DNA of 64,000 bases, taken from positions 26,257-90,256 of IMG/VR virus record IMGVR_UViG_3300048930_001424. One strand, written 5' to 3'. Of this stretch, positions 1-64,000 are shown piece after piece (the first letter of the stretch is position 1; each line of letters begins with the position of its first letter). The notes beneath the pieces are model-generated. The model was not told the DNA's origin, did no database searches, and saw nothing but the letters and a program-made list of their open reading frames with translations. The translations under genes were made by a program, and so were the position numbers. Source of the DNA: a virus.

Positions 1-685
1 CGAAGTCTCGTGGATCGAGACGACATCGTTCCTCAGCAAGACCTGGACTCGGTTCACCAGCGGCTTCCAGAAAGTCTGGGAGTCGGCCTCATCATGGGTC
101 GCCAAGCGCATGCTGGAGATTCAGGGGGCGTTCGACTCAGGGCTCGATGTGGAGGCCGCCAAGCGGGCGGTGGACCAGCAGCTCGAAGCGCGGTTCGCGG
201 AGATCGATCAGGGGTCGCAGCGCGACCTCGCCGAGCGAGAGAGCCGCCGCGTCAGCGAACGCGATCAGGCGGCCGCGATTCACGAAGCGACGCTCGCGGA
301 GATCGGCCAGAGCTTTGAGGACGCACAGGCTGCGCTCAAGGCCAACACCGAGGCGGGCATCGCGGAGTCCCAGGCCGCGCTCGATGAGGCCAAGCAACGG
401 TTGGAACAGGCGCTCGCCGAAGCCCGCGCCAAGCGTGAGGCGGCGGAAGCGGCGGGTGGACCTTCGCGGCTGCCCGGCGACCTGCTTCACGACCAGATTG
501 AGGGGCTAGGCGATTTGATCGCCAAGGGGATCAGTGTGCGCGGCACGTTCAACGCTCTTGCCACTCAGGGGCTGGAGTCCGACGGCGGCGCGGCAGAGCG
601 CACAGCCCGCGCCACCGAACAGACCGCCAAGCACACCAAGCGCCTTGTAGACGCCGCTCAGAGCGGCGGGCTGACGTTCGCCTAA
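1..685 (+). CDS. Tail tape measure protein, C-terminal part (5' truncated by window edge)
   Basis: Homologous to the C-terminus of 58641-60635 (…KGISVRGTFNA…QSGGLTFA). Confidence 0.85.
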   Translation, partial: EVSWIETTSFLSKTWTRFTSGFQKVWESASSWVAKRMLEIQGAFDSGLDVEAAKRAVDQQLEARFAEIDQGSQRDLAERESRRVSERDQAAAIHEATLAEIGQSFEDAQAALKANTEAGIAESQAALDEAKQRLEQALAEARAKREAAEAAGGPSRLPGDLLHDQIEGLGDLIAKGISVRGTFNALATQGLESDGGAAERTARATEQTAKHTKRLVDAAQSGGLTFA

Positions 686-697
686 GGAGACACGTTC

Positions 698-1507
698 GTG
701 CCGATCACGGTGACGGAGAAGTTCGAGAGCCGCAAGTCCACCAAGGGCGACAACCCTTCGGCGGAGTTGGTCTACACCGTGCGCGGCACCAACGACGACC
801 TCGCCGCGCGTGCCCAGGCAGAGACGACCAGCCCTGCGACCTACGACAACCTGCCGCGACAGTCGGTCTCAGTCGAGCCCGTGGGCGATGAGTTGTGGGA
901 GGCGATTGTCCGCTATGCGAAGAACCAGGCCGGGTCGCTGCCAGAACCTGGGGAGAGCATCTTCTCTTTCGATACCGGCGGCGGCACTCAGCACATCACC
1001 CAGAGCAAGGACACCGTCTCGACGCATGCGGCATCGGGCGCGACGGCTCCCGACTTCGAGGGAGCGATCGGCGTCACTGCCGACGGGGTCGAGGGCGTGG
1101 ACATCACCGTCCCCGTCTACCAGTTCTCCGAGACGCATTACTTCACCAACGACCAGGTGACGCCCTCGTACAAGGGCACGCTGTTCTCGCTCACCGGCAA
1201 GGTCAACTCGGGCGCGTTCAAAGGATTTCAACCCGGCGAGGTGCTTTTCCTCGGCGCATCCGGCTCGAAGCGTGGCACGGACCCCGACGACGACTGGGAA
1301 ATCACCTTCCGGTTCGCGGCCAGCCCCAATGCCACTGGCATCACGGTCGGCTCGATCAACGGGATCAGCAAGAAGGGGTGGGAATACCTCTGGGTGCGGT
1401 ACGCCGACCAAGAGGACACCGGGTCGCACGCGATCGTGAAGCGCCCCGTCGCGGCGTATGTCGAACGCGTGTACGACGAGGGCAGCTTCGCCGGATTGGG
1501 AATCTGA
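698..1507 (+). CDS. Phage tail-associated protein (post-TMP position)
   Basis: AGGAG RBS with GTG start; directly after TMP; conserved paralogue at 60648. Confidence 0.7.
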   Translation: MPITVTEKFESRKSTKGDNPSAELVYTVRGTNDDLAARAQAETTSPATYDNLPRQSVSVEPVGDELWEAIVRYAKNQAGSLPEPGESIFSFDTGGGTQHITQSKDTVSTHAASGATAPDFEGAIGVTADGVEGVDITVPVYQFSETHYFTNDQVTPSYKGTLFSLTGKVNSGAFKGFQPGEVLFLGASGSKRGTDPDDDWEITFRFAASPNATGITVGSINGISKKGWEYLWVRYADQEDTGSHAIVKRPVAAYVERVYDEGSFAGLGI

Positions 1508-1510
1508 ACG

Positions 1511-2539
1511 ATGGGTGACGTGTTCCGCAAAGTCCGGTCCGGCCAACCGCTCCGCATCCCCGCTGCGGCGTACAACGCCTTCGTCGATGCGGCGGTCGAT
1601 CTGCGCCGACGCGAGCGTAACGCGAACGCCGGGCCAGCGATGGAACCCGCGCAGCGCGGCATCGTGCTGGTTCGCAACGACTCCGATGACGACATCGAGC
1701 CGTACCACGCGCTGGCGATAACGGGCGTGCTTGTCCAGCCCGACAACGAGGATCAGGAGCGAACGTTTCATAGTCGGACACCGCTGACGGGCGAGATTGC
1801 CACCGAGGAGTCCCCGTCGCTCTCGTTCGTGCTGGCCCTCCAACCGATCAAGCCGGGCGACCTCGGACGGTGCGTGCTCACGGGTGTGACGCCCGCGCGG
1901 GTCTTCATCACCAACGAGACGGATACGACGTGCGAGCTGGCTCCCGAGGAGTCCATGCTGGCCAGCACGCCCATGGGCGGCATCCCGATCCTATGGAAGG
2001 AAGAGGGCACCGGCGAGAAGTGGGCGGTCATCGAGATGGGTCAGCCTTCGCCCGGCCGCGTCACGGCGATCCTCGGGGCAGCGCAGCCCATTCCCACCGA
2101 GAACAACCGCTGGCGCTATCCGTGGGTCGAGGCCCGGATCGACGGCGACCCCGGCAGCGACACCTACCTCCGCTATGTCCCCGTGCCCGAGGGACTTTCG
2201 TCGCAACTGGCCGGTGGCGGCGAGGACCCGACGCGGCTGGCGATCAACCGCTTCGAGGCTCATCACATGAACGACTTCGACCCGGGCTCCGGCTTTGGAG
2301 GGCTGCTCGGCCTGGGGCCGGTGTGCGAGTTGCCCGGCGTGCTTCCGAAGTGCCCGCCCGCGCGGTCGCTCAAGCCCAGGCTCGTTCCCATCCCCGAAGG
2401 GGTTTGCGTGCAGCTCACCTGCGAGCGCAACAGCAAGGGCAGGCCGGTGTGGGTGTTCGAGGCGATGAGCCTGATCGAGATCGCCGACCCGGCCGACGAG
2501 GACCGCAAGTTCAACATCTACATCGAGGGGGGAGCATGA
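1511..2539 (+). CDS. Phage tail-region hypothetical (structural) protein
   Basis: 342-aa ORF; about 7 aa differences from paralogue at 61475. Confidence 0.7.
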   Translation: MGDVFRKVRSGQPLRIPAAAYNAFVDAAVDLRRRERNANAGPAMEPAQRGIVLVRNDSDDDIEPYHALAITGVLVQPDNEDQERTFHSRTPLTGEIATEESPSLSFVLALQPIKPGDLGRCVLTGVTPARVFITNETDTTCELAPEESMLASTPMGGIPILWKEEGTGEKWAVIEMGQPSPGRVTAILGAAQPIPTENNRWRYPWVEARIDGDPGSDTYLRYVPVPEGLSSQLAGGGEDPTRLAINRFEAHHMNDFDPGSGFGGLLGLGPVCELPGVLPKCPPARSLKPRLVPIPEGVCVQLTCERNSKGRPVWVFEAMSLIEIADPADEDRKFNIYIEGGA

Positions 2540-3135
2540 CCACGACCTCCCCGACTAAGCCCACACTCGACGCCCGCCGCGAGCACGAGCGGAAGAAGTA
2601 CGTCGCCCTCGCCGCGCGACACGCCGCGCCCGGAACTGGGTACGGCGCAACCAACCACGGAGCGGCGGCTTTCCCGCTGGTGCAGCGGATGAAGCCCCGC
2701 TTCGTGGTGGACTTCGGGTGCGGGCGGAACGCTTTCATCGGCGCGCTGCGGCGGATCGGCGTGGACGGGCTTGGTATTGACTTCGCCTTTCCCGAAGCGG
2801 ACATCCCGCGGGCGATGCACAAGACCGGCGTGCTCGACGACGTTGCCGATGTGGTGACGAGCTTCGATGCCCTGGAGCACCTACTTCCGGAGGATGTGGA
2901 CGCGGTGCTTGCCGAGATGCGCCGGGTGGCACGCCCGCGGGCGCACTTCGTGTTCTCGATCTGCACGCGCCCGAGCCGGACCACCGTCGCAGGCGAGGGT
3001 CTGCACCCGACAGTGCGACCGCTGGCGTGGTGGCTGGATCGCATCGGTCAGGTTGGAACGGTGACGGCACCGAAGGCCGAGGGGCGGTACATCGTCGGAC
3101 GCTTCGCTGCCAAGGAGGGCTGCGGCTGTGCGTGA
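2536..3135 (+). CDS. Class I SAM-dependent methyltransferase
   Basis: VVDFGCGRN motif I, GID, SFDALEHL; ATGA overlap start. Confidence 0.85.
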   Translation: MTTTSPTKPTLDARREHERKKYVALAARHAAPGTGYGATNHGAAAFPLVQRMKPRFVVDFGCGRNAFIGALRRIGVDGLGIDFAFPEADIPRAMHKTGVLDDVADVVTSFDALEHLLPEDVDAVLAEMRRVARPRAHFVFSICTRPSRTTVAGEGLHPTVRPLAWWLDRIGQVGTVTAPKAEGRYIVGRFAAKEGCGCA

Positions 3136-4030
3136 GAACCAGTCGGACATCGCGGCGCTCCAGGCGGGGCTCAAGGCGCGGAAGCCCGCGCGGGACGGTC
3201 TGCGCCTCTACACCGCCGACTTCGACTCGGTGTCGCTGGCGGGGTTCTACCGCGGGCGTTCGGCGTTCCTGATCTTGTCGGGGCCGTCACTCACGCAGGT
3301 GGATCTGTCGCAGCTCAACAAGCGAGGCATCGTCACGATGGGGGTGAACAACTCCTGGTCCGTGCATAGGCCGACGCTTTGGACGTGCGTGGACGATCCC
3401 GGCCGCTTCATCGACACAGGCTGGAAGGACCCCGGCATCCTGAAGTTCGTGCCGACGTGCTGCGTGGACAAGCGGCTCCGCATCCAGAACCCCGACGGCA
3501 CCATGCGCAACAGCGCGTTCCGCGTCCGGCAGATGCCCAGCGTCCTGTTCTTCCGCCGCGCCGATCACTTCGACCATGAGCGGTTCCTGACGGGCGACTC
3601 GGTCCCGTGGGGGAACGACGCCAAGCACGCGGACTCGCTCGGGATCACCGGTAAGCGGAGCGTGATGCTCGTGGCGCTGCGGCTCCTGCACCATCTCGGG
3701 TTCGGCACGGTGTACCTGCTCGGGTGCGACTTCAAGATGGCCGCTGACCGCAGGTACGCGTTCGATGAGCACCGGGCACCCAACGCAATCCGGCACAACA
3801 ACGTCCTGTACGATTCGCTGGCCCGGCGATTCGAAGCCCTGCGGCCACACTTCGACAAGCACCGCTTCCGAGTCATCAACTGCTCGCCGGGAAGCGAGCT
3901 CCAGGCGTTCGACCGCTTGGACTTCGACGTGGCGGTGAAAGCCGCGTCCGCCGAGTGCGGCAAGCCCGTGAGCACGCAGGGCTGGTACGAACCCAATCCG
4001 AAGCCGACCCCGCAGGAGGCCGCCCGATGA
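3128..4030 (+). CDS. Maf/DUF115-like (GT42/MptE-like fold) putative glycosyltransferase
   Basis: ILSGPSL…MGVNN…CVD and GFGTVYLLGCDF…VINCS motifs. Confidence 0.6.
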   Translation: MRENQSDIAALQAGLKARKPARDGLRLYTADFDSVSLAGFYRGRSAFLILSGPSLTQVDLSQLNKRGIVTMGVNNSWSVHRPTLWTCVDDPGRFIDTGWKDPGILKFVPTCCVDKRLRIQNPDGTMRNSAFRVRQMPSVLFFRRADHFDHERFLTGDSVPWGNDAKHADSLGITGKRSVMLVALRLLHHLGFGTVYLLGCDFKMAADRRYAFDEHRAPNAIRHNNVLYDSLARRFEALRPHFDKHRFRVINCSPGSELQAFDRLDFDVAVKAASAECGKPVSTQGWYEPNPKPTPQEAAR

Positions 4031-5463
4031 GCGACGGCCCGACCCGATACTACTTATACATCCCCGTGTGGGCGACGGGCCGCCCGCCCACGGGAGGCGG
4101 GTCGAGCAACTACTCCACACCGTCGGGATCGACGCCCGAGAGCACCTACTCGACGCCGACCAGCACCCCGAGCATGCCGCCGAGCTACTCGACGACCGGA
4201 GATGTCATCTACACGACCGGCCCGAGCGGAACGCCCACGCTCACGTTTTACACCACCGGCGCCTTCACGAGCAACACGTCGGGGACGACCCACACTCCGT
4301 CGAGCAGCGGGTCGAGCGACTCCATGTCTTCAGGGTCGTCTGGTTCGAGCAGCGGTACGCCCACTTCCTCGTCGGGAAGTTCGTCATCGGGATCGATGTC
4401 GTCCAGCGGATCGTCCTCCGGATCATCTTCGAGCGGGTCGTCCGGCAGCGGGTCCGGCTCTTCAAGCGGATCGGGTTCGTCCAGCGGATCGGGGTCGTCT
4501 GCCTCGGGGAGCAGCGGTCAGAGCAGCGGCATGTCCAGCGGTGCTTCCTCGGGTGCCAGCAGCGGCATGAGTTCCGGAGGATCATCCGGCGGCGGATCGT
4601 CTGGTGGAGGCTCGTCCGGCGGCGGTGGTTCCAGCGGGGGTGGCTCCGGCCCAGGTGGGTCCGGCCCCGGCGGCTCGGGACCGGGCGGGAGCGGGCCGGG
4701 TTCCGGCCCCGGCAGCAACTGCCTCCTCTTCGGCACCCTCGTGCGCCTCGAGGACGGCCGCCTTACGCCCATCGAGAACCTCAAGCCCGGCGATCGCGTG
4801 GCATCCATCCAGGTGCCCGGCCTCGAGGTCGATGTTCCCTACCGCGCCCAATACAACTGGCTCTCGCACCACGGTCTGCACGGCGCGACACCCGTCACGG
4901 CCCGGGTGGCCAGCATCCGCCTGGGCGAGCACAACGGCTTCGTGGTCATCAACCGTCGCCTCAAGGCGACACCCGAACATCCATGCTTGATCCGCCGTGG
5001 CGACGAGTGGGGCTTCGCGTCCGCCGAGTTCATCCAGCCCGGCGATTTCCTGATCGACGAGCACATGAACGAGGAAGAGGTCGAGTCGGCCGTGCGCATC
5101 GACGCCCCGACCCGCACCGTCGCCATCCACATCCCTGGCACGAACACCCTGCTCGCCGAAGGTGTGTGGATCCACAACGACATGCCGGCGAACCAAACTG
5201 CCGTGAGCGGGTCATCGACGCTGACCAGTGGCTCCGGGTCCGGAAGCGCCTCGTCTGCGGACTCCGAGTCGGGCAGCGGATCGATGTCCGGATCGACCAG
5301 CGGCTCCTCGAGCAGTGGGTCGTCGTCAGGAAGCAAGTCGAGCGGGTCGTCGTCGTTCTCGACTTCGGGATCGACCTCCGGGTCAACATCCGGTAGCGGA
5401 TCGGGCAGCATCATCCGAACGAGTCTGACGGGATCGGGAGGCACAGGAACATACTCCCTGTAA
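4027..5463 (+). CDS. Ser/Thr/Gly-rich protein with Hint (intein-like) domain
   Basis: ATGA-coupled start at 4027; Hint from CLLFGTLV (4720) through TPEHP to VWIHN-D (5178); low-complexity S/G flanks. Confidence 0.85.
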   Translation: MSDGPTRYYLYIPVWATGRPPTGGGSSNYSTPSGSTPESTYSTPTSTPSMPPSYSTTGDVIYTTGPSGTPTLTFYTTGAFTSNTSGTTHTPSSSGSSDSMSSGSSGSSSGTPTSSSGSSSSGSMSSSGSSSGSSSSGSSGSGSGSSSGSGSSSGSGSSASGSSGQSSGMSSGASSGASSGMSSGGSSGGGSSGGGSSGGGGSSGGGSGPGGSGPGGSGPGGSGPGSGPGSNCLLFGTLVRLEDGRLTPIENLKPGDRVASIQVPGLEVDVPYRAQYNWLSHHGLHGATPVTARVASIRLGEHNGFVVINRRLKATPEHPCLIRRGDEWGFASAEFIQPGDFLIDEHMNEEEVESAVRIDAPTRTVAIHIPGTNTLLAEGVWIHNDMPANQTAVSGSSTLTSGSGSGSASSADSESGSGSMSGSTSGSSSSGSSSGSKSSGSSSFSTSGSTSGSTSGSGSGSIIRTSLTGSGGTGTYSL

Positions 5464-5476
5464 CCCACGGTTGCGT

Positions 5477-6532
5477 TCACATTGAGAGTCGCAGTTCGCC
5501 GGGCTTGCGTTCGAATCGGCTGACAAAATCAGCCTCATGCAAGCAGAGCAATTGCGCCAGGCTCTCCGTAGTGTGCCCCGCCGAATCACGCAGTTCTCGG
5601 AGCAGATCATCGACCAGTACTGGCTCCTCGCCCGCTATTTCAACGAGTTCCTTCTTCCGCTGGCCCGTCACGCTGAGGCGACGGAACATGTGCTCGAAGT
5701 CGTTGTCCGAAATCCGACCAAGATCGCGAGCGCGATACACAAGTGAGGCCATCGAGACGCGCCACACAGGCTTGAGGCTCGCCGCACGGGTGAGAGTCAA
5801 ACCCGAGAGCTCTGAACCGATAAGGCTCTCAGGCATGAGAAACTCCGAGGCGAAGCGGTTCGCTTCGTCCTCCATCGTCTCCGTCGCCGTCTCGTGCATC
5901 ACGACGTGTCCGAGTTCGTGGCACAACGAGAACCTCACGCGATCCGCTGGTGCCTCGGCATTGATGAAGAACAGGGGCGGAGTGTCCTTTGGCCACATGC
6001 TGATCGCGTCGATGTCGCGTGTGCCGAACGCAAATTTGAAGACGATGCCGCCAGCCGCCTCAATGACGCGGACGAGATTCTGCACCGGGCCGCTGGGCAG
6101 CTGCCAACTGGCGCGAACCAGAGCCGCAATCTTCTCGGGATCGTGACCATGCTCGTCGATGTCGAGAAACTCGACGCTGTGGGGGGTCGAAATATCCACT
6201 TCACTGATCAATCGACGGACCAGCATCCGCCGAATATTGACCTCTGCTTCCAGACGATGGATGTCCGCGGCTTTGGTGGCCGCTTTCTTCCGGTAGAACA
6301 TGACGCTGAGGCCGAGACCACGCCGCTCGTCCTGCTGGAAAAAGAATGAACGTGGATACCCGAGAGTGGTGCAGATTCGATCCAGAACTTCTTCGGATGG
6401 CTCGCGGTGGCCTCCCTCCATGTGGCTGACGTAGGGCTGAGAGACTCTGAGTCGCTCGGCAAGCTCTGTTCGATTCATGGCACGCGATTCTCGCGCGAGC
6501 ACAAGCATGTCGTGGTTGAACGTGCCGGTCAT
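5477..6532 (-). CDS. XRE HTH fused to ImmA/IrrE metallopeptidase
   Basis: N-terminal HTH (ELAERLRVSQPYVSHMEGG); RFSLCHELGH (HExxH); EDEANRFASEFLMP. Confidence 0.9.
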   Translation of the reverse strand: MTGTFNHDMLVLARESRAMNRTELAERLRVSQPYVSHMEGGHREPSEEVLDRICTTLGYPRSFFFQQDERRGLGLSVMFYRKKAATKAADIHRLEAEVNIRRMLVRRLISEVDISTPHSVEFLDIDEHGHDPEKIAALVRASWQLPSGPVQNLVRVIEAAGGIVFKFAFGTRDIDAISMWPKDTPPLFFINAEAPADRVRFSLCHELGHVVMHETATETMEDEANRFASEFLMPESLIGSELSGLTLTRAASLKPVWRVSMASLVYRARDLGRISDNDFEHMFRRLSVTGQRKKELVEIAGEEPVLVDDLLRELRDSAGHTTESLAQLLCLHEADFVSRFERKPGELRLSM

Positions 6533-7170
6533 GCGGATTCAACACCCTTCCTCCGCGCCGACTTGGCGCGAACCGTGATCTTCGATCGCAAATCATCTGC
6601 AGCGACCGCGGGTTGCAGCAGTGGCGTCGCGTCGGTCTTCGGCTCTTCGATGGCCTCGACCCAGTGATTCTCGTCCCAGCTCTTCGGGCAGGTGAGGTAG
6701 CGTCCTGCGATCTCCGTACCCACCGAGTTGACGCGATATCCGAAAATCAATCGCGTAGGCGAGCTCGGCTCCAGTCCTTCGATAAACATCTGGCCCTGGA
6801 AGTAGTCGCGCTCCTGGCTGGGCGTGCGGATGTTGCGGGCACACAGATCAGAGCCCAACTTCTTGAAACGCACCGCGACGCGGCCGTCGATCAACAGAAG
6901 CAGCATCCGCCCGCGCCTCCCGATGCGCACACGGTGATCACCATCAAATCGCGCGGCCGCCAACTGGCTCCAGCGATCATGGAGCATGCTCGCCTTGGTG
7001 ATATCGTTGAATGCCACGCGGCGCGTCGCGTCGTCCGCGTAGACGGACTCGACGTACTCCCACGCTTCGTCAAGCAGCTCGTCGAACTGGGGCATGTAGT
7101 CAGTGAGGAGCGCGAGTGCGTCTTCTCGGCTGACGATCCGGCGTTGGATGATGCGGTTTGTCAAGTTCAT
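6529..7170 (-). CDS. Hypothetical protein coupled to the XRE-ImmA gene
   Basis: 4-bp overlap with the downstream gene; probable ATG at 7170. Confidence 0.7.
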   Translation of the reverse strand: MNLTNRIIQRRIVSREDALALLTDYMPQFDELLDEAWEYVESVYADDATRRVAFNDITKASMLHDRWSQLAAARFDGDHRVRIGRRGRMLLLLIDGRVAVRFKKLGSDLCARNIRTPSQERDYFQGQMFIEGLEPSSPTRLIFGYRVNSVGTEIAGRYLTCPKSWDENHWVEAIEEPKTDATPLLQPAVAADDLRSKITVRAKSARRKGVESA

Positions 7171-7283
7171 GGATGTGAGTGTAGGCAGCCAATCGAGCAA
7201 ACGGAGTATTTCAATACACAAATCATTACAGACGGGTCACGGGGGCACCAGAGGTCCCCGCCTAATCTCATCAGCCGCCGACA

Positions 7284-7311
7284 TTGACGGCACTATCGCA
7301 TGTGCTATACT
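7284..7311 (+). promoter_or_regulatory. Sigma70-type promoter of the restriction-like operon
   Basis: TTGACG-N16-TATACT with extended -10 TG, 45 nt upstream of ATG 7356. Confidence 0.7.
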
Positions 7312-7355
7312 CGTTCCAAGTGAAGCACGCGATAGACTCCAATCAGGAACTGCCG

Positions 7356-10300
7356 ATGCCTCCTGCCCGTCCAAGCAGCCCGGTCCCTGCGGACTACGGT
7401 GCGAAGATCAAGGAACTGCGCGGCCGCCTCGGCCTCACGCAGGTCAGGTTGTCTGAGCGTTTAGGAGTCTCGTTCGCCACCGTGAACCGGTGGGAGAACG
7501 CCCAAAGCCGTCCCTCTCCCTTGGCGTGGCAACAGATCCTGGAACTGGGTGGCGACGAAGAAGCCGTCGCCGAGGTACCCGAGGATCGCCCACGTTCAGC
7601 GGTCATGGATTTCACTGGCCGCCCTGATGCGATCAGGGCGCTGGCGGAGGGGGAGCGGCTCTCGTTTGGCCACATGACGAATCCCGTGTTCGCCACCGAA
7701 ATCGCTCAGATCGACCCGCTGCCGCACCAGCGCATCGCCGTCTACGACCACATGCTCAAGCAGCCTCGGCTCCGATTCCTGCTCGCCGACGACGCGGGCG
7801 CGGGCAAGACGATCATGTCGGGACTCTACATCCGCGAGATGTTGTCCCGGCGACTGCTGCGGCGCATTTTGGTGGTGCCGCCAGCCGGGCTCGTGGGGAA
7901 CTGGCGGCGCGAACTCTCGACGCTTTTCAGCCTGTCGTTCCGAATCGTCGAAGGCTCCGAAGCCGCGTCGGGCAATCCCTTCATTGGCGACGACAGTGAC
8001 CGCGTCATCGTGAGCGTGGACACCTTGTCCGGCCCGCGCGTGTTCGGCCGTCTCCGCGAACCAGAGGTGCAGCCCTACGACCTCGTGATCTTCGACGAGG
8101 CCCACAAGCTCGCCGCTGATCGCGGCGGCGACCTTAGGGTCCGCAGAACTGAGCGTTACCGACTGGCCGAGGCGTTGGCGGGCGTGCCAGATCTTGACGA
8201 GGCGTGGACGCTTCCCTGGAGCGCGGCCAACCTGCTGCTGCTGACGGCGACGCCGCACATGGGTAAGGACTATCCGTACTTTGCGCTGTGGCGGCTGCTC
8301 AATCCTTCTGTCATCTCCACGCCTGAAGCGTTCAACGAGTATCCCCCGGACCAGCGGGGGCTCCACTTCATCCGGCGCACCAAAGAGGAAATGGTCACGC
8401 TGACGGGTCGTCCGCTTTACCCAACGCGAATCTCCGACACGCTCGGCTACGCCCTGTCGCAGGGTGAAGTCAGCGAGCAGGCACTCTACGACGGCACCAC
8501 GGAGTACCTGCGATTCATCTACAACAAGGCGAAAATGCTGAACCGCTCGGCTGCTCGCCTGGCCATGAGCGTGTTCCAGCGCCGCTTGGCGAGTTCCACA
8601 TTCGCACTCCTGCGGTCCTTCGAGCGGCGGATAGAACGCTTGACGACGCTCATCGAGGATGTTCAGGCGGGCAAGATCACGATGGAGCAAATCATCACGC
8701 TCCAGCGCCGCATCTCTGACGATGACGACGTGTTCGACTCAAAGACGGCTGACGACGAACGGTCCCCGGTAGACGGCGGCGAGGAGAATGAAAAGGCCGA
8801 GCAGTCGCTGCTGCAGGGGGTGATCGCCGCGTCGATCGCCGACCTCATCGCCGAGCGCGACCAGGTGCAGGAACTCCGCGATCTCGCCCAGCGGGTGTAC
8901 GACAAGGGCGTCGAGTCCAAGTTCGAGAAGCTCCGGGAAGTCATCCTCGAGGACCGCTTCGCGCATGAGAAACTGATCGTCTTTACCGAGCACCGCGACA
9001 CACTCACATTTCTTGTCCGACGCCTCAATGGCATGGGGTACACCGGCCAGGTCGCTCAAATCCACGGCGGGATGCACTACAGCGAGCGCGAGGAACAGGT
9101 TGAAAAGTTCCGCAAGCCCATCGCCGAAGGCGGGGCACGGTTCATGATCTGTACCGACGCGGCCGCTGAGGGCATCAACCTTCAGTTCTGTTGGGTGATG
9201 ATCAACTACGACGTGCCCTGGAATCCCGCGCGGCTCGAACAGCGCATGGGCCGCATCCACCGCTACGGTCAGCAGCACGATCCCGTGATCATCATGAACC
9301 TCATCGCCCCCGAGACGCGCGAGGGCAAGGTGATGGAGACGCTCCTAGAGAAACTGGAGCGCATCCGTAAGCAGCTCAAGTCCGACAAGGTCTTCGACGT
9401 GATCGGACGGCTGTTCCAGGGTGTTTCGATCAAGCAGTACATGGAGGCCGCCGTCGAAGAGGATGACGCCGCAGCTGTCGCCGCCAAACTCGGTGGTATC
9501 CTGACCGCCGAGCAGGTCGAAGCGTTGGCCGAGCGAGAGAAGTCGCTCTTTGGGGATGGCGGCGATGTGAAGCGGGAACTGCCCCGTATCCGTGCTGAGA
9601 TCGACAACGAGGCATATCGCCGACTGCTGCCCGGCTATGTCCGCCAATACATCGAGAACGCCGCCCCGCTCGTGGACATCGAGATCGACGGAGATGCACG
9701 CTCGTTTTTTTCGTTCAAGCCCGCTCGTCGCGGCGCGATCGACCGCATCTTGCCCACGTTGGACTTCTACCCCACGCGCCTTCACGAACTCCTGACGGTC
9801 TCCCGCCCGCCCAGCAAAGCGGACGGTATCTGGGTGCATCCCGGCGAGCCCGTCTTTGAGCAGTTCCGGGCCATCGTGTCCGACCGGCTGAGCGCCGAGG
9901 CCGCGAAGGGCGGGGTGTTCGTCGATCCCGACGCGGAGCGCCCGTACCTATTCCACCTCGCGCTTGTGTCGGTCGTCCGCGACGCCGATCCGCAGATGCC
10001 CGAGCTCGGTGCAGCATCCACGTTTGAATCCCGTCTCGTCGGCGTCAAGCAGTTCGAAGGGACTGAACTTCAGGTCTGTCCCGTCGAGCACTTGCTGTTG
10101 CTCAAGGGAGGCACAGGGCTTCCAGCAGCGGCGCAACGGCTGGCGGTCGCGGCACCGGGACTCCGAGATCAGGCGGCCGCGTTCATCGTCGAACGCGTCG
10201 CCCGGCAGTTGGCCATCGACCGCAAGAACCGACTGCTCTCCACGATCGAGGAACGCGAAGCCTTCCTGCGGCGGGGCTTCAGCTACCAGGAGGCCGAACT

Positions 10301-10925
10301 CGCCGCCGCCCGCGGCAAGCAGGCCGAAAAGGCGCGATCAGGCAACCGCACCGCCGCGAAAGAACTGGAGGAGATCAAGCGGGCGCAGCGTGATCTCACG
10401 GCCCGCCGTGACCGAGCCATCGCGGTCATCCGCCGCGAGCCGGAACTGATCGGTCTTGCCCCGATTCATTTCGTCGCTCACGCTCTCGTGGTGCCATCCT
10501 CAGACCCGCTCGATCGCGAGCGACACGACGCTGATGTTGAGCATGTCGCCATGCAGATCGCTTGGGCATGGGAGGAATCAGAGGGAGCCGTCGTCAAGGA
10601 CGTGCATACGCCAGAACTCGCGCGGGCGGCGGGCTTGCCGGATTACCCGGGCTTCGATCTGTTGTCGGTGCGGCCGAGCGGTGAGAAACGGGGCATCGAG
10701 GTCAAGGGCCGTGCCGCGACCGGCGACGTGGAGTTGTTCTCCAACGAGTGGGCCAAGGCGTGCAACATGGGGCCGTCTTACTGGCTTTATGTGGTCTACG
10801 ACTGCGCCACTCCAACGCCGCGACGTGCGCGCGTCCGCGACCCATTCAATCGTCTGCTCGCCAAGGCAAAGGGCAGCATCCTCATCAGCGCTAAGCAGAT
10901 TCTCTCTGTGGAAGGCGATGCCTGA
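7356..10925 (+). CDS. XRE-HTH / SNF2 helicase / DUF3883 nuclease
   Basis: N-terminal HTH; LLADDAGAGKT, FDEAHK, LLLTATPH, EQRMGRIHRYGQ; C-terminal GFDLLS…IEVKGR. Confidence 0.9.
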   Translation: MPPARPSSPVPADYGAKIKELRGRLGLTQVRLSERLGVSFATVNRWENAQSRPSPLAWQQILELGGDEEAVAEVPEDRPRSAVMDFTGRPDAIRALAEGERLSFGHMTNPVFATEIAQIDPLPHQRIAVYDHMLKQPRLRFLLADDAGAGKTIMSGLYIREMLSRRLLRRILVVPPAGLVGNWRRELSTLFSLSFRIVEGSEAASGNPFIGDDSDRVIVSVDTLSGPRVFGRLREPEVQPYDLVIFDEAHKLAADRGGDLRVRRTERYRLAEALAGVPDLDEAWTLPWSAANLLLLTATPHMGKDYPYFALWRLLNPSVISTPEAFNEYPPDQRGLHFIRRTKEEMVTLTGRPLYPTRISDTLGYALSQGEVSEQALYDGTTEYLRFIYNKAKMLNRSAARLAMSVFQRRLASSTFALLRSFERRIERLTTLIEDVQAGKITMEQIITLQRRISDDDDVFDSKTADDERSPVDGGEENEKAEQSLLQGVIAASIADLIAERDQVQELRDLAQRVYDKGVESKFEKLREVILEDRFAHEKLIVFTEHRDTLTFLVRRLNGMGYTGQVAQIHGGMHYSEREEQVEKFRKPIAEGGARFMICTDAAAEGINLQFCWVMINYDVPWNPARLEQRMGRIHRYGQQHDPVIIMNLIAPETREGKVMETLLEKLERIRKQLKSDKVFDVIGRLFQGVSIKQYMEAAVEEDDAAAVAAKLGGILTAEQVEALAEREKSLFGDGGDVKRELPRIRAEIDNEAYRRLLPGYVRQYIENAAPLVDIEIDGDARSFFSFKPARRGAIDRILPTLDFYPTRLHELLTVSRPPSKADGIWVHPGEPVFEQFRAIVSDRLSAEAAKGGVFVDPDAERPYLFHLALVSVVRDADPQMPELGAASTFESRLVGVKQFEGTELQVCPVEHLLLLKGGTGLPAAAQRLAVAAPGLRDQAAAFIVERVARQLAIDRKNRLLSTIEEREAFLRRGFSYQEAELAAARGKQAEKARSGNRTAAKELEEIKRAQRDLTARRDRAIAVIRREPELIGLAPIHFVAHALVVPSSDPLDRERHDADVEHVAMQIAWAWEESEGAVVKDVHTPELARAAGLPDYPGFDLLSVRPSGEKRGIEVKGRAATGDVELFSNEWAKACNMGPSYWLYVVYDCATPTPRRARVRDPFNRLLAKAKGSILISAKQILSVEGDA

Positions 10926-10961
10926 GATTGTCCTGGTCGGATTCTCGTGGGAAGCTCCCTT

Positions 10962-12032
10962 ATGGCAGACACACACTCCAAGTCCATTTGTGCAACTCTG
11001 GCAGACTACCGGCATGGCGAGATCGCTGCTCGAACGCCAGCCGATGTCGATCGATGGATTAATCAGTTTGACAAGGGCGATCGAGACGTGGTCCTTCAGG
11101 AGACGGACCGGTTATTGCAAAAGCACTACGTCAGCGGAAAGGCCGCCAGGGCGTTCATCGACAGCATCTGGGCGACACAGAAGCTGATGGGAGCGTCGGC
11201 CGCATCAACAGTTGGCGGGTTCAAGTTCTTGGAGGTTGCCCGTAAGGGGGCAAGCCAAGGCGCCATGATCGAGTTGGCGAGATCTAGCCTCAAGCAGGCT
11301 CTCCGACTTGATCTCGATGCGTGCGGCAAGAGCCCTACGGCATACGTCTATTTAGATGACTGCCTTTTTTCCGGCAACACCGTTGTGCACGATCTCAAGG
11401 ATCACGTTGACGACCTGGCCAAGAACTCGACTGTCCACATGGTGTTCCTCGGCGGACACAACGGCGGGGTCAGGTACATCACGAAAGCTCTCGCACCCAT
11501 CCTCGCCAAGCGTGGGATCAAGCACAACGTATGGACGATCCCCACTCACACCTTTCAGAATCTACCCTGGGAGCCGGAGTCCTTCCAGCCGATGTGGCCC
11601 ACCGAGGTGAAGGGTGACAAGCTGGTCGATGCCTACCTGGCTCGCGTGCAGAAAGCGTGTGAGGGCAAGTCCTTCACGCCCAGGCTGTTCCGGCCTCAGG
11701 CACGGACCAAAGAGGACGTGTTCTCTTCCCCTGCGGCGCGTCAAGCTGTTGAGACCGCGTTTCTGCGCAAGGGAGCATTCATTGTCGCGCAGTGCCAGAA
11801 CCCGAAGGACAGCATGCGTCCGCTCGGCTACGAGTATCTGAGCTCACTCGGGTTTGGGGCGTTGATTGTGACCTACCGCAACATCGCGAACAACTGCCCC
11901 TTGGCGCTGTGGTGGGGCGATCCGAATGCCGCCAAGTCACATCCGCTCTCGAAGTGGTTCCCGTTGATCCCCCGTAGAAGCAATCAGGAGACTGCGAGCT
12001 CATCCTTCAGTGCTGACGATTACGACTTCTGA
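10962..12032 (+). CDS. Phosphoribosyltransferase-like protein (PRTase-CE type)
   Basis: YVYLDDCLFSGNTV PRPP loop; C-terminal PLGY…NIANNCPLALWW…WFPLIPRR. Confidence 0.75.
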   Translation: MADTHSKSICATLADYRHGEIAARTPADVDRWINQFDKGDRDVVLQETDRLLQKHYVSGKAARAFIDSIWATQKLMGASAASTVGGFKFLEVARKGASQGAMIELARSSLKQALRLDLDACGKSPTAYVYLDDCLFSGNTVVHDLKDHVDDLAKNSTVHMVFLGGHNGGVRYITKALAPILAKRGIKHNVWTIPTHTFQNLPWEPESFQPMWPTEVKGDKLVDAYLARVQKACEGKSFTPRLFRPQARTKEDVFSSPAARQAVETAFLRKGAFIVAQCQNPKDSMRPLGYEYLSSLGFGALIVTYRNIANNCPLALWWGDPNAAKSHPLSKWFPLIPRRSNQETASSSFSADDYDF

Positions 12033-12045
12033 ATCGAACACCCAC

Positions 12046-15000
12046 ATGGCCAGAACACCAGAAACCCGCACCTACGACCGCGCGACCTCTGTGGTCTTCC
12101 TGAAGACCAAAGAGCGATTCGGTGGGCTGTCGAACATGGCGGGAGGGTTTCCATTGCAAGTTTGTGGCCGTCGCATCTTGACATCTGAGGCGTTGTACCA
12201 AGCGTGCCGGTTCCCGCACATGCCGGACATTCAGGAACTCATCGTCGATCAGTCGAGCCCGATGACTGCGAAGATGAAGAGCAAGCCCTACCGGAGTCAG
12301 TCCCGGGCGGATTGGGATGCTGTCCGCGTCACCATCATGCGCTGGTGTTTGCGCGTGAAGCTGGCTCAGAACTTCAAGTCGTTTAGCCGACTCCTGCGAG
12401 AGACGGGTGATCGGCCGATTGTCGAGGAGTCCCGCAAGGACGACTTCTGGGGCGCGAAGCCCTCCACGCCAGACCGGCTTGAAGGCAAGAACGTCCTCGG
12501 TCGCTTGCTTATGGAGCTTCGCCAACTCGTTCTGGCGACGGCGGACGACACGCTTCAGTCCGTCGACCCACCGGCCTTGCGTGAGTTTCTGATTTTTGGT
12601 CAACCGATCGGGCGGATTGGCGCGGGCGCGGCGGCACCCGCGCCCATGTCTGTCGCGGCGCTGTTCGCCGACGCTCCCGAGACATTGGAAGAAGCAAAGC
12701 CCATCACGGCCTCATCCGCTGGTCTCATCTCGCCCCCTGTGCCTGCTGTCGTTCCCGTGAGCATCACAATGACCGACCACCCACGCCTCATCGAACACGC
12801 CTTCCCATTGAAACAGGCGTCATTGGACTCCGTTCATGAGAAGAACGTGCGCCATGGCCACATTTCTACGATCCATCTCTGGCCAGCACGGCGACCCCTC
12901 GCTGCTTGCCGGGCGGCACTGATCGCCACTCTACTGCCGGACCCCGGCACGCCCGAAGGCCGTCTGGCGCTGTGTGAGAAGATTGGCGGACGAGTGGTCA
13001 AGCGGATCGAGAAGAAGAAAATGCCGAACGGCTCCACGGTCGAGCGAGAAAAGCTCGACACTGAAGGGGGCATCCTCCACTGGGGGCGAGAAGTTGAGAA
13101 CGTGGAGGCGATGGAGTGGTTCCGCCAGGAGATTCGCAAGGCCCACGGCGGCCGCGCTCCAAAGGTGCTTGACCCTTTTTCGGGTGGTGGCGCAATCCCG
13201 CTCGAAGCCATGCGACTGGGATGCGAAGCGACGGCCGTGGACATCAACCCGGTCGCATGGTTCACGCTCAAGTGCACTCTTGAATACCCGCAAAACCTCG
13301 CTGGTCAGACGTGTAGGCTCCCCGCATTCATTCTGCGCAATGAGGCCTTCATGTTCGAGTTCTTCACGAAGGCAAAGGGGATGAGCAAGGGCCAGGCCGC
13401 CAAGGCGATGGAACGGCTGGGACGGAAGCTCAAAGACGGAGAGCAGACTAACTTGGATTTCGGAGCCGCCGCGGGCGAACTCGACGCAGACATGGCATGG
13501 CACGTGCGGGCGTGGGGGCGATGGGTCCTAGAACGCGCCCGGCACGACCTATTCAAGTACTACCCGACTTACGCTGACTTCGAACCGCTTAAAGACAGCG
13601 GTAAGGTCTACGAGCGCCAGCCGATGCGCCTCGTTCCTGCGAATGAGAGCGGCGTTGCCGATTGTGATTCGCTCAACAGGGAGTTCTCAAAGGACTACCT
13701 GGCAGTCGCGGGCAATCCGCGGTGGTTGTCCAAACCGACAGTGGCGTATCTCTGGGCCCGCACAGTCACCTGCAAGAACTGTCGGGCAACGGTCCCATTG
13801 CTAAAGACACGCTGGCTTTGCAAGAGCGACAGAAAGCGGGTCGTTCTGACGATGACGCCACGTGCAGACGGGACTGGCGTTGTGTTCGGTATCGACAGCC
13901 AGGTTGAGAGCAAGGGTGGCAACGCAGCGCAGAAGAGGGAGCACGACAAAAAGGTCGGCGCGGGCACCATGAGCCGCGCCGGTGCCAAATGCCCCTGCTG
14001 TCCGAGCATCATGACGATGGAGGACATTCGCTTGGAGGGACAGGCCGGGCGACTCGGAAGTGTGATGACCGCAGTCGTCGCGGATGAACCTCAGGGCAAG
14101 ACTGGAAAGTCGTATCGCTTGCCGACTCGAGAGGAGCTCGAAGCGGCATCACTTGAGGAAGAGGCGATCAAGTCTGCATTCGCGGCCGTGCCGTTTGGCG
14201 TGCCTGAAGAGCCGACGCCCAGCGCTGATGCACTGGGCATGCGCATCCCGCTCTACGGATTCAACAAATGGAGAACGCTTTTCACTCCTCGGCAGTTGCT
14301 TGCCCTTGGTGTTTTCGTCACCGACACGCGCGACGCTCGCAACGAAATGACCACTCACGGATACTCAGAAGAGTGGGTCGAAGCGGTTGGGGCTTACCTA
14401 GCGTGTGGCATCGATCGCCTATTGGATTTCGCCAACTGCGGCACGCAATGGAAGCTCGACGCGAGCACCATCAACCACTCGTTCGTCCGCTTCGCTTTAC
14501 CGATTACCTGGGACTACGCAGAGGGGAATCTCCTCGGCGAAAGCGCGGGAAGTTATCTGATTTGCCAAGATCGGATCGCCACGGCCTTGGACACGTTTTG
14601 CGAGTGGAAGTTCAGGTCTCCGGCACCGAAGATCATCCGCCAGTCATCTGTGCAGCCCACGCGAGGCGAATTTGATCTCATCCTGACAGATCCACCGTAC
14701 TACGACGCAATCCCCTATTCGGATCTCATGGATTTTTTCTATGTGTGGCTTCGTCGAATGGTCGCCGGAGTAAGCAAGGACATCGATCTGGCATTTCAGG
14801 GCGACCTGTCGCCAAAATGGAGCGATGACGAGAACGATGGCGAGCTCGTTGACGACTCCAGCCGCCACAAGGGCGATGCGGCGAAGAGCAAACAAGTCTA
14901 CGAGGACGGCATGGCCCGCGTCTTCACTCAATGCGCGGCCGTCCTCAAACCACAAGGCCGCCTGGTAATCGTTTTCGCCAACAAACAGCCCGACGCCTGG

Positions 15001-16092
15001 GAAACGCTCGTCTCAGCGATCATTCGTGCGGGGTTCACAGTGGACGGAACCTGGCCCATCCAGACGGAGCAGGCGAGCCGAATGCGAGCGATTTCCTCTG
15101 CCGCCCTCGCGTCTTCCGTTTGGCTTGTGTGCAAGAAGCGTTCTGCGACCGCCACTGCGGGATGGGACAACCGCGTCGTCGAAGAGATGCGGACAAACAT
15201 CGGCAGGCGACTTCAAGAGTACTGGGATGCGGGGATCAAGGGGCCGGACTTCATCTGGGCAGCGACTGGCCCGGCTCTTGAAGCATTCAGCAAACATCCG
15301 GTCGTCAAGAAGGCCAACGGCCCCGGCACCATGAGTGTCACCGAGTTCCTCACGCACGTCCGTCGCCTCGTGGTGGACTACGTCGTCGGCCAGGTGCTTT
15401 CGGGCACGGATGGTGCCAGCGGAGTAGTTGGGAGTGGTGCGGCCGCCGACAGGTTGGATGAAGCCACGGCCTACTACTTACTTCACCGCAACGATTTTGG
15501 TCTCGGTGAAGCTGCCGTGGGCACCGTCATCCTCTACGCCGTCTCGTGCGGACTCTCCGACCGCGACTTGGTTGATACTTGGGAATTGGCCGTCATGGTC
15601 GGTGATGACACTGTCACAGCCGATGATGCAGAAGACGAAGCTCAAGACGGTGGTGACGGACCTTCCGAGGATGAGTCAGGTAGCAAGGGGAGCACCATCC
15701 GCCTAAAGCGATGGAGTGAACGCACAGGTCGGAGCAGCGCCTCCATCGGCTACGAAGCCCCCGGCGGACGACCCGTGCCGCTCATCGATCGTGTCCACCG
15801 CGTGATGCAGTTGTACAAGGCTGGCGACATCGGTAAGGTTGACGAGTATCTTGACGAGCACGGTCTGCGCCGTCACGAACTGTTTAAGCGTGTAATCCAG
15901 TCACTGATCGAGGTGTCGCGCCGGGAGCGAGGGACGGCCGCGGGCGGTCGTGATGATCACGGCGACGAGACGACGCTACTCGAAGCTCTCAGCAACCACA
16001 TCGGGGCCAAGGGTGCGAAGCGGCAGACAGGCCAGCGCGAACTAAGCGAGACCACCGACAATTGGACGCCGACCTCGGCGTCGGCGGAGTAA
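12046..16092 (+). CDS. NADAR domain fused to DUF1156 adenine DNA methyltransferase
   Basis: NADAR motifs FGGLSNM, SEALYQA, IVEES..DDFWG, GKNVLGRLLMELR; then HLWPARRPL, DPFSGGG, CKNC/CPCC, TDPPYYD; one open frame. Confidence 0.88.
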   Translation: MARTPETRTYDRATSVVFLKTKERFGGLSNMAGGFPLQVCGRRILTSEALYQACRFPHMPDIQELIVDQSSPMTAKMKSKPYRSQSRADWDAVRVTIMRWCLRVKLAQNFKSFSRLLRETGDRPIVEESRKDDFWGAKPSTPDRLEGKNVLGRLLMELRQLVLATADDTLQSVDPPALREFLIFGQPIGRIGAGAAAPAPMSVAALFADAPETLEEAKPITASSAGLISPPVPAVVPVSITMTDHPRLIEHAFPLKQASLDSVHEKNVRHGHISTIHLWPARRPLAACRAALIATLLPDPGTPEGRLALCEKIGGRVVKRIEKKKMPNGSTVEREKLDTEGGILHWGREVENVEAMEWFRQEIRKAHGGRAPKVLDPFSGGGAIPLEAMRLGCEATAVDINPVAWFTLKCTLEYPQNLAGQTCRLPAFILRNEAFMFEFFTKAKGMSKGQAAKAMERLGRKLKDGEQTNLDFGAAAGELDADMAWHVRAWGRWVLERARHDLFKYYPTYADFEPLKDSGKVYERQPMRLVPANESGVADCDSLNREFSKDYLAVAGNPRWLSKPTVAYLWARTVTCKNCRATVPLLKTRWLCKSDRKRVVLTMTPRADGTGVVFGIDSQVESKGGNAAQKREHDKKVGAGTMSRAGAKCPCCPSIMTMEDIRLEGQAGRLGSVMTAVVADEPQGKTGKSYRLPTREELEAASLEEEAIKSAFAAVPFGVPEEPTPSADALGMRIPLYGFNKWRTLFTPRQLLALGVFVTDTRDARNEMTTHGYSEEWVEAVGAYLACGIDRLLDFANCGTQWKLDASTINHSFVRFALPITWDYAEGNLLGESAGSYLICQDRIATALDTFCEWKFRSPAPKIIRQSSVQPTRGEFDLILTDPPYYDAIPYSDLMDFFYVWLRRMVAGVSKDIDLAFQGDLSPKWSDDENDGELVDDSSRHKGDAAKSKQVYEDGMARVFTQCAAVLKPQGRLVIVFANKQPDAWETLVSAIIRAGFTVDGTWPIQTEQASRMRAISSAALASSVWLVCKKRSATATAGWDNRVVEEMRTNIGRRLQEYWDAGIKGPDFIWAATGPALEAFSKHPVVKKANGPGTMSVTEFLTHVRRLVVDYVVGQVLSGTDGASGVVGSGAAADRLDEATAYYLLHRNDFGLGEAAVGTVILYAVSCGLSDRDLVDTWELAVMVGDDTVTADDAEDEAQDGGDGPSEDESGSKGSTIRLKRWSERTGRSSASIGYEAPGGRPVPLIDRVHRVMQLYKAGDIGKVDEYLDEHGLRRHELFKRVIQSLIEVSRRERGTAAGGRDDHGDETTLLEALSNHIGAKGAKRQTGQRELSETTDNWTPTSASAE

Positions 16093-16098
16093 TCGAAC

Positions 16099-19000
16099 AT
16101 GGCAAAACTACCCTGGAAACCCTGGCACGAAGTGGTCAAGCTGCGGGACGATCTCAAGTCAGGCGAGCTGCCTCTGCACATGTTCGCTGCGGACCTCTAC
16201 GAGGTCCTGATGCAGAACGGCAAACGGCCGATCTACGAAAAACCGGAGAACTTCTTCGCGCTGACTTTCCCGACGCACAACCTGCGCGCCCTGGTTCGTG
16301 ACGTGGTGCTTCGCGTCGCAGGCAAAAATGACAAGGCTGTGCGCCAGTTGGAGCTCACATACGGCGGTGGCAAGACGCACACGCTCATCACACTCCGCCA
16401 TCTCGTGCATGATCCGTCGGCACTGCCGGACGTGCCCGCCGTCGGCGAGTTCGAGCAAGCGATTGGGATGAAGCCACCGAAGGCCCGCGTCGCTGGCCTG
16501 TGCTTTGACAAGCTCGACGTTGAGACGGGAATGGATGTTCGGTCGCCGGACGGCAAGGTCCGGCGGCTGAAGCAGCCCTGGAGCGTGCTCGCGTACCAGA
16601 TCGCGGGCGATGACGGGCTCAAGCTCCTGCACGCCGACAAGAAGGCCGAGGAACGCGAGTCAGCCCCCGCCGAGAACGTCCTCACCGAGTTGCTGGAGAT
16701 CCCGGTCAAGCAGGGCTTCGGCGTGCTCATCCTCATCGATGAGGTGCTGATGTATGTGCGCGAGAAGGTCGCCCTCGCGCCCGACTACCGGGCGCGTATG
16801 GTGAACTTCTTCCAGTACCTGACGCAGGCGGCTACAAAGGTGGACCGCTGCTGCATCGTGGCCTCGCTTCTGGCCAGCGACCCCAAGAAGAATGACGCCT
16901 TCGGCAACGAACTCAAGGCCGAGCTCTACGACATCTTCCAACGCCAACGAGAAGAGGCCGTCGAGCCGGTCGTAAAGGAGGACGTGGCCGAGGTGCTTCG
17001 GCGGCGGTTCTTCACGACCGAGTCCATCAAGACCCCCGGCGACTTCAAGCAGCATGTGATCGCCGCAATCAAGGGCATCGCCGACCTAGACGAGCAGACC
17101 GCCAAGCAGGGACTCGCGACGGAGGACCGCTACCTCAAGAGCTTCCCCTTCCACCCCGAACTGACGGAAGTCTTCTACAGCAAGTGGACCCAACTGGATG
17201 GCTTCCAGCGCACCCGTGGCGTGCTGCGGACGTTCGCGCTCGCGCTCCGCGAAGCGGAGAAGTGGGATACCAGCCCCCTCGTTGGTCCTGCGGCGTTCCT
17301 GACCGCGCCGGGCAAGAGCGGTCTTTCAGAGGCGGTGGGCGAACTCGTCACGGTGGCCGACACCGGCGGAGGCGACGGCGGCCGCCGCCAGGCGTGGACT
17401 GGCATCCTCGTGGGCGAGTTGGCGCAGGCCCAGAACATCCAGTTGGAGTCGGTCGGCCTGAGGTTCCGTGAGATCGAGGAGGCCGTGATCGCCACGTTCC
17501 TTCACTCTCAGCCCATCGGTCAGACAGCCAAGACGCGGGAACTCATGCTCCTGCTGGGGCCGACCCGCCCGTTCCGAATCGATTTGGAGAAGGGCCTCAC
17601 CCGCTGGGCACAAACGAGTCATTGGCTCGACGACCGCCTCGCACCCGGAGGGAACGACCTGCCCGCCCAGTGGCGGCTGGGCAACCGCCCGAACCTCAAC
17701 CAGATGCACTCCAAGGCTGCGGGCGAGATCTCCGATGATGTAGCTCGCGCCCGCCTGATCGATGAGATCGGCAAGACTAAGGCCCTGACCTCCGGCGCCT
17801 CAGCCGCTGGTGTGCGCGTTCACACGCTCCCTGCCAAGCCAAAGGAAATCGACGATGACGGCGTGTTCCGGTACGCAGTGCTGGGACCGAGCGCGGCCTC
17901 GGAATCGGGCAAGCCGAGCGCCGAGGCCAAACGGTTCCTTGACGAGACCACAGGCGCGGAAAAGCCCCGCGTGTTTCGCAACTCCGTGCTGCTGCTGACC
18001 CCGTCAAAGGACGGGCTCGAAGTGGCGATGGCCCGCGTGCGCGAGCTCATGGCGTGGGACGTGGTCCAGAAGGACCTCAAGGAGCAGGAGAAAGAGGGGA
18101 ACGTCGATGCGTCGCGGTTGGCGACGTTGGCCATGAACATCGACAAAGCCAAGGGCCGCATTCCCGAAGCGGTGAAGCAGGCGTACTGCATCGTCGTGAC
18201 CGTGAACGACAAGGACGATGTCCACGCCTTCAAGATCACGGTCACCGACGATCCAATCTTTCAGACAATCAAAGAGGATCAGCGGTCACGCATTCAGGAC
18301 ACGGCGATCACCGCAGAGGCCCTCCTCCCCGATGGTCCGTATAGCCTCTGGAAAGAGGGCGAAACCAGTCGTCGCGTGAAGGACCTCGCCGGGGCGTTTG
18401 CGCAGATGCCGCACCTTCCGAAGATGCTCAAGTCGCAGGCGATCGTGGACACGTTGGTGGAAGGCTGCGCACAGGGTGCGTTCGTTTTGCGCCTGATGCG
18501 CCCCGACCGGACGTTCCGTACCTGGTGGAGGAGTCGCCCCGACGAGGCGGCGCTTAACGATCCCGCGCTCGAACTCGTGTTGCCGAAGGCAGCTGAACTC
18601 ACAGACGTGGATTCTGATCTGCTGCGGCAAGGCGCGCTGCCGAGCCTCTGGGCTGGCACTCAGATCACGGTTGCGGATGTGAAGTCGTATTTCAACGGCT
18701 CCAAGGTCGTTCAGGTTCAACGGGATGGGTACGAGGAACCCGTGCTGATTCCCAAGGCATCGAGCGAGGCGATCGAGCGGGGGGTGACGGAGGCAGTTGA
18801 GGCAGGGGCCATCTGGCTCACGTCTGGCCCGGCGAGCCTTTTGGGCGAACCGATCCCAGCAGGAATCCTCACCGACGCTGCGACGCTGCTCCCACCACCC
18901 GCGGCGATCACCGCTCCCGAAATCCTGCCCGAAAATCTGCCGTCGGCGTGGCAGGGCGGCGAAGCAACCGCCCTGGCGCTGGCCACCGCGCTGTCGCAGA

Positions 19001-19413
19001 ACGTGGGGAGGACGCTGCCGTGGAAAACCGTTCGAGACGTGATCGGCGGCGCGATCGCAGCGAGGTTTGTGTCCGTTGGTTCCGGGACATGGCCATGTGA
19101 CTTGGCCGGTGCGGGAGTCGTGCGGCTCAAGGTTGTCGCCGCTTCTGGCGGCGGAGGCGGAGGCGGGGGTGGCCCCGGCGAAGGCCGCAAGCAGAACGTT
19201 GCCATCGCCGCTGCGGACTTCGAGCCGTCTGAGATTCAGGACCTGAGCGACCACATGGCGCGGCTGCTTGAGATTCGTGCAAAGGCCAACGTGCCGATTC
19301 GCTTCCATGTCCGCGTGGAGCTTGGCGATGGGGCCAAGCCCCTGGACAAGAAACTCCTCGCGGAGTTCAACCAGGAACTGGCATCCCTCAAGGACGGGTT
19401 CTCTGTTCAATAA
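16099..19413 (+). CDS. DUF499 AAA+ ATPase
   Basis: FAADLYEV, YGGGKTHTL Walker A, LIDE Walker B, SFPFHPEL. Confidence 0.88.
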   Translation: MAKLPWKPWHEVVKLRDDLKSGELPLHMFAADLYEVLMQNGKRPIYEKPENFFALTFPTHNLRALVRDVVLRVAGKNDKAVRQLELTYGGGKTHTLITLRHLVHDPSALPDVPAVGEFEQAIGMKPPKARVAGLCFDKLDVETGMDVRSPDGKVRRLKQPWSVLAYQIAGDDGLKLLHADKKAEERESAPAENVLTELLEIPVKQGFGVLILIDEVLMYVREKVALAPDYRARMVNFFQYLTQAATKVDRCCIVASLLASDPKKNDAFGNELKAELYDIFQRQREEAVEPVVKEDVAEVLRRRFFTTESIKTPGDFKQHVIAAIKGIADLDEQTAKQGLATEDRYLKSFPFHPELTEVFYSKWTQLDGFQRTRGVLRTFALALREAEKWDTSPLVGPAAFLTAPGKSGLSEAVGELVTVADTGGGDGGRRQAWTGILVGELAQAQNIQLESVGLRFREIEEAVIATFLHSQPIGQTAKTRELMLLLGPTRPFRIDLEKGLTRWAQTSHWLDDRLAPGGNDLPAQWRLGNRPNLNQMHSKAAGEISDDVARARLIDEIGKTKALTSGASAAGVRVHTLPAKPKEIDDDGVFRYAVLGPSAASESGKPSAEAKRFLDETTGAEKPRVFRNSVLLLTPSKDGLEVAMARVRELMAWDVVQKDLKEQEKEGNVDASRLATLAMNIDKAKGRIPEAVKQAYCIVVTVNDKDDVHAFKITVTDDPIFQTIKEDQRSRIQDTAITAEALLPDGPYSLWKEGETSRRVKDLAGAFAQMPHLPKMLKSQAIVDTLVEGCAQGAFVLRLMRPDRTFRTWWRSRPDEAALNDPALELVLPKAAELTDVDSDLLRQGALPSLWAGTQITVADVKSYFNGSKVVQVQRDGYEEPVLIPKASSEAIERGVTEAVEAGAIWLTSGPASLLGEPIPAGILTDAATLLPPPAAITAPEILPENLPSAWQGGEATALALATALSQNVGRTLPWKTVRDVIGGAIAARFVSVGSGTWPCDLAGAGVVRLKVVAASGGGGGGGGGPGEGRKQNVAIAAADFEPSEIQDLSDHMARLLEIRAKANVPIRFHVRVELGDGAKPLDKKLLAEFNQELASLKDGFSVQ

Positions 19414-19445
19414 ATCCAGATGACGGGCATCGCTAAAGGAGCCCC

Positions 19446-20240
19446 ATGCCAGCTAATGCACGAGATACATTCCGGATCGACATCGCCCGCGCTCAGGCTT
19501 TGGTAGATCATGCGGCGTCGCTCCCGAGTGGCTCAGACCCGGAACATCTGTTGCGGGACGATGTGCTGCGTTCCGGCTGGATGTTCGCGGTTGGGGCGAT
19601 GGATGCCTATTTCTGCGATGCCTATGCAGACGTGATTGCCGCGACACTGATTTGCAAAGCGAGAGAACCGGGGGTCGTATTACCTGCCTTCGTGCTGAAG
19701 ATCCAAGTGCCAGTGGCGACGATCCTCGAGGCCTACACGGCTCGCCCGAACTGGAAGTGGCGCATGGCTGCCCGGGCCATGCTCGAGGAGGAAAACGCCT
19801 TGCAGATCGAGACGATTCGGAAGTGGTTCAACCCCTTCTTTGACAAGCCCGCAAAAGTGTTCTTTGAAGTCGTTCCAGCATGGCTCGCAGTTGCCCCAGC
19901 ACCTGACAGGCTCTTTGGCACGACCAATGCTGTCTTTTCCGCATTGGTCGGGAAGGCTCGTTCAGATGCCCACACGGAGGCCCGAGACGCGTTTCATGGT
20001 CGGTTGACTGAGATGGTCCAGCGGCGGCACGACTGCATCCATGCCTGCGACCGTCCCGGCAACTCGCCGCAGCCAATTGCGGGGCCGGGCACCGTTGGAA
20101 ACGTCATTCGCGACATTACCTTTGTGGTCGAGCAGTTCAACACCCATCTCGATACCGAGTTCCGGCGCTGGCTCGCCTGCGGCGGTGTGCCGGGGTCCAC
20201 GGGCTTTTCAAACGCCGCGATTCAGCAGGTGGGGTATTGA
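19446..20240 (+). CDS. HEPN-domain protein, putative RNase
   Basis: AVGAMDAYF helix and RHDCIH (R-x4-H) motif. Confidence 0.65.
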   Translation: MPANARDTFRIDIARAQALVDHAASLPSGSDPEHLLRDDVLRSGWMFAVGAMDAYFCDAYADVIAATLICKAREPGVVLPAFVLKIQVPVATILEAYTARPNWKWRMAARAMLEEENALQIETIRKWFNPFFDKPAKVFFEVVPAWLAVAPAPDRLFGTTNAVFSALVGKARSDAHTEARDAFHGRLTEMVQRRHDCIHACDRPGNSPQPIAGPGTVGNVIRDITFVVEQFNTHLDTEFRRWLACGGVPGSTGFSNAAIQQVGY

Positions 20241-20658
20241 CAGCGAGGGCTTGCGATTTGATCGGGCGACGTGAGGTACGGGCAGTGCTGTTAACCAGAG
20301 AATCGCCCCTCAGAACGCCCCTGGTGGCCCGGATTCGACGGTTTGAACCCGTTACGATCGGGGAGCTTCAAGGGCCGCGGCCAAGTGCCGCGGCCCTGTT
20401 CGTTTACGGCTCGGGTAGCCCCTGGCCCCTCTGGCACCGCGCCAGTTCCACGCGGGAATCCGCGAAGTTTGGCGGCCCACGGCAAGCCGAACCGCGTTCT
20501 CCGGTTTGCCACCTTTGCCTAGACGGCATCGTTGAACGCGGCTTCAGGTCGCGCGTGGCGCGCCAAACTCTCGACTCTCGGTAGAGAGCGGTCGAGCGGG
20601 TTTACAGGTTGGTTGCCGATAGCCCCGAACGCCCGAGCCGGTTCGCAACGCGGCCGCG

Positions 20659-22554
20659 TCAGCGCACGGCCTGCTCGCCGGCGAGGATGCGATCGAGCCA
20701 GGCAACGTCCCAGATGCGGTCGGCGATCCGGCGGTAGAGCGCCTGCCGTTCGTCGAGGTCCGCCTTCTTGAACTGACCATGCGCCCGGAACGGAAGTTCC
20801 TGATCCCGGACAAAGCGGACGAATCCGGGGTTGTGCTCGTAGGCGCGAGGGTGCAGCGACTTGGCCAGCGCGTTTTGTCCGAAGTAGTGCTCCAGCTTGT
20901 CGGCATAGGGCCGATCCCCGTAGGAGGCGTTGAACGACTTGGGGAGCAGCAGGAGGCCGCCAAACCGGTTGCGGTAGTCTTCGAAGTCGGTCTTGTGCTG
21001 AAACTCGTCGCGGAAATCCTCCGGGTGGTTCGGCCAGATGTGCTCGACCTCGAATCCCTTCTTCCCCCGAAGCGTGATGTACTCCGCGTAGCGAGACTGG
21101 CCGCCGCCGCTCACATCGATGTAGTCCGCCATGCGAGCCAGTAGACGCTTGATCGGCTTGTGGCTCCACTGGTTCAGATAAAACCCATCGAACCCCGTGA
21201 GCCTCTCGGTTTGCTCTTCGAGCCGCTTGCGCAACGCCGCGGCGATCTCCTTCGGGCTGCCGCCCCGGATGTCGCGCACGACGGTGAAGACGTTGTACTG
21301 CAGCGAGTTGTAGTCGCAGTTGCGGAAGTTGCACAGTCGGCGCGACAGATAGATGTCTGCGTACTTGGCGACGAGCCGCATCTTCAGCCGGATCACGTCG
21401 TCGGAATCGCTCCGTGACAGGGCAGCCAGCAACAGCGTCGGCTGGTGGGTGAACTGGTGCGTGGCGTTGTGGTAGACGTTCTCCAGCCCAGGCGTTGGCT
21501 GCATTTCCGCTCGGCGGATGACCATGTACCACTTCGCGTAGAAGGCCATCTCCGCCGTAATGAAATCCCGGTACGCGGGCGAATGCGGCTGGCTGTTCTT
21601 CGCCAGGCCAACACGATCTGCCTGCTCTCGCACCCAGCGGTGGAACTCCGTGCCGATCCGGTCCCACGCCTCGGGCCGAGCATCCTTCTTGCGGATGCGG
21701 ATGTTGTCGGCGTACTGGCTGCGGAGCCACGCCTTGAAGAAGTCGGAGTCGTACTCCTGGTTGTCGGGCGCCAGCGCCCTCATCTCGGCCAGCATCCTCT
21801 TCCACTCGGCGCTCGCAGCGTCGCGGGAACGGGTATCCGCGATGTTCGCCAGCAGGTACCCCTTGAGCATGTCCGTCGGCGACAGTGATAGGCCGCGGTC
21901 ATTCATGGTCTCGAAGATCGTGTAGGCGACATCATCGGAGTAGGCGGTGATCTCGACCAGGTGAACGTTCTTGGTGAGCCAATCCACGAAATAAGGGAGG
22001 GCGGCATCATCGATCTCGTCGGGCCAGAGCTCCTCAATCTCGTTGTACCGGGCCACGATGTTTCTCGACGACTCGGGCAGGTCCTCGTCGTCGATGTCGG
22101 TCCCGTCGAATAGCGCCTGCATGATGGCCCGCCGCTCCGGCACATCGACGTTGAACGACTTCTCGCCGTACTCCTCTGAGTAGATCATCTCCCCGACGCT
22201 GTTCTGTTGTTTCGCGGCCTGCTGCCGCTTCATCAAGAACAGCAGGACCAGCGTGAGCGTCGTCAATCGCTGCTGGCCGTCGATGATGTAGTCGCGGCCG
22301 TCCTTCTGGCTCACGATGATCGAGCCCAGGAAGTACCGGTCATAGCCGGCGACGGCGCGACGCTCGTGCCCGGGCTCGTAGCTCCGGAAAAACACGTCGG
22401 TCAGGTCGCTGATCAACTCCTCCAGCTGCTTGGTCTGCCACTTGTACTCGCGCTGGTAGTAGTCGATGTAGAACTTCCGGCCGAACAGGATCTCGCGGAG
22501 CGTCTTGCCCTTGCCGTCGATGTTCTTCCGCTGGATGGATTGGTCGTTGCTCAT
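20659..22554 (-). CDS. gmrSD: GmrSD-family (DUF262 + DUF1524) modification-dependent restriction endonuclease
   Basis: YQREYKW, IIDGQQRLTTL, FETMNDRG; VEHIWP…GGLLLLPKSFNAS. Confidence 0.88.
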   Translation of the reverse strand: MSNDQSIQRKNIDGKGKTLREILFGRKFYIDYYQREYKWQTKQLEELISDLTDVFFRSYEPGHERRAVAGYDRYFLGSIIVSQKDGRDYIIDGQQRLTTLTLVLLFLMKRQQAAKQQNSVGEMIYSEEYGEKSFNVDVPERRAIMQALFDGTDIDDEDLPESSRNIVARYNEIEELWPDEIDDAALPYFVDWLTKNVHLVEITAYSDDVAYTIFETMNDRGLSLSPTDMLKGYLLANIADTRSRDAASAEWKRMLAEMRALAPDNQEYDSDFFKAWLRSQYADNIRIRKKDARPEAWDRIGTEFHRWVREQADRVGLAKNSQPHSPAYRDFITAEMAFYAKWYMVIRRAEMQPTPGLENVYHNATHQFTHQPTLLLAALSRSDSDDVIRLKMRLVAKYADIYLSRRLCNFRNCDYNSLQYNVFTVVRDIRGGSPKEIAAALRKRLEEQTERLTGFDGFYLNQWSHKPIKRLLARMADYIDVSGGGQSRYAEYITLRGKKGFEVEHIWPNHPEDFRDEFQHKTDFEDYRNRFGGLLLLPKSFNASYGDRPYADKLEHYFGQNALAKSLHPRAYEHNPGFVRFVRDQELPFRAHGQFKKADLDERQALYRRIADRIWDVAWLDRILAGEQAVR

Positions 22555-22699
22555 CAGGTATCCCAGACAGATGGCGGACAGGGGCCAGGGAGCCGCAGGC
22601 GTCCATCGAAGTCGGATGGTACAGGACCCCGCCCTCCTGGGCAGGAAGGGCCATCAGCCCGTACCATGTCGATTCCCGCATAGCCAGCAACCCTTCCCA

Positions 22700-25081
22700 A
22701 TGCCGAACGAAGCCGACACATGCCGCAAGTTCGTCGTCCCCAAGCTCCAAGCGGCTGGGTGGGACACGGAACCGCACAGGCTGAATGAACAGGTCACGTT
22801 CACCGACGGGCGCATCATCGTCGCTGGCCGTCGCGGACGTCGGCGGCCGGGCAAGCGAGCCGATTACCTCCTCCGGTATCGCACCGACGTATCGATCGGA
22901 GTGGTCGAGGCAAAGGCGAGCTATGCCACGCCGGGGCATGGTTTGCAGCAGGCCAAGGAGTATGCCGAGATTCTCGGCCTGAAGTTTGCTTTCGCCACCA
23001 ACGGGCACGGCATCCTCGAGTTCGACTTCATCACCGGTCTCGAGCGCGAGATCGAGACGTTTCCTACGCCGGATGAGCTTTGGCAGCGGCTGACCGCGGG
23101 GGAGCAGCTCACACCGGAAGCCGCTGCTCGAATTCTGGCCCCGGCGAACCGTGTCAGCGGCCGTGTGCCCCGGTACTACCAGGAGATCGCCATCAACCGG
23201 GCGATCCAAGGCGCAGTGCAGGGACGAGACAGGTTGTTGCTGACAATGGCGACCGGCACCGGCAAGACGGTTGTCGCCTTTCAGATCTGCTGGAAGCTTT
23301 GGTCATCGCGATGGAACCGGACGGGCGACTATCGCCGTCCGAGGATGCTGTTCCTGGCGGATCGCAGCGTGCTGGTCGACGATCCCATGGGCAAGGACTT
23401 TGCCCCGTTCGGCGATGCACGGTGGAAGATCGAGAACGGCGAGGCGAGCCAAGGGCGAGAGATGTACTTCGCACTCTACCAGGCGATTGCCGAGGACGAG
23501 CGGCGTATCGGGCTCTACAAGTCCTACCCGCCCGACTTCTTCGACCTCATCGTGGTCGACGAGTGCCATCGTGGCAGCGCCGACGCCAACGGCAGTTGGC
23601 GGGAAATCTTGGAGCACTTCAGCGGCGCCTGCCAGATCGGAATGACCGCGACGCCCCGTCGCGATGATAATGCTGACACATATGACTACTTCGGCGATCC
23701 TATCTATACATACAGCCTCCGACAGGGCATCGAGGACGGCTTCCTCGCGCCCTACCGCGTCCACCGCGTTGTGACCACATGGGACGCGGCGGGCTGGCGT
23801 CCGTCCCAGGGCGAACTGGATCGCTTCGGACGCGAGGTCCCCGACGAGGAATACCACACGAACGACTTCGAGCGCCGCGTAGCGCTCCGCGCCCGCACGG
23901 AGGCCGTCGCCAAGCACTTGACCGAGTACCTCAAGAAGACCAATCGCTACGCCAAGACCATCGTGTTCTGCGTGGATCAGAACCATGCCGATGAGATGCG
24001 CCGTGCGCTGAACAACGCCAATGCGGACCTCGTGCAGCAGCACCCCGACTATGTGTGCCGTGTCACCTCAGATGAGGGAGACACCGGGCGCACGCACCTG
24101 AGCAAGTTCCAGGATGTCGAGCGACCAACGCCCGTGATCCTGACGACCTCCCAGATGCTCACGACGGGGGTTGATGCGCCAACCGTGCAGAACGTCGTGC
24201 TCGTGCGCGTGATCAACTCGATGACCGAGTTCAAACAGATCATCGGTCGCGGGACGCGCGTGCGCGACGATCACGACAAGCTGTTCTTCAGCATCATGGA
24301 CTACACGGGCTCTGCGACGCGGCTGTTTGCGGACCCGGACTTCGACGGCGGCCCGGTGGTCGAGATCGAGCAGTCCATCAACCAGGAAGGCGAGCCCACC
24401 GATGAGGAGGTAGTCGTTACACCCGAGGAGCCCCCGCCGGACGACACGATCGTGGACGTGTTCCCACCCGACGTAGACATCGACGACGACGAGGATGACG
24501 GACCGAAGCGTGAGCGGTACTTTGTCGACGGCGGGCACGTCGAGATTGCTGCCCACCTCGTTTACGAGCTCGATCCCGACGGCAACCAGCTTCGGGTCGT
24601 CCAGTTCACCGACTACACCGCAGACAAGGTTCGAACCCTGTTCCGCTCCGCTGGTGAGCTGCGGGCCGAGTGGGCCGACCCCGACAAGCGTCGCGAGGTG
24701 ATCGACAAACTCGAAGACCGTGGCATCCGCTTCGAGGACCTGGCGGAGTTCGCCAACCAGCCCGACGCGGACCCGCTGGACCTGCTGTGCTACCTCGCGT
24801 TCAACGCTCCGCTGCGCACTCGCCGCGAGCGCGCACGTCGACTGCGGTCGGAGAAGAAGGACTTTTTCGAGCAATACGCCCCCGAGGCGAGGGCGATCCT
24901 CGACGAACTGCTCGACAAGTACACCGATCATGGACTCGCTGAGTTCTCGCTGCCCGAAGTGCTCAAGCTCCCGCCGATCAACGCGCACGGAAACACACTT
25001 CAGATCGCCCGCCTGTTCGGAGGCGAAGATCGGCTCATGGACGCCGTCCGTGAGTTGCAGTCCCTTCTCTATGCCGCGTAG
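22700..25081 (+). CDS. hsdR: Type I restriction enzyme R subunit (EcoEI-like)
   Basis: ADYLL…VEAK, MATGTGKT, DECH, MTATP, QIIGRGTR; EcoEI-type C-terminus. Confidence 0.93.
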   Translation: MPNEADTCRKFVVPKLQAAGWDTEPHRLNEQVTFTDGRIIVAGRRGRRRPGKRADYLLRYRTDVSIGVVEAKASYATPGHGLQQAKEYAEILGLKFAFATNGHGILEFDFITGLEREIETFPTPDELWQRLTAGEQLTPEAAARILAPANRVSGRVPRYYQEIAINRAIQGAVQGRDRLLLTMATGTGKTVVAFQICWKLWSSRWNRTGDYRRPRMLFLADRSVLVDDPMGKDFAPFGDARWKIENGEASQGREMYFALYQAIAEDERRIGLYKSYPPDFFDLIVVDECHRGSADANGSWREILEHFSGACQIGMTATPRRDDNADTYDYFGDPIYTYSLRQGIEDGFLAPYRVHRVVTTWDAAGWRPSQGELDRFGREVPDEEYHTNDFERRVALRARTEAVAKHLTEYLKKTNRYAKTIVFCVDQNHADEMRRALNNANADLVQQHPDYVCRVTSDEGDTGRTHLSKFQDVERPTPVILTTSQMLTTGVDAPTVQNVVLVRVINSMTEFKQIIGRGTRVRDDHDKLFFSIMDYTGSATRLFADPDFDGGPVVEIEQSINQEGEPTDEEVVVTPEEPPPDDTIVDVFPPDVDIDDDEDDGPKRERYFVDGGHVEIAAHLVYELDPDGNQLRVVQFTDYTADKVRTLFRSAGELRAEWADPDKRREVIDKLEDRGIRFEDLAEFANQPDADPLDLLCYLAFNAPLRTRRERARRLRSEKKDFFEQYAPEARAILDELLDKYTDHGLAEFSLPEVLKLPPINAHGNTLQIARLFGGEDRLMDAVRELQSLLYAA

Positions 25082-25155
25082 TCGCCCTACAACCCGCCCC
25101 TGTCCCTCGTCTCCACCCCCGCTCCCCTGACCTCACAGATGAACTGAACCCCGCG

Positions 25156-27087
25156 ATGGCAAAGAAGACTCGAAAGCCCGAATCAGCAACTCACGCCAGC
25201 GCGAACGATTCGTCCGCGACGAAACGCGGCCGCAAGCCGAAGACCCCGAAGACGCCGCCGACGACAGCCGAGCGATTGGGCAGTGTCGTGAAGTCCTGCC
25301 GCAAGATCATGCGGAAAGACAAGGGCCTCAACGGTGACCTCGATCGGTTGCCGATGCTCACCTGGATCATGTTCCTGAAGTTCCTCGACGACATGGAGCA
25401 GATCGAGGAATCCGACGCCAAGATGAAGAAGGCCCGGTACCACTCGGCGATCGAATCGCCATATCGCTGGCGGGATTGGGCGGCGAAGGAGAACGGGATC
25501 ACCGGCCCTGAGCTGCTGTCGTTCATCACACAGGAGAAGACCAGGCGGCCCGACGGCACGGAGGGACCCGGACTACTCAAGTACCTTGGCACGCTCCAGA
25601 ACGGCAAGGGCAGCCGTCGGCAGGTCATCGGCACGGTGTTCGGTGGCGCGGACGGCACCGGTGGCGGCATCACCAGCCGGATGCAGTCTGGCTACCTCCT
25701 CCGTGACGTGATCAACGCTGTCAACTCGATCAACTTCCTCCAGCAGGATGAACTCTTCACGCTCGGCTTCCTCTACGAATCCATGTTGCGAGAGATGCGG
25801 GACGCCGCCGGCGACTCTGGCGAGTTCTACACGCCGCGCCCAGTGGTTCGTTTCATGGTCGAAGCGGTGGACCCTCGCCTCGGTGAAGTGGTGCTCGACC
25901 CCGCGTGCGGCACCGGCGGCTTTCTTGTTGAGGCGTTCAGCCACCTCCAGAAGCAGGCCAAGAGCGTTCAGCAGCGTGAGACCCTCCAGTCCACGTCGAT
26001 CCGAGGCGGCGAGCCCAAGTCGCTGCCGTACCTGCTCTGCCAGATGAACTTGTTGCTGCATGGCGTCGAGCGCCCGCAGATCGACCCCGCCAACTCGCTG
26101 GACGTGAAAGTCACGGAGCTGGGCGACAAGGACCGCGTCGATGCCATCCTCACCAATCCGCCATTCGGCGGTGAGGAAGAACGCGGCATTCTCTCGAACT
26201 TCCCGGCGGACATGCAGACGACCGAAACGGCGATGCTGTTCCTGCAGCTCATCATGCGGAAGTTGCGGCGAGCGCCCAAGCCTGGGCGGGCGGCGGTCAT
26301 CGTTCCCAACGGCACGCTCTTTGGCGACGGCGTGTGCGCGAAGATCAAGGAAGACCTGATCCTCAACTACAACCTGCACACGGTGGTACGCCTGCCGCAG
26401 GGTGTGTTTGAGCCATACACGCCTATCCCCACCAATGTTCTCTTCTTCGAAGCGGGCGAGCCAACACGGACGATCTGGTACTACGAGCTCGCGCTGCCCG
26501 AGGGCCGCAAGAAGTACACCAAGACGCAGCCCATGCAGTTCGAGGAATTCGCGGCCTGTCTGAAGTGGTTCAAGCAGGCGCGGCGGACGGAATCGACCAC
26601 AGCAGAGAACGGCAAGGGCTGGGCGTGGAAGGTGGACATGGCGGCGAAGGTGGCGGAGGCGAAGAAGAAGGCCGCTCCGCACTGGAAGGAAGCCGACGCT
26701 GCCCGCGAGCGCGCGAGCCTGTGCGAGAAACAGGCCCGCGAGGCGGCGGCCGACGCCGTCGCGCTGCGAAAGACCGGAGGAGCATCCTCCGCGATCGATG
26801 CGTTGTGGGATCGGGAGAAGGCGCTGAAGGACAAGGCCAAGGCCGAACTCGTGACGGCGAAGACAGAGCAGGAGGCGGGCGACGCGATCTATTGGCCGAT
26901 CTTCAACCTGGACATCAAGAACCCGTTCAGCGCGGAGGCGCTGGAGCACCTGCCGCCGGAGACGCTGGCCGACAGCATCGCGCAGAAGTCCATGCGAATC
27001 TCCGCGATCATGGATGAAGTGAAGGGGATTCTCGGTATCTCGTCCGATACTGCTGCTGGCCTCGCGACGGCGGGGGCGGGTACATGA
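25156..27087 (+). CDS. hsdM: Type I RM methyltransferase subunit
   Basis: GEFYTPR, DPACGTGGFL, TNPPFGG. Confidence 0.93.
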   Translation: MAKKTRKPESATHASANDSSATKRGRKPKTPKTPPTTAERLGSVVKSCRKIMRKDKGLNGDLDRLPMLTWIMFLKFLDDMEQIEESDAKMKKARYHSAIESPYRWRDWAAKENGITGPELLSFITQEKTRRPDGTEGPGLLKYLGTLQNGKGSRRQVIGTVFGGADGTGGGITSRMQSGYLLRDVINAVNSINFLQQDELFTLGFLYESMLREMRDAAGDSGEFYTPRPVVRFMVEAVDPRLGEVVLDPACGTGGFLVEAFSHLQKQAKSVQQRETLQSTSIRGGEPKSLPYLLCQMNLLLHGVERPQIDPANSLDVKVTELGDKDRVDAILTNPPFGGEEERGILSNFPADMQTTETAMLFLQLIMRKLRRAPKPGRAAVIVPNGTLFGDGVCAKIKEDLILNYNLHTVVRLPQGVFEPYTPIPTNVLFFEAGEPTRTIWYYELALPEGRKKYTKTQPMQFEEFAACLKWFKQARRTESTTAENGKGWAWKVDMAAKVAEAKKKAAPHWKEADAARERASLCEKQAREAAADAVALRKTGGASSAIDALWDREKALKDKAKAELVTAKTEQEAGDAIYWPIFNLDIKNPFSAEALEHLPPETLADSIAQKSMRISAIMDEVKGILGISSDTAAGLATAGAGT

Positions 27088-29099
27088 GTGACGCTGGGCC
27101 ACAGACGCCGCTTGGCGAGTGCATTCGGCATCGCTCGGAGATCATCCGGCTCGATGATCGAGAGACCTACCTGCGCTGCCGTGTTCAGTTGAACGGCCGT
27201 GGCGTCGTTCTCCGCGATCGCGTCCTGGGGGTGGATGTCAAGACGAAGGAGCAACAGGTCTGTCGTGCTGGCGAGTTGCTGGTAGCCGAGATCGACGCGA
27301 AGATGGGCGGCGTCGGGATCGTGCCCGACGACTTGGCAGGCGCGATCGTGAGCAGCCACTACTTTCTGTTTCAAATAGATGAGTCGAAGTTGCGGCGCAA
27401 GTTTCTGGACTACTACCTGCGCACTCCAGACTTCCAGACGCAGGTGAAGGCACGCGGTTCGACCAACTACTCGGCGATCAGACCATACCACGTCCTCGCG
27501 TACACGATACCGCTGCCGTTGCCCGACGAGCAGGACCGCATCGTGGCGACGTTAGATGCCGCCGCGGCGCGAGTCACGGAAGCGCAGCGATTGTGCCGCG
27601 AGATCGACGAGGAGGCGGATGCGCTTTGCCGGTCAATCCTCTCAGATCCTCGGCACCCCACCGCGCCTACCCCGATGCGTGAGCTTGTGACCCTGCGCCC
27701 GCCTGATGTCGATGTCAAAGCCGCAGAGTCGTACCACTTCGCGGGAATCTACTGTTTCGGCAAGGGCATGTTCCGCGGGCAGACGCGGCTCGGCGCGGAG
27801 TTCTCATACGACACGCTCTCGCGCGTCCGCGCCGGCGAATTCACCTATCCGAAGTTGATGGCGTGGGAGGGTGCTCTGTGCGTTGTCCCGCCCGAGTGCG
27901 ATGGCCTCTATGTCTCCACCGAGTACCCGGTGTTCGAGATCAACACAGACCGCGTGCTGCCTGATGTGCTCGACGTGTACTTCCGCTCGCCCGAAGTCTG
28001 GCCGAAGTTGTCCGGCACGAGCAAGGGCACCAATGTCCGCCGTCGCCGCTTGAATCCACAGCAGTTCCTGAGCTACATCATGCCGCTGCCCAAGCGGGAA
28101 GTTCAGGGGCGCGTCGCAGCGGTTCGCGCGAAGCTCGCGGGTATCAAGGCGCAACACGCAGGGCTCGTGACCGAACTCGAGGCCCTCATGCCCGCGATCC
28201 TCGACCGCGCCTTCAAGGGAGAGTTGGCGGGGATGGCGGCGGCCACTCAATCTGGACGTGTCTTCGCGGCTGCCGACCCTTCGGCGACGATCATCAAAGG
28301 GTCTACGGTCGCCGTCGAGGGTTCGGCAAGGGTTGTCGAGCCTTCCTTTGTTCCCGTCGAAGGGTCGAACACGAGCATCGAAGGGTCATCGGCAACGGTC
28401 GAAGGTTCTTCAACGGGTGGGCACGCGACGAGAACGGCAGACTCTGCGCGTTCCGTGGTGTCCATCACCGTGCAGACCTGGAACATCCCGGAGCTCGCCG
28501 CGATCCAGGCCGAGTTGGTCCGCCGCAACGGCGGCAGCGCCACGCTGGGCCGCAAGAAGATCTCCAAAGGGGCCTATCTCGCCGCCGCCTTGCTTGGCGC
28601 GAGACAGAATCCGCCGCCGCTTCGCAAAGCGGCCGGACCGTTCAACACCCAGGGGCAGAACGAGGTCGAGGCATATGCCACGCAGGCGGGCTGGTTCCGC
28701 GACTTCGCGCCGCCATCCGGGCAGCGATCGTCATCACGCTATCGCGCGGGCGACCGCATCGCAGAAGCCGCAGCGAAGGCGAAGGGGCTGGTCGCGGCCC
28801 GGGCCGCGGAGTTCGAACGGTTCATCGGCGTCTTCGTCAAATGGGACTCAGACACAGCGGAACTGCACGCGACGGCGCACGCCGCGTGGAACGGCCTGAT
28901 CGCGGCGGGCAAGCCGGTGAGCGAGACTGCCATCATCGAGACGTTCTTTGAGTGGAGCGAGGAGAAGGCCAAGTTCAAAACGACGCAGATCCGCTCTGCA
29001 CTGGCGACGCTGCGCTCCCTCGGCTTGGAACCGAACGGTGGCGGGCCCGTGGTGTCGGGGGTAGGCGAGTCGAACCTGTTCAGCGGTGCGAGTCGATGA
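27084..29099 (+). CDS. hsdS: Type I RM specificity subunit with extra C-terminal domain
   Basis: Two TRDs ending PLPLPDEQDRIV and PLPKREVQ…ILDRAFKGEL; ~290-aa extension. Confidence 0.85.
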   Translation: MSDAGPQTPLGECIRHRSEIIRLDDRETYLRCRVQLNGRGVVLRDRVLGVDVKTKEQQVCRAGELLVAEIDAKMGGVGIVPDDLAGAIVSSHYFLFQIDESKLRRKFLDYYLRTPDFQTQVKARGSTNYSAIRPYHVLAYTIPLPLPDEQDRIVATLDAAAARVTEAQRLCREIDEEADALCRSILSDPRHPTAPTPMRELVTLRPPDVDVKAAESYHFAGIYCFGKGMFRGQTRLGAEFSYDTLSRVRAGEFTYPKLMAWEGALCVVPPECDGLYVSTEYPVFEINTDRVLPDVLDVYFRSPEVWPKLSGTSKGTNVRRRRLNPQQFLSYIMPLPKREVQGRVAAVRAKLAGIKAQHAGLVTELEALMPAILDRAFKGELAGMAAATQSGRVFAAADPSATIIKGSTVAVEGSARVVEPSFVPVEGSNTSIEGSSATVEGSSTGGHATRTADSARSVVSITVQTWNIPELAAIQAELVRRNGGSATLGRKKISKGAYLAAALLGARQNPPPLRKAAGPFNTQGQNEVEAYATQAGWFRDFAPPSGQRSSSRYRAGDRIAEAAAKAKGLVAARAAEFERFIGVFVKWDSDTAELHATAHAAWNGLIAAGKPVSETAIIETFFEWSEEKAKFKTTQIRSALATLRSLGLEPNGGGPVVSGVGESNLFSGASR

Positions 29100-29102
29100 A
29101 TC

Positions 29103-30563
29103 ATGCGCTTCTACGTCGTTCCATATCGCCACACGCTCCCGCCCAACGCCAAGTTCCCGTGCGTTCAGCTCACGCGTGACAGTTGGAACGACTTCGGGTA
29201 CGTCACGCTCTTCACGATGGCGTATCACGCCACCAAGAAGAAACAGGTGGAGGTTGGCTCGGTTAAGATCCTTCGTCGCGGCGAATCAGCGCCCAAGCTG
29301 GACAGCCCGTTCAACGAGGTAGCCGAAGACTGTTGCTCGCTCGGGCAGAGTCTGGAGTACTACAAGACGTTGAGCACGATCCCGCAGGACCGGAGAACGG
29401 CGATTCTCCGTGGACTACGCGACGTCGTGCATGATCCCACGCTGGTGCCGCTATTCGAGTCCGAGGAGGGGTGGAAGAAATCCGTGCTGCGATTCAGTGA
29501 AGCGGAGCTGGCACTGAAGGAGGGACGCGCTGCCCTAGACGCCAACGAGGTGCAGGAGCAGCCCATCTTGTTCACGTTCCAGGCCGTGCTCAAGGGAGCC
29601 AGTGCGCCTTTCGTGACCAACTTTCGCTTCAGCGACACCCCGACCGTCCCGAGCCGGATCATGGCCCTCGTCGGGAAGAACGGCGCTGGCAAGACCTGGT
29701 TCCTGTCGCGATTGGCGGCAGCCGTGAGTGGCGATGACCCAAAGGGCAGCAGCTTTGGCAGCGGAGACCAGCAGGAAGGGGAGGTCGACGCCGGACGCCC
29801 TCGGTTCAGCCGGGCGATAGCCGTCTCCTACAGCGCGCTGGACCGGTTCCGACGTCCTGGCAAGGAACGCACCTTCAGCTACCGCTACTGCGGGATCTAC
29901 GACGACACCGGCCGCATCGCCCCGCGCGCACAGATGTTCCGCAAAATGCGGTCAGCCTTTGAGACTGTAAAGAAGTTGGAGCACGAAGACATTTGGAGCG
30001 AAGTGCTCGCCGACGTGCTCGACGATGGCGCGTTCACGCTCGTCACCGACTACCTCAAGGCCGGCGGGGACGATCCCAAGCCCAAGGCCCCGGCACTGAG
30101 TTCTGGCCAGCTTGTGCTCGCCTCAACACTGACGGGTGTGATCGCTGTCATCGAGCCTGCATCCCTGTTGTTGTACGACGAGCCGGAACTTCACCTTCAC
30201 CCCAATGCGATCGCGGGGCTGATGAGGGCGATCGAACGGCTGCTCTCGCACTTCCGGTCATATGCCGTGATCGCCACGCACTCGCCGATGATCCTGCAGC
30301 AGGTGCCGGCACGGTACGTTCGCGTCTTCACGCGGCTGGATCGGATGACGAACATCGAGCCACTCGGGATTGAGTCATTCGGCCAGAACCTGACCGTGCT
30401 GACCGAGCAGATCTTCAAAGCCGGCGACACGCCGAGCCGCTTTCGCGATTGGTCACAGCGGGTCGCCCCAGGACGACCGCTGGAAGAGATTCAGGCGGGC
30501 TTCGAGTACCCGCTCAGCTTCGAGGCGAAGATGTTCTTGCGTGCTGATCGAGGGGACGTCTGA
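29103..30563 (+). CDS. ABC/AAA_21 ATPase (PtuA/Septu-like)
   Basis: GKNGAGKT, LSSGQ, YDEPELHLHP, IATHSP. Confidence 0.85.
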   Translation: MRFYVVPYRHTLPPNAKFPCVQLTRDSWNDFGYVTLFTMAYHATKKKQVEVGSVKILRRGESAPKLDSPFNEVAEDCCSLGQSLEYYKTLSTIPQDRRTAILRGLRDVVHDPTLVPLFESEEGWKKSVLRFSEAELALKEGRAALDANEVQEQPILFTFQAVLKGASAPFVTNFRFSDTPTVPSRIMALVGKNGAGKTWFLSRLAAAVSGDDPKGSSFGSGDQQEGEVDAGRPRFSRAIAVSYSALDRFRRPGKERTFSYRYCGIYDDTGRIAPRAQMFRKMRSAFETVKKLEHEDIWSEVLADVLDDGAFTLVTDYLKAGGDDPKPKAPALSSGQLVLASTLTGVIAVIEPASLLLYDEPELHLHPNAIAGLMRAIERLLSHFRSYAVIATHSPMILQQVPARYVRVFTRLDRMTNIEPLGIESFGQNLTVLTEQIFKAGDTPSRFRDWSQRVAPGRPLEEIQAGFEYPLSFEAKMFLRADRGDV

Positions 30564-31390
30564 TGCCCCGGTTGGTGCCCGTGGAGATCGGCGAGACCGT
30601 TCACCTCGATGCCATTATCAAGGGCAAGCACGTCGCCACTCGTGCCCGGCTTCGGCTGCTCAAGCCGACCTTGGATGCTCGGTACACCGAGTATTCCGGC
30701 ACCACGGCGGCGTTTGAGGCGCTCGCGGCCAGCACGCTGGTCGGCACGGCTATAGATGATTGTGTGGACTGCTACAACCTTGATCGCAAGCCCGTCGCGG
30801 CGCTGAAGCAGGCGATTCTGGACGCGAGACCTGCGAATCGCAGGTCGCTGTGCCAGTGGTGCCTGATCGACACCTGGAGTGATCTGGATCACTTCGTGCC
30901 AAAGGAAACGTTCCCGGAGTTCTCGGTGATGGCCCGTAATCTTGCGCCGTGCTGCTCCAAGTGCAACAAGGCGAAGGGTGACTACTGGCCCCCGGTTGGC
31001 GTCGTACCCGAGGTGCTGAGCCTCTACTACTCGTCGCTGCTCGATCGACCCTATCTCGCCGCGACCGTGACGCATGCCTTGGGTGGTTCGTCCGCGATCC
31101 AGTTTGCAATCCGGCGGGACGTCGGGCTGACCGCCGCAGAGATTGTGACCCTGGAGACCCACTACTCACGGCTGAAGCTGATGCCACGACTACAAGATGC
31201 CGGCATTAGCGCATTGTCGCGATTCCGTGAGACTCTTCGCGCACATGGGGTACAGAGGGCAAATGCAGTTCAGTTCCTCAGCGACGAGGCTGTCGGCTTG
31301 ACGACCGCCTTTGGTGCAAATCACTATGAAGCATTGACGGCGACAGCGCTTGCGGCGGCTCCGGCGGCGTTGGATGACTATCTGGCATGA
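30563..31390 (+). CDS. HNH endonuclease (PtuB-like)
   Basis: CQWC…LDHFVPK…NLAPCCSKCNKAKG; 1-bp overlap with the ATPase gene. Confidence 0.85.
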   Translation: MPRLVPVEIGETVHLDAIIKGKHVATRARLRLLKPTLDARYTEYSGTTAAFEALAASTLVGTAIDDCVDCYNLDRKPVAALKQAILDARPANRRSLCQWCLIDTWSDLDHFVPKETFPEFSVMARNLAPCCSKCNKAKGDYWPPVGVVPEVLSLYYSSLLDRPYLAATVTHALGGSSAIQFAIRRDVGLTAAEIVTLETHYSRLKLMPRLQDAGISALSRFRETLRAHGVQRANAVQFLSDEAVGLTTAFGANHYEALTATALAAAPAALDDYLA

Positions 31391-31423
31391 GTGTCGCCCT
31401 ACGCAGCGAGCCGTCGATGTTGG

Positions 31424-31456
31424 GCGCGACAAACCCGGCTGGTTAGCAGAGGGGTA
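31424..31456 (+). promoter_or_regulatory. Element-specific promoter motif, copy 1
   Basis: GCGCGACAA-N13-GCAGAGGGGTA upstream of the recombinase operon. Confidence 0.7.
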
Positions 31457-31482
31457 TGGTCGAGGGCTGCGTCCCTCGCCAT

Positions 31483-31752
31483 ATGCCACGACACAAATCG
31501 CAGAACAACCCGACGCTGGCGGGCACGCCGTGCGTTCCGGCCCGCGCCATCGAACTCCTCGCGGCGGGGACGGCCCGGCTGATCGACGCGAGCGCCCACG
31601 ATTCGAGCGTCATCATTGAACACGCCGGTTCCCTTCGGGCGGGACTTGAACTCGCGGATCATGCCGCCCTCAGTGTGCCTACGGGTGAACGCCACCGTCC
31701 CGAACCGGAGAACCCGGGACGATGCTGCCCGAAGGAGCCTGAAGGACGATGA
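31483..31752 (+). CDS. Small hypothetical protein, first gene of the recombinase operon
   Basis: ATGA overlap with the DUF2924 gene; start uncertain. Confidence 0.5.
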   Translation: MPRHKSQNNPTLAGTPCVPARAIELLAAGTARLIDASAHDSSVIIEHAGSLRAGLELADHAALSVPTGERHRPEPENPGRCCPKEPEGR

Positions 31753-32261
31753 GGACCACCGCAACCATCCAGCAACAGATCGACGAGCTGCGAGACATGC
31801 CCGTGTCGCGGCTCCGCGAGCGCTACGCGGAAGTATTCGGCGAGCCGACAGCCTCCGGAAATCGCCAGTGGCTTTTCCGGCGGGTGGCCTGGCGAATCCA
31901 GTCCTTGGCCGAAGGGGACCTCTCCGAGCGGGCGCGGCGTCGGGCCGCGGAGTTGGCCCGGGACGTCGACGTCCGGGTCCGGCCGCCGGGGGAACGGGAA
32001 TCCGACAAAGTCCGCTCCGGCGCGCGGCTCGTGACAATCACTGGACGGCTCGCGTCGGCGGGAACCGACCGCCTGCCCGCGCCCGGCACCGTCCTGCGGC
32101 GCACGTTCAAGGGCGCTGAGCACGAGGTGACGGTTCTCCCCTACGGCTTCGAGTACGAGGGGAAGGCGTACCGATCCCTGTCGGCGGTGGCGACGGCGAT
32201 CACAGGGTCGCACTGGAACGGGTTCCTGTTCTTCGGGCTGACCAAGAAGGGAACAACATGA
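31749..32261 (+). CDS. DUF2924 protein
   Basis: RVAWRIQ…GDLS, PGTVLRR…SLSAVATAITGSHWNGFLFFGL. Confidence 0.88.
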   Translation: MRTTATIQQQIDELRDMPVSRLRERYAEVFGEPTASGNRQWLFRRVAWRIQSLAEGDLSERARRRAAELARDVDVRVRPPGERESDKVRSGARLVTITGRLASAGTDRLPAPGTVLRRTFKGAEHEVTVLPYGFEYEGKAYRSLSAVATAITGSHWNGFLFFGLTKKGTT

Positions 32262-33850
32262 GCTCCGCCGTCACCAAGCGTCCCGCCGCTTCGCGCCGCG
32301 CCGCCGCGGACGCCGCGCTGGGAAGCTCCTCGCCGTCTAAGTCGGGCCCGCGGACCATCCGCTGCGCCATCTACACGCGCAAGAGCACCGAGGAGGGCCT
32401 CAACCAGGAGTTCAACAGCCTGGACGCCCAGCGCGAGAGCGCCATCGCGTACATCGCCAGCCAGAAGAACGAGGGGTGGCTGTGCATCTCCGAGAAGTAC
32501 GACGACGGTGGATTCACCGGCGGGAACATCGAGCGTCCTGCGCTCAAGCGGCTGATGGCCGACATCGAAGCGGGGAAGGTCGACTGCGTGGTGGTCTACA
32601 AGGTAGACCGGCTCAGCCGATCGCTGATGGATTTCGCGCGGCTGATGGCGCTCTTCGACCGCAAGGGCGTGTCGTTCGTCTCCGTCACGCAGCAGTTCAA
32701 CACGACCCACTCGATGGGCCGCCTGACGCTGAACATCCTGCTGTCGTTCGCACAGTTCGAGCGGGAGATCATCTCCGAGCGAACGCGGGACAAGATCGCC
32801 TCCGCGCGGCGCAAGGGCAAGTACCAGCACGGCAAGCCAATCTTGGGGTACGACTTCGTGCCCGCGCCGGCTCCATTCACGGGGCGGCGCCTGGTCGTCA
32901 ACCAGGTCGAGGCGGGTCGCGTCCGGCGCATCTTCGAGTTGTACCTCGAGGTCGAGAGCATCCTGCGAGTTGCCGACGAGTGCAACACCCGCGGTTGGAC
33001 CACGAAGTCGTGGACGACCACCGCTGGGCGCACGGTCGGCAACCGGGAGTTCGACAAAACCATCATCTCGCGGCTCCTTCGCAACCCGCTCTACCTCGGG
33101 AAGGTGCCGCACAACGGTGCGGTGTACGACGGCGAGCACGAAGCGATCATCGACGAGGATCTGTTCCGCCGCGTCCAAGCCCAACTCAAACTCGCCGGCG
33201 AGCGCGGCGGGGCCGGCGTGAAGAACTCGACAGGGTCGCTCCTGGGCGGGTTGGTCCGGTGCAAGGGGTGCGAGTGCGCGATGTCCCCGAGCAGTGCATC
33301 GAAGAAGAAGTCCGACGGGTCACGCACCCGATACCGCTACTACGTCTGCTGCAACGCGGTGAAGCGCGGGCGGCAGCACTGCGCCGCCCCGTCCTTGCCC
33401 GGGCCGGCGCTCGAAGCGTTCGTCCTTGACCAGGTGAAGGCCATTCTGGCCGACTCCCCGCAGATGACGGCTGTCGTTGGCCGTGCGATCGATCTCCTCC
33501 GCGAGGCCGCCAGCGCTCGGATCGCGGAGCAGACGCGGCTCCGTGCCGTGCTCGAACGGCTCTCCGGCGAGGAGCCAACGGCCGCCACGCGCCGCGAGAT
33601 CGAGCGTGTGCGGCGAACGCTCGCGGCGGTTTCCGCGCAGGTGGCGGCGGACGCCGACCGCCTCATCGACGAGGACGAGGTGGCCGGAGCGGTGGAGGCT
33701 TTCGACGGGGTCTGGAACGCGATGACGCAGGCCGAACGCGCCGAGTTCCTGCACGTCGTGATCGCGTCAGTTGAGTACGACGGCCAGACGCAGGACGTCT
33801 CGATCACCTTCAACCCCGAACTCAATCCAGCGGAGACACCCAGCGAATGA
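32258..33850 (+). CDS. Large serine recombinase (integrase)
   Basis: AIYTRKST catalytic Ser, YKVDRLSRS, NPLYLG, Zn ribbon CKGC…YYVC…C. Confidence 0.93.
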   Translation: MSSAVTKRPAASRRAAADAALGSSSPSKSGPRTIRCAIYTRKSTEEGLNQEFNSLDAQRESAIAYIASQKNEGWLCISEKYDDGGFTGGNIERPALKRLMADIEAGKVDCVVVYKVDRLSRSLMDFARLMALFDRKGVSFVSVTQQFNTTHSMGRLTLNILLSFAQFEREIISERTRDKIASARRKGKYQHGKPILGYDFVPAPAPFTGRRLVVNQVEAGRVRRIFELYLEVESILRVADECNTRGWTTKSWTTTAGRTVGNREFDKTIISRLLRNPLYLGKVPHNGAVYDGEHEAIIDEDLFRRVQAQLKLAGERGGAGVKNSTGSLLGGLVRCKGCECAMSPSSASKKKSDGSRTRYRYYVCCNAVKRGRQHCAAPSLPGPALEAFVLDQVKAILADSPQMTAVVGRAIDLLREAASARIAEQTRLRAVLERLSGEEPTAATRREIERVRRTLAAVSAQVAADADRLIDEDEVAGAVEAFDGVWNAMTQAERAEFLHVVIASVEYDGQTQDVSITFNPELNPAETPSE

Positions 33851-34317
33851 CCTCACCCTCCAAACAGGCAGGCCGCGCTTCGGGTTTCGTCCCGATCACG
33901 ACGACGGCGAGATTCGTCGTGCCGGGACGGGAACGAGCGGTGGCGCCTTACGGGGTTGCGCAGAAGCCCGTATCACCCGGTCGGGTGCCGCGGGTCGCGC
34001 GGTTGATGGCGCTGGCGATCCGGTTCGATGCCCTGGTTCGGGAGGGAGCGGTGAGCACGCAGGCCGAGCTAGCTGCGGTCGGCCATGTCACGCGGGCGCG
34101 TGTGACCCAGATCATGAACCTCCTCCACCTCGCGCCAGACCTGCAGGAGGCCATCCTTTTTATGCCTCCTGTCGCGCGCGGCCGAGACCCGGTGACCGAG
34201 CATGAACTTCGGCCCATCGCGGCTGAGGTCGATTGGGGCCGTCAGCGTCACTTGTGGCGACGTGCTTATCAGACGTTTTGCGGCGAAACACCTCATCTTG
34301 CGGCCAATCCCGGGTGA
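33847..34317 (+). CDS. HTH-like hypothetical protein, recombinase-associated
   Basis: QAELAAVGHVTRARVTQIMNLLHLAPDLQEAIL; ATGA overlap. Confidence 0.75.
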   Translation: MTSPSKQAGRASGFVPITTTARFVVPGRERAVAPYGVAQKPVSPGRVPRVARLMALAIRFDALVREGAVSTQAELAAVGHVTRARVTQIMNLLHLAPDLQEAILFMPPVARGRDPVTEHELRPIAAEVDWGRQRHLWRRAYQTFCGETPHLAANPG

Positions 34318-34408
34318 AGATGTGCCTCTCGGCGGTCGATGCCAATAACAGCGACCAGACGCCAGCGCGGGCGTGTTTCCCGGAACGGCGGTCGTCGAGG
34401 CCGACCGC

Positions 34409-35194
34409 ATGGGACACACCCGATTTGGCAACTTACCGAGATCGCGGAAGTGGAAAGAGGTGATCGGCCTCATCGCCGCCGGCGCCGGCGCTGATCAGAT
34501 CGCCAACGCGATTATCCGCGCGGCCGAGTCCGGCCTCATGGCCGCGGCGCATCATACAGGTCTCGTCGAGGCATTCTGGTCGCTCACGCAGCTCACACAG
34601 GCGGCGCGAGAGAAGGACTTTGCCGCCGGCCTTCGAGCCCGTGGCTTTGATGTCCCTGACAACCCCAGCTTGCCGGCAATCATGAGCGCCGTGTCGGCCG
34701 CGATCGACCGCAGCATGCCCAACAACAAGGGCCGTACCGATCTGGGCGAGATGGCACACGCCGCAGCGATCGAGACCACGAACCGGATCGTAACCGAGCG
34801 GGTCTCGTCGTCCCTCTTTGGGGTCTCCGCTCAAGACGTTCAGCGCGCCTTCCACGACCTCGGCACGGTCAAGAACTTCGGCGACCTCGGCAAGCGGTTC
34901 TTCGGCCAGTTGACCAACAAGGTTCTCCAGTCATACGCGAGCCGCGAGTGCGCGAATCACGTCGGTCAGGGGCAGCGGTTTGCCAACCTCGCCGCGAAGG
35001 CCGCCTTCGATGAGGCGATGAACGTGCACTGCAGGCAGGCCGCCGTGATCGTCCAGAAGTTTGCCGGGGAGTGGCAGTCGAAACAAAACTGGACGAACAA
35101 GGACATCGGCGGGATCACGCGCAAGCACGCCGAGGGGTTTGCTCACCAGGCGATGAAAAAGATGGTGGCCGAACTAAAGGAGGGGAACAAGTGA
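34409..35194 (+). CDS. Helical protein with MG- N-terminus, QatB-like partner of QueC
   Basis: GAGG RBS, ATG 34409 giving MGHTRFGNLPRSRKW; GTGA-coupled to the QueC gene. Confidence 0.65.
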   Translation: MGHTRFGNLPRSRKWKEVIGLIAAGAGADQIANAIIRAAESGLMAAAHHTGLVEAFWSLTQLTQAAREKDFAAGLRARGFDVPDNPSLPAIMSAVSAAIDRSMPNNKGRTDLGEMAHAAAIETTNRIVTERVSSSLFGVSAQDVQRAFHDLGTVKNFGDLGKRFFGQLTNKVLQSYASRECANHVGQGQRFANLAAKAAFDEAMNVHCRQAAVIVQKFAGEWQSKQNWTNKDIGGITRKHAEGFAHQAMKKMVAELKEGNK

Positions 35195-37218
35195 ACCCTC
35201 CCGAGATGCTGTTCGCGTGCAATGAGGCCGCTTCGTCCCATCCTGGTACGGTTGCCGGCGTGTCCAAGCTCCGCACCGCGGGGCCGGGAAAAAACGTCAC
35301 CGTCGAGATCAACGACATCGGCCGGCAGCTCAACCAAAACATCCCCGCGCCGCTCATCGACCTGGTCGAGATCGCCGCGCTCGTGTTTGTCGCCGATCAG
35401 ATGCAGCGTCGCGGCGAGGACGATGTCGAATCGATGGGTGCGTCCTGGCGTCGCCGCATGCGGTTCGAGATTCCCGTCCGCGTTCCGAAGCTCTGGAGCT
35501 CCGCCGAGGTCGGCGATGCGCTTCAGGCACTTCTGAGTTTCCTCTCGGAGGATGAGTACGAGTTCACGTTCACCCAGTACAAGCATCCTCCCACGCTCGA
35601 CGCGTACTTGAACTTCGGCTCGCTCATCTCGGCCGACCCTGCCGAGTCGGTGGTCCTGTTCTCGGGCGGCTTGGATTCTCTGGGCGGCACCCTCGAAGAA
35701 GTGGTTCAGGACAAACGATCCACGCTGCTGGTTACGCATGCGTCGGCCAGCACGAAGCGAGAGCGCCACAAGACCCTGCGGGGCATGATCGCTAGCGCCG
35801 CGCCGGGCCCCAAGCCCCAATTCATCAGGATTCGCGCCGACAAGAAGCACCGATCTGAGCGGGAGTACACGCAGCGGGCTCGGTCCTTTCTCTACGCGTC
35901 GTTCGCCGTGGCAGTGGCTCGCATGGCCGGGCTGGACGCCATCCGGTTCTACGAGAATGGCGTCGTGAGTCTGAATCTGCCCCTCTCACCCCAGGTCGTC
36001 GGCTCGCGCGCGACCCGCACGACCCATCCCAGGGTGCTCGCTTGCATGCAGACGTTCTTTTCGCTCATCACGGGGACATCGTTCAGCGTGGAGAACGGGT
36101 TCCTCTGGAAGACCAAGAGCGAAGTGGTCAGCGACATCATTAAGCTCGGCCACGGCGCGATGATTGACTACTCCACGAGCTGCACGCACACCCGCAAGTA
36201 CCGCACCGATCAGCCCCACTGTGGCGAGTGTTCCCAATGCATCGATCGACGGTTCGCGGTCTTGTCCAGTGGCGGTGAACAGTTCGAGCCCGCGGACCGG
36301 TACCGCCACAAGCTGCTGACCGAAGCGCGCGGCGAGGGCGAGTCACGGATCATGTTGGCGTCGTACCTGGAGACGGCTCAGCAGGTCGCGGAGATGGACA
36401 TCACCGCATTCTACAACCGGTATGGAGAAGCAGCCCGCGCGTTCCCCCACATCAAACTACCTGTGGATGAAGCGGCGAAGCGGATCTTCGAGCTCTACCA
36501 GCGCCACGGGAAGCAGGTCGCGTCGGCTATCGACGCAGCCGGCAAGGCGTACATGTCCGAGATCCGGAAACGCACCCTGCCCGAGACGTGCACGTTGCGC
36601 CTCGTGCATGATCCGAACCCCAACACGACGATTGCGAGCGCCCCGTCGGCGTCGGGCATAGCCGAACCGCCGCCGCCGTCGCACCAGCTCGTTCAGGAGG
36701 GCCAGGGCTGGCTGCTGCGGTTCGACGGAATCGACAAGCGATTCGAGCTCAGCGTGGGCATGGTCTATCTGCAGGCCATGCTGTATCGGCCAAACAAGCG
36801 GTTCACGGTGGCCGAGCTCTACTCCATCGCCCGTCCGCACATGAAGGACATCCCGAGCGCCCGGGCAGAGGCGCAGTTGGATGCGAAGGGAGCGCGTTTA
36901 GTCTGGGTGAGGATCACCGAGGTCAACGACGCGATCGCCGCCGCCATCAAGGCCGGCGATACCACCGCCCAGAAGGTCGCAGAGAACGAGAAGGAGAAAC
37001 TGCTCGCGTACCTGCGTGAGCACAACTTCGCCGGACGCATGAAGGTGGAAAGCGCCGACCACAAGCGTCTCAGGGACCGTGTCCGCAATCGGGTGAACGA
37101 CGCGATCGGAATCATCAAGAAGTATCACGCCACCGCCGGCGACCACATCGACGGAGCCATATCTCGTGGCTCTGTCATGGCTTACGCGCCCGTCGACCTG
37201 CCGCCGTGGGAGTTCTGA
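35191..37218 (+). CDS. QueC/QatC-like PP-loop protein fused to a putative DNA-binding C-terminal domain
   Basis: LFSGGLDS, QRARSFLY, YENG, TRTTHP, SCTH…HCGECSQCIDRR; Pro/Ala linker, then ~185-aa domain. Confidence 0.82.
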   Translation: MNPPEMLFACNEAASSHPGTVAGVSKLRTAGPGKNVTVEINDIGRQLNQNIPAPLIDLVEIAALVFVADQMQRRGEDDVESMGASWRRRMRFEIPVRVPKLWSSAEVGDALQALLSFLSEDEYEFTFTQYKHPPTLDAYLNFGSLISADPAESVVLFSGGLDSLGGTLEEVVQDKRSTLLVTHASASTKRERHKTLRGMIASAAPGPKPQFIRIRADKKHRSEREYTQRARSFLYASFAVAVARMAGLDAIRFYENGVVSLNLPLSPQVVGSRATRTTHPRVLACMQTFFSLITGTSFSVENGFLWKTKSEVVSDIIKLGHGAMIDYSTSCTHTRKYRTDQPHCGECSQCIDRRFAVLSSGGEQFEPADRYRHKLLTEARGEGESRIMLASYLETAQQVAEMDITAFYNRYGEAARAFPHIKLPVDEAAKRIFELYQRHGKQVASAIDAAGKAYMSEIRKRTLPETCTLRLVHDPNPNTTIASAPSASGIAEPPPPSHQLVQEGQGWLLRFDGIDKRFELSVGMVYLQAMLYRPNKRFTVAELYSIARPHMKDIPSARAEAQLDAKGARLVWVRITEVNDAIAAAIKAGDTTAQKVAENEKEKLLAYLREHNFAGRMKVESADHKRLRDRVRNRVNDAIGIIKKYHATAGDHIDGAISRGSVMAYAPVDLPPWEF

Positions 37219-37220
37219 CT

Positions 37221-37263
37221 CCGCTACGCCGAATGTAGCGGCCCGCTACGCCGCGTGTAGCCC
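37221..37263. promoter_or_regulatory. Tandem palindromic operator-like sites
   Basis: CCGCTAC-GCCGAAT-GTAGCGG and CCGCTAC-GCCGCGT-GTAGCCC, 22-bp period. Confidence 0.6.
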
Positions 37264-37374
37264 CGGACGTGCCGGAGCGGCTGCCCGGCAGGACGTCCTC
37301 CACGTTTCCTGATCCACATCTCGCACCGAGCTGCTGCCGGGCCCTGCGGGCGATGTCTGGCACGAGGAGGCATC

Positions 37375-37941
37375 ATGCCTTCGATCGCAGCAGACCGGGC
37401 GCTGACGTGCGCCGATCGTAGCGGCTTTGCCGCTTTCCCTTCCCTCACCGTCCGGCAGATGGAGTTCCGCACCGAGCGTCTCGGACGGCTGTACTCCCTC
37501 TTCCCCGACCAGGTCGCCGATCTCCGGCAGGAGTTGGCGGCCGAGATCGTGCGCGCGCTGCGGCGGTTCGATCCGACGATCGCCTCGCGGACGACGTTCA
37601 TGAAGGGCGTCATGAACCTCTGGTACCGGCAGAAGTGCAAGCAGCTGCGCCGCGAAGCGGCGGAACGCGACCGGCTCGTTCCTCTGCCGCCGCTGGGGAC
37701 CGAGGGCAGGGACTTCGCAGACCGCCGCCTCGGTGGCGTGGCCGAAGTGGACGCACGCCTCGATCTCGCCGACCGCATCGCGGATCTGCCGCAGGACCTG
37801 TTCGCGCTCGCCCGCGACCTGCTCGCGGGCAAGTCGGTCCCGGAGATCGCCGCCGAACGCGGCGTTCACCGGGGGACAGTGAACCGCATGGTCCTGCAAC
37901 TGCGCGCCCGCCTGGCCGACCTCGATCCGGCCGCCAACTAG
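37375..37941 (+). CDS. ECF-like sigma-70 family factor
   Basis: DLRQEL…LRRFDP…TF region 2; C-terminal HTH SVPEIAAERGVHRGTV; GAGGAGG RBS. Confidence 0.78.
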   Translation: MPSIAADRALTCADRSGFAAFPSLTVRQMEFRTERLGRLYSLFPDQVADLRQELAAEIVRALRRFDPTIASRTTFMKGVMNLWYRQKCKQLRREAAERDRLVPLPPLGTEGRDFADRRLGGVAEVDARLDLADRIADLPQDLFALARDLLAGKSVPEIAAERGVHRGTVNRMVLQLRARLADLDPAAN

Positions 37942-37942
37942 C

Positions 37943-37975
37943 GCGCGACAAGTGGCGGGCGCGGGCAGAGGGGTA
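37943..37975 (+). promoter_or_regulatory. Element-specific promoter motif, copy 2
   Basis: GCGCGACAA-N13-GCAGAGGGGTA upstream of the replication operon. Confidence 0.7.
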
Positions 37976-38124
37976 TTGGCGTGCCCCCTGCCCGTACCCC
38001 GCGCACGGAACCGCCCGGCCCTGCCGACGAGAGCCTGCCGCTCGTCCGGTTGGGGCAGGGCGATTTCACCCGCGACCTGCGGGCCGAGGACCTCGATCCC
38101 CATCACCACAGGAACGGAGCCACC

Positions 38125-38865
38125 ATGCCCCTACTCGATTCGGTGATCACGACCACGACACCCTCGCCGCCCAAGATTCTCGTCTACGGCACTCCGGGCG
38201 TCGGGAAGACCACGTTCGCCGCCAGCGCCGGCGCGCTGCTCCTGGACTGCGAGAACGGCGCAGGCGCCGTGCCCGGGCTCACGCGGACCCCGTTCCTCAA
38301 GAGCTGGCCCGAAGCGCAGGCCTGGCTCGCCGAGATCGAGGCCCAGCCCCCCGAGGGGCTCGGAGCCGTGGCGATCGACACGCTCGACTGGCTTGTGCAG
38401 CGCATCGTCGAGTACGTCGTGATGGACCTCGACAAGAAGAGCAAGGGCGAGGTTACCAACACGCTCTCCTCGGCCCACGGCGGATACTTCAAGGCCCGCG
38501 AGATCGTCAACAACATCGTCAGCCGCGACCTGCTCCCGCTGCTCAACGCAATCGCCGACCGCGGCATCGCCGTGATCCTGCTGGCGCACGCGGCCAACAC
38601 CAAGATCACCACGCCCGAGGGGTACGACGTGCGGCTCGCCGCGCCGGATATCCCGCAGTGGATCGCCCCGACGTTCGTCGAGTGGGCCGACGCCGTGCTC
38701 TACGCCTCGCGCGAAACCACGGGCGAGCGCGTGCTCACGACCGAGGGAACGAGCAACGTCACCGCCAAGAACCGCTACGGCCTGCCGTCCAAGGTGGGCC
38801 TGTCCTGGAAGGACCTGTCGGACGCGATCCAGCATGGGCTGGAGCGCCAGTCGGCCGGTCGCTGA
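38125..38865 (+). CDS. AAA_24 / Sak4-like ATPase (phage recombinase)
   Basis: KILVYGTPGVGKTTFA, AIDTLD, AKNRYGLP; alternative in-frame GTG at 37981. Confidence 0.85.
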   Translation: MPLLDSVITTTTPSPPKILVYGTPGVGKTTFAASAGALLLDCENGAGAVPGLTRTPFLKSWPEAQAWLAEIEAQPPEGLGAVAIDTLDWLVQRIVEYVVMDLDKKSKGEVTNTLSSAHGGYFKAREIVNNIVSRDLLPLLNAIADRGIAVILLAHAANTKITTPEGYDVRLAAPDIPQWIAPTFVEWADAVLYASRETTGERVLTTEGTSNVTAKNRYGLPSKVGLSWKDLSDAIQHGLERQSAGR

Positions 38866-38916
38866 TCCACATCCCCATCACCGCACCACACACTCGTTCA
38901 TGAAGGAGTCCGCTCA

Positions 38917-39390
38917 ATGGCCAGCCTGAACAACTTCGACGCCAATCAGGTCGATCCATCCGTTGCGCTCGATCCGCTCCCCGCGGGCAAGTACATCGCG
39001 GTCGTCTCGGAGTCCGAGCTCAGGCCGACCAAGGCCGGCGGGGGCAAGTACCTGCAGCTCACGTTCCAGATCATCGAGGGCGAGCACAAGGGACGCCTGG
39101 TGTGGGCCCGCCTGAACCTCGAGAACAAGAGCGAGATGACCGTGAAGATCGCCCGCGGTGAACTTTCGGCGATCTGCCGCGCCGTCGGGGTGATGCAGCC
39201 GCGCGACTCGGTCGAACTCCACAACGTGCCGTTGGAGATCAACGTTGGGCTTAAGAAGCGCGACGACAACGGCGAGTTCACCAACGTTATCAAGGGGTAC
39301 GCCAAGAAGGGCGGCAACAACGGGACGACGACGGCTCCGCGTCCCGCCGCGAGCACCGGCCCGGGGAGCACACCGCCCTGGAAACGCTGA
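38917..39390 (+). CDS. DUF669 protein (phage SSB-like)
   Basis: FDANQVDP…PLPAGKY…PPWKR; follows the Sak4-like gene. Confidence 0.85.
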   Translation: MASLNNFDANQVDPSVALDPLPAGKYIAVVSESELRPTKAGGGKYLQLTFQIIEGEHKGRLVWARLNLENKSEMTVKIARGELSAICRAVGVMQPRDSVELHNVPLEINVGLKKRDDNGEFTNVIKGYAKKGGNNGTTTAPRPAASTGPGSTPPWKR

Positions 39391-39785
39391 CTCCATCCGG
39401 GCGTCTCCTCGAACTCCCTTACCCGCCAAGTGTGAACCACATCTGGCGGCGCGTGGGCGAGAGGACCGTCATCAGCCGCGAGGGCCGGCGCTACCGCAGG
39501 GACGTGTGCGCCGCCCTCGCGGCGATGTCGGGGAGGCGAACGGCGCGGATGGAAGGGCGCTTGGCGGTGAGTGTCACCGTCTGCCCGCCCGACCATCGCC
39601 GGCGCGACCTGGACAACGTGCAGAAGGCGCTGCTGGACGCGCTCGCCAAGGGGGGCGTGTACCGCGACGACTCGCAGATCGATCGGCTGGAAGTTGAACG
39701 CGGCCCGGTGACTCCGGGCGGAAAGGTGCTGGTGGAGATCCGTGAGATCGCGCGTACGCACAGCCCCAGCCGCGTTCAGGGATGA
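39387..39785 (+). CDS. rusA: RusA-family Holliday junction resolvase
   Basis: LPYPPSVNHIWR, RRDLDNVQKALLDAL, DDSQI; probable CTG start. Confidence 0.88.
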   Translation: MTPSGRLLELPYPPSVNHIWRRVGERTVISREGRRYRRDVCAALAAMSGRRTARMEGRLAVSVTVCPPDHRRRDLDNVQKALLDALAKGGVYRDDSQIDRLEVERGPVTPGGKVLVEIREIARTHSPSRVQG

Positions 39786-40023
39786 CGGTCCCCGCGCGGT
39801 GGACGGCACGCGCCGGGGCGACCCGATCCCGGGCAGCCGGTTCTTCCGGTCGTTCTGCGCGTGCTGCGGTGTACCGATGCGGATGGAGGCGGATCGGGTG
39901 AACGAGGACGTGCTGTGCAACGAGTGCGATCCGCCGCACATCGGCGTGGGTGGGCCGCACGGCGGCCTGAACGGGCTCGACGCCGACCTCGATGCGTGGA
40001 GGCCTTCGTCCCTGGCTGGCTGA
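39742..40023 (+). CDS. Small Cys-rich hypothetical protein
   Basis: CACC…CNEC; fills the gap between rusA and the helicase gene. Confidence 0.45.
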   Translation: MRSRVRTAPAAFRDDGPRAVDGTRRGDPIPGSRFFRSFCACCGVPMRMEADRVNEDVLCNECDPPHIGVGGPHGGLNGLDADLDAWRPSSLAG

Positions 40024-41732
40024 TGTGGAGTCCTGACCCCGTGGACCTTCGACCCTACCAATCCGACGCCATCGCCGCGGTGTACGAGCACCTGCGCACC
40101 CGCGACGACAACCCGTGCGTGGTGATCCCCACGGGCGGCGGCAAAACGCCGGTCATCGCCACGATCTGCCGCGACGCCGTGACGCGCTGGAACGGCCGCG
40201 TCGTCATCCTGGCTCACGTCAAGGAACTTCTCGAGCAAGCCGCCGACAAACTGCGGCTCATCGCCCCCGACGTGCCCGTGGGCATCTACTCGGCGGGCCT
40301 CAAGCGCAAGGACCTCGGGTACGCGGTCACGATCGCCGGCATCCAGAGCATCTGGAAGAAGGCGTGCGACCTCGGGCCGGTCGACCTGATCATCGTGGAC
40401 GAGGCGCACATGGTGCCTGCCGAAGACGACGGGATGTACCGTCAGTTCATCGCCGACGCCAAGGTGGTGAACCCGCACGTTCGCATCATCGGCCTGACCG
40501 CGACGCCGTATCGCCTCAAGTCCGGGCCGATCTGCGCAGCGGAGAACATTCTCAACCACATCTGCTACGAGGTGGGCGTCCGCGAGCTCATTGTGCAGGG
40601 TTTCCTGTCGCCGCTGAAGACCAAGGCGGGGCTGCAGAAGATCAGCACCGACGATCTGCACGTCCGTGCCGGTGAGTTCGTGGCCAGCGAGGTCGAGGAC
40701 CTCATGGACAAGGACGGCCTGGTCGAGGGGGCGTGCGCCGAGATCGTCGAGCACACCAAGGACCGCCGTGCCACCCTGATCTTCGCATCCGGCATCCGCC
40801 ACGGGCAGCACATCGTCGAGGTCCTCAAAACCAAGCACGGGATCGAGTGCGGCTTTGTTTCCGGCGACACACCCACCGGCGCGCGCAGCGCCATCCTTGG
40901 GCGCTTCCGGGCGGGGGAACTCAAGTACCTCTGCAACATGAACGTCCTCACCACGGGCTTCGACGCCCCGCACATCGACTGCGTGGCGCTGGTGCGGCCG
41001 ACCATGTCGCCGGGTCTGTACTACCAGATGGTGGGACGGGGCTTCCGTCTGCACCCGGGCAAGGCGGACTGCCTGGTGCTGGACTTCGGCGGCAACGTCC
41101 TGCGGCACGGGCCAGTGGACGCCGTCCGCCTTGACACCTTCGACCGCGGCGAGGGTGAGGCGCCGGCCAAGGAATGTCCGCAGTGCCAGGCGCTCATCGC
41201 GGCCGGGTACCAGACCTGCCCCGAGTGCGGGCACCAGTTCCCGGAGCCCAACAAGCAGAAGCACGAGGCGCAGGCAAGCACCGAGAGCATCCTCTCGGGC
41301 CAGACCAGCCGTGAGGAGCACCACGTCAGCGAGACGACGTACCACGTCCACATGAAGCGGAGCGACCCGTCCGCGCCGCTCACGATGCGGGTCGAGTATC
41401 GGGTTGGCTTCAACCACTACTTCCGCGAGTGGGTCTGCTTCGACCACACCGGGTACGCCCGAACCAAGGCCGAGGCGTGGTGGCGGGCCCGGTCGGTCGA
41501 GCCAGTCCCCGGCGGCACGGAGGAGGCTGTCGAGATGGCAAGGGCGGGCGCACTGGCCCCGACGCTCCACATCACCGTGGAGAAGAAGGCTGGCGACCAG
41601 TTCGAACGGGTCGTCGCGCACCGCCTGGGCGACAAGCCGCCCCGTCTGGACAGCGATGATGGGCTGCCCGACGCGCCGGTGCAGCCGGTGGGCACGACGT
41701 ACGGCATCCCCGATGAGGAGATCCCGTTCTGA
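40023..41732 (+). CDS. SF2 DEAD/DEAH helicase with Zn finger (RadD/YejH-like)
   Basis: LRPYQ, PTGGGKT, DEAH, TATP, QMVGRGFR, CPQC/CPEC. Confidence 0.92.
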   Translation: MWSPDPVDLRPYQSDAIAAVYEHLRTRDDNPCVVIPTGGGKTPVIATICRDAVTRWNGRVVILAHVKELLEQAADKLRLIAPDVPVGIYSAGLKRKDLGYAVTIAGIQSIWKKACDLGPVDLIIVDEAHMVPAEDDGMYRQFIADAKVVNPHVRIIGLTATPYRLKSGPICAAENILNHICYEVGVRELIVQGFLSPLKTKAGLQKISTDDLHVRAGEFVASEVEDLMDKDGLVEGACAEIVEHTKDRRATLIFASGIRHGQHIVEVLKTKHGIECGFVSGDTPTGARSAILGRFRAGELKYLCNMNVLTTGFDAPHIDCVALVRPTMSPGLYYQMVGRGFRLHPGKADCLVLDFGGNVLRHGPVDAVRLDTFDRGEGEAPAKECPQCQALIAAGYQTCPECGHQFPEPNKQKHEAQASTESILSGQTSREEHHVSETTYHVHMKRSDPSAPLTMRVEYRVGFNHYFREWVCFDHTGYARTKAEAWWRARSVEPVPGGTEEAVEMARAGALAPTLHITVEKKAGDQFERVVAHRLGDKPPRLDSDDGLPDAPVQPVGTTYGIPDEEIPF

Positions 41733-44029
41733 GCCCCGCCGCCGAACTCCAACTCGGGCCCGCGGCCTCGGCGTACCTCAGCGCTGGGCTGTCCGTCCTT
41801 CCTGCACTGCGCCGCGGGGACGAGAAGCGAGTCGCGCTCCCAAAGTGGTCAGCGTTTCAGCGGCGCCTCCCAACCGACGCGGAGTTGTCGACCTGGATGA
41901 ACCTCGAGCCCGACGCCATCTGCGTGGTCTGCGGGGCGATTTCCGGCAACCTTGAGATGATCGACTTCGACTGCGCCGGCGAGGCCTTCGACGCGTGGCG
42001 CACGATGGTCGAAGAGATTCAGCCCGGCCTGGTTGAGCGTCTTCTCGTCGAGACCACGCCTTCGGGCGGTCGCCATGTGGTGTACCGCTGCGAGGCGCCG
42101 GTCTGCGGCAACACGAAACTCGCCCAGCGGCGAGTGGATGCCGACGGCGAGGCACCGGTCATGATCGGGGGCAAGTCGCTCACGCCCCGGCGCGGCGCGG
42201 ACGGGAAGTGGTGCGTCGTCGTCACGCTCATCGAGACGCGGGGCGAGGGCGGGATGTTTCTGTGCGCCCCCTCGCCGGGCTACGAGGCCGTTGCGGGGAG
42301 CCTGGCGAACCCGCCGCTCGTCTCGGCCGAGGAGCGCGAGGTGCTCCTCGGCTGCGCCTGGCGGATGAACGACGCCGAGCCCGCCGTGACGGGAGCGCCG
42401 CAGCAGTCTTCGGGTACGTGTGTCCGGCCCGGGGACGACTACAACGCCCGGGGGGATGCGCGGGAGATCCTGCGCCGCCACGGCTGGGAACTCGTCAAGG
42501 GCGGCGAGAACGAGCACTGGCGGCGGCCGGGCAAGCAGAGTGGCACGAGCGCGACGCTCAAGGGCGGCGTCTTCTACGTCTTCTCGAGCAACGCCCCGCC
42601 GTTCGAGCCTAACCAGGCCTACGCCCCCTTCGCGGTCTACGCGCTGCTCGAGCACGGCGGGGACTTCGCCGCCGCGGCCTCGGCGCTCCGGGCCGAGGGG
42701 TTCGGGACCGAGCCGCCCGAGTCCGCCGACGTGGATCTCTCCGCGTTCACCGCGGAGCACCACGACGGCGACGCGGTCGAGCATGTCGAGCGGCCGGACG
42801 ATCCGGGACAGTTCCCGCCCCATCTTCTGTCGGTGCCCGGTCTGATCGGGGAGATCGTGGCGCACAACGTCGCGTACGCGCCACGCCCGCAGCCGCAGTT
42901 GGCGCTCGCCGGCGCGATCGCTTTGCAGGCCGTGCTCGCCGGCCGGAAAGTCTGCGACGAGCGCGGCAACCGTACCAACGTCTATTGCGTGGGCCTGGCC
43001 AAGAGCGGCGCGGGGAAGGACCACGCCCGCAAGCTCACGCGAGACATCCTCTTCGCCGCCGGCGCTGATGATCTTGAGGGCAACGAGGACCTGGCCAGCG
43101 ACGCCGGCCTCTTCACCGCCGTCGAAGCCCAGCCGGCGATCCTGTTCCAGCTCGACGAGTTCGGGCGCTTCCTGCGGACCATCGGCGATCCCAAGAAGGC
43201 CCCGCACCTGTTCAACGTGCTGACGGCGTTCATGAAGTTCTACAGCTCCGCCGACACTTTCGTGCGCGGCAAGGCCTACGCCGATGCCAAGCGCAACAAA
43301 TCCGTGGACCAGCCGTGCGTCGTGCTCTACGGCACCACCGTGCCGGACAGCTTCTGGGAGTCGCTCACCTCAGAGAGCCTCAGCGACGGGTTCATCGGCC
43401 GCCTCCTGGTCTTCGAGTGCCCCGAACGACCCAAGCGCAAGCGCCGGGCCCGCGTGCCCCCGCCCAAAGCCATCGTGGATCGCGTGCGCTGGTGGGCGGA
43501 GTTCTCGCCGGGCGGCAACCTCCGCAAGGAGCACCCCGAGCCGCTGGTGGTGACGGCGACGCCCGAGGCCGCCGCGCGCTTCGACGCGCTGGCCGACCAC
43601 GCCGATGCCGAGATGGAGTCCAAGGGCGAAGGCATCGCCGCGGTCTGGTCGCGCGCCGAGGAAAAGGCCTGCCGCTTGGCCCTGATCTACGCCTGCTCGG
43701 CCAACCCGGAGAATCCCGTCATCGACGAACAAGCCGCGTCGTGGGCGTGCGACCTATCAAGCTACGTCACGCGTCGCCTGCTCTTTGAGGCGCACGTCCG
43801 CATCGCCGACGGCCAGTTCGACGCCCGCCAGAAGCGCGTGCTCCGGATCATCGACGAGCACGGCGGCACGCAGGGCATATGCCACACCCAGCTGCTCTGG
43901 AAGACGCGCTGGCTGAGCGTCCGCGAGCGGCAGGAGGTCATCGACAACCTGATTGCCACGGGGCAGATCAATGAAGTTCGAGTTGCAACGAAGGGAAGGA
44001 GCGCAACCCGCTATGTTTCCAGAGCCTGA
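41729..44029 (+). CDS. Prim-Pol primase-polymerase with DUF3987 helicase-like domain
   Basis: GLSVLP…KW..FQRRLPT, IDFD, ETTPSGGRH, AKSGAGKD, QLDEFG. Confidence 0.85.
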   Translation: MSPAAELQLGPAASAYLSAGLSVLPALRRGDEKRVALPKWSAFQRRLPTDAELSTWMNLEPDAICVVCGAISGNLEMIDFDCAGEAFDAWRTMVEEIQPGLVERLLVETTPSGGRHVVYRCEAPVCGNTKLAQRRVDADGEAPVMIGGKSLTPRRGADGKWCVVVTLIETRGEGGMFLCAPSPGYEAVAGSLANPPLVSAEEREVLLGCAWRMNDAEPAVTGAPQQSSGTCVRPGDDYNARGDAREILRRHGWELVKGGENEHWRRPGKQSGTSATLKGGVFYVFSSNAPPFEPNQAYAPFAVYALLEHGGDFAAAASALRAEGFGTEPPESADVDLSAFTAEHHDGDAVEHVERPDDPGQFPPHLLSVPGLIGEIVAHNVAYAPRPQPQLALAGAIALQAVLAGRKVCDERGNRTNVYCVGLAKSGAGKDHARKLTRDILFAAGADDLEGNEDLASDAGLFTAVEAQPAILFQLDEFGRFLRTIGDPKKAPHLFNVLTAFMKFYSSADTFVRGKAYADAKRNKSVDQPCVVLYGTTVPDSFWESLTSESLSDGFIGRLLVFECPERPKRKRRARVPPPKAIVDRVRWWAEFSPGGNLRKEHPEPLVVTATPEAAARFDALADHADAEMESKGEGIAAVWSRAEEKACRLALIYACSANPENPVIDEQAASWACDLSSYVTRRLLFEAHVRIADGQFDARQKRVLRIIDEHGGTQGICHTQLLWKTRWLSVRERQEVIDNLIATGQINEVRVATKGRSATRYVSRA

Positions 44030-44610
44030 ACGCACCACGACGCCTTCGCTGCTTGTTTGCGGGTCTCCTTCGTCTGTATACACGCGCGGGGAGAGAGAGA
44101 AGAGGTATGCAAACAAGCAATCATCTTTCTCTTCACTCAATTCCCCGCCTATTCCTCGTGCGAAACCCCGTGGCGTGCCCCGACACATTCCGGCCCGCCC
44201 AACTTCATTGATGGTTGGGATGGCAATCCCGGGTGGGAGCCTTACAGCCGGAAGCCTTACGGCGAGGGGGTCGGGGGTCGGTAGGTACTCCCGGGCCGAG
44301 CCTGCGAATCGATGCCCGCGGGAACAGCCGCGCTTGGCGACAGAGTTTGTTTCGCGCGTCCGGGCGCGGGGCGGTTGGGTGGCGGGGGTAGCCCGCCTCT
44401 CCGCCAGGTACGCGACGTGGGCCAACGCGGGCGAACCCGTGGCCAACGGGCGCGCCAGGTAACGGGGCAGGAATCGGGGCGCTTCGCCGCCCCCGGACGG
44501 GCCCGTCAGCCCGAGCGATCCAACGAGCCAGCGATCCCCGGACCTACCGCGCCGCGGTGGGCCACCACGACGCCCCACGCGCCGCGCCGGCGCGCACGAC
44601 GGAGATCGCT

Positions 44611-45978
44611 GTGAACATCGAGATGCTTCCTATCGACGCGGTCAAGGAATACGACCGCAATCCCCGCACCATCAACGACGCCGCGGTCGAGGCGGTTGCC
44701 AAGTCGATCGAGACCTTCGGCTTCAAGATCCCGATCCTCATCGACGGTGACGGCGTCATCATCGCGGGGCACACGCGGCTGCGCGCCGCGAGGAAGCTCG
44801 GGCTGAAGGAAGTGCCGACGATTCGCGCATCGGACCTGACGCCCGACCAGGTCAAGGCGCTCCGCATCGCCGACAACAAGGTCGCGTCGCTCACGGCGTG
44901 GGACATGGAACTCCTGCCCATCGAGCTCGCCGACCTCAAGGGCGTGGATTTCGACCTGGCGGTGCTCGGCTTCAGCGCCGAGGACCTCGCGGCGATCATG
45001 GCTCCCGCCGGCAACGAGGGTCTCACCGATCCCGACGATGTTCCTGGCGCTCCCGACGCTGCGACGACCGTGCCCGGCGACATCTGGGTGCTCGGCAACC
45101 ACCGCCTCTTGTGCGGCGATTCGTCGAAGCCCGAGGACCTGGATCGGTTGCTTGGCGGCCAGCCGATCCACCTCGTGAACACGGACCCGCCGTACAACGT
45201 GAAGGTCGAGCCTCGCTCAAACAACGCGATCGTCGCCGGCCTGAGCTCGTTCGCCCTGCCCGGCAAGGCCGACCAGCACGATCAGCAGAGCGCCGACCTC
45301 AACCGCTACCCCGAGAAGAGCCGCGCAACGCACAAGAAGCTCCGGGCCAAGGACCGGCCGCTCGCCAACGACTTCGTGTCCGACGACGAGTTCGACCGGC
45401 TGCTCGCGGCGTGGTTCGGGAACATCACCCGCGTGCTGATCCCCGGCGGCACGTTCTACATCTGGGGCGGATACGCCAACTGCGGGAACTACCCGCCCGT
45501 GCTCAAACGCTGCGAGCTCTACTTCGCGCAGGCGATCATCTGGATCAAGGAACACCCGGTCCTGACCCGCAAGGACTTCATGGGCAACCACGAGTGGTGC
45601 TTCTACGGCTGGAAGGAAGGGGCGGCCCACCGCTTCTTCGGCCCGGCGAACGTGCCGGATACGTGGTCGATCAAGAAGGTGAACCCGCAGAGCATGGTCC
45701 ACCTCACCGAGAAGCCCGTGGAACTCGCGCGGCGGGCGATCGAGTTCTCATCCCGGCCCGGGGAGAACGTGCTCGACCTTTTCGGGGGCTCGGGCTCCAC
45801 GCTCATCGGCGCAGAGATGACCGGGCGGCGGGCGTTCCTCATGGAGCTCGACGCGCTCTACTGCGATGTCATCGTGCAGCGGTGGGAGAAGTTTACGGGC
45901 CGCAAGGCGGAACGGCTCTCCGCCGCGCCGGCAAACTCTGTGGCCGAAGAGAAAGCCCCGGCGAAGGCCGAGGCGTGA
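44611..45978 (+). CDS. ParB-N domain fused to an N4/N6 DNA methyltransferase
   Basis: IIAGHTRL…ADNK; TDPPYN; HLTEKPV; DLFGGSGST. Confidence 0.9.
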   Translation: MNIEMLPIDAVKEYDRNPRTINDAAVEAVAKSIETFGFKIPILIDGDGVIIAGHTRLRAARKLGLKEVPTIRASDLTPDQVKALRIADNKVASLTAWDMELLPIELADLKGVDFDLAVLGFSAEDLAAIMAPAGNEGLTDPDDVPGAPDAATTVPGDIWVLGNHRLLCGDSSKPEDLDRLLGGQPIHLVNTDPPYNVKVEPRSNNAIVAGLSSFALPGKADQHDQQSADLNRYPEKSRATHKKLRAKDRPLANDFVSDDEFDRLLAAWFGNITRVLIPGGTFYIWGGYANCGNYPPVLKRCELYFAQAIIWIKEHPVLTRKDFMGNHEWCFYGWKEGAAHRFFGPANVPDTWSIKKVNPQSMVHLTEKPVELARRAIEFSSRPGENVLDLFGGSGSTLIGAEMTGRRAFLMELDALYCDVIVQRWEKFTGRKAERLSAAPANSVAEEKAPAKAEA

Positions 45979-45997
45979 GGAGGGGGCACCGATGCGT

Positions 45998-46477
45998 TCA
46001 GACGCTGGGGCCCTTTTCCCGGAGGGCGTGGAACTCGACCATCGCGTCCTCGTAGGGCGTCGCTCCCGCGGCGGCGTGGTTGCGCCCGCCCGCGGGGACG
46101 ACCACGCTCCGCTCCTTGAGGAAGGCGAAGGCGACGGCCGCCTGTGTCCAGGGGATGTTGGCGGCGTGCCGGAGGTCTTCGAGGTTGAACGGGCTCGTGG
46201 CCTCGGCCACCGCATGGGCGACCGCCTCGAAAGCGTCCTCCGGACACCGGTGCTGGTACGGCTCGCCCTTCATCGGGACGACGCTGCGGACCAGCGCCCG
46301 CGTGCCATCGACCGTGAACGTCTCCGTCCGCTCGTTCGCGGGCGGCTCGTTGCAGGCCGCGACCGCGTGCTCCAGCGCGTCCCACTCCTCGGTGGTGAGC
46401 ATCTGGACCTCGCGGGCGTTGAGCAGGCGCTCGGCCGCGTCGAGCAGGACTTCGAGTTGGGCGCGGGTGGCCTGCAT
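45998..46477 (-). CDS. Hypothetical protein
   Basis: Last gene of the reverse cassette; 159 aa. Confidence 0.7.
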   Translation of the reverse strand: MQATRAQLEVLLDAAERLLNAREVQMLTTEEWDALEHAVAACNEPPANERTETFTVDGTRALVRSVVPMKGEPYQHRCPEDAFEAVAHAVAEATSPFNLEDLRHAANIPWTQAAVAFAFLKERSVVVPAGGRNHAAAGATPYEDAMVEFHALREKGPSV

Positions 46478-46480
46478 GGG

Positions 46481-46939
46481 TCAGGCCCCCTTCCCGGCGA
46501 CGAAGACGCCCTTGTCGTGCTTCTTGAAGCGGGCCTTGTCGCCCTTGGCGGCGATCTCGCGGATGATGGCGGCGTAGAGCGTGGCCTCGGGCGTCTTGCC
46601 GCCGGGGCTCTTCCAGAGTCCCTTCGCCTCCATCTTGGCGATCATCTCCTTGGCCCGCATGGGAACCTCGGAATCGGCGAGTACCTGCGCCGCGGCGTCG
46701 AGGGCGCTGACGCGCTTCGGGGGGGTGGGCTTCTTCTCCTTCGCGGGCTTTGGGGCCTTGGGCGTCTTGGGTGCCTTCCCGGCCTTGGCCTTCGCGGGCT
46801 CGGCGGGCTTGCCGTCCAGGCGGTCCTTGATCTCGGCGAGCGCCGCCTTGCGGAGGCGCTCCGTCTTCGCTGCGCCGTCGGCGCGGACAGCGCTCTTGGA
46901 CATGCGGGTCTTCGGGGCCTTTTTCGTCTTCGTACTCAT
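46481..46939 (-). CDS. Lys/Ala-rich protein with HARE-HTH (HB1/ASXL) domain
   Basis: [10 protein letters not shown]…[23 protein letters not shown]…RF. Confidence 0.8.
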
Positions 46940-47026
46940 GCGATTCTCCAAACCAGGGGTGCGGAATCCCGCCGCACGCTGCGGCGGGGAATCGGGGCCG
47001 GCGCGGTTCCCCGCGCCGCCTCGCGG

Positions 47027-47311
47027 CTAGCAGCCCGCGACGCGCTCCATCTCGTTGAGGACGTCGTGGACCATCGAGTTGGTGGCGGCGGCGCGGCCGC
47101 GGCGGTCGGTCCCGTAGACGACCTTGGCGACCTCGACCGCCTTGGCGTAGCGGGAGTCGCGGTCCTCGTCGCGGGCGATGTGGGCGATGCAGATGTCCTG
47201 CCTGCCCGCGTGGCGTGTGTTCTGCTCGATCGTCACTTCCGCGCCGCGCTCGGTGCGGCTGATCTTGATGTCCTTCTCGTGGCCTTCGATCACGATCGTC
47301 TTGATGTTCAT
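47027..47311 (-). CDS. Hypothetical protein
   Basis: AAGGAG RBS; 94 aa. Confidence 0.7.
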   Translation of the reverse strand: MNIKTIVIEGHEKDIKISRTERGAEVTIEQNTRHAGRQDICIAHIARDEDRDSRYAKAVEVAKVVYGTDRRGRAAATNSMVHDVLNEMERVAGC

Positions 47312-47356
47312 GGGCGTGCTCCTTCGAGGGGATGGGGGTGCGTGCGTGGCGGGCGG

Positions 47357-47623
47357 TTACTCGGCCAGGAAGCGCTCGACGTCCTCGCGGTCCATACCGC
47401 TGAGGAACCCGACCACATCGATCAGGTCGCTGCGGACCTTCCCGAGGTTGCCGGTGATGCCCCAGTTGGTCGGGTCGGCCTTGGCCCGCTCGTCGTGCTT
47501 GTCCAGTTCCATTGCCAGCACGTCGAGCAGGCGGGCGATGTCGTTCCGACGCGCGGCGTACATCTCGGCGGCGGTGGGCTGCGTGGGGGCGGGCTTGGCG
47601 TTCTTGTTCGTGCGGTTCTTCAT
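47357..47623 (-). CDS. Hypothetical protein
   Basis: GAGG RBS; 88 aa. Confidence 0.7.
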   Translation of the reverse strand: MKNRTNKNAKPAPTQPTAAEMYAARRNDIARLLDVLAMELDKHDERAKADPTNWGITGNLGKVRSDLIDVVGFLSGMDREDVERFLAE

Positions 47624-47701
47624 ACTGGTACCTCTCGTCGCTTGGGGTGCTTGCGGTGCGTGGTGACTCCGGTAAACAACGAAGCCCGCATTTCGCGGGC
47701 T

Positions 47702-47995
47702 TCAGGTCGTCGGGCGGGTTGTGCGGTTGGGCGGGGGCGTCTTGGGCCGCCCCACCGCGTCGAGGTAGTCCACCAAATCGCTGGTAAACCAAGTATCGCC
47801 GTCGACCGCGTCGTGCTCGTCGGGGCCGCGGCGGCCGTCGGGGTCGATCTCGAAGAGGCGGAAGCCGCCGGCGCTGGCGGCGTCGACCGACCAGGTGCGG
47901 CCGTCGGGCGTGCGGACCTCGATGCTGGCAACCGCGAACCCGCGGCGTCCCAGGGCGGTGACGATCTCGATCGTGTTCTTCGTTGTCGTGTTCAT
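47702..47995 (-). CDS. Hypothetical protein
   Basis: GGAG RBS, ATG at 47995. Confidence 0.6.
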   Translation of the reverse strand: MNTTTKNTIEIVTALGRRGFAVASIEVRTPDGRTWSVDAASAGGFRLFEIDPDGRRGPDEHDAVDGDTWFTSDLVDYLDAVGRPKTPPPNRTTRPTT

Positions 47996-48099
47996 CTTCG
48001 TGGTCTCCGTCGCGGGGTTCCGCCCCGCGTTGTGACACATGAAGCCATGACATCCGCGAACAGGCAAGGCGAATCCGCGCGGCATCGCCGTCATTCCGC

Positions 48100-48133
48100 G
48101 ACATGTGGGCAACTCGGCGGGACATGTGGGCAA
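48100..48133. repeat. Direct repeat GACATGTGGGCAA x2 (21-bp period)
   Basis: Exact copies at 48100-48112 and 48121-48133 in a divergent intergenic region. Confidence 0.85.
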
Positions 48134-48153
48134 GTTCGGGCGGGAGGTCCGCG

Positions 48154-48405
48154 ATGACTCCCGAACACGCGCCTAGTCCCGCCGCATCGCCAGGGATGTC
48201 CCGGCTGAACCCCGCGGCGCTCCCCTTGGCGGACGCCGCCCGCGTCCTCACGCGCCTGGGCGGCAAGGCCGTCAGCGAGGCGATGCTCCGCGACGACATC
48301 AGCGCGGGCGCGCCAGTGAACGCCGACGGCACGATCAACCTCGTGCACTACGCCGCGTGGCTCGTGAAGGAGATGGCTGGTTCCGGAGGTGGCGGTGGCG
48401 ATTGA
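48154..48405 (+). CDS. Small HTH protein, putative terminase small subunit
   Basis: GGAGG RBS; directly upstream of the terminase; GAPVNADGTINLVHYAAWL. Confidence 0.6.
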   Translation: MTPEHAPSPAASPGMSRLNPAALPLADAARVLTRLGGKAVSEAMLRDDISAGAPVNADGTINLVHYAAWLVKEMAGSGGGGGD

Positions 48406-50686
48406 CCCGCGCAAACTCAAGCCCGGCGAACTCGCGCGCCTGCTCAACAGCACACCGCTGGGCGAGGTGGTGAGCGAGCGGCAGCTCCATCGGCACCGCA
48501 CGCGCGCCGGGTTCCGCGTTGCTGCGGACGGGGATGGTGGCAAGGTTGACCTGTTCCGGTACGTCGCCTGGCTGGTCACGACACGGCACGAGGCCCTCGC
48601 CGAAGCAGCCCGCCAGCCCGAGGGGCTCACCGGCTACGAGGCGATGAAGGAGCGGGCGCGGCAGCGCAACGCCGTGCTCTCGCTCTCGGGACGCGACATC
48701 GGCGAGCTCCCGCCGGTGGCCGATCCGGGGCGACGCGAGCGGGCGGCGCGAGACTTCCGGTACTTCTGCGAGACGTACTTCCTGCAGACGTTCCATCTCA
48801 AGTGGTCGGACGACCATCTCAAGGTCATCGCCAAGATCGAGCAAGCCGTCCTCGAGGGCGGGCTGTTTGGGATGGCCATGCCCCGTGGCAGCGGCAAGAC
48901 CTCGCTGTGCGAGGTCGCCTGCCTGTGGGCCATGCTCTACGGGCATCGGGACTTCGTGGCGCTGATCGGCTCGGATGAGGAGCACGCCGCGGGGATGCTC
49001 GAATCGATCAAGGCGGAGCTGGAGAACAGCGAGCTTCTCGCCGGCGACTTCCCCGAGGTCTGCCATCCGATCCGCTGCCTGGAGGGCATCCACCAGCGGG
49101 CCTCGGGACAGCTCTACCAGGGCAAGCAGACGCACATCGGCTGGACCGCCCGGGAGATCGTGTTGCCGACGATCTCCGGCTCGGCTGCCGCCGGCGCCAT
49201 CATCCGTGTCGCCGGGATCACCGGCCGCATCCGCGGCATGAAGCACAAGCGAGCCGACGGCACCTCGGCGCGGCCGTCGCTTGTGCTGATCGACGACCCG
49301 CAGACCGACGAGAGCGCCCGGTCGCCCTCGCAGTGCGCTAACCGCGAGCGCATCCTCGCCGGCGCGATCCTCGGCCTCGCTGGCCCGGGGAAGAAGATTG
49401 CGGGCCTCATGACGCTGACGGTTGTCCGCCCCGACGATCTGGCCGACCGCATCCTCGATCGGGACAAGCACCCGCAATGGCAGGGCGAGCGGACGAAGAT
49501 GATGTACGCATTCCCGGTGCGGGAGGCGCTCTGGCAGCGGTACGCGGAGCTGCGCGCCGAGGGTCTGCGGAACGATCGGGGGATCAAGACCGCCACGGAG
49601 TTCTACCGCCAGCACCGGACCGCGATGGACGAGGGGGCGGCGATCGCCTGGCCGCAACGGTTCAACCACGATGAACTATCCGCGGTCCAGCACGCCATGA
49701 ACCTGAAGCTCCAGGACGAGGCGGCGTTCTTCGCGGAGTACCAGAACGAGCCGCTGCCCGAGGTCCAGGCCGCCGACGACCTGCTGAGCGCGGATCAAAT
49801 CGCGGCGAAGGTGAACGGGCAGGCCCGCGCTGAGGTGCCCATTGGCTGCACCCGGCTGACGATGTTCGTGGATGTGCAGGGCAAGGCGCTCTTCTATCTC
49901 GTGGCCGCCTGGGAAGACGATTTCACGGGGTACGTGGTCGACTACGGCACCGAGCCGGACCAGAAGGCGCCGGGAGGGTACTTCACGCTCCGCGACATGC
50001 GCCGGACCCTGGCGACCGCGGCCCCTCGCGCCGGAGTCGAAGGAGCGATCTATGCCGGTCTGGAGCGTCTGGTCGCTTCGCACCTGGCGCGCGAATGGCG
50101 TCGCGACGACGGGGCGATGGTGCGGATCGATCGCTGCTTGATCGACGCGAACTGGGGATCGTCCACCGACGTGGTGTACCAGTTCTGCCGCCAGAGCCCG
50201 CACGCGGGCGTGCTCATGCCAAGCCACGGCCGGTACGTCGGTGCGTCGAGCATTCCCTTCAGCGACTACAAGCGCAAGCGGGGCGACCGGGTCGGCCTGA
50301 ACTGGCGTATCCCGGTCGTCACCGGCAAGCGCGCCGTGCGGCACGTCGTCTTCGACACGAACTACTGGAAGTCGTTTGCGCACGCGCGGCTCGCGGTGCC
50401 CATGGGCGATCCCGGGTGCCTGTCGCTGTTCGGAAGCAAGCCCGAGCCGCACCGCCTGCTGGCCGAGCACCTAACCAGCGAGTACCGCGTGAAGACCGAG
50501 GGCCGCGGGCGCACCGTGGACGAGTGGAAGCTCCGTGTCGACGGGCTCGACAACCACTGGCTCGACTGCCTGGTCGGCGCGGCGGTCGCGGCCTCCATGC
50601 AAGGCGCCGTGCTGTTCGGCACGGATCACAAGGTGTCGGCTCGCCCCCGGTTGCGGTTGTCCCAGCTGCGAGGAGAACGCCGGTGA
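48389..50686 (+). CDS. Terminase large subunit (GpA-like)
   Basis: MPRGSGKT, LIDDPQ, FVDVQ, LIDANWG, NHWLDC. Confidence 0.9.
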   Translation: MAVAIDPRKLKPGELARLLNSTPLGEVVSERQLHRHRTRAGFRVAADGDGGKVDLFRYVAWLVTTRHEALAEAARQPEGLTGYEAMKERARQRNAVLSLSGRDIGELPPVADPGRRERAARDFRYFCETYFLQTFHLKWSDDHLKVIAKIEQAVLEGGLFGMAMPRGSGKTSLCEVACLWAMLYGHRDFVALIGSDEEHAAGMLESIKAELENSELLAGDFPEVCHPIRCLEGIHQRASGQLYQGKQTHIGWTAREIVLPTISGSAAAGAIIRVAGITGRIRGMKHKRADGTSARPSLVLIDDPQTDESARSPSQCANRERILAGAILGLAGPGKKIAGLMTLTVVRPDDLADRILDRDKHPQWQGERTKMMYAFPVREALWQRYAELRAEGLRNDRGIKTATEFYRQHRTAMDEGAAIAWPQRFNHDELSAVQHAMNLKLQDEAAFFAEYQNEPLPEVQAADDLLSADQIAAKVNGQARAEVPIGCTRLTMFVDVQGKALFYLVAAWEDDFTGYVVDYGTEPDQKAPGGYFTLRDMRRTLATAAPRAGVEGAIYAGLERLVASHLAREWRRDDGAMVRIDRCLIDANWGSSTDVVYQFCRQSPHAGVLMPSHGRYVGASSIPFSDYKRKRGDRVGLNWRIPVVTGKRAVRHVVFDTNYWKSFAHARLAVPMGDPGCLSLFGSKPEPHRLLAEHLTSEYRVKTEGRGRTVDEWKLRVDGLDNHWLDCLVGAAVAASMQGAVLFGTDHKVSARPRLRLSQLRGERR

Positions 50687-50880
50687 ACCCCCGCGTGCCA
50701 GCCCGCCCTGCCAAGCCGCTCCCCCAGCCGCGCGGGCTCACCTGCCCCCGGTGCGGATGCCGCCACTTCGACGTGCTCTACACACGCGCGGCTGGGGGGG
50801 CCAGCGGTGCGATCCGCCGCCGGCGTTCGTGCCGGCATTGCGGTCGGCGGATCACGACCGTCGAGCGCCCCATCGAGTGA
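50683..50880 (+). CDS. Zn-ribbon protein (NrdR-N / Ogr-like)
   Basis: CPRCG…IRRRRSCRHCGRRITTVE; GTGA overlap. Confidence 0.75.
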   Translation: MNPRVPARPAKPLPQPRGLTCPRCGCRHFDVLYTRAAGGASGAIRRRRSCRHCGRRITTVERPIE

Positions 50881-50923
50881 CCGGGTCTACCCGTAGACCG
50901 TTTCAGCCACATTGCTATCGCAC

Positions 50924-50956
50924 GCGCGACAACACACCGGCTGGAGCAGAGGGGTA
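50924..50956 (+). promoter_or_regulatory. Element-specific promoter motif, copy 3
   Basis: GCGCGACAA-N13-GCAGAGGGGTA, 5 nt before the GTG of the head operon. Confidence 0.72.
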
Positions 50957-50961
50957 CTGGC

Positions 50962-51171
50962 GTGCCACCGGACCCCGACCCCAACCTTGAGCAGGCCATC
51001 CGCGACAACGCGTCGCAGCCCGCCAAGGCGTCGGTGGATGGCCAATCTGTGGAGCAGCACCCGCTGAAGGACCAGATCGAGGCCGACCGCTACCTCGCGT
51101 CCAAGGACGCCGCGAGGAAGCCCGGCCTCGGCATCAAGTTCGCCAAGATCGTCCCTCCCGGCTCCGTCTGA
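50962..51171 (+). CDS. gpW-like head-tail joining protein
   Basis: 69 aa immediately before the portal gene; SVDGQSVEQ. Confidence 0.6.
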   Translation: MPPDPDPNLEQAIRDNASQPAKASVDGQSVEQHPLKDQIEADRYLASKDAARKPGLGIKFAKIVPPGSV

Positions 51172-51188
51172 GTTTCACCGTACCCCCG

Positions 51189-52766
51189 ATGCTCAAAGCC
51201 ATTGCCAACCTCCTGAGCCGAAACGGCCGCCCCCACTCCACCGCCGAGCGGAGCACGGACGCTCCGCGCGGCGGTGGTCGCCCGCGCCGGTTCGTGGTGG
51301 CGAAGTTCGACTCGGCGCAGACCACGCCCGACAACCGCAAGCACTGGGCGAACGCGGACGGCCTCTCGCCCAACGCCGCGGTGAACCCCGAAGTCCGGCG
51401 CACCCTCCGGAACCGCGCCCGGTACGAGGTCGCCAACAACTCCTACGCCAAGGGCATCGCCCTCACGCTTGCCAACGACACCATCGGCACCGGTCCCCGG
51501 CTGCAGATGCTGACCGAGGACGCAGACGCAAACGCCCGGATCGAGGACGCGTTCGAGCAGTGGTCCCGGGCCGTGGACCTTGCGGGCAAGCTGCGGACGA
51601 TGCGGCTCGCCCGGGCCGAGAGCGGCGAGGCATTCGCGCTCCTGGTCAACAACCCCGCGATCGCGTCGTGGGGGTCGCCCGTGTCGCTGGACCTCAAGCT
51701 CATCGAGGCGGACCAGGTCTGCACGCCGCTCCTGCGGCGCGGGCGCACGGACGAGGTCGATGGGATCGTGCTCGACCAGTGGGGCAACCCGTCCGCCTAC
51801 CGCGTTCTCAAGCGGCACCCTGGCGACAGCGGCCTTCTCCGCGCCCCCATCGACGACCTCACCGCCTACGACACGTTCGCCGCGTCGGCCGTTGTGCACT
51901 ACTTCCGCGCCGATCGGCCGGGCCAGCTCCGCGGCATCCCCGACATCACGCCGGCGCTCCCGCTGTTCGCGCAGCTCCGCCGGTATACGCTGGCAACCAT
52001 CGCGGCCGCCGAGACCGCTGCGAACTTCGCGGCCGTCATCTACACCGATGCTCCGCCCAACGGCGAGGCCGATCCGCTCGAACCGATGGACGAGGTCGAG
52101 CTCGAGCAGCGGCTGGCGACGGTGCTCCCCGGAGGCTGGAAGCTCGGGCAGGTCCACGCCGAGCAGCCGACGACCACGTTCGGCGAGTTCAAGCGTGAGA
52201 TCCTCAACGAGATCGCCCGCTGTCTGAACATGCCGTTCAACGTCGCGGCGGGGAACTCCTCGGGTTACAACTACGCCAGCGGCCGCCTGGACCACCAGGT
52301 GTACTTCAAGAGCCTGCGCGTCGATCAGCACCACCTGCAGCTCGCCGTGCTCGACCGCATTCTCACCGCCTGGCTCAACGAGGCCGTGCTGGTTGAGGGC
52401 TTGCTCCCGCAATCGATGCGACAGCGCGGCGCGGCCTTGCCCGCGCACGCATGGTTCTGGGATGGCGTCGAGCATGTCGATCCCGCCAAGGAAGCGACCG
52501 CGCAGGCCACGCGCCTGGCCAACCACACGACCACGCTTGCGGCCGAGTTCGCCCGCCAGGGACGCGACTGGGAGCAGGAGCTCCGCCAGCGCGCCAAAGA
52601 GCTCGTGCTCATGGATGAACTCGGCCTGGCCCCCGCCCCCACGCCCCCCACGCCCCCCACGGCTCCCGCGGGCAGTGCGCCCGCACCCAAAGAGGACGAC
52701 ACCCATGGCAACGAAGACCCCGACCGCTCCGAAGACCCGACTCGCGCCCAAGCGTCTGTGGCTTGA
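51189..52766 (+). CDS. Lambda-family portal protein
   Basis: LRNRARYEVANNSYAKG, RPGQLRGIP, NYASGRL, HVDPAKE. Confidence 0.92.
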   Translation: MLKAIANLLSRNGRPHSTAERSTDAPRGGGRPRRFVVAKFDSAQTTPDNRKHWANADGLSPNAAVNPEVRRTLRNRARYEVANNSYAKGIALTLANDTIGTGPRLQMLTEDADANARIEDAFEQWSRAVDLAGKLRTMRLARAESGEAFALLVNNPAIASWGSPVSLDLKLIEADQVCTPLLRRGRTDEVDGIVLDQWGNPSAYRVLKRHPGDSGLLRAPIDDLTAYDTFAASAVVHYFRADRPGQLRGIPDITPALPLFAQLRRYTLATIAAAETAANFAAVIYTDAPPNGEADPLEPMDEVELEQRLATVLPGGWKLGQVHAEQPTTTFGEFKREILNEIARCLNMPFNVAAGNSSGYNYASGRLDHQVYFKSLRVDQHHLQLAVLDRILTAWLNEAVLVEGLLPQSMRQRGAALPAHAWFWDGVEHVDPAKEATAQATRLANHTTTLAAEFARQGRDWEQELRQRAKELVLMDELGLAPAPTPPTPPTAPAGSAPAPKEDDTHGNEDPDRSEDPTRAQASVA

Positions 52767-54711
52767 GGCCGCCGCCACTCACCCCGCGCCCGCGGGCACC
52801 TCTCCGCTCACGCTGACCGGCACGGCCGAGATCACCGCCATCGCCGCCGGCGCCGGCGGGACGGACGGCGAGAAGGCGCTCCCACGCTTCAAGATGCTCG
52901 CGTACACCGGCGGAGCGATGCGCGTCGCCGGGTGGCGTCACCCTGTGGTGCTCGACCTCGCGGGGCTCTCGGTGCCATCGCAAAACCGGCCGATCCGGTT
53001 CGCCCATGATCCCGCCGCGGGTGTCGGGCACACGGATGCGATCCGGGTCGAGGGCGGGCAGCTCGTGGCCACCGGCGTGATCTCGCGCGACACGGCGACC
53101 GCCCGCGAGGTGGTCGCGTCGTCTCGGAACGGGTTCCCCTGGCAGGCCTCGGTAGGTGCCAGCGTCGAGGAGTTTGAGTTCATCCGCGAGTCGCAGAAGG
53201 CGATCGTGAACGGGCTGGAGTTCTCCGGCCCCATCAACGTGGTCCGCAAGGCCACGCTCGGCGAGATCAGCTTTGTGGATCTCGGTGCCGACGGGCGCAC
53301 CAGCGCCTCCATCGCCGCCCAGCAGGGCGGGGGCGGCGGTGGGGGTGATGGCGGCGGTCCGACCGGCGGTGACGCCGATCCTGTGCCGGGGGCGAGTGCT
53401 GCCGCGCTCCGCGCCGAGGCCCTCGCCGAGACCAGCCGCATCGCGGCCGTGCGGAAGATCTGCGCCGGCAAGCATCTCGACATCGAGGCCCAGGCCATCC
53501 GCGACGGATGGGATGCCACACGCACCGAGCTGGAAGTGCTCCGCGCCAGCCGCCCCCAGGCCCCGGCCATCCACGCGCCCGATACGAGCATCACCGGCGA
53601 GGTCCTGGAGGCCGCATGCTTCCAGAGCGCCAAGCTCGAGGGACTCGACAAGGTTTGCTCGGCGCAGGCGCTGGAGGTCGCGTCAAAGCGGTTCCAGAGC
53701 GGGCTGGGCCTGCAGGAACTGCTCATCGAGGCCGCGATCGCCAACGGGTACACGGGCCGGACCTTCCGCGACAGCCGCCGCGTCCTCGAGGCCGCGTTCG
53801 GGCGAGGCATTGAGGCGGGGATGACCATCATCGATGTCGGCGGGATCCTCTCCAACGTCGCCAACAAGTTCTTGCTCGAGGGCTTCTTCAGCGTCGAGCG
53901 GGTGTGGCGGAGCATCTGCGCCGTCCGCAACGTGTCGGACTTCAAGACGGTCACGAGTTACCGGCTTGTCGGCAAGGACCAGTACGAGCAGGTCGCCCCC
54001 GGCGGTGAGCTCAAGCACGGCACACTGGGCGAGGAAACCTACAGCAACAAGGCCGACACCTACGGCCTGATGCTGGCGATCGACCGCCGCGACATCATCA
54101 ACGACGACCTGGGCGCCATCACCACCGTGCCCCGGAAGCTCGGCCGCGGGTCGGGCCTCAAGATCAACGACGTGTTCTGGACGGCGTTCATGAACAACGC
54201 CGCGTTCTTCTCCGTCGGCAACAAGAACTTCATCTCGGGCGCGGACACGGCGCTCGGCATCGACGGCCTCACCAAGGGCGAGGTCACGTTCATGGACCTG
54301 GTGGACTCGGATGGCAAGCCCACGGGCGTCATGCCGTCGATCCTCCTGGTGCCGACGGCGCTTTCGGCGGTGGGCACGCAGCTCTACAAGAGCGTGGAGA
54401 TGCGCGACACCACGGCGAACACCAAGTTCCCCGTGGCCAACCCGCACCAGGGCAAGTTCCGCATCGAGGTCAGCCGCTACCTGTCCAACGCGCTCTACAC
54501 CGGCAACTCGGCCAAGGCGTGGTACCTCCTCGCCGACCCGAGCGACCTGCCGGTCATCGAGATGGCGTTCCTCAACGGGCAGGAGGCCCCGACCATCGAG
54601 ACCTCCGACGCGGACTTCAGCCAGCTCGGCGTGCGGATGCGCGGGTACCACGACTTCGGCGTCGCGCTGCAGGACCCCCGCGGCGGCGTGAAGAGCAAGG
54701 GCGAGGTGTAA
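52705..54711 (+). CDS. Prohead protease / scaffold / major capsid fusion
   Basis: AYTGG…HD…VGH…WQASVG protease; VSDFK, IINDDLGA, HDFGV capsid motifs. Confidence 0.85.
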   Translation: MATKTPTAPKTRLAPKRLWLEAAATHPAPAGTSPLTLTGTAEITAIAAGAGGTDGEKALPRFKMLAYTGGAMRVAGWRHPVVLDLAGLSVPSQNRPIRFAHDPAAGVGHTDAIRVEGGQLVATGVISRDTATAREVVASSRNGFPWQASVGASVEEFEFIRESQKAIVNGLEFSGPINVVRKATLGEISFVDLGADGRTSASIAAQQGGGGGGGDGGGPTGGDADPVPGASAAALRAEALAETSRIAAVRKICAGKHLDIEAQAIRDGWDATRTELEVLRASRPQAPAIHAPDTSITGEVLEAACFQSAKLEGLDKVCSAQALEVASKRFQSGLGLQELLIEAAIANGYTGRTFRDSRRVLEAAFGRGIEAGMTIIDVGGILSNVANKFLLEGFFSVERVWRSICAVRNVSDFKTVTSYRLVGKDQYEQVAPGGELKHGTLGEETYSNKADTYGLMLAIDRRDIINDDLGAITTVPRKLGRGSGLKINDVFWTAFMNNAAFFSVGNKNFISGADTALGIDGLTKGEVTFMDLVDSDGKPTGVMPSILLVPTALSAVGTQLYKSVEMRDTTANTKFPVANPHQGKFRIEVSRYLSNALYTGNSAKAWYLLADPSDLPVIEMAFLNGQEAPTIETSDADFSQLGVRMRGYHDFGVALQDPRGGVKSKGEV

Positions 54712-54793
54712 GCCCATGGGTGAAGGCGCAGAGATCGGCGGAGGCATTGGCGAAGACGGCCCCGGTGTCATTCCGGGCCAAGGAGAAGGCAGC

Positions 54794-55141
54794 ATGGCAG
54801 CAGGACCGGCAAAGTTTGTGCATGAAGGCGAATCGATCGACTACACCCCGGGCGCGGATGTGCTCACCGGTGCGGTGGTTGTCCAAGCGGAACTCGTGGG
54901 CGTGGCGCAGGGCCCCATCAAGGCGAACCAGCTTGGCTCGCTCGCGGTGTCCGGGGTGTTCGACTTCCCCAAGGCGCTCGGCGCTGGCAGTGCGCTCCCG
55001 GCTGGTAGCAACGCCTACTGGGACGCTGGCGCGCAGAACGCAACCAAGAACGCCGCGGCGGGCGCCAACAAGCTCATCGGCAAGACGGTGAAGACCACCG
55101 TCGACGCCGACACCACCGTCCGCATCCGTCTCCTGCAGTGA
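54794..55141 (+). CDS. DUF2190 capsid cement/decoration protein
   Basis: GESIDYTP…LVGVA…GVFDFPK…YWD; upstream in-frame ATG at 54716 also possible. Confidence 0.8.
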   Translation: MAAGPAKFVHEGESIDYTPGADVLTGAVVVQAELVGVAQGPIKANQLGSLAVSGVFDFPKALGAGSALPAGSNAYWDAGAQNATKNAAAGANKLIGKTVKTTVDADTTVRIRLLQ

Positions 55142-55156
55142 CCGCCGGAGGCATAC

Positions 55157-55537
55157 ATGGGCGACCTGCTCGATCGCGGCTCGGCGTTCCTGGATGACCA
55201 GCGGCACAAGCACATGAGCCGCACCGTGGTGTACCAGCGCGGAACCGAAGCCAAAGAGGTCTTGGCGACCATCGGCAAGACCGAGTTCGAGCAGGCCGAC
55301 GACGCGGGGCTGATTCACCGCGTCGAGTCGCGTGACTTCCTTGTGCGGGCGGCGGACCTTGACCTCGGGGCCGGCCCGATCCTCCCGCGAGCCGGCGACC
55401 AAGTGCGTGAGACGGTCGGAACGCAGGTGTTCGTGTACGAGGTCAACGCGCCGGGCGGGCAGCCGCCGTTCCGGTACAGCGACCCCTACCGCAGGGTTCT
55501 TCGGATTCACACCAAACACATCGGTACGGAGTCGTGA
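55157..55537 (+). CDS. Head closure / head-tail joining protein
   Basis: Position; PRAGDQV motif. Confidence 0.6.
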   Translation: MGDLLDRGSAFLDDQRHKHMSRTVVYQRGTEAKEVLATIGKTEFEQADDAGLIHRVESRDFLVRAADLDLGAGPILPRAGDQVRETVGTQVFVYEVNAPGGQPPFRYSDPYRRVLRIHTKHIGTES

Positions 55538-55806
55538 TGGCAGAAGGGAATGGACAAAACGGGACGAAGGCGCGGTGGGCGGGGGTGCTCGTCACCATCA
55601 TCCTCGCCGCCGGCGCGATGACGATCCAGTGGGGCGTGGTCACGACCAAGCTCCAGCAGGTCGAGAAGCGGCTCGACGAGTTCATCGGCGAGGCCCGCTC
55701 CATCCGCGCCGACTACCAGGCGATGGAACGGCGTGTGTCCTACCTCGAGGGCAAGGTGGCGGGCCTGAGCGCGGCGGCGGAAGCTGCAAGGGGGGAACGT
55801 CCGTGA
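55534..55806 (+). CDS. Small membrane / coiled-coil protein
   Basis: One TM segment followed by a coiled coil. Confidence 0.6.
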   Translation: MMAEGNGQNGTKARWAGVLVTIILAAGAMTIQWGVVTTKLQQVEKRLDEFIGEARSIRADYQAMERRVSYLEGKVAGLSAAAEAARGERP

Positions 55807-56234
55807 GCACCATCGCCGCCATCGCCGACGCTGTCGCCGCGCACATCAACGCTGGCACATTCTCCCAACCGGTGAATGCCGTGCGGATGTACCAGCCCGC
55901 CTTCACGCTGGAGGACCTGGCGGAACTGCGAGTATCGGTCGTGCCGCGCACCGTCGGCATCGCCGCGGCGAGCCGCGACAGCAGCACGTTCGAGTGCGTC
56001 GTGGATGTGGGCGTGCAGAAGAAGCTGCCCGCAGAGGGCGCCGACTCCGAAATCGATGGGCTGCTCGACCTTGTCGAGGAGATCACCGACCACCTGCGGT
56101 TGAAGCGACTGCCCGATGCGCCCGAGGCGGCGTGGGCCGGGATCGCCCACGAGCCCGTGGTGTCGACCGAGTCGCTCGAGCAGCACCGGGTGTTCACGAG
56201 TGTCCTGAGCATCACCTATCGGGTGCGGAGGTAA
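55803..56234 (+). CDS. Tail terminator-like protein
   Basis: GTGA overlap; position and size. Confidence 0.6.
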   Translation: MSTIAAIADAVAAHINAGTFSQPVNAVRMYQPAFTLEDLAELRVSVVPRTVGIAAASRDSSTFECVVDVGVQKKLPAEGADSEIDGLLDLVEEITDHLRLKRLPDAPEAAWAGIAHEPVVSTESLEQHRVFTSVLSITYRVRR

Positions 56235-56236
56235 CC

Positions 56237-56494
56237 GTGCGGAACATCGTGCTCCTCAAGGTCGAGCTGTCCGAGGAACTCAAGCCGCTCTCCGACGAGC
56301 GTCTGGTTGCCACATTCACGCTGGTCGCCTCGGAGAAGAACACGCAAGACGCGATTCTTGCGGATGGGAAGGGGCCGGAGGTGGACCTCCCTGCGGGCAT
56401 GCAGTTCCGCTTCGAGCGGGTCGACCTCAACGAGCTTCTGGTGCGGAGCAAGGCGGGCGAGGTGGTGTTCGTGGTGGGCCACACGGCCGGGTGA
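56237..56494 (+). CDS. Hypothetical protein
   Basis: GGAGG RBS with GTG start. Confidence 0.6.
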   Translation: MRNIVLLKVELSEELKPLSDERLVATFTLVASEKNTQDAILADGKGPEVDLPAGMQFRFERVDLNELLVRSKAGEVVFVVGHTAG

Positions 56495-56515
56495 GACGGA
56501 TCAAGGAGAACGACA

Positions 56516-56944
56516 ATGGCGATCAAACTCGGCATGGAAGCCAAGCTCCTCTACAAGACCGGCGGTCAGGCCGGCGGCGGAGCGTGGACCGAACTCGGCA
56601 ACACCCGCGACGTCACCCTGAACCTGGAGGCGGGCGAGGCGGACGTAACGACCCGCGCCAACAGCGGGTGGCGGGCAACTGTCGCCACACTCAAGGAGGC
56701 CAGCGTCGACTTCGAGATGGTCTGGGACACCGCGGACGCCGGGTTCACGGCCATCAAGAACGCCTTCTTCAACAACGCGCCCATTGGCCTGCAGATTCTC
56801 GACGAGACCAGCGGACAGGGTTTGCAGGCGGACTTTTCCATCACCAACTTCTCGCGGAACGAGGCGCTCGAGGAGGCGATCACGGTGTCGGTCACGGCGA
56901 AGGTGACGTACTCGGCGACGGCGCCTTCGTGGATCGGCGGCTGA
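56516..56944 (+). CDS. Tail tube (major tail) protein
   Basis: DVTLNLEAGEADVTTR…ITNFSRNEALEE. Confidence 0.8.
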   Translation: MAIKLGMEAKLLYKTGGQAGGGAWTELGNTRDVTLNLEAGEADVTTRANSGWRATVATLKEASVDFEMVWDTADAGFTAIKNAFFNNAPIGLQILDETSGQGLQADFSITNFSRNEALEEAITVSVTAKVTYSATAPSWIGG

Positions 56945-56972
56945 ACCTCGCACGCAACTCACGGAGGCACGG

Positions 56973-57476
56973 ATGCGGTCATTCAAAGACAACCAGGGAC
57001 GGCAGTGGTCGGTCGAGATCAACGTCACCGCCATCAAGCGCGTGCGCGGCCTCACCGGCGAGGACTTGATGCAGGTCATCGAGGGGACGCTGATCGAGAA
57101 GCTGATCCGCGATCCCGTCCTGCTCTGCGACGTGGTCTACGCCATCTGCAAGCCCGAGGCCGACGCGCGCAGCGTGTCCGATGAAGACTTCGGCAAGGCG
57201 ATGGCGGGCGACGCCATCGAAGCCGCGACGACGGCGGTGCTGGAGGAACTCGTGGGTTTCTGCCCGAGCCCGAGGGACCGGGCCAACCTCGGGCGGGTGC
57301 TCCAGGCCACGCGGAAAGTGATGGACCGGGCGCGGGACCTGGTGGAGAAGAAGCTGGACAGCGGGGAACTGGATCGGCTGGCGGACCGGCTGCTCTCCGA
57401 GGGATCGGGGGGAGCGACTGCTGGAAGCTCGTCCACCAGTGCGCCGGAATCCTCGGCATCGACCCCGGCCCCCTGA
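56973..57476 (+). CDS. Tail assembly chaperone (gpG-like)
   Basis: Between the tail tube and TMP genes. Confidence 0.7.
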   Translation: MRSFKDNQGRQWSVEINVTAIKRVRGLTGEDLMQVIEGTLIEKLIRDPVLLCDVVYAICKPEADARSVSDEDFGKAMAGDAIEAATTAVLEELVGFCPSPRDRANLGRVLQATRKVMDRARDLVEKKLDSGELDRLADRLLSEGSGGATAGSSSTSAPESSASTPAP

Positions 57477-57709
57477 CCCTCCGTGATCTGGTGGCGATGC
57501 TCGACGGCAAGCAGCGCCACCACTGGTCGATCGCATCCGCCGTCATGGCGCTCATCGCCAACATCCACCGCGACCCCAAGCGATCCCGCCGACTCAACCC
57601 CAGCGACTTCGACCCCTTCGCCAAGCGCCAGCGACCCATCCGGGTCGGCGTGTCGGTCCTCAAGGACGTGTTCATCGACGGCAAGATGCCCAAGGAGGCT
57701 CACGGATGA
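57407..57709 (+). CDS. Tail assembly chaperone gpT-like, -1 frame extension
   Basis: -1 frame reads …CWKLVHQCAGILGIDPGPLTLRDLVAM…; G GGG GGA at 57407. Confidence 0.6.
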   Translation, partial: GGSDCWKLVHQCAGILGIDPGPLTLRDLVAMLDGKQRHHWSIASAVMALIANIHRDPKRSRRLNPSDFDPFAKRQRPIRVGVSVLKDVFIDGKMPKEAHG

Positions 57710-58194
57710 AGTTCCTCAGTTCACTTTCCACCCGCCACTACGTCTACATCGTCGGCCTGCTGCTCATGGCGCTCGTGCTCACGTCGTGTGCGGGCTTCGA
57801 CCTGGGCGACCTCGTGAAGGTCAAGACCCCCAACACCATCCAGCAGACCACGGGACTGCCGTCCACGCTCAGCCTGAACGAGGCCGAGGTCGAGTACCAG
57901 AACTGGTTCAACCAGACGCAGACGACCGGCGCGCAGTGGAAAGGCAACATCGAGAAGGCCGGCGAGCTCCGCGGCCTGTTCAGCCAGCTCACGCTGTCGG
58001 CCCTCGACACCGTCGGGCCGACGGTCGCGGGCTTGCCCGTGCTCGGCCCGGCGCTGCCGGCGCTCACCGGCATCGTCGGCTTGTTCATCGGCTCGGGCCG
58101 GCTCCGCAAGGAGAAGGAGGCGTCGTTCAACAAGGGCCTGGAGAAGGGCAGCGGCCTCGCCGGCGGCCCCCCCAGCGGCGGGAGCGACGTGTGA
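57706..58194 (+). CDS. Predicted lipoprotein / membrane protein
   Basis: Signal peptide with LTSC lipobox; C-terminal hydrophobic segment. Confidence 0.7.
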   Translation: MKFLSSLSTRHYVYIVGLLLMALVLTSCAGFDLGDLVKVKTPNTIQQTTGLPSTLSLNEAEVEYQNWFNQTQTTGAQWKGNIEKAGELRGLFSQLTLSALDTVGPTVAGLPVLGPALPALTGIVGLFIGSGRLRKEKEASFNKGLEKGSGLAGGPPSGGSDV

Positions 58195-58637
58195 TCACCA
58201 TGCGGATCAAGGACATGTTCTTCGACCGCGCGGCGGTGGTCCGCGCGGTTGATGGGGCCAAGCGGAAGGTGCTCAGCAAGGCCGGCGCGTTCATCCGCAC
58301 GGCGGCCCGAACCAGCATCCGCAAGCGCAAAGGGTCCGCACCCGCGGGCAAGCCGCCCCACTCGCACGAGGGGAGCCTGCGCCGGCTCATCCTCTTCGGG
58401 TACGACAAGACGGCGGACTCCGTAGTTGTCGGGCCGGTGGGCTTCAAGAAGAGCGACCCCCCGGTACCCAACGTCCTCGAGCACGGCGGCGACACCGTCG
58501 TGTTCCGCCGACGGGGCGGACGGCTCACATCGCAGAAGGTCAAGATCGCCGCGCGGCCGTACATGGCCCCGGCGCTGGAGAGGGAGCGGCCGAAGTTGCC
58601 GCTCTTGTGGCGGAACTCCATTCGGAAGGGAGCCTGA
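58191..58637 (+). CDS. Virion morphogenesis / neck protein (HK97 gp10-like)
   Basis: SAPAGKPP…GSLRR…LEHGG…ARPYMAPAL. Confidence 0.7.
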   Translation: MITMRIKDMFFDRAAVVRAVDGAKRKVLSKAGAFIRTAARTSIRKRKGSAPAGKPPHSHEGSLRRLILFGYDKTADSVVVGPVGFKKSDPPVPNVLEHGGDTVVFRRRGGRLTSQKVKIAARPYMAPALERERPKLPLLWRNSIRKGA

Positions 58638-58640
58638 TCG

Positions 58641-60635
58641 GTGGCCGACACGCGGGGCATCCGGGCTGGACGGGCGTTCGTCGAACTCGGCGTGAGCGAC
58701 AAGCTCACGGCTGGGCTTCGCCGCGCCCAGAAGCAGCTTCAGGCCTTCGGCGCTGGCCTGCGCTCCATCGGTACCCGGCTCGCAGGCATCGGGGCCGCGG
58801 CGGCCGCCGGTCTCCTGGGCACCGCCAAGGTCTTCTCGGAGATGGGGGATGTGCTCGACAAGATGAGCATCCGCACCGGCGTCAGCGTCGAGGCGCTGTC
58901 GGAACTGGGGTATGCCGCCGAGCTCTCGGGCGCGGACCTGGAGGCGCTCGAATCGGGCGTCCGGATCATGCAGCGCACGCTGGGCGAGGCGGCTCAGGGG
59001 ACCGGCACGGCCGTCGAGGCACTCGACAGGCTCGGCCTCAGCGCAGAGCAACTGGCCGGGCTCTCCCCGGAGCAGCAGTTCAAGGTCCTGGCCGATCGGA
59101 TCTCCAAGGTCGCGGACCCCACGTTGCGGGCCGCCATCGCGATGGAGGTCTTCGGCAAGGCAGGGACCAAGCTCTTGCCGCTCATGGCCGACGGCGCTGC
59201 GGGCATCGAGGCGATGCAGGAGGAGGCCCGGCGACTCGGCCTGACCGTCAGCACCGAGACCGCCCGCGACGCCGCACAGCTCAACGATGCCCTCGGCACC
59301 CTTTGGAAAGTGCTCAAGCAGGGCGTGTTCACCATCGGCGGGGCGCTCGCGCCGCTCCTGAAGGACATCGCCGAGCGCATCACCCGCATCATCGTGAGCG
59401 CCACGACCTGGATCAAGGCGAACCGCGAAATCGTCGTGTGGGCGCTGAAGGTCGCGGCCGCCGTCGCGGTGGCGGGCGTGGCCATCATCGCGCTCGGCTC
59501 CATCGTCTCCGGCATCGGCGCGACCCTCGGCATCGTCGCCGGGGTCATCGGCGGGATCGGCACCGCATTCAGCCTGATCGGGGCCGCCATCGCGGCGATC
59601 CTGTCGCCGGTGGGGCTGGCGATCGCCGCCATCGTGGCGCTCGGCGGCGTGCTCATCGTCACCACCGGAGTCGGCGGCGACGCCCTCGCCTGGCTCGGCG
59701 AGCAGTTCACGCGCCTGCGCGACTGGGTGACCAAGGTCGTCGGCGGCATCTCCGACGCCCTCGCGGCGGGCGACATCGCGCTGGCGGCCGAGATCCTGTG
59801 GCTGTCGCTCAAGGTGGTATGGCAGCAGGGCGTCGCCGCGCTGAACAAGGTCTGGCTGGAAGCCAAGGAGTTCTTCGTCTCCACCGCCCACGGCATGTGG
59901 TACGGGGCGCTGGCGGCCGCCGAGATCGTCTTCCACGCGCTCGAGGTCGCGTGGATCGAGACCACTGCGTTCCTCTCCAAGACCTGGACCAACTTCACCA
60001 CCGGCTTCCAGCAGGTGTGGGAGTCGGCATCGTCGTGGGTCGCCAAGCGGATGCTGGAGATCCAGGGGCTGTTCGACTCCGGGCTCGACGTGGACGCCGC
60101 GAAGAGGGCCGTCGATGATCAACTCGAATCCCGCCTGGCGGAACTGGAAAGCGCGGCCCAGCGGCAGGTGGCCCAGCGCGAAGGACAGCGCGCCGCGGAG
60201 CGTGAGCAGGCTGCCGCCCTGCACGAGGCAACGCTCGCCGGGATCGGTCGGGACTTTGAGGAGGCCCAGGCCGCGCTCAAGGCGAACACGGAGGCGGGGC
60301 TCGCGGAGTCGCAAGCGGCGCTGGATGCCGCGAAGCAGAAGCTCGCCGATGTCATCGAGCAGGCCCGCCAGAAACGGGAGGCGGCGGACGCCGAGCGCGG
60401 CCCCGGCCGCACGCCGCGCGACCTGATGGCCGAGTTCGAGGACCGGCTCGCAGGGCTCGGCGAGGTCATCGGCAAGGGGATCAGCGTGCGCGGCACGTTC
60501 AACGCACGCGCGGCGCAGGGTCTGGAGTCCGACGGCGGGGCCGCCGAGCGGACGGCCCGGGCCACGGAGCAGACCGCCAAGCACACCAAGCGTCTGGCCG
60601 ACGCCGCGCAGAGCGGCGGGTTGACCTTCGCGTAA
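58641..60635 (+). CDS. Tail tape measure protein
   Basis: IRAGRAFVEL N-terminus; Ala/Gly-rich helical repeats with a hydrophobic middle. Confidence 0.88.
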   Translation: MADTRGIRAGRAFVELGVSDKLTAGLRRAQKQLQAFGAGLRSIGTRLAGIGAAAAAGLLGTAKVFSEMGDVLDKMSIRTGVSVEALSELGYAAELSGADLEALESGVRIMQRTLGEAAQGTGTAVEALDRLGLSAEQLAGLSPEQQFKVLADRISKVADPTLRAAIAMEVFGKAGTKLLPLMADGAAGIEAMQEEARRLGLTVSTETARDAAQLNDALGTLWKVLKQGVFTIGGALAPLLKDIAERITRIIVSATTWIKANREIVVWALKVAAAVAVAGVAIIALGSIVSGIGATLGIVAGVIGGIGTAFSLIGAAIAAILSPVGLAIAAIVALGGVLIVTTGVGGDALAWLGEQFTRLRDWVTKVVGGISDALAAGDIALAAEILWLSLKVVWQQGVAALNKVWLEAKEFFVSTAHGMWYGALAAAEIVFHALEVAWIETTAFLSKTWTNFTTGFQQVWESASSWVAKRMLEIQGLFDSGLDVDAAKRAVDDQLESRLAELESAAQRQVAQREGQRAAEREQAAALHEATLAGIGRDFEEAQAALKANTEAGLAESQAALDAAKQKLADVIEQARQKREAADAERGPGRTPRDLMAEFEDRLAGLGEVIGKGISVRGTFNARAAQGLESDGGAAERTARATEQTAKHTKRLADAAQSGGLTFA

Positions 60636-60647
60636 GGAGACACGTTC

Positions 60648-61457
60648 GTGCCGATCACGGTGACGGAGAAGTTCGAAAGCCGCAAGTCCACCAAGGGCGA
60701 CAACCCTTCGGCGGAGCTGGTCTACACCGTGCGCGGCACCAACGACGACCTCGCGGCCCGCAACTCCGCTGAGACCACCAGTCCCGCGACCTACGACGGC
60801 CAGCCGAGGCAGTCGGTCTCCGTGGAGCCGATCGGCGATGAGTTGTGGGAGGCCGTCGTCCGGTACGGGAAGAGCCAGGCCGGTTCACTGCCGGAGCCCG
60901 GAGAGAGCGTCTTCTCCTTCGACACCGGCGGCGGTACGCAGCACATCACGCAGAGCAAAGAGACCGTCTCCTCCCACGCGCCCTCCGGCTCGTCCCCCCC
61001 GGACTTCGGCGGCGCGATCGGCGTCACCGCCGACGGTGTCGAGGGCGTGGACATCACCGTCCCGGTCTTCCAGTTCTCCGAGACGCACTACTTCACCAAC
61101 GACCAGGTGACGCCCTCGTACAAGGGCACGCTCTTCTCGCTCACCGGCAAGGTGAACTCCGGCGCGTTCAAGGGGTTTCAAGCCGGCGAGGTCCTGTTTC
61201 TGGGCGCATCGGGCGCGCGGCGCGGCACCGATCCCGATGACGACTGGGAGATCTCCTTCCGGTTCGCGGCCAGCCCGAACGCCAGTGGCATCTCCGTGGG
61301 CGGCATCAGTGGCATCAGCAAAAAGGGGTGGGAGTACCTGTGGGTGCGGTACGCCGACCAGGAGGACACCGGCTCGCACGCAATCGTGAAGCGCCCGGTC
61401 GCGGCGTATGTCGAGCGCGTGTACGACGAGGGCAACTTCGCAGGATTGGGGATCTGA
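60648..61457 (+). CDS. Phage tail-associated protein
   Basis: Paralogue of 698-1507. Confidence 0.7.
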   Translation: MPITVTEKFESRKSTKGDNPSAELVYTVRGTNDDLAARNSAETTSPATYDGQPRQSVSVEPIGDELWEAVVRYGKSQAGSLPEPGESVFSFDTGGGTQHITQSKETVSSHAPSGSSPPDFGGAIGVTADGVEGVDITVPVFQFSETHYFTNDQVTPSYKGTLFSLTGKVNSGAFKGFQAGEVLFLGASGARRGTDPDDDWEISFRFAASPNASGISVGGISGISKKGWEYLWVRYADQEDTGSHAIVKRPVAAYVERVYDEGNFAGLGI

Positions 61458-61474
61458 CCCCCACGAGGAGACGC

Positions 61475-62503
61475 ATGGGCGACGTGTTCCGCAAAGTCCG
61501 ATCGGGCGAACCGCTCCGCATCCCCGCGGCGGCGTACAACGCCTTCGTCGATGCGGCGGTCGATCTGCGCCGGCGCGAGCGCAACGCCAACGCCGGGCCG
61601 GCGTTGGAGCCCGCGCAGCGCGGCATCGTGCTGGTCCGCAACGACTCCGACGATGATATCGAGCCGTACCACGCGCTGGCCATCACGGGCGTGCTCGTGC
61701 AGCCCGACAACGAGGACCAGGAGCGGACGTTCCACAGCCGCACGCCGCTGACGGGCGAAGTTGCCACGGAAGAATCACCGTCGCTCTCGTTCGTACTCGC
61801 GCTGCAACCGATCAAGCCGGGCGACCTCGGACGGTGCGTGCTCACGGGAGTCACGCCCGCGCGGGTCTTCATCACCAACGAGACGGACACGACCTGCGAG
61901 CTGGCTCCAGAGGAAACCGTGCTGGCCAGCACGCCCATGGGCGGCATCCCGATCCTGTGGAAGGAGGAGGGAGTCGGCGAGAAGTGGGCGGTGATCGAGA
62001 TGGGTCAGCCCTCGCCCGGCCGCGTCACGGCGATCCTCGGGGCAGCGCAGCCCATCCCGACGGAGAACAACCGCTGGCGCTACCCGTGGGTCGAGGCCCG
62101 GATCGACGGCGACCCCGGCAGCGACACATACCTCCGCTATGTCCCCGTGCCCGAGGGGCTGTCGTCGCAACTGGCCGGTGGCGGCGAGGACCCGACGCGG
62201 CTGGCGATCAACCGCTTCGAGGCCCACCACATGAACGACTTCGACCCCGGCTCCGGCTTCGGTGGGCTGCTCGGGTTGGGACCGGTGTGCGAGCTGCCGG
62301 GCGTGCTTCCGAAGTGCCCGCCCGCGCGGTCGCTCAAGCCCAGGCTCGTTCCGATTCCCGAGGGCGTCTGTGTGCAGCTCACCTGCGAGCGCAACAGCAA
62401 GGGCAGGCCGGTGTGGGTGTTTGAGGCGATGAGCCTCATCGAGATCGCCGACCCGGCCGACGAATATCGCAAGTTCAACATCTACATCGAGGGAGGCGCA
62501 TGA
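61475..62503 (+). CDS. Phage tail-region hypothetical protein
   Basis: Paralogue of 1511-2539; GAGGAG RBS. Confidence 0.7.
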   Translation: MGDVFRKVRSGEPLRIPAAAYNAFVDAAVDLRRRERNANAGPALEPAQRGIVLVRNDSDDDIEPYHALAITGVLVQPDNEDQERTFHSRTPLTGEVATEESPSLSFVLALQPIKPGDLGRCVLTGVTPARVFITNETDTTCELAPEETVLASTPMGGIPILWKEEGVGEKWAVIEMGQPSPGRVTAILGAAQPIPTENNRWRYPWVEARIDGDPGSDTYLRYVPVPEGLSSQLAGGGEDPTRLAINRFEAHHMNDFDPGSGFGGLLGLGPVCELPGVLPKCPPARSLKPRLVPIPEGVCVQLTCERNSKGRPVWVFEAMSLIEIADPADEYRKFNIYIEGGA

Positions 62504-63099
62504 CCACGACCTCCCCGAGCAAGCCCACACTCGACGCCCGCCGCGAACACGAGCGGAAGAAGTACGTCGCGCTCGCCGCGCGGCCCGCCGCGCCCGGAAC
62601 TGGCTACGGCGCAACCAACCACGGCGCAGCGGCTTTCCCGCTGATGCAGCGGCTGAAGCCCCGCTTCGTCGTGGACTTCGGGTGCGGTCGTAACGACTTC
62701 ATCGGCGCACTGCGGCGGATCGGCATTGACGGGCTCGGCATTGATTTCGCGCTCCCCGAGGCTGACGTCCCGCGGGCCATGCACAACACCGGCCTGCTCG
62801 ACGACGTTGCCGATGTGGTGACGAGCTTCGATGCTCTGGAGCACCTGCTCCCCGAGGACGTGGACGCGGTGCTCGCGGAGATGCGGCGGGTCAGTCGCCC
62901 GCGGGCGCACTTCGTGTTCTCGATCTGCACGCGCCCGAGCCGAACCACGGTCGCCGGGGAAGGGCTGCACCCGACCGTGCGGCCGCTGGCGTGGTGGCTG
63001 GAGCGGATCGGCCAGGTTGGCACGGTGACGGCCCCGAAAGCCGAGGGTCGGTACATCGTCGGGCGGTTCGCGGCCAAGGAGGGCTGCGGCTGTGCGTGA
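62500..63099 (+). CDS. Class I SAM-dependent methyltransferase
   Basis: Paralogue of 2536-3135. Confidence 0.85.
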   Translation: MTTTSPSKPTLDARREHERKKYVALAARPAAPGTGYGATNHGAAAFPLMQRLKPRFVVDFGCGRNDFIGALRRIGIDGLGIDFALPEADVPRAMHNTGLLDDVADVVTSFDALEHLLPEDVDAVLAEMRRVSRPRAHFVFSICTRPSRTTVAGEGLHPTVRPLAWWLERIGQVGTVTAPKAEGRYIVGRFAAKEGCGCA

Positions 63100-64000
63100 G
63101 AACCAGTCGGACATCGCGGCGCTTCAGGCGGGGCTCAAGGCGCGGAAGCCCGCGCGAGATGGCCTGCGCCTCTACACCGCCGACTTTGACTCGGTGTCCC
63201 TCGCCGGGTTCTACCGGGGCCGGTCGGCGTTCCTGATCCTCTCGGGGCCGTCACTCACGCAGGTGGACCTTTCGCAGCTCAACAAGCGCGGCATCGTCAC
63301 GATAGGGGTGAACAACTCCTGGTCGGTGCATCGCCCCACGCTTTGGACCTGCGTCGACGATCCGGGTCGCTTCATCGACACCGGCTGGAAAGACCCCGGC
63401 ATCCTGAAGTTCGTGCCGACATGCTGCTGGGACAAGCGGCTCCGCATCCAGAACCCCGATGGCACGATGCGCAACAGCGCGTTCCGTGTCCGGCAGATGC
63501 CCAGCGTCCTGTTCTTCCGCCGCGCCGATCATTTCGATCATGAGCGATTCCTGACGGGCGACTCGGTCCCGTGGGGCAACGACGCCAAGCACGCGGACTC
63601 GCTCGGGATCACAGGCAAGCGCAGCGTCATGCTCGTCGCCCTGCGCCTGCTGCATCACCTGGGCTTCGGCACCGTGTATCTGCTCGGCTGCGACTTCAAG
63701 ATGGCCGCTGACCGCAGGTACGCCTTCAATGAGCACCGGGCACCCAATGCCATCAGGCACAACAACGTCCTGTACGACTCCCTGGCCCGGCGCTTCGAGG
63801 CGCTGCGTCCGCACTTCGACAAGCACCGGTTTCGCGTGATCAACTGCTCCCCGGGCAGCGAGCTCCAGGCGTTCGACCGCATGGACTTCGACGCGGCGGT
63901 GAAAGCCGCATCCGCCGAGTGCGGCAAGCCGGTGAGCACGCAGGGTTGGTACGAACCAAACCCGAAGGCCATTCCCAGCCCGCAGGAGGCCGCCCGATGA
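63092..64000 (+). CDS. Maf/DUF115-like putative glycosyltransferase
   Basis: Paralogue of 3128-4030; ends in ATGA, implying a second Hint gene follows. Confidence 0.6.
   Translation: MRENQSDIAALQAGLKARKPARDGLRLYTADFDSVSLAGFYRGRSAFLILSGPSLTQVDLSQLNKRGIVTIGVNNSWSVHRPTLWTCVDDPGRFIDTGWKDPGILKFVPTCCWDKRLRIQNPDGTMRNSAFRVRQMPSVLFFRRADHFDHERFLTGDSVPWGNDAKHADSLGITGKRSVMLVALRLLHHLGFGTVYLLGCDFKMAADRRYAFNEHRAPNAIRHNNVLYDSLARRFEALRPHFDKHRFRVINCSPGSELQAFDRMDFDAAVKAASAECGKPVSTQGWYEPNPKAIPSPQEAAR

Follow-up and report, generated by a model that had tools for sequence, protein, structure and literature searches.

The window analysed here, 64,000 nt covering positions 26,257-90,256 of IMG/VR record IMGVR_UViG_3300048930_001424, carries a prophage of a Phycisphaerae (Planctomycetota) bacterium. 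Its plus strand bears three exact copies of the bipartite motif GCGCGACAA-N13-GCAGAGGGGTA, a 9-nt box and an 11-nt box held 13 nt apart. Site 1 (P1; 31424-31456, plus strand) marks where conserved prophage DNA begins on the left, ahead of a string of genes running from a recombinase to a sigma-like gene. It is followed directly by a 25-nt hairpin (31457-31481, plus) and then by an ATG at 31483 that has no Shine-Dalgarno sequence. The genes that begin there, orf89 through orf156 (31483-34317, plus), include a DUF2924 gene (31749-32261, plus; Pfam DUF2924, 8.5e-46), a large serine recombinase (32258-33850, plus; Pfam Resolvase, 1.9e-38, with Recombinase and Zn_ribbon_recom), and orf156 (33847-34317, plus; phrog_14161 'recombinase', 1.4e-18), whose reading frames overlap by 4 nt. 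A variable cargo slot follows (34373-37218, plus), occupied by orf273 and a QatC/QueC-like protein (NCBIfam QatC, 4.4e-57, under that model's cut-off); by tblastn, the cargo pair is unmatched between orf156 and the sigma gene in the relatives G001_A, G001_B, and G002_C10. The sigma-like gene (37375-37941, plus), encoding 188 residues and provided with its own GAGGAGG ribosome site, is preceded by a 156-nt gap containing two tandem 17-bp palindromes, GCTAC-N7-GTAGC (37223-37261, no strand). Two exact copies are found against 0.62 expected at up to one mismatch, and both stand at the same offset in six of the fifteen loci listed (the window and five relatives), with one in two loci and none in seven.

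Site 2 (P2; 37943-37975, plus) begins 2 nt past the stop codon of the sigma gene, ahead of a replication and recombination module (37981-45978, plus) in which Pfam recognizes AAA_24 (GTG at 37981), DUF669, RusA, a helicase, a primase-polymerase/DUF3987 protein, and a ParB-methylase. Searches with Pfam and PHROGs also place a HARE-HTH protein at 46481-46951, and the prophage further encodes several small proteins that have no assignment. Site 3 (P3; 50924-50956, plus) falls between the large terminase and the head genes, the first of which is a 69-residue gpW-like gene (GTG at 50962, plus), with the lambda-family portal after it (51189-52766, plus; Pfam Phage_portal_2, 1.4e-58). A short hairpin, GGTCTA-CCCG-TAGACC followed by GTTTC (50884-50899, plus), lies 25 nt before site 3; this weak terminator-like element was not called by the terminator scan, and a similar hairpin occurs in the site-3 flanks of several relatives.

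Chance would supply 0.01 copies of the motif in the window (100 shuffles), and no fourth match appears there even with three mismatches allowed. The whole 90,256-base record gives three forward matches, none in reverse, and none to a reversed control. Taken singly, the 11-nt box has four matches at up to one mismatch against 0.46 expected, while the 9-nt box has four exact matches against 1.7 expected. The statement of an earlier note on this DNA that identical boxes recur at identical spacing in three places is therefore borne out. No Rfam family matched positions 31000-52000. A consensus scan called one sigma-70-like site (1.3 expected) and ten terminator-like sites (10.6 expected), counts so near to chance that the scan is uninformative. 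Two conventional readings of the boxes were set aside by eye: sigma-54, for lack of GG-N10-GC, and sigma-70 TTGACA/TATAAT, for a misfit in spacing (19 nt to TATAGA in the type found in G062).

Start codons and hairpins beside the motif

Site 2 runs on as TTGGC-GTG and site 3 as CTGGC-GTG, and in both the GTG (37981 and 50962) lies 5 nt past the second box and is the first in-frame start after an upstream in-frame stop. GC3 over the first 50 codons is of coding type, 0.84 and 0.90 respectively. Across relatives, a start codon occupies +6 after box 2 in all 27 site-2 and site-3 instances (26 GTG, one ATG). Neither GTG in the window has a separate ribosome site ahead of it; box 2 itself includes GAGGGG at Shine-Dalgarno distance, with GAGG ending 9 nt before the GTG. 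Direct reading thus agrees with the earlier claim that these two copies continue as YTGGC-GTG into in-frame starts that have no ribosome site of their own, with the addition of the GAGGGG inside box 2. It is plausible, from this arrangement, that the P2 and P3 mRNAs are leaderless.

Site 1 is unlike the other two, having a hairpin and then an ATG in place of a GTG at +6. The stem of the hairpin, GGCGAGGG/CCCTCGCC, is present in 23 of 24 distinct versions, among which the loop varies and the stretch reaching to the ATG is 27-30 nt long, and the window version folds at -13.7 kcal/mol. An N-terminal extension of orf89 from an ATG at 31456 was rejected because the hairpin region differs in length by 1-3 nt among relatives.

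Box 2 could instead be mainly a translation signal, GAGGGG serving as the Shine-Dalgarno sequence of sites 2 and 3 on transcripts that arrive from upstream. The invariance of the 9-nt distance from GAGG to GTG (27 of 27 instances) is what this explanation predicts, and contigs from RNA libraries in which relatives occur do cross sites 2 and 3 (four runs, X15, X13, X16, and X17), although such contigs carry no start, end, or strand information and may reflect DNA carry-over. However, box 2 at site 1 is 26-27 nt from the ATG, with the hairpin between them, and the copies of the motif found in sigma-less elements (see below) have no start codon at +6. Distant lineages keep their motifs and follow them with leaders of 20-40 nt that have their own AGGAGG-type sites, which speaks against the motif being a ribosome site. 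This reading also offers no role for box 1, 13 nt upstream, and we regard a primarily translational role as highly improbable.

Conservation in relatives and confinement to prophages

In relatives, the two boxes recur 13 nt apart at three positions syntenic with those of the window, amid flanks and spacers that differ. Viral and metagenome contigs yielded 48 distinct exact instances, every one in one of the three syntenic classes (21 at site 1, 15 at site 2, and 12 at site 3). By locus, site 1 stands at the syntenic position in 10 of the 12 related loci whose sequence extends 6.5 kb or more beyond the sigma gene on its upstream side, site 2 is found at up to two mismatches in 15 of 15 that contain the 3' end of that gene, and site 3 stands at the TerL-gpW junction in five of six close relatives. 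The variable spacer described in the earlier note is likewise seen across relatives, with eight distinct sequences among the 11 distinct GTG-type instances of site 3. Only the boxes are under selection. One relative, G001_A, retains the sigma gene and site 2 and is missing sites 1 and 3, a layout that counts against the explanation we favour.

A scan of the genome and of related prophages, as the earlier note had proposed, thus gives three matches in the record and syntenic copies in relatives. Genome-wide abundance, which that note had named as evidence against its reading, is not what host genomes show; the motif is confined there to such prophages, bar one match at three mismatches. In the 3.6-Mb chromosome of G001, five matches were found at up to three mismatches, four of them in its two prophages; the lone match elsewhere, with three mismatches, is consistent with chance, and the reversed control gave none. 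Genomes G090 and G250 contain no match, and the 401 genomes of the class together contain 11 matches in seven genomes, compared with one match to the control.

The flanks of site 1 bear on a further alternative, that recombination, replication, or packaging proteins act at the motif as a DNA site. Upstream of site 1, relatives are unrelated to one another right up to box 1, and because conserved DNA begins exactly there, the P' arm of attP is one identity that site 1 might have. The spacers of site 1 are also less variable than those of site 3, with nine distinct sequences in 21 instances. Against this, all three copies point in one direction, each immediately preceding an operon, and the tandem arrays of sigma-less elements suit promoters rather than att or pac sites. 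An inverted partner of box 1 plus spacer, such as might mark a right end, was sought in the window and in two complete relatives and was matched at best with 7-9 mismatches over 24 nt. For four viral contigs, a tblastx search with the sequence that precedes site 1 revealed no clear phage right end. A DNA-site function is in our judgment very unlikely, and an attP overlapping P1, should there be one, would in any case be compatible with a promoter at the same place.

The sigma-type gene and the lineage-specific motifs beside it

The product of 37375-37941 matches TIGR02937 at 3.1e-7 (residues 42-181 on profile positions 21-162 of 165; 30.2 bits, below the cut-off of 42.9), Pfam Sigma70_r4_2 at 17 bits (below the cut-off of 25.7), and phrog_1740 'RNA polymerase sigma factor' at 1.7e-5. 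A profile of its family, which comprises 217 representative clusters at E<=1e-30, matches the ECF sigma factors SigE (4.5e-8) and CnrH (3.1e-6) in PDB over both domains. Sigma70_r2 and r4_2, tried on 30 members of the family, are each detected in 16. These profile matches support assignment of the gene to the sigma factors, as a divergent ECF type. A tblastn search of GenBank phages (50,697 records) returned no match. No anti-sigma family was recognized among the neighbouring genes by Pfam, NCBIfam, or PHROGs; a passage in PMC7826278 describes some ECF groups as likewise having no anti-sigma factor.

In distant lineages the same three-site layout is found with a different motif in each, beside that lineage's own diverged sigma, and the sigma gene adjoins site 2 in every lineage examined. 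All three sites of G001_B, whose sigma is 73% identical to that of the window, read CAGAGAGGTA. G062 has GCGCGACAR-N13-GCAGATATAG three times in the same three places; G268 and G220 have GGACAG-N13-GGCGTATGTAGCC three times. A sibling prophage within the same record has CCGCCAC-N11-TTCGCGTAGATG three times, and its sigma is unrecognizable to BLASTP as a relative of the window sigma (E 2.5) and matched by the family profile at 1.8e-23, while the TerL proteins of the two siblings are 87% identical. Sigma identity and motif type do not track simply: the sigma of L080 is only 36% identical to the window sigma (tblastn), yet L080 has the motif of G001_B.

Further copies occur in an integrative element of about 6 kb, present in four genomes (G268, G262, G002, and G220), that has no sigma gene. 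It encodes an AlpA-like HTH protein, a Toprim/DUF3987 primase, orf275 (no Pfam family), and a tyrosine integrase, and it carries a tandem array, with a period of about 76 nt, of at least five lineage-specific motif types (E, D, A, B, and C, of which C is that of the sibling), the window motif among them. Their location on elements that have no sigma speaks for the motifs being promoters that respond in trans.

The motif might nevertheless be bound by another phage protein, an activator or repressor, or be a host-sigma promoter that needs a phage activator, so that the adjacent sigma-like gene would not be its reader. Our assignment of the reader is drawn from sequence, the prophage encodes other candidates in the HARE-HTH protein and the several small unassigned proteins, and the pairing of a G001_B motif with so distant a sigma in L080 fits this explanation. 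However, two unlike boxes set a fixed 13 nt apart make an asymmetric, bipartite site, the geometry of a promoter and not of a palindromic operator. Site 2 and the sigma gene lie side by side in each lineage examined, and between the siblings it is the sigma that has diverged past BLASTP recognition while TerL has not. The copies in host genomes expected of a host sigma regulon are absent, apart from the single three-mismatch match. We consider another binder unlikely.

A proposed circuit and its known counterparts

The three motifs are probably promoters that host sigmas leave unused and that RNA polymerase recognizes when it is equipped with the ECF-type sigma of the prophage. The suggestion of the earlier note that the motif is the promoter of the element's own sigma factor gains support from five comparative lines: synteny, confinement to prophages, co-divergence of sigma and motif, the abutting of the sigma gene on site 2, and the arrays of sigma-less elements. 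The sigma as reader, the start positions of transcripts, and the order of events are what we infer. The -35 element would lie in box 1, with GCGAC as its core, and the start of box 2 (GCAGA), about 15 nt past that core, would be the -10 element, an ambiguous assignment, with GGGGTA leading from there to the point where transcription starts. Sigma would first be made in a burst from the gap with the two palindromes, which are a candidate operator for it. The sigma would then fire P1, P2, and P3. P1 would drive DUF2924, the serine recombinase, the cargo genes, and the sigma gene itself, giving positive feedback, on a transcript beginning with the hairpin; P2 would drive the replication and recombination genes, and P3 the gpW-like, portal, head, and tail genes. 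With predicted starts 0-6 nt from the GTG, the mRNAs of P2 and P3 would be leaderless or nearly so. As for the proposal that one sigma switches on excision, replication, and morphogenesis together, the motif does front the recombinase, replication, and head operons, but no copy precedes the terminase genes or five genes on the minus strand.

The usual ECF promoter has the consensus AAC/CGT, which is not seen in the 9- and 11-nt boxes here, and its elements are shorter than these. In other respects the window sigma resembles the ECF (group IV) members of the sigma-70 family, which have regions 2 and 4 and lack regions 1.1 and 3: it is a small protein that probably has the two domains of regions 2 and 4, and its putative promoter is bipartite with fixed spacing, one copy lying ahead of the operon that holds the sigma gene. 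That copy, P1, is 5.9 kb upstream on the same strand; the intervening genes all read in the same direction, three times overlapping by 4 nt and never separated by more than 156 nt, and the terminator scan called no plus-strand site in this interval. A cognate promoter thus appears to precede the sigma's own operon, in keeping with a statement in PMC7826278 that ECFs 'usually autoregulate their own expression'. The window sigma differs from ECFs in being prophage-encoded, in scoring below curated cut-offs, and in having no recognized anti-sigma partner; the ECF classification, according to a passage in the same source, does not capture phage ECFs and divergent ECFs (PMC7826278).

Full-text literature searches turned up no publication on this system; the family could have members listed in the supplementary tables that accompany surveys of ECF or phage sigma factors. 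In Bacillus subtilis, Xpf drives the late operon of the defective prophage PBSX. A description in PMC10141391 gives this 'positive control factor' sigma regions 2 and 4 and places it in the group IV type, and it is prophage-borne like the window sigma and tied, as is proposed for the latter, to the switching on of prophage genes after induction (PMC10141391). The present system differs in that its three promoters would cover the recombinase and replication modules too and in belonging to another host phylum; the likeness is one of described features. Most of the sigma factors known in phages belong to lytic ones that infect Firmicutes or enterobacteria; SPO1 gp28 and gp33/34 and T4 gp55 redirect host polymerase to phage promoters. 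PMC7826278 cites a review by Nechaev and Severinov. Here the phage is temperate, a single sigma would serve three operons with no cascade, and the proposed sigma-promoter pairs are lineage-specific within one phage family. Among lambdoid phages, related mosaic genomes differ sharply in one regulator and its cognate sites, the immunity module, which allows co-residence. One putative regulator and its sites differ sharply between close relatives here too, the diverging pair being a positive factor, sigma and promoter, rather than repressor and operator.

On balance we lean towards a broader picture: a large family of Phycisphaerae temperate phages would be run by mutually orthogonal sigma-promoter pairs, siblings not firing one another's promoters, and the sigma-less element would parasitize them through its array of at least five promoters as a many-channel receiver, switched on by whichever helper is induced. 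In these temperate phages of a barely studied phylum, a recombinase operon, a replication module, and head genes appear to stand under one private sigma. At least five pairs that look orthogonal could offer ready-made parts for Planctomycetota genetics and synthetic circuits, and the tandem sibling prophages constitute a natural test of non-cross-talk.

The sigma-less elements, which carry the promoter motifs of the phages next to AlpA, primase, and integrase genes, recall the system of P2 Ogr and P4 delta, where an activator of the helper fires promoters of the satellite too and the late genes of P4 answer to Ogr of P2. The P4 core set, as described in part of PMC8628076, includes integrase, alpA, and alpha primase. 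Only the integrase, AlpA-like HTH, and primase are found here, with no recognized counterpart of psu, sid, or delta, and we do not class the elements as P4-like satellites but call them satellite-like in logic. A search for flanking direct repeats of clear att type found none. They differ from the P2/P4 pair in that the factor would be a sigma, that promoters of at least five lineages stand in a row, and that any transfer by a helper phage is hypothetical. If they work as read, the arrays would give a satellite-like element a novel means of responding to many helpers at once, and they offer an independent, purely genomic means of recognizing functional promoters. Upstream of the array lie a helicase gene and defence-like genes.

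Gene layout around three copies of the motif

A scan of the window for GCGCGACAA-N13-GCAGAGGGGTA found exact copies at 31424-31456, 37943-37975 and 50924-50956 (sites 1, 2 and 3), all on the plus strand, and no further match with up to three mismatches allowed; shuffled sequences give an expectation of 0.01. The window covers bases 26257-90256 of an IMG/VR provirus record whose full 90,256 bases hold these three copies only, and a reversed-pattern control found zero. The identical boxes and identical 13-nt spacing reported in the earlier note are therefore borne out, as is its observation that sites 2 and 3 run into in-frame GTG codons. These codons, at 37981 and 50962, lie five bases after the motif, and each is the earliest in-frame start past the upstream stop and the point where coding-type GC3 sets in. 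After site 1 comes a hairpin (31457-31481), with ATG 31483 behind it. The hairpin is kept in 23 of 24 versions, with variable loop and length; it might stabilise the 5' end, act in translation or serve as an operator.

The element around the three motifs is, judged from its sequence, a prophage. Gene calls were guided by GC3 and annotated by Pfam, NCBIfam and PHROGs searches. Downstream of site 1 come orf89, DUF2924, a large serine recombinase and orf156, then two cargo genes, orf273 and one for a QatC-like protein, and finally the gene of P0001, a sigma-like protein of 188 aa (37375-37941). Site 2 precedes AAA_24, DUF669, RusA, helicase, primase-polymerase and ParB-methylase genes. Five minus-strand genes separate this replication module from the small and large terminase genes, which lie upstream of site 3; a gpW-like gene, a lambda-type portal and further genes follow it. 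No copy of the sigma motif stands before the terminase genes. Their upstream region is a different one, in which GACATGTGGGCAA (13 nt) is directly repeated, the two exact copies 21 nt apart at 48100-48133, just 5' of the putative small terminase (ATG 48154). The QatC/QueC-like gene and its partner (34373-37218) fill the slot between orf156 and the sigma gene; in three relatives, tblastn gave no match to either protein in this slot.

The sigma-like protein and conservation in close relatives

Searched alone, P0001 matches TIGR02937 (sigma70-ECF) across both domains with an E-value of 3.1e-7, under the curated cut-off, and phrog_1740, annotated "RNA polymerase sigma factor", at 1.7e-5. A 30-member family alignment matches the solved ECF sigmas SigE (4.5e-8) and CnrH (3.1e-6) over positions 25-180, and Pfam finds Sigma70_r2 in 16 of the 30 members and r4_2 also in 16. 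The family is large: relaxing the threshold from E<=1e-30 to E<=1e-10 raises it from 217 to 4030 representative clusters. NCBI and JGI label some homologues of P0001 as members of the sigma-70 family; tblastn against GenBank phage records found no match to the sigma. Twelve of 15 genome loci with such homologues come from Phycisphaerae/Planctomycetota assemblies, so three contigs with this prophage binned as Dehalococcoidia, Acidobacteriota and Leptolyngbya (L027, L032 and L035) are likely mis-binned.

A GAGGAGG ribosome site of its own precedes the sigma gene, and the 156-nt gap upstream of the gene is the place where the circuit might first be triggered. In this gap, at 37223-37261, lie two tandem 17-bp palindromes, GCTACGCCGAATGTAGC and GCTACGCCGCGTGTAGC, a candidate operator. 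Both occur at the same offset in six of 15 listed loci (the window and five relatives), one occurs in two, and neither in seven, in which the gap differs.

Eleven viral contigs carry the exact motif, in 16 stretches altogether, and metagenome sequences add another 44 stretches. The 48 distinct exact instances divide into 21 of site 1, followed by the hairpin, 15 of site 2, directly behind the sigma stop codon, and 12 of site 3, upstream of a gpW-like gene; there is no fourth positional class among them. Loci recruited by the sigma protein and not by the motif agree on this placement: site 2 is present at <=2 mismatches in all 15 loci holding the sigma 3' end, and site 1 in 10 of the 12 with enough upstream DNA. 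When the TerL-gpW gap is aligned across six relatives, conservation is limited to both boxes plus the start codon. The start codon stands at +6 in all 27 site-2 and site-3 instances (26 GTG, one ATG), and the intervening five bases vary. DNA 5' of site 1 is unrelated between relatives as far as box 1, so that conservation of the prophage sets in at the probable promoter itself.

Abundance throughout the genome, which the earlier note had named as a result that would refute its promoter reading, was not seen. The complete 3.6-Mb chromosome G001 has five matches at <=3 mismatches, four of them inside its two prophages and the fifth, with three mismatches, outside them and consistent with chance. 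The 4.1-Mb assembly G002 has eight, and reversed-pattern controls in both genomes gave zero. Two genomes without this lineage, G090 and G250, have no matches, and across 401 class genomes a slightly relaxed pattern at <=1 mismatch gave 11 matches in seven genomes versus one for the control. Of the two G001 prophages, G001_B has a sigma 73% identical to P0001 and CAGAGAGGTA at all three sites. G001_A (L052 and L053, G001:C1:2588001-2628000) lacks sites 1 and 3, having instead ATG with its own leader; it retains the sigma gene and site 2, has a truncated DUF2924 gene, and is probably decaying.

Lineage-specific sigma-motif pairs and probable promoter geometry

Of the 401 class genomes, 24 hold more distant sigma homologues, at 25-38% identity. 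In 10 of 24 such loci the stop codon of the sigma gene is overlapped or followed by a related motif, GCGCGACAR-N13-GCAGAxxTAG. In G062, GCGCGACAR-N13-GCAGATATAG occurs exactly three times, before the DUF2924-recombinase genes, before AAA_24, and in the gap from TerL to gpW; G338 has a similar arrangement. Phages of G268, G220 and G002 carry GGACAG-N13-GGCGTA(T/G)GTAGCC three times, once directly behind the sigma gene. A further type, ...ACGGGTTAGGTGCTCTATGG, stands behind another G268 sigma gene and in the site-1 place of one IMG/VR contig. The sibling prophage, also carried on this record, has its own motif, CCGCCAC-N11-TTCGCGTAGATG, in the three corresponding places (2085, 8922 and 17967 of the record). 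Its 173-aa sigma is unrecognisable by BLASTP against P0001 (E 2.5) and scores 1.8e-23 with the family profile; the two prophages share 87% identity in TerL, 82% in ParB-methylase and 66% in the portal. Cross-scans found no copy of either prophage's motif in the other. Upstream of sibling site 1, at record positions 2005-2031 (24 kb before the window), lies a hybrid, GCGCGAC-N13-CGCGTAG, with a window-like box 1 and a sibling-like box 2.

Behind the motif, distant lineages have leaders of 20-40 nt with separate AGGAGG-like sites. This speaks for a transcription signal and makes a ribosome site very unlikely. It is likely, on these sequence comparisons, that the three motifs are promoters read by the prophage's own ECF-type sigma. 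ECF promoters have the geometry AAC-N16-CGT. The five motif types, aligned on the AC of box 1, share GC(A/G)(G/T)A 14-16 nt downstream, and the geometry thus appears ECF-like. GCAGA would then be the -10 element, with transcription starting near the end of GGGGTA; alternatively, GGGGTA would be the -10 and +1 the G of GTG. Under either placement the leader at sites 2 and 3 would be at most about 6 nt.

Such a system would resemble autoregulated ECF sigmas in its working, and also the sigmas of phages and prophages, for example Xpf of PBSX (PMC10141391). The ECF reclassification explicitly excludes phage and divergent ECFs (PMC7826278). A search of main article texts found no paper on this sigma-motif system, whose interest lies in the apparently orthogonal sigma-promoter pairs and the putative promoter arrays.

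Motif arrays on sigma-less elements

A sigma gene is absent from the surroundings of some matches in the 401-genome scan. In the genomes G268, G262, G002 (contig C35) and G220 (C75), the motif sits in the conserved upstream region of a sigma-less element of ~6 kb encoding, in order behind the motif, an AlpA-like HTH protein, a Toprim/DUF3987 primase, a 255-275-aa ORF and a tyrosine integrase. This gene series was read in all but G262, whose contig stops 6 kb past the motif. The sigma-family profile found no match within 20-35 kb around the G268 and G262 sites, and none at E<=1e-12 on C35 and C75.

The upstream region is a tandem array of different lineages' motifs, in copies ~76 nt apart: type E (GGCGTATGTAGCC), type D (GGGTTAGRTGCTnTATGG), type A, that of the window (GCGCRACAR-N13-nCAGAGRGGTA), type B (GCASATATAG), type C, that of the sibling, and at least one more conserved block (TTGCATAAAG). 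Outside the array, type C has only one match in those genomes, with two mismatches, in G268, and type B only one further copy, ~430 nt upstream of the array on C35; reversed controls for both types found no matches there. Five unrelated motifs of 20-30 nt in a row, each independently derived from another lineage, are not a chance arrangement. Their co-occurrence argues that they must be functionally equivalent signals acting in trans, as promoters of diffusible sigmas are. Type-E phages also reside in G268 and G220, and the G220 array and a co-resident phage have the GAGAGGTA variant in common. The arrays bring to mind P4, which answers to P2 Ogr (PMC8628076). The G268 array lies at 14870-15290 of locus L162 (G268:C1:3284870-3285290), with others in L169, L170 and L164; just upstream of it, G268 has PP2C, TerB, BrxC/D-like and DEAD-helicase genes.

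Follow-up and report, generated by a model that had tools for sequence, protein, structure and literature searches.

Among the closest described systems to the locus presented here are the QatBC pair of the QatABCD systems of P. aeruginosa and E. coli (PDB 9y01, 9zee, 9vlk) and Cap9 of type IV CBASS. Cap9, likewise a QueC-family enzyme, acts on the N-terminal Gly of its partner as a priming or switching step. The preliminary description of this DNA held that both QatC and Cap9 attach a deazaguanine base to such a Gly; for QatC, the published results differ: one group detected a modified N-terminal QatB peptide by LC-MS/MS (PMC13639016), but another was unable to reconstitute the QatC reaction and noted altered substrate-binding residues (PMC13279940). 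The articles cited here treat both the way in which QatBC perceives infection and the role of modified QatB as open.

The locus lies in a 90,256-bp provirus record, and the window, i.e., the whole stretch of DNA that was analysed, is 64,000 nucleotides long (Table 1). We see an even chance that the divergent QatB–QatC pair found here provides the input to a DNA-binding regulator controlling the phage ECF sigma gene. Likely binding sites lie just ahead of this sigma gene, and thus the fusion may control phage gene expression instead of serving defence alone.

Table 1. Features of the locus, in positions of the window.
Feature	Position	Strand	Remarks
DUF2924 gene, large serine recombinase and small HTH-like protein (PHROG 14161)	31749..34317	+	left border of the variable slot
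QatB-like partner gene	34409..35194	+	261 aa ORF; product begins MGHTRFGNLPRSRKW
QatC-like QueC-family enzyme with the Pro/Ala-rich linker (fusion residues 1-496 of 675)	35191..36678	+	PADLOC, PDB, motifs
C-terminal domain, residues 497-675 (36679-37215), plus stop codon	36679..37218	+	OmpR/PhoB-like winged helix as modelled (AF2/VIA)
Two 17-bp palindromes GCTAC-N7-GTAGC	37223-37239 and 37245-37261	.	22-bp period; candidate operators
Leader/promoter region of the sigma gene	37262..37374	+	GC hairpin-like GCCGG...CCGGC; GAGGAGG before ATG
Phage ECF-type sigma factor, 188 aa	37375..37941	+	PHROG 1740 at 1.7e-05; family profile vs. PDB
Bipartite motif GCGCGACAA-N13-GCAGAGGGGTA	37943..37975	+	directly ahead of the replication operon

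The full fusion ORF (35191-37218, + strand) starts with a GTG that overlaps the TGA of the partner gene (GTGA), with the ribosome-binding site AAGGAGG just ahead; judging from this overlap, the two genes are translationally coupled. The fusion matched PADLOC QatC (6.9e-51) and the PDB QatC chains 9zee_B (7.4e-29) and 9vlk_A (2.2e-28). It scored 28.7 bits against Pfam QueC, over the 22-bit cut-off, and 194 bits against NCBIfam QatC (NF041925), below the equivalog cut-off of 280 bits. The enzyme shares with QatABCD/QatBC an SGGxDS loop, a Thr-x-Thr-His-Pro loop and a Cys cluster for Zn: SGGLDS (residues 158-163), the Cys cluster (C331, C344-G-x-C347-x-x-C350-x-x-R353-R354), TRTTHP and WKTK were all invariant in 34 aligned homologues. 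By eye, we also found the QatC-specific motifs D69...R74...W86-R-R88, R229-A-R231-S-F233, E255-N-G257, T275-R-T277-T-H279-P280 and K307-T308-K309. The motif list used for this (D-x4-R...WxR, RxRxF/Y, ExG, T-x-T-HP, TK and the Zn site) came from PMC13329287, and the spacing of D-x4-R...WxR is 4 residues longer here than in that list. At the level of alignments, these data demonstrate a QatC-like enzyme whose catalytic and Zn residues are under selection. The fusion itself recurs in homologues, with 46 clusters, of which 44 are 669-687 aa long.

As in QatBC, the gene directly upstream of the enzyme codes for an all-helical protein with the fold of QatB. No sequence match to this 261-aa protein was found in Pfam, PADLOC, PHROG, NCBIfam or PDB. 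Its AF2 model is an all-helical globule (pLDDT of 89.1), for which Foldseek returned QatB 9y01_A as the best PDB match (prob 1.00, TM 0.53/0.61). In the VIA comparison, the same chain had a Z of 12.8 and an rmsd of 3.9 with 208/215 residues aligned (next match, Z 4.4), model residues 7-260 pairing with residues 64-287 of 9y01_A. The modelled structure thus demonstrates a QatB fold without detectable sequence similarity to QatB. The N-terminus of the partner, MGH...LPRSRKW (motif positions P10, R13 and W15), is conserved. M1, G2, H3, R13 and W15 showed no variation across the 34 aligned homologues, and [M/V]GH stands at or near the start in 106/118 partner homologue clusters, the remaining 12 being truncated or odd; the motif survives down to 25-39% identity. 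The invariant Met-Gly start followed by Pro...Trp is a further likeness to QatB (MGTS, P16 and W18 in the published protein). However, according to PMC13279940, the N-terminal tail of QatB is 30-90 residues long, and no such disordered tail is present in our model, where the first helix begins at residue 13. A tail of about 12 residues makes the entry of Gly2 into the active site less certain, a point against the regulator reading. Overall, the MG-starting helical protein at 34409, its coupling to a QueC-like enzyme with intact SGGLDS and Zn motifs, the conservation of Gly2 and the QatBC-like nature of the pair, all proposed in the preliminary description, were borne out.

Family searches of the 90,256-bp provirus record gave no match for the KAP NTPase (QatA, PF07693) or TatD (QatD, PF01026), both of which were matched in control genomes, and none for TGT or PTPS/QueD. 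The claimed lack of QatA and QatD/TatD holds for the whole provirus, as does that of queuosine genes for the two families covered, TGT and PTPS/QueD.

The enzyme is joined by its Pro/Ala-rich linker to a C-terminal domain of 179 aa (about 185 in the preliminary description), for which no Pfam family, PF00486 included, was found at E up to 10. The AF2 model (pLDDT of 81.8) has an inserted helical hairpin of about 55 residues at approximately positions 65-120 of the domain. In a wide VIA search, the best 8 of 48,161 chains were all OmpR-family DNA-binding domains (Z 8.0-9.6), with 84-98 residues aligned in targets of 88-218 residues (8hml_B: 89/95 residues, rmsd 2.6). The domain thus models as an OmpR/PhoB-type winged helix, a fold made up of an N-terminal beta sheet, three helices and a C-terminal beta hairpin, and is predicted to bind DNA. 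This fold match is moderate, Z values of 8-9.6 being in the tool's "middling" range and the Foldseek E being >0.4, which speaks against the regulator reading. The domain is present in 1,176 representative proteins (one per 50%-identity cluster), and among the 150 listed it occupies the C-terminus in nearly all. The N-terminal parts of 100 representatives scanned included AAA_16 (11), TPR_12 (15), QueC (6) and Response_reg (1); further partners were TPR, helicase and unannotated parts. Even in the same phage slot, two loci (L047 and L094) carry the domain on other N-terminal parts. Sequence comparison thus demonstrates its reuse as an end module of many multi-domain proteins, and sibling elements do combine it with different N-terminal parts (STAND/TPR, receiver, helicase and others). 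In four sibling phages, QatC-like proteins are fused to canonical Trans_reg_C (PF00486; 27.8-33.1 bits, gathering score 26.2).

The first palindrome begins 5 nt past the fusion stop. In the window alone, three matches with at most one mismatch were found vs. 0.62 expected, and 6/100 shuffles reached three; these statistics are mildly unusual, so the weight rests on comparison among loci. The palindromes are unchanged or nearly so across 12 aligned loci, and the 156-bp spacer hardly varies among 10 related loci even though their QatC-like proteins share only 66-90% identity. The same motif was found 3' of QatC fusions that are 45% and 35% identical (L093 and L107, respectively). In the general form xxxAC-N7-GTxxx (two 17-bp copies, period of 20-22 bp), tandem palindromes follow 19/30 genes with the C-terminal domain vs. 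59/1,700 and 7/195 control windows; in the other 11 loci no tandem palindrome was found, which counts against the regulator reading. Palindromes with other arms also follow the genes of otherwise unrelated proteins that carry this domain at their end: the arms (GCTAC, GCGAC, GCCAC, GTTAC, GTCAC) vary among loci yet keep their mutual complementarity, a pattern that RNA hairpins would fit as well. Mismatches, inspected by eye, are located at arm position 3 without a bias towards G:U, which favours DNA sites over RNA stems. At the same place, the Trans_reg_C fusions have direct repeats with a 23-bp period instead. The two palindromes are candidate operators of the fused winged-helix domain.

Across the phage family, the palindromes lie approximately 110-150 nt ahead of the core sigma gene. 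Single-sequence scores of its product fall below curated cut-offs (30.2 bits for NCBIfam sigma70-ECF), while a profile of 14 family members matched RpoE/SigE in the PDB at 3.9e-08 over profile positions 40-191, covering sigma regions 2 and 4. A homologue was found by jackhmmer in 80/96 sources, and, as judged from this distribution, the sigma gene is a core gene of the phage family. An ECF-type sigma gene stands directly downstream in 13/30 loci with the C-terminal domain; none was detected downstream in 17/30, which again weighs against the regulator reading. The sigma leader is near-invariant in 10 loci, and in two loci without QatBC (L016 and L039) the leader and the first ~23 sigma codons are replaced wholesale. 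The bipartite motif following the sigma gene is also present at 31424-31456 and 50924-50956 (3 exact copies vs. 0.01 expected) and heads three operons. It recurs at the same two positions in 17/143 loci, including L016 and L054, both without QatBC, and is a candidate for the promoter that the phage sigma recognises. Tandem palindromes right after the enzyme gene and the sigma gene beyond them were correctly recognised in the preliminary description; the palindromes also track the C-terminal domain, both arms changing together.

The cassette lies in a slot with swappable contents, bordered by the serine-recombinase module on one side and the core sigma gene on the other. Of 31 relatives that were anchored independently and have a complete slot, 8 carry the QatBC cassette, while in 23 the slot holds unrelated, unannotatable genes; the cassette is thus dispensable, which argues against the regulator reading. 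The recombinase-side neighbours stay beside QatBC even for 25-39%-identical pairs in other Planctomycetota genomes. The small HTH-like protein (PHROG 14161) is present in all relatives and could be the real repressor, again at the expense of the regulator reading. In favour of that reading, the phage portion of the provirus gave no match to the repressor-type families HTH_3 and Peptidase_S24.

If the fusion is indeed a regulator, its dimers would sit on both palindromes and set sigma transcription, in the simplest case repressing or gating it in the lysogen. If QatBC and Cap9 are a guide, QatC, using ATP, would attach a 7-deazaguanine-type adduct to Gly2 of the QatB-like protein bound to it, and the adduct state, or the signal triggering it, would alter operator occupancy. 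The regulator, the operators and the sigma 5' end would be swapped as a unit among related phages, much like an immunity region, and the same cassette could also provide superinfection defence. More tentatively, and at rather less than even chances, we suppose that nucleobase conjugation by QatC on QatB is the transcription-factor input, the state of the complex setting the occupancy of the two operators and so gating the whole phage programme.

The preliminary description had left a lysis/lysogeny switch and a two-gene defence system side by side; the QatBC-like pair, Gly2, the fusion and the winged helix all stood, and, given carriage in 8/31 relatives and published defence by QatBC alone, either of the two may apply. 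The cassette might, after all, be minimal prophage-borne QatBC anti-phage defence, a cargo of a recombinase-side hotspot and not a developmental switch, where the winged helix only tethers or autoregulates, or insulates sigma from read-through, replacing the DNA-binding QatA or the nuclease QatD. We regard this as the main rival, though somewhat unlikely. In its favour, QatBC alone protects against lambda-vir (PMC13279940), and only about one third of QatC-cluster genes adjoin qatA and qatD (PMC13279940; PMC13329287). The slot is variable, a large defence island lies directly upstream of the cassette, and the catalytic residues and Gly2 are kept as in defence QatBC. The distant QatC-like protein of L111 ends in a segment that is PD-(D/E)xK-like by eye, but a PDB sequence search gave no support for the nuclease reading. 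What defence cargo explains less readily is that operator-like repeats lie downstream of the fusion gene, ahead of sigma, and not at its own promoter; that the C-terminal domain ends receiver and STAND/TPR proteins, i.e., takes the usual position of a transcriptional output; that the cassette and the sigma leader are exchanged together; and that the pair is fixed at one position down to 25-39% identity.

Two further explanations concern what the palindromes and the domain do. The palindromes could be RNA hairpins, a terminator or processing element of the upstream operon or part of the sigma mRNA leader, not bound by the C-terminal domain, whose role would then be a different one. Their place right after the stop codon suits a terminator, base pairing stays possible when both arms change together, and a third GC hairpin-like element often comes next; but the palindromes have no T-run and gave no Rfam hit at E up to 1, mismatches in the second site would disrupt a 5-bp stem at its centre and, by eye, are mostly not G:U, the Trans_reg_C fusions have direct, non-palindromic repeats at the same place and period, and the palindromes track the protein domain, not the downstream gene. 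We hold RNA hairpins to be improbable. Still less probable, in our estimate, is a DNA-targeted modifying enzyme, in which the winged helix would bring QatC to the sigma promoter, so that the QatB-like protein or another substrate (RNA polymerase or the sigma factor, for instance) is modified locally; DNA binding would be the input and modification the output. The intact enzyme residues fit this idea, and how modified QatB restricts phage is described as unknown in PMC13279940; however, the N-terminal parts in other architectures are classical sensors, and a second substrate is without supporting data.

Should nucleobase conjugation indeed be the input, as supposed above, the C-terminal domain would represent a large undescribed family of one-component regulators with paired operators directly 3' of their own genes, for which QatC, STAND/TPR, receiver, helicase and other modules would be interchangeable sensors. 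The domain-plus-palindrome rule would make operators predictable from sequence for ~1,200 representative proteins, giving a first map of regulation in temperate Planctomycetota phages. Protein deazaguanylation would be extended from immunity into gene regulation, and the QatC-winged-helix fusion, with its apparent cognate site and target gene, would offer a simple read-out of QatC activity.

Compared with QatABCD, the provirus has no QatA or QatD matches, the enzyme falls short of the QatC equivalog cut-off and carries a DNA-binding-like domain of 179 aa, the partner, lacking detectable sequence similarity to QatB and its long disordered tail, starts with MGH instead of MGTS, and the pair has a fixed prophage place ahead of a sigma gene. 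Cap9 is a minimal QueC (~185 aa) that retains the ancestral active site and acts on a CD-NTase; the TGT-like Cap10 belongs to its system, whereas no TGT match was found in this provirus. In CapK-CapS, as described in a preprint (bioRxiv 10.64898/2026.02.02.703251), there is also an enzyme-substrate gene pair, placed in an immunity setting, and covalent modification governs a DNA-bound regulator of the neighbouring genes; however, the CapK kinase and the STAS-domain repressor CapS are unrelated to QatBC, and there the substrate binds DNA, while here the enzyme bears the DNA-binding domain. OmpR/PhoB output domains and MalT/AfsR-type STAND regulators similarly place a winged-helix output on receiver, NTPase/TPR and other sensors, and their sites are tandem repeats about two helical turns apart. 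Unlike them, the domain described here has a ~55-residue inserted hairpin and no Pfam match, and its candidate sites are palindromes, not direct repeats, located just 3' of its own gene. Finally, lambdoid immunity regions comprise cI, tandem 17-bp operators and the co-transcribed rexAB, so that defence genes can ride with a repressor. Although the genes of our locus all share one orientation, a sigma gene would be the target and the regulator would be an enzyme fusion without a LexA-like cleavage domain, the likeness is in the tandem 17-bp palindromes about two helical turns apart, beside a regulator gene and before early lytic genes, in a region swapped as a cassette among otherwise similar phages.

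The window takes up the rightmost 64 kb of an IMG/VR provirus record of 90,256 bp; in public genomes, its nearest relatives are without exception MAGs with a Phycisphaerales or Phycisphaeraceae label. From 31.7 kb rightward, every gene lies on the + strand; the features discussed here are collected in the table.

Features of the window around the QatB-like and QatC-like genes
Feature	Position	Strand	Remark
Bipartite motif, copy 1	31424-31456		5' of recombinase operon
DUF2924 gene, large serine recombinase, small HTH-like protein (PHROG 14161)	31749-34317	+	module left of the pair
QatB-like and QatC-like genes	34409-37218	+	the two genes of the finding
Sigma-like gene	37375-37941	+	after the QatC-like gene
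Bipartite motif, copy 2	37943-37975		right after the sigma gene
Sak4-like ATPase, SSB, RusA, helicase, primase	3' of the sigma-like gene	+	replication operon
Bipartite motif, copy 3	50924-50956		5' of head operon

The identity of the QatB-like protein (261 aa, N-terminus MGHTRFGNLPRSRKW) came from a fold search only, as there was no match in Pfam, PADLOC (also at E up to 10), PHROGs, NCBIfam or a PDB sequence search. The best PDB match of its AF2 model (pLDDT 89.1) was the solved QatB (Foldseek prob 1.00, TM 0.53/0.61), to which VIA aligned 208 of 215 residues with a Z of 12.8 and an rmsd of 3.9, the second-best Z being 4.4. The family comprises 118 clusters at 90% identity. MGH or VGH stands at the very start in 95 of these and just inside a longer annotated start in 11, while 12 are truncated or odd. 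Across 34 aligned family members, M1, G2, H3, R13 and W15 are invariant; in the AF2 model, helix 1 starts at residue 13, leaving a short N-terminal tail.

The GTG start of the QatC-like gene overlaps the TGA of the QatB-like gene (GTGA), with AAGGAGG just 5' of it, and the product is 675 aa long. Its enzyme part matches the PADLOC QatC profile at 6.9e-51 and two solved QatC chains at 7.4e-29 and 2.2e-28; the NCBIfam QatC score is 194 bits, below the model's equivalog cut-off of 280 bits. The enzyme has the motifs given for the QatC cluster in a 2026 survey (PMC13329287), and none of them varies among 34 aligned homologues: SGGLDS, RxRxF, ExG, TRTTHP, KTK and C..CGxCxxC..RR. Distant QatC-like proteins encoded beside MGH-starting partners in other fetched loci have other C-terminal modules (L111:7872-9761, - strand; L108:10400-12292 and L109:10312-12102, + strand). 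Read by eye, the module looks like a simple HTH in L108, a MarR-like winged helix in L109 and a PD-(D/E)xK-like segment in L111; PDB sequence searches with two of these three ends returned nothing relevant.

The enzyme part is followed by a C-terminal domain (residues 497-675), for which Pfam gave nothing up to an E of 10. The fusion is stable, being found in 46 clusters at 40-99% identity, 44 of them with a length of 669-687 aa. Among 1.84 billion representatives searched, 1,176 proteins matched the domain with an E of 0.001 or lower; among the 150 matches listed, it is C-terminal in nearly all, in proteins ranging from ~190 to 1,180 aa. When 100 domain proteins were scanned with Pfam, TPR_12 was found in 15, AAA_16 in 11, QueC in 6 and Response_reg in 1, the majority having no family. 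The AF2 model of the domain (pLDDT 81.8) consists of three strands, two helices, a long helical hairpin, another long helix and a terminal beta hairpin. Foldseek gave no match to this model at E up to 0.001, only weak ones, many of OmpR type, and an ESM Atlas search returned unnamed clusters only. In an exhaustive VIA search, OmpR-family DNA-binding domains took all of the top eight places, led by BaeR (Z 9.6) and GlnR (Z 8.6, 89 of 95 residues) and followed by CssR, AdeR, ToxR, CpxR, CadC and ArlR, with Z values that are moderate by the tool's own warning. Since the alignments cover model residues 1 to ~175, the hairpin at ~65-120 is an insertion. By its model, the domain is a predicted OmpR/PhoB-type winged helix with an inserted hairpin. 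Independent support for this reading comes from four sibling phages (L036, L075, L079 and L080), where QatC-like proteins 35-39% identical to the window's and encoded at the same genomic position carry a canonical Trans_reg_C at the C-terminus above the Pfam gathering score. In Planctomycetota, the window's domain also ends a helicase-like protein with Helicase_C and archaeal helicase domain 4 (L133:1-2082) and three TPR proteins (L117:19-2124, L122:193-2046 and L125:91-2067).

Starting 5 nt 3' of the QatC-like stop, GCTAC-N7-GTAGC occurs twice with a 22-bp period. Ten loci whose QatC-like proteins have 66-90% identity to that of the window share an almost unchanged 156-bp spacer between the stop and the sigma ATG, whereas their last QatC-like codons differ at synonymous sites. 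A GCTAC-type motif also lies 3' of the QatC fusions of L093 (45% identical) and L107 (35%), and changed arms (GCCAC, GTCAC) were found 3' of L078 and of L047 and L094, in which the domain sits on unrelated N-terminal parts. A domain profile was run against a sample of 401 Planctomycetota genomes, 51 of which have the domain; 30 loci were returned, three of them already in our locus set. Two 5-N7-5 palindromes with a period of 19-23 bp, no more than 110 nt after the stop, were present in 19 of the 30 domain loci, against 59 of 1,700 control windows in the same loci and 7 of 195 regions 3' of other long ORFs. Arm types include GCTAC, GCGAC, GCCAC, GTTAC, GTCAC and CCTCAC, the inner AC...GT being nearly constant; between recognition-helix residues and half-site type, we found no clear rule in 25 sequences. 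At the same place, the Trans_reg_C fusions have direct repeats of 23-bp period (GGTAATCGC twice, or CGGTAAG twice), so the type of repeat changes with the type of DNA-binding domain. As for the helicase-like and TPR proteins, the 3' flanks hold tandem palindromes at L122 and L125, one perfect palindrome at L133 and one of a different arm type at L117.

The profile of the downstream gene family matches ECF sigma factors. Of 96 sources, 80 have a homologue just 5' of Sak4, which makes it a core gene of the phage family, and in 13 of the 30 sampled domain loci a sigma gene is the immediate downstream neighbour in the same orientation. In L027, L031 and L041, two sigma-like genes precede the Sak4 gene in tandem. 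A bipartite motif, GCGCGACAA-N13-GCAGAGGGGTA (9 nt, a 13-nt spacer, 11 nt), heads three operons, and the window holds three exact copies where 0.01 would be expected; of 143 fetched loci, 17 have it 5' of the recombinase operon and right after the sigma gene. We infer that it may be a promoter read by the phage sigma. With copies 2 and 3 ending 5 nt 5' of a GTG start, either leaderless transcripts or a second box that contains the ribosome-binding site are conceivable. An AT-richer block, CGAT.CCAATAACAGCGACC, at 34340-34370, 40-60 nt 5' of the QatB-like start and kept in seven of eight aligned loci, may be a candidate promoter of the cassette itself. A sigma-70/terminator scan gave nothing useful in intergenic regions, and Rfam had no match in 31300-38200 at E up to 1. 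Six RNA-labelled libraries contain part of the stretch, and contigs of three span the QatB-like and QatC-like genes and the spacer into sigma; as these same contigs, which may include DNA, also span the whole phage and are contigs only, they are uninformative on expression or transcript ends.

The interval between the recombinase module and the sigma gene (hereafter, the slot) is variable. Relatives were found by an SSB-gene anchor without reference to QatBC, giving 31 loci with both slot borders; the QatBC-like pair occupies eight of these (three being contigs already in our comparison set) and other genes occupy 23. The alternative genes matched no family (nine proteins in Pfam and PADLOC, two of them also in NCBIfam), and a relaxed search with the domain profile revealed no hidden copy in them. 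L016 and L054 lack QatBC, with recombinase, sigma and Sak4 94%, 91% and 96% identical to the window's, and L039 lacks it as well. In all three, the sigma leader and the first ~23 codons of sigma bear no relation to those of the window and contain a different palindrome, so the unit of exchange comprises the regulator genes, the spacer and the 5' end of sigma. Such an exchange resembles an immunity-region swap. Against this, QatBC pairs down to 25-39% identity in other Planctomycetota genomes still stand right after a DUF2924/recombinase/HTH module, and the association is therefore old. The slot of L016/L039-type phages contains two genes that could not be annotated (products of 439 and 336 aa), and their sigma leader holds a palindrome with 8-bp arms, TTGCACTT...AAGTGCAA (L016:5830-6080, L039:4830-5100); together, these may be a second regulator-plus-operator type. 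In a sludge RNA library (run X8), a 4,377-nt contig compared with window 33290-38076 joins the recombinase end to the sigma gene through ~3.1 kb unmatched to the window, and represents a further variant of the slot that occurs in the environment. HTH_3 and Peptidase_S24 had no match in the phage part of the provirus, where the small PHROG 14161 protein is an alternative repressor candidate.

Upstream lies a defence island at 5-31 kb: a DUF1156/DUF499/SNF2 system with PRTase-CE and NADAR, GmrSD, type I restriction-modification and PDC-M01A/B. Directly left of the phage (5477-31390), it holds an XRE-type HTH gene, an HTH-SNF2-NOV_C helicase, PRTase-CE, a NADAR-DUF1156 methylase, a DUF499 ATPase and GmrSD, as well as type I HsdR/HsdM with a 671-aa protein without a Pfam match; PDC-M01A/B corresponds to a Septu-like ATPase and an HNH protein. 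The last three island genes are common to L009 and L010, where they adjoin the same recombinase module.

Overall, the best-supported model, to which we give about an even chance, is one in which QatBC feeds a regulator that acts on transcription of the sigma gene. Its basis is the domain logic, with one output domain shared by receiver, STAND/TPR and other sensor modules, together with the paired sites and their place before a core sigma gene. According to this scheme, the QatBC pair would act as the input, and the fused DNA-binding domain, together with the paired sites, would control transcription of the phage sigma gene. The main rival is a plain prophage-borne QatBC defence system with the DNA-binding domain as an auxiliary part; we consider this less likely but possible, and defence and sigma regulation are not mutually exclusive. 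That the palindromes act as RNA hairpins is unlikely: mismatches in imperfect second sites fall at arm position 3 and, by eye, are mostly not G:U, which favours protein-binding DNA sites over RNA stems. A modifying enzyme targeted to DNA seems to us very improbable.

Full-text searches of the literature and of the main text of QatBC papers turned up neither a QatC fused to a DNA-binding domain nor the window's C-terminal domain; supplements, e.g., table S2 of PMC13329287 and the alignments of PMC13279940, could list such variants. A by-product that may find wider use is a rule that associates tandem palindromes immediately 3' of a gene with a winged-helix output domain not described before. 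As for known systems, KAP NTPase, TatD, TGT and PTPS families have no match anywhere in the provirus; unlike QatABCD, the window's pair thus comes without a QatA (KAP NTPase) or QatD (TatD) match, and the locus is a divergent QatBC-like pair. In PMC13279940, the QatB N-terminus is MGTS, P16 and W18 are conserved, and defence is lost on a change of G2; in one study (PMC13639016) a deazaguanine adduct on the N-terminal peptide was seen by LC-MS/MS; in contrast to the published QatB, the window's partner starts with MGH.
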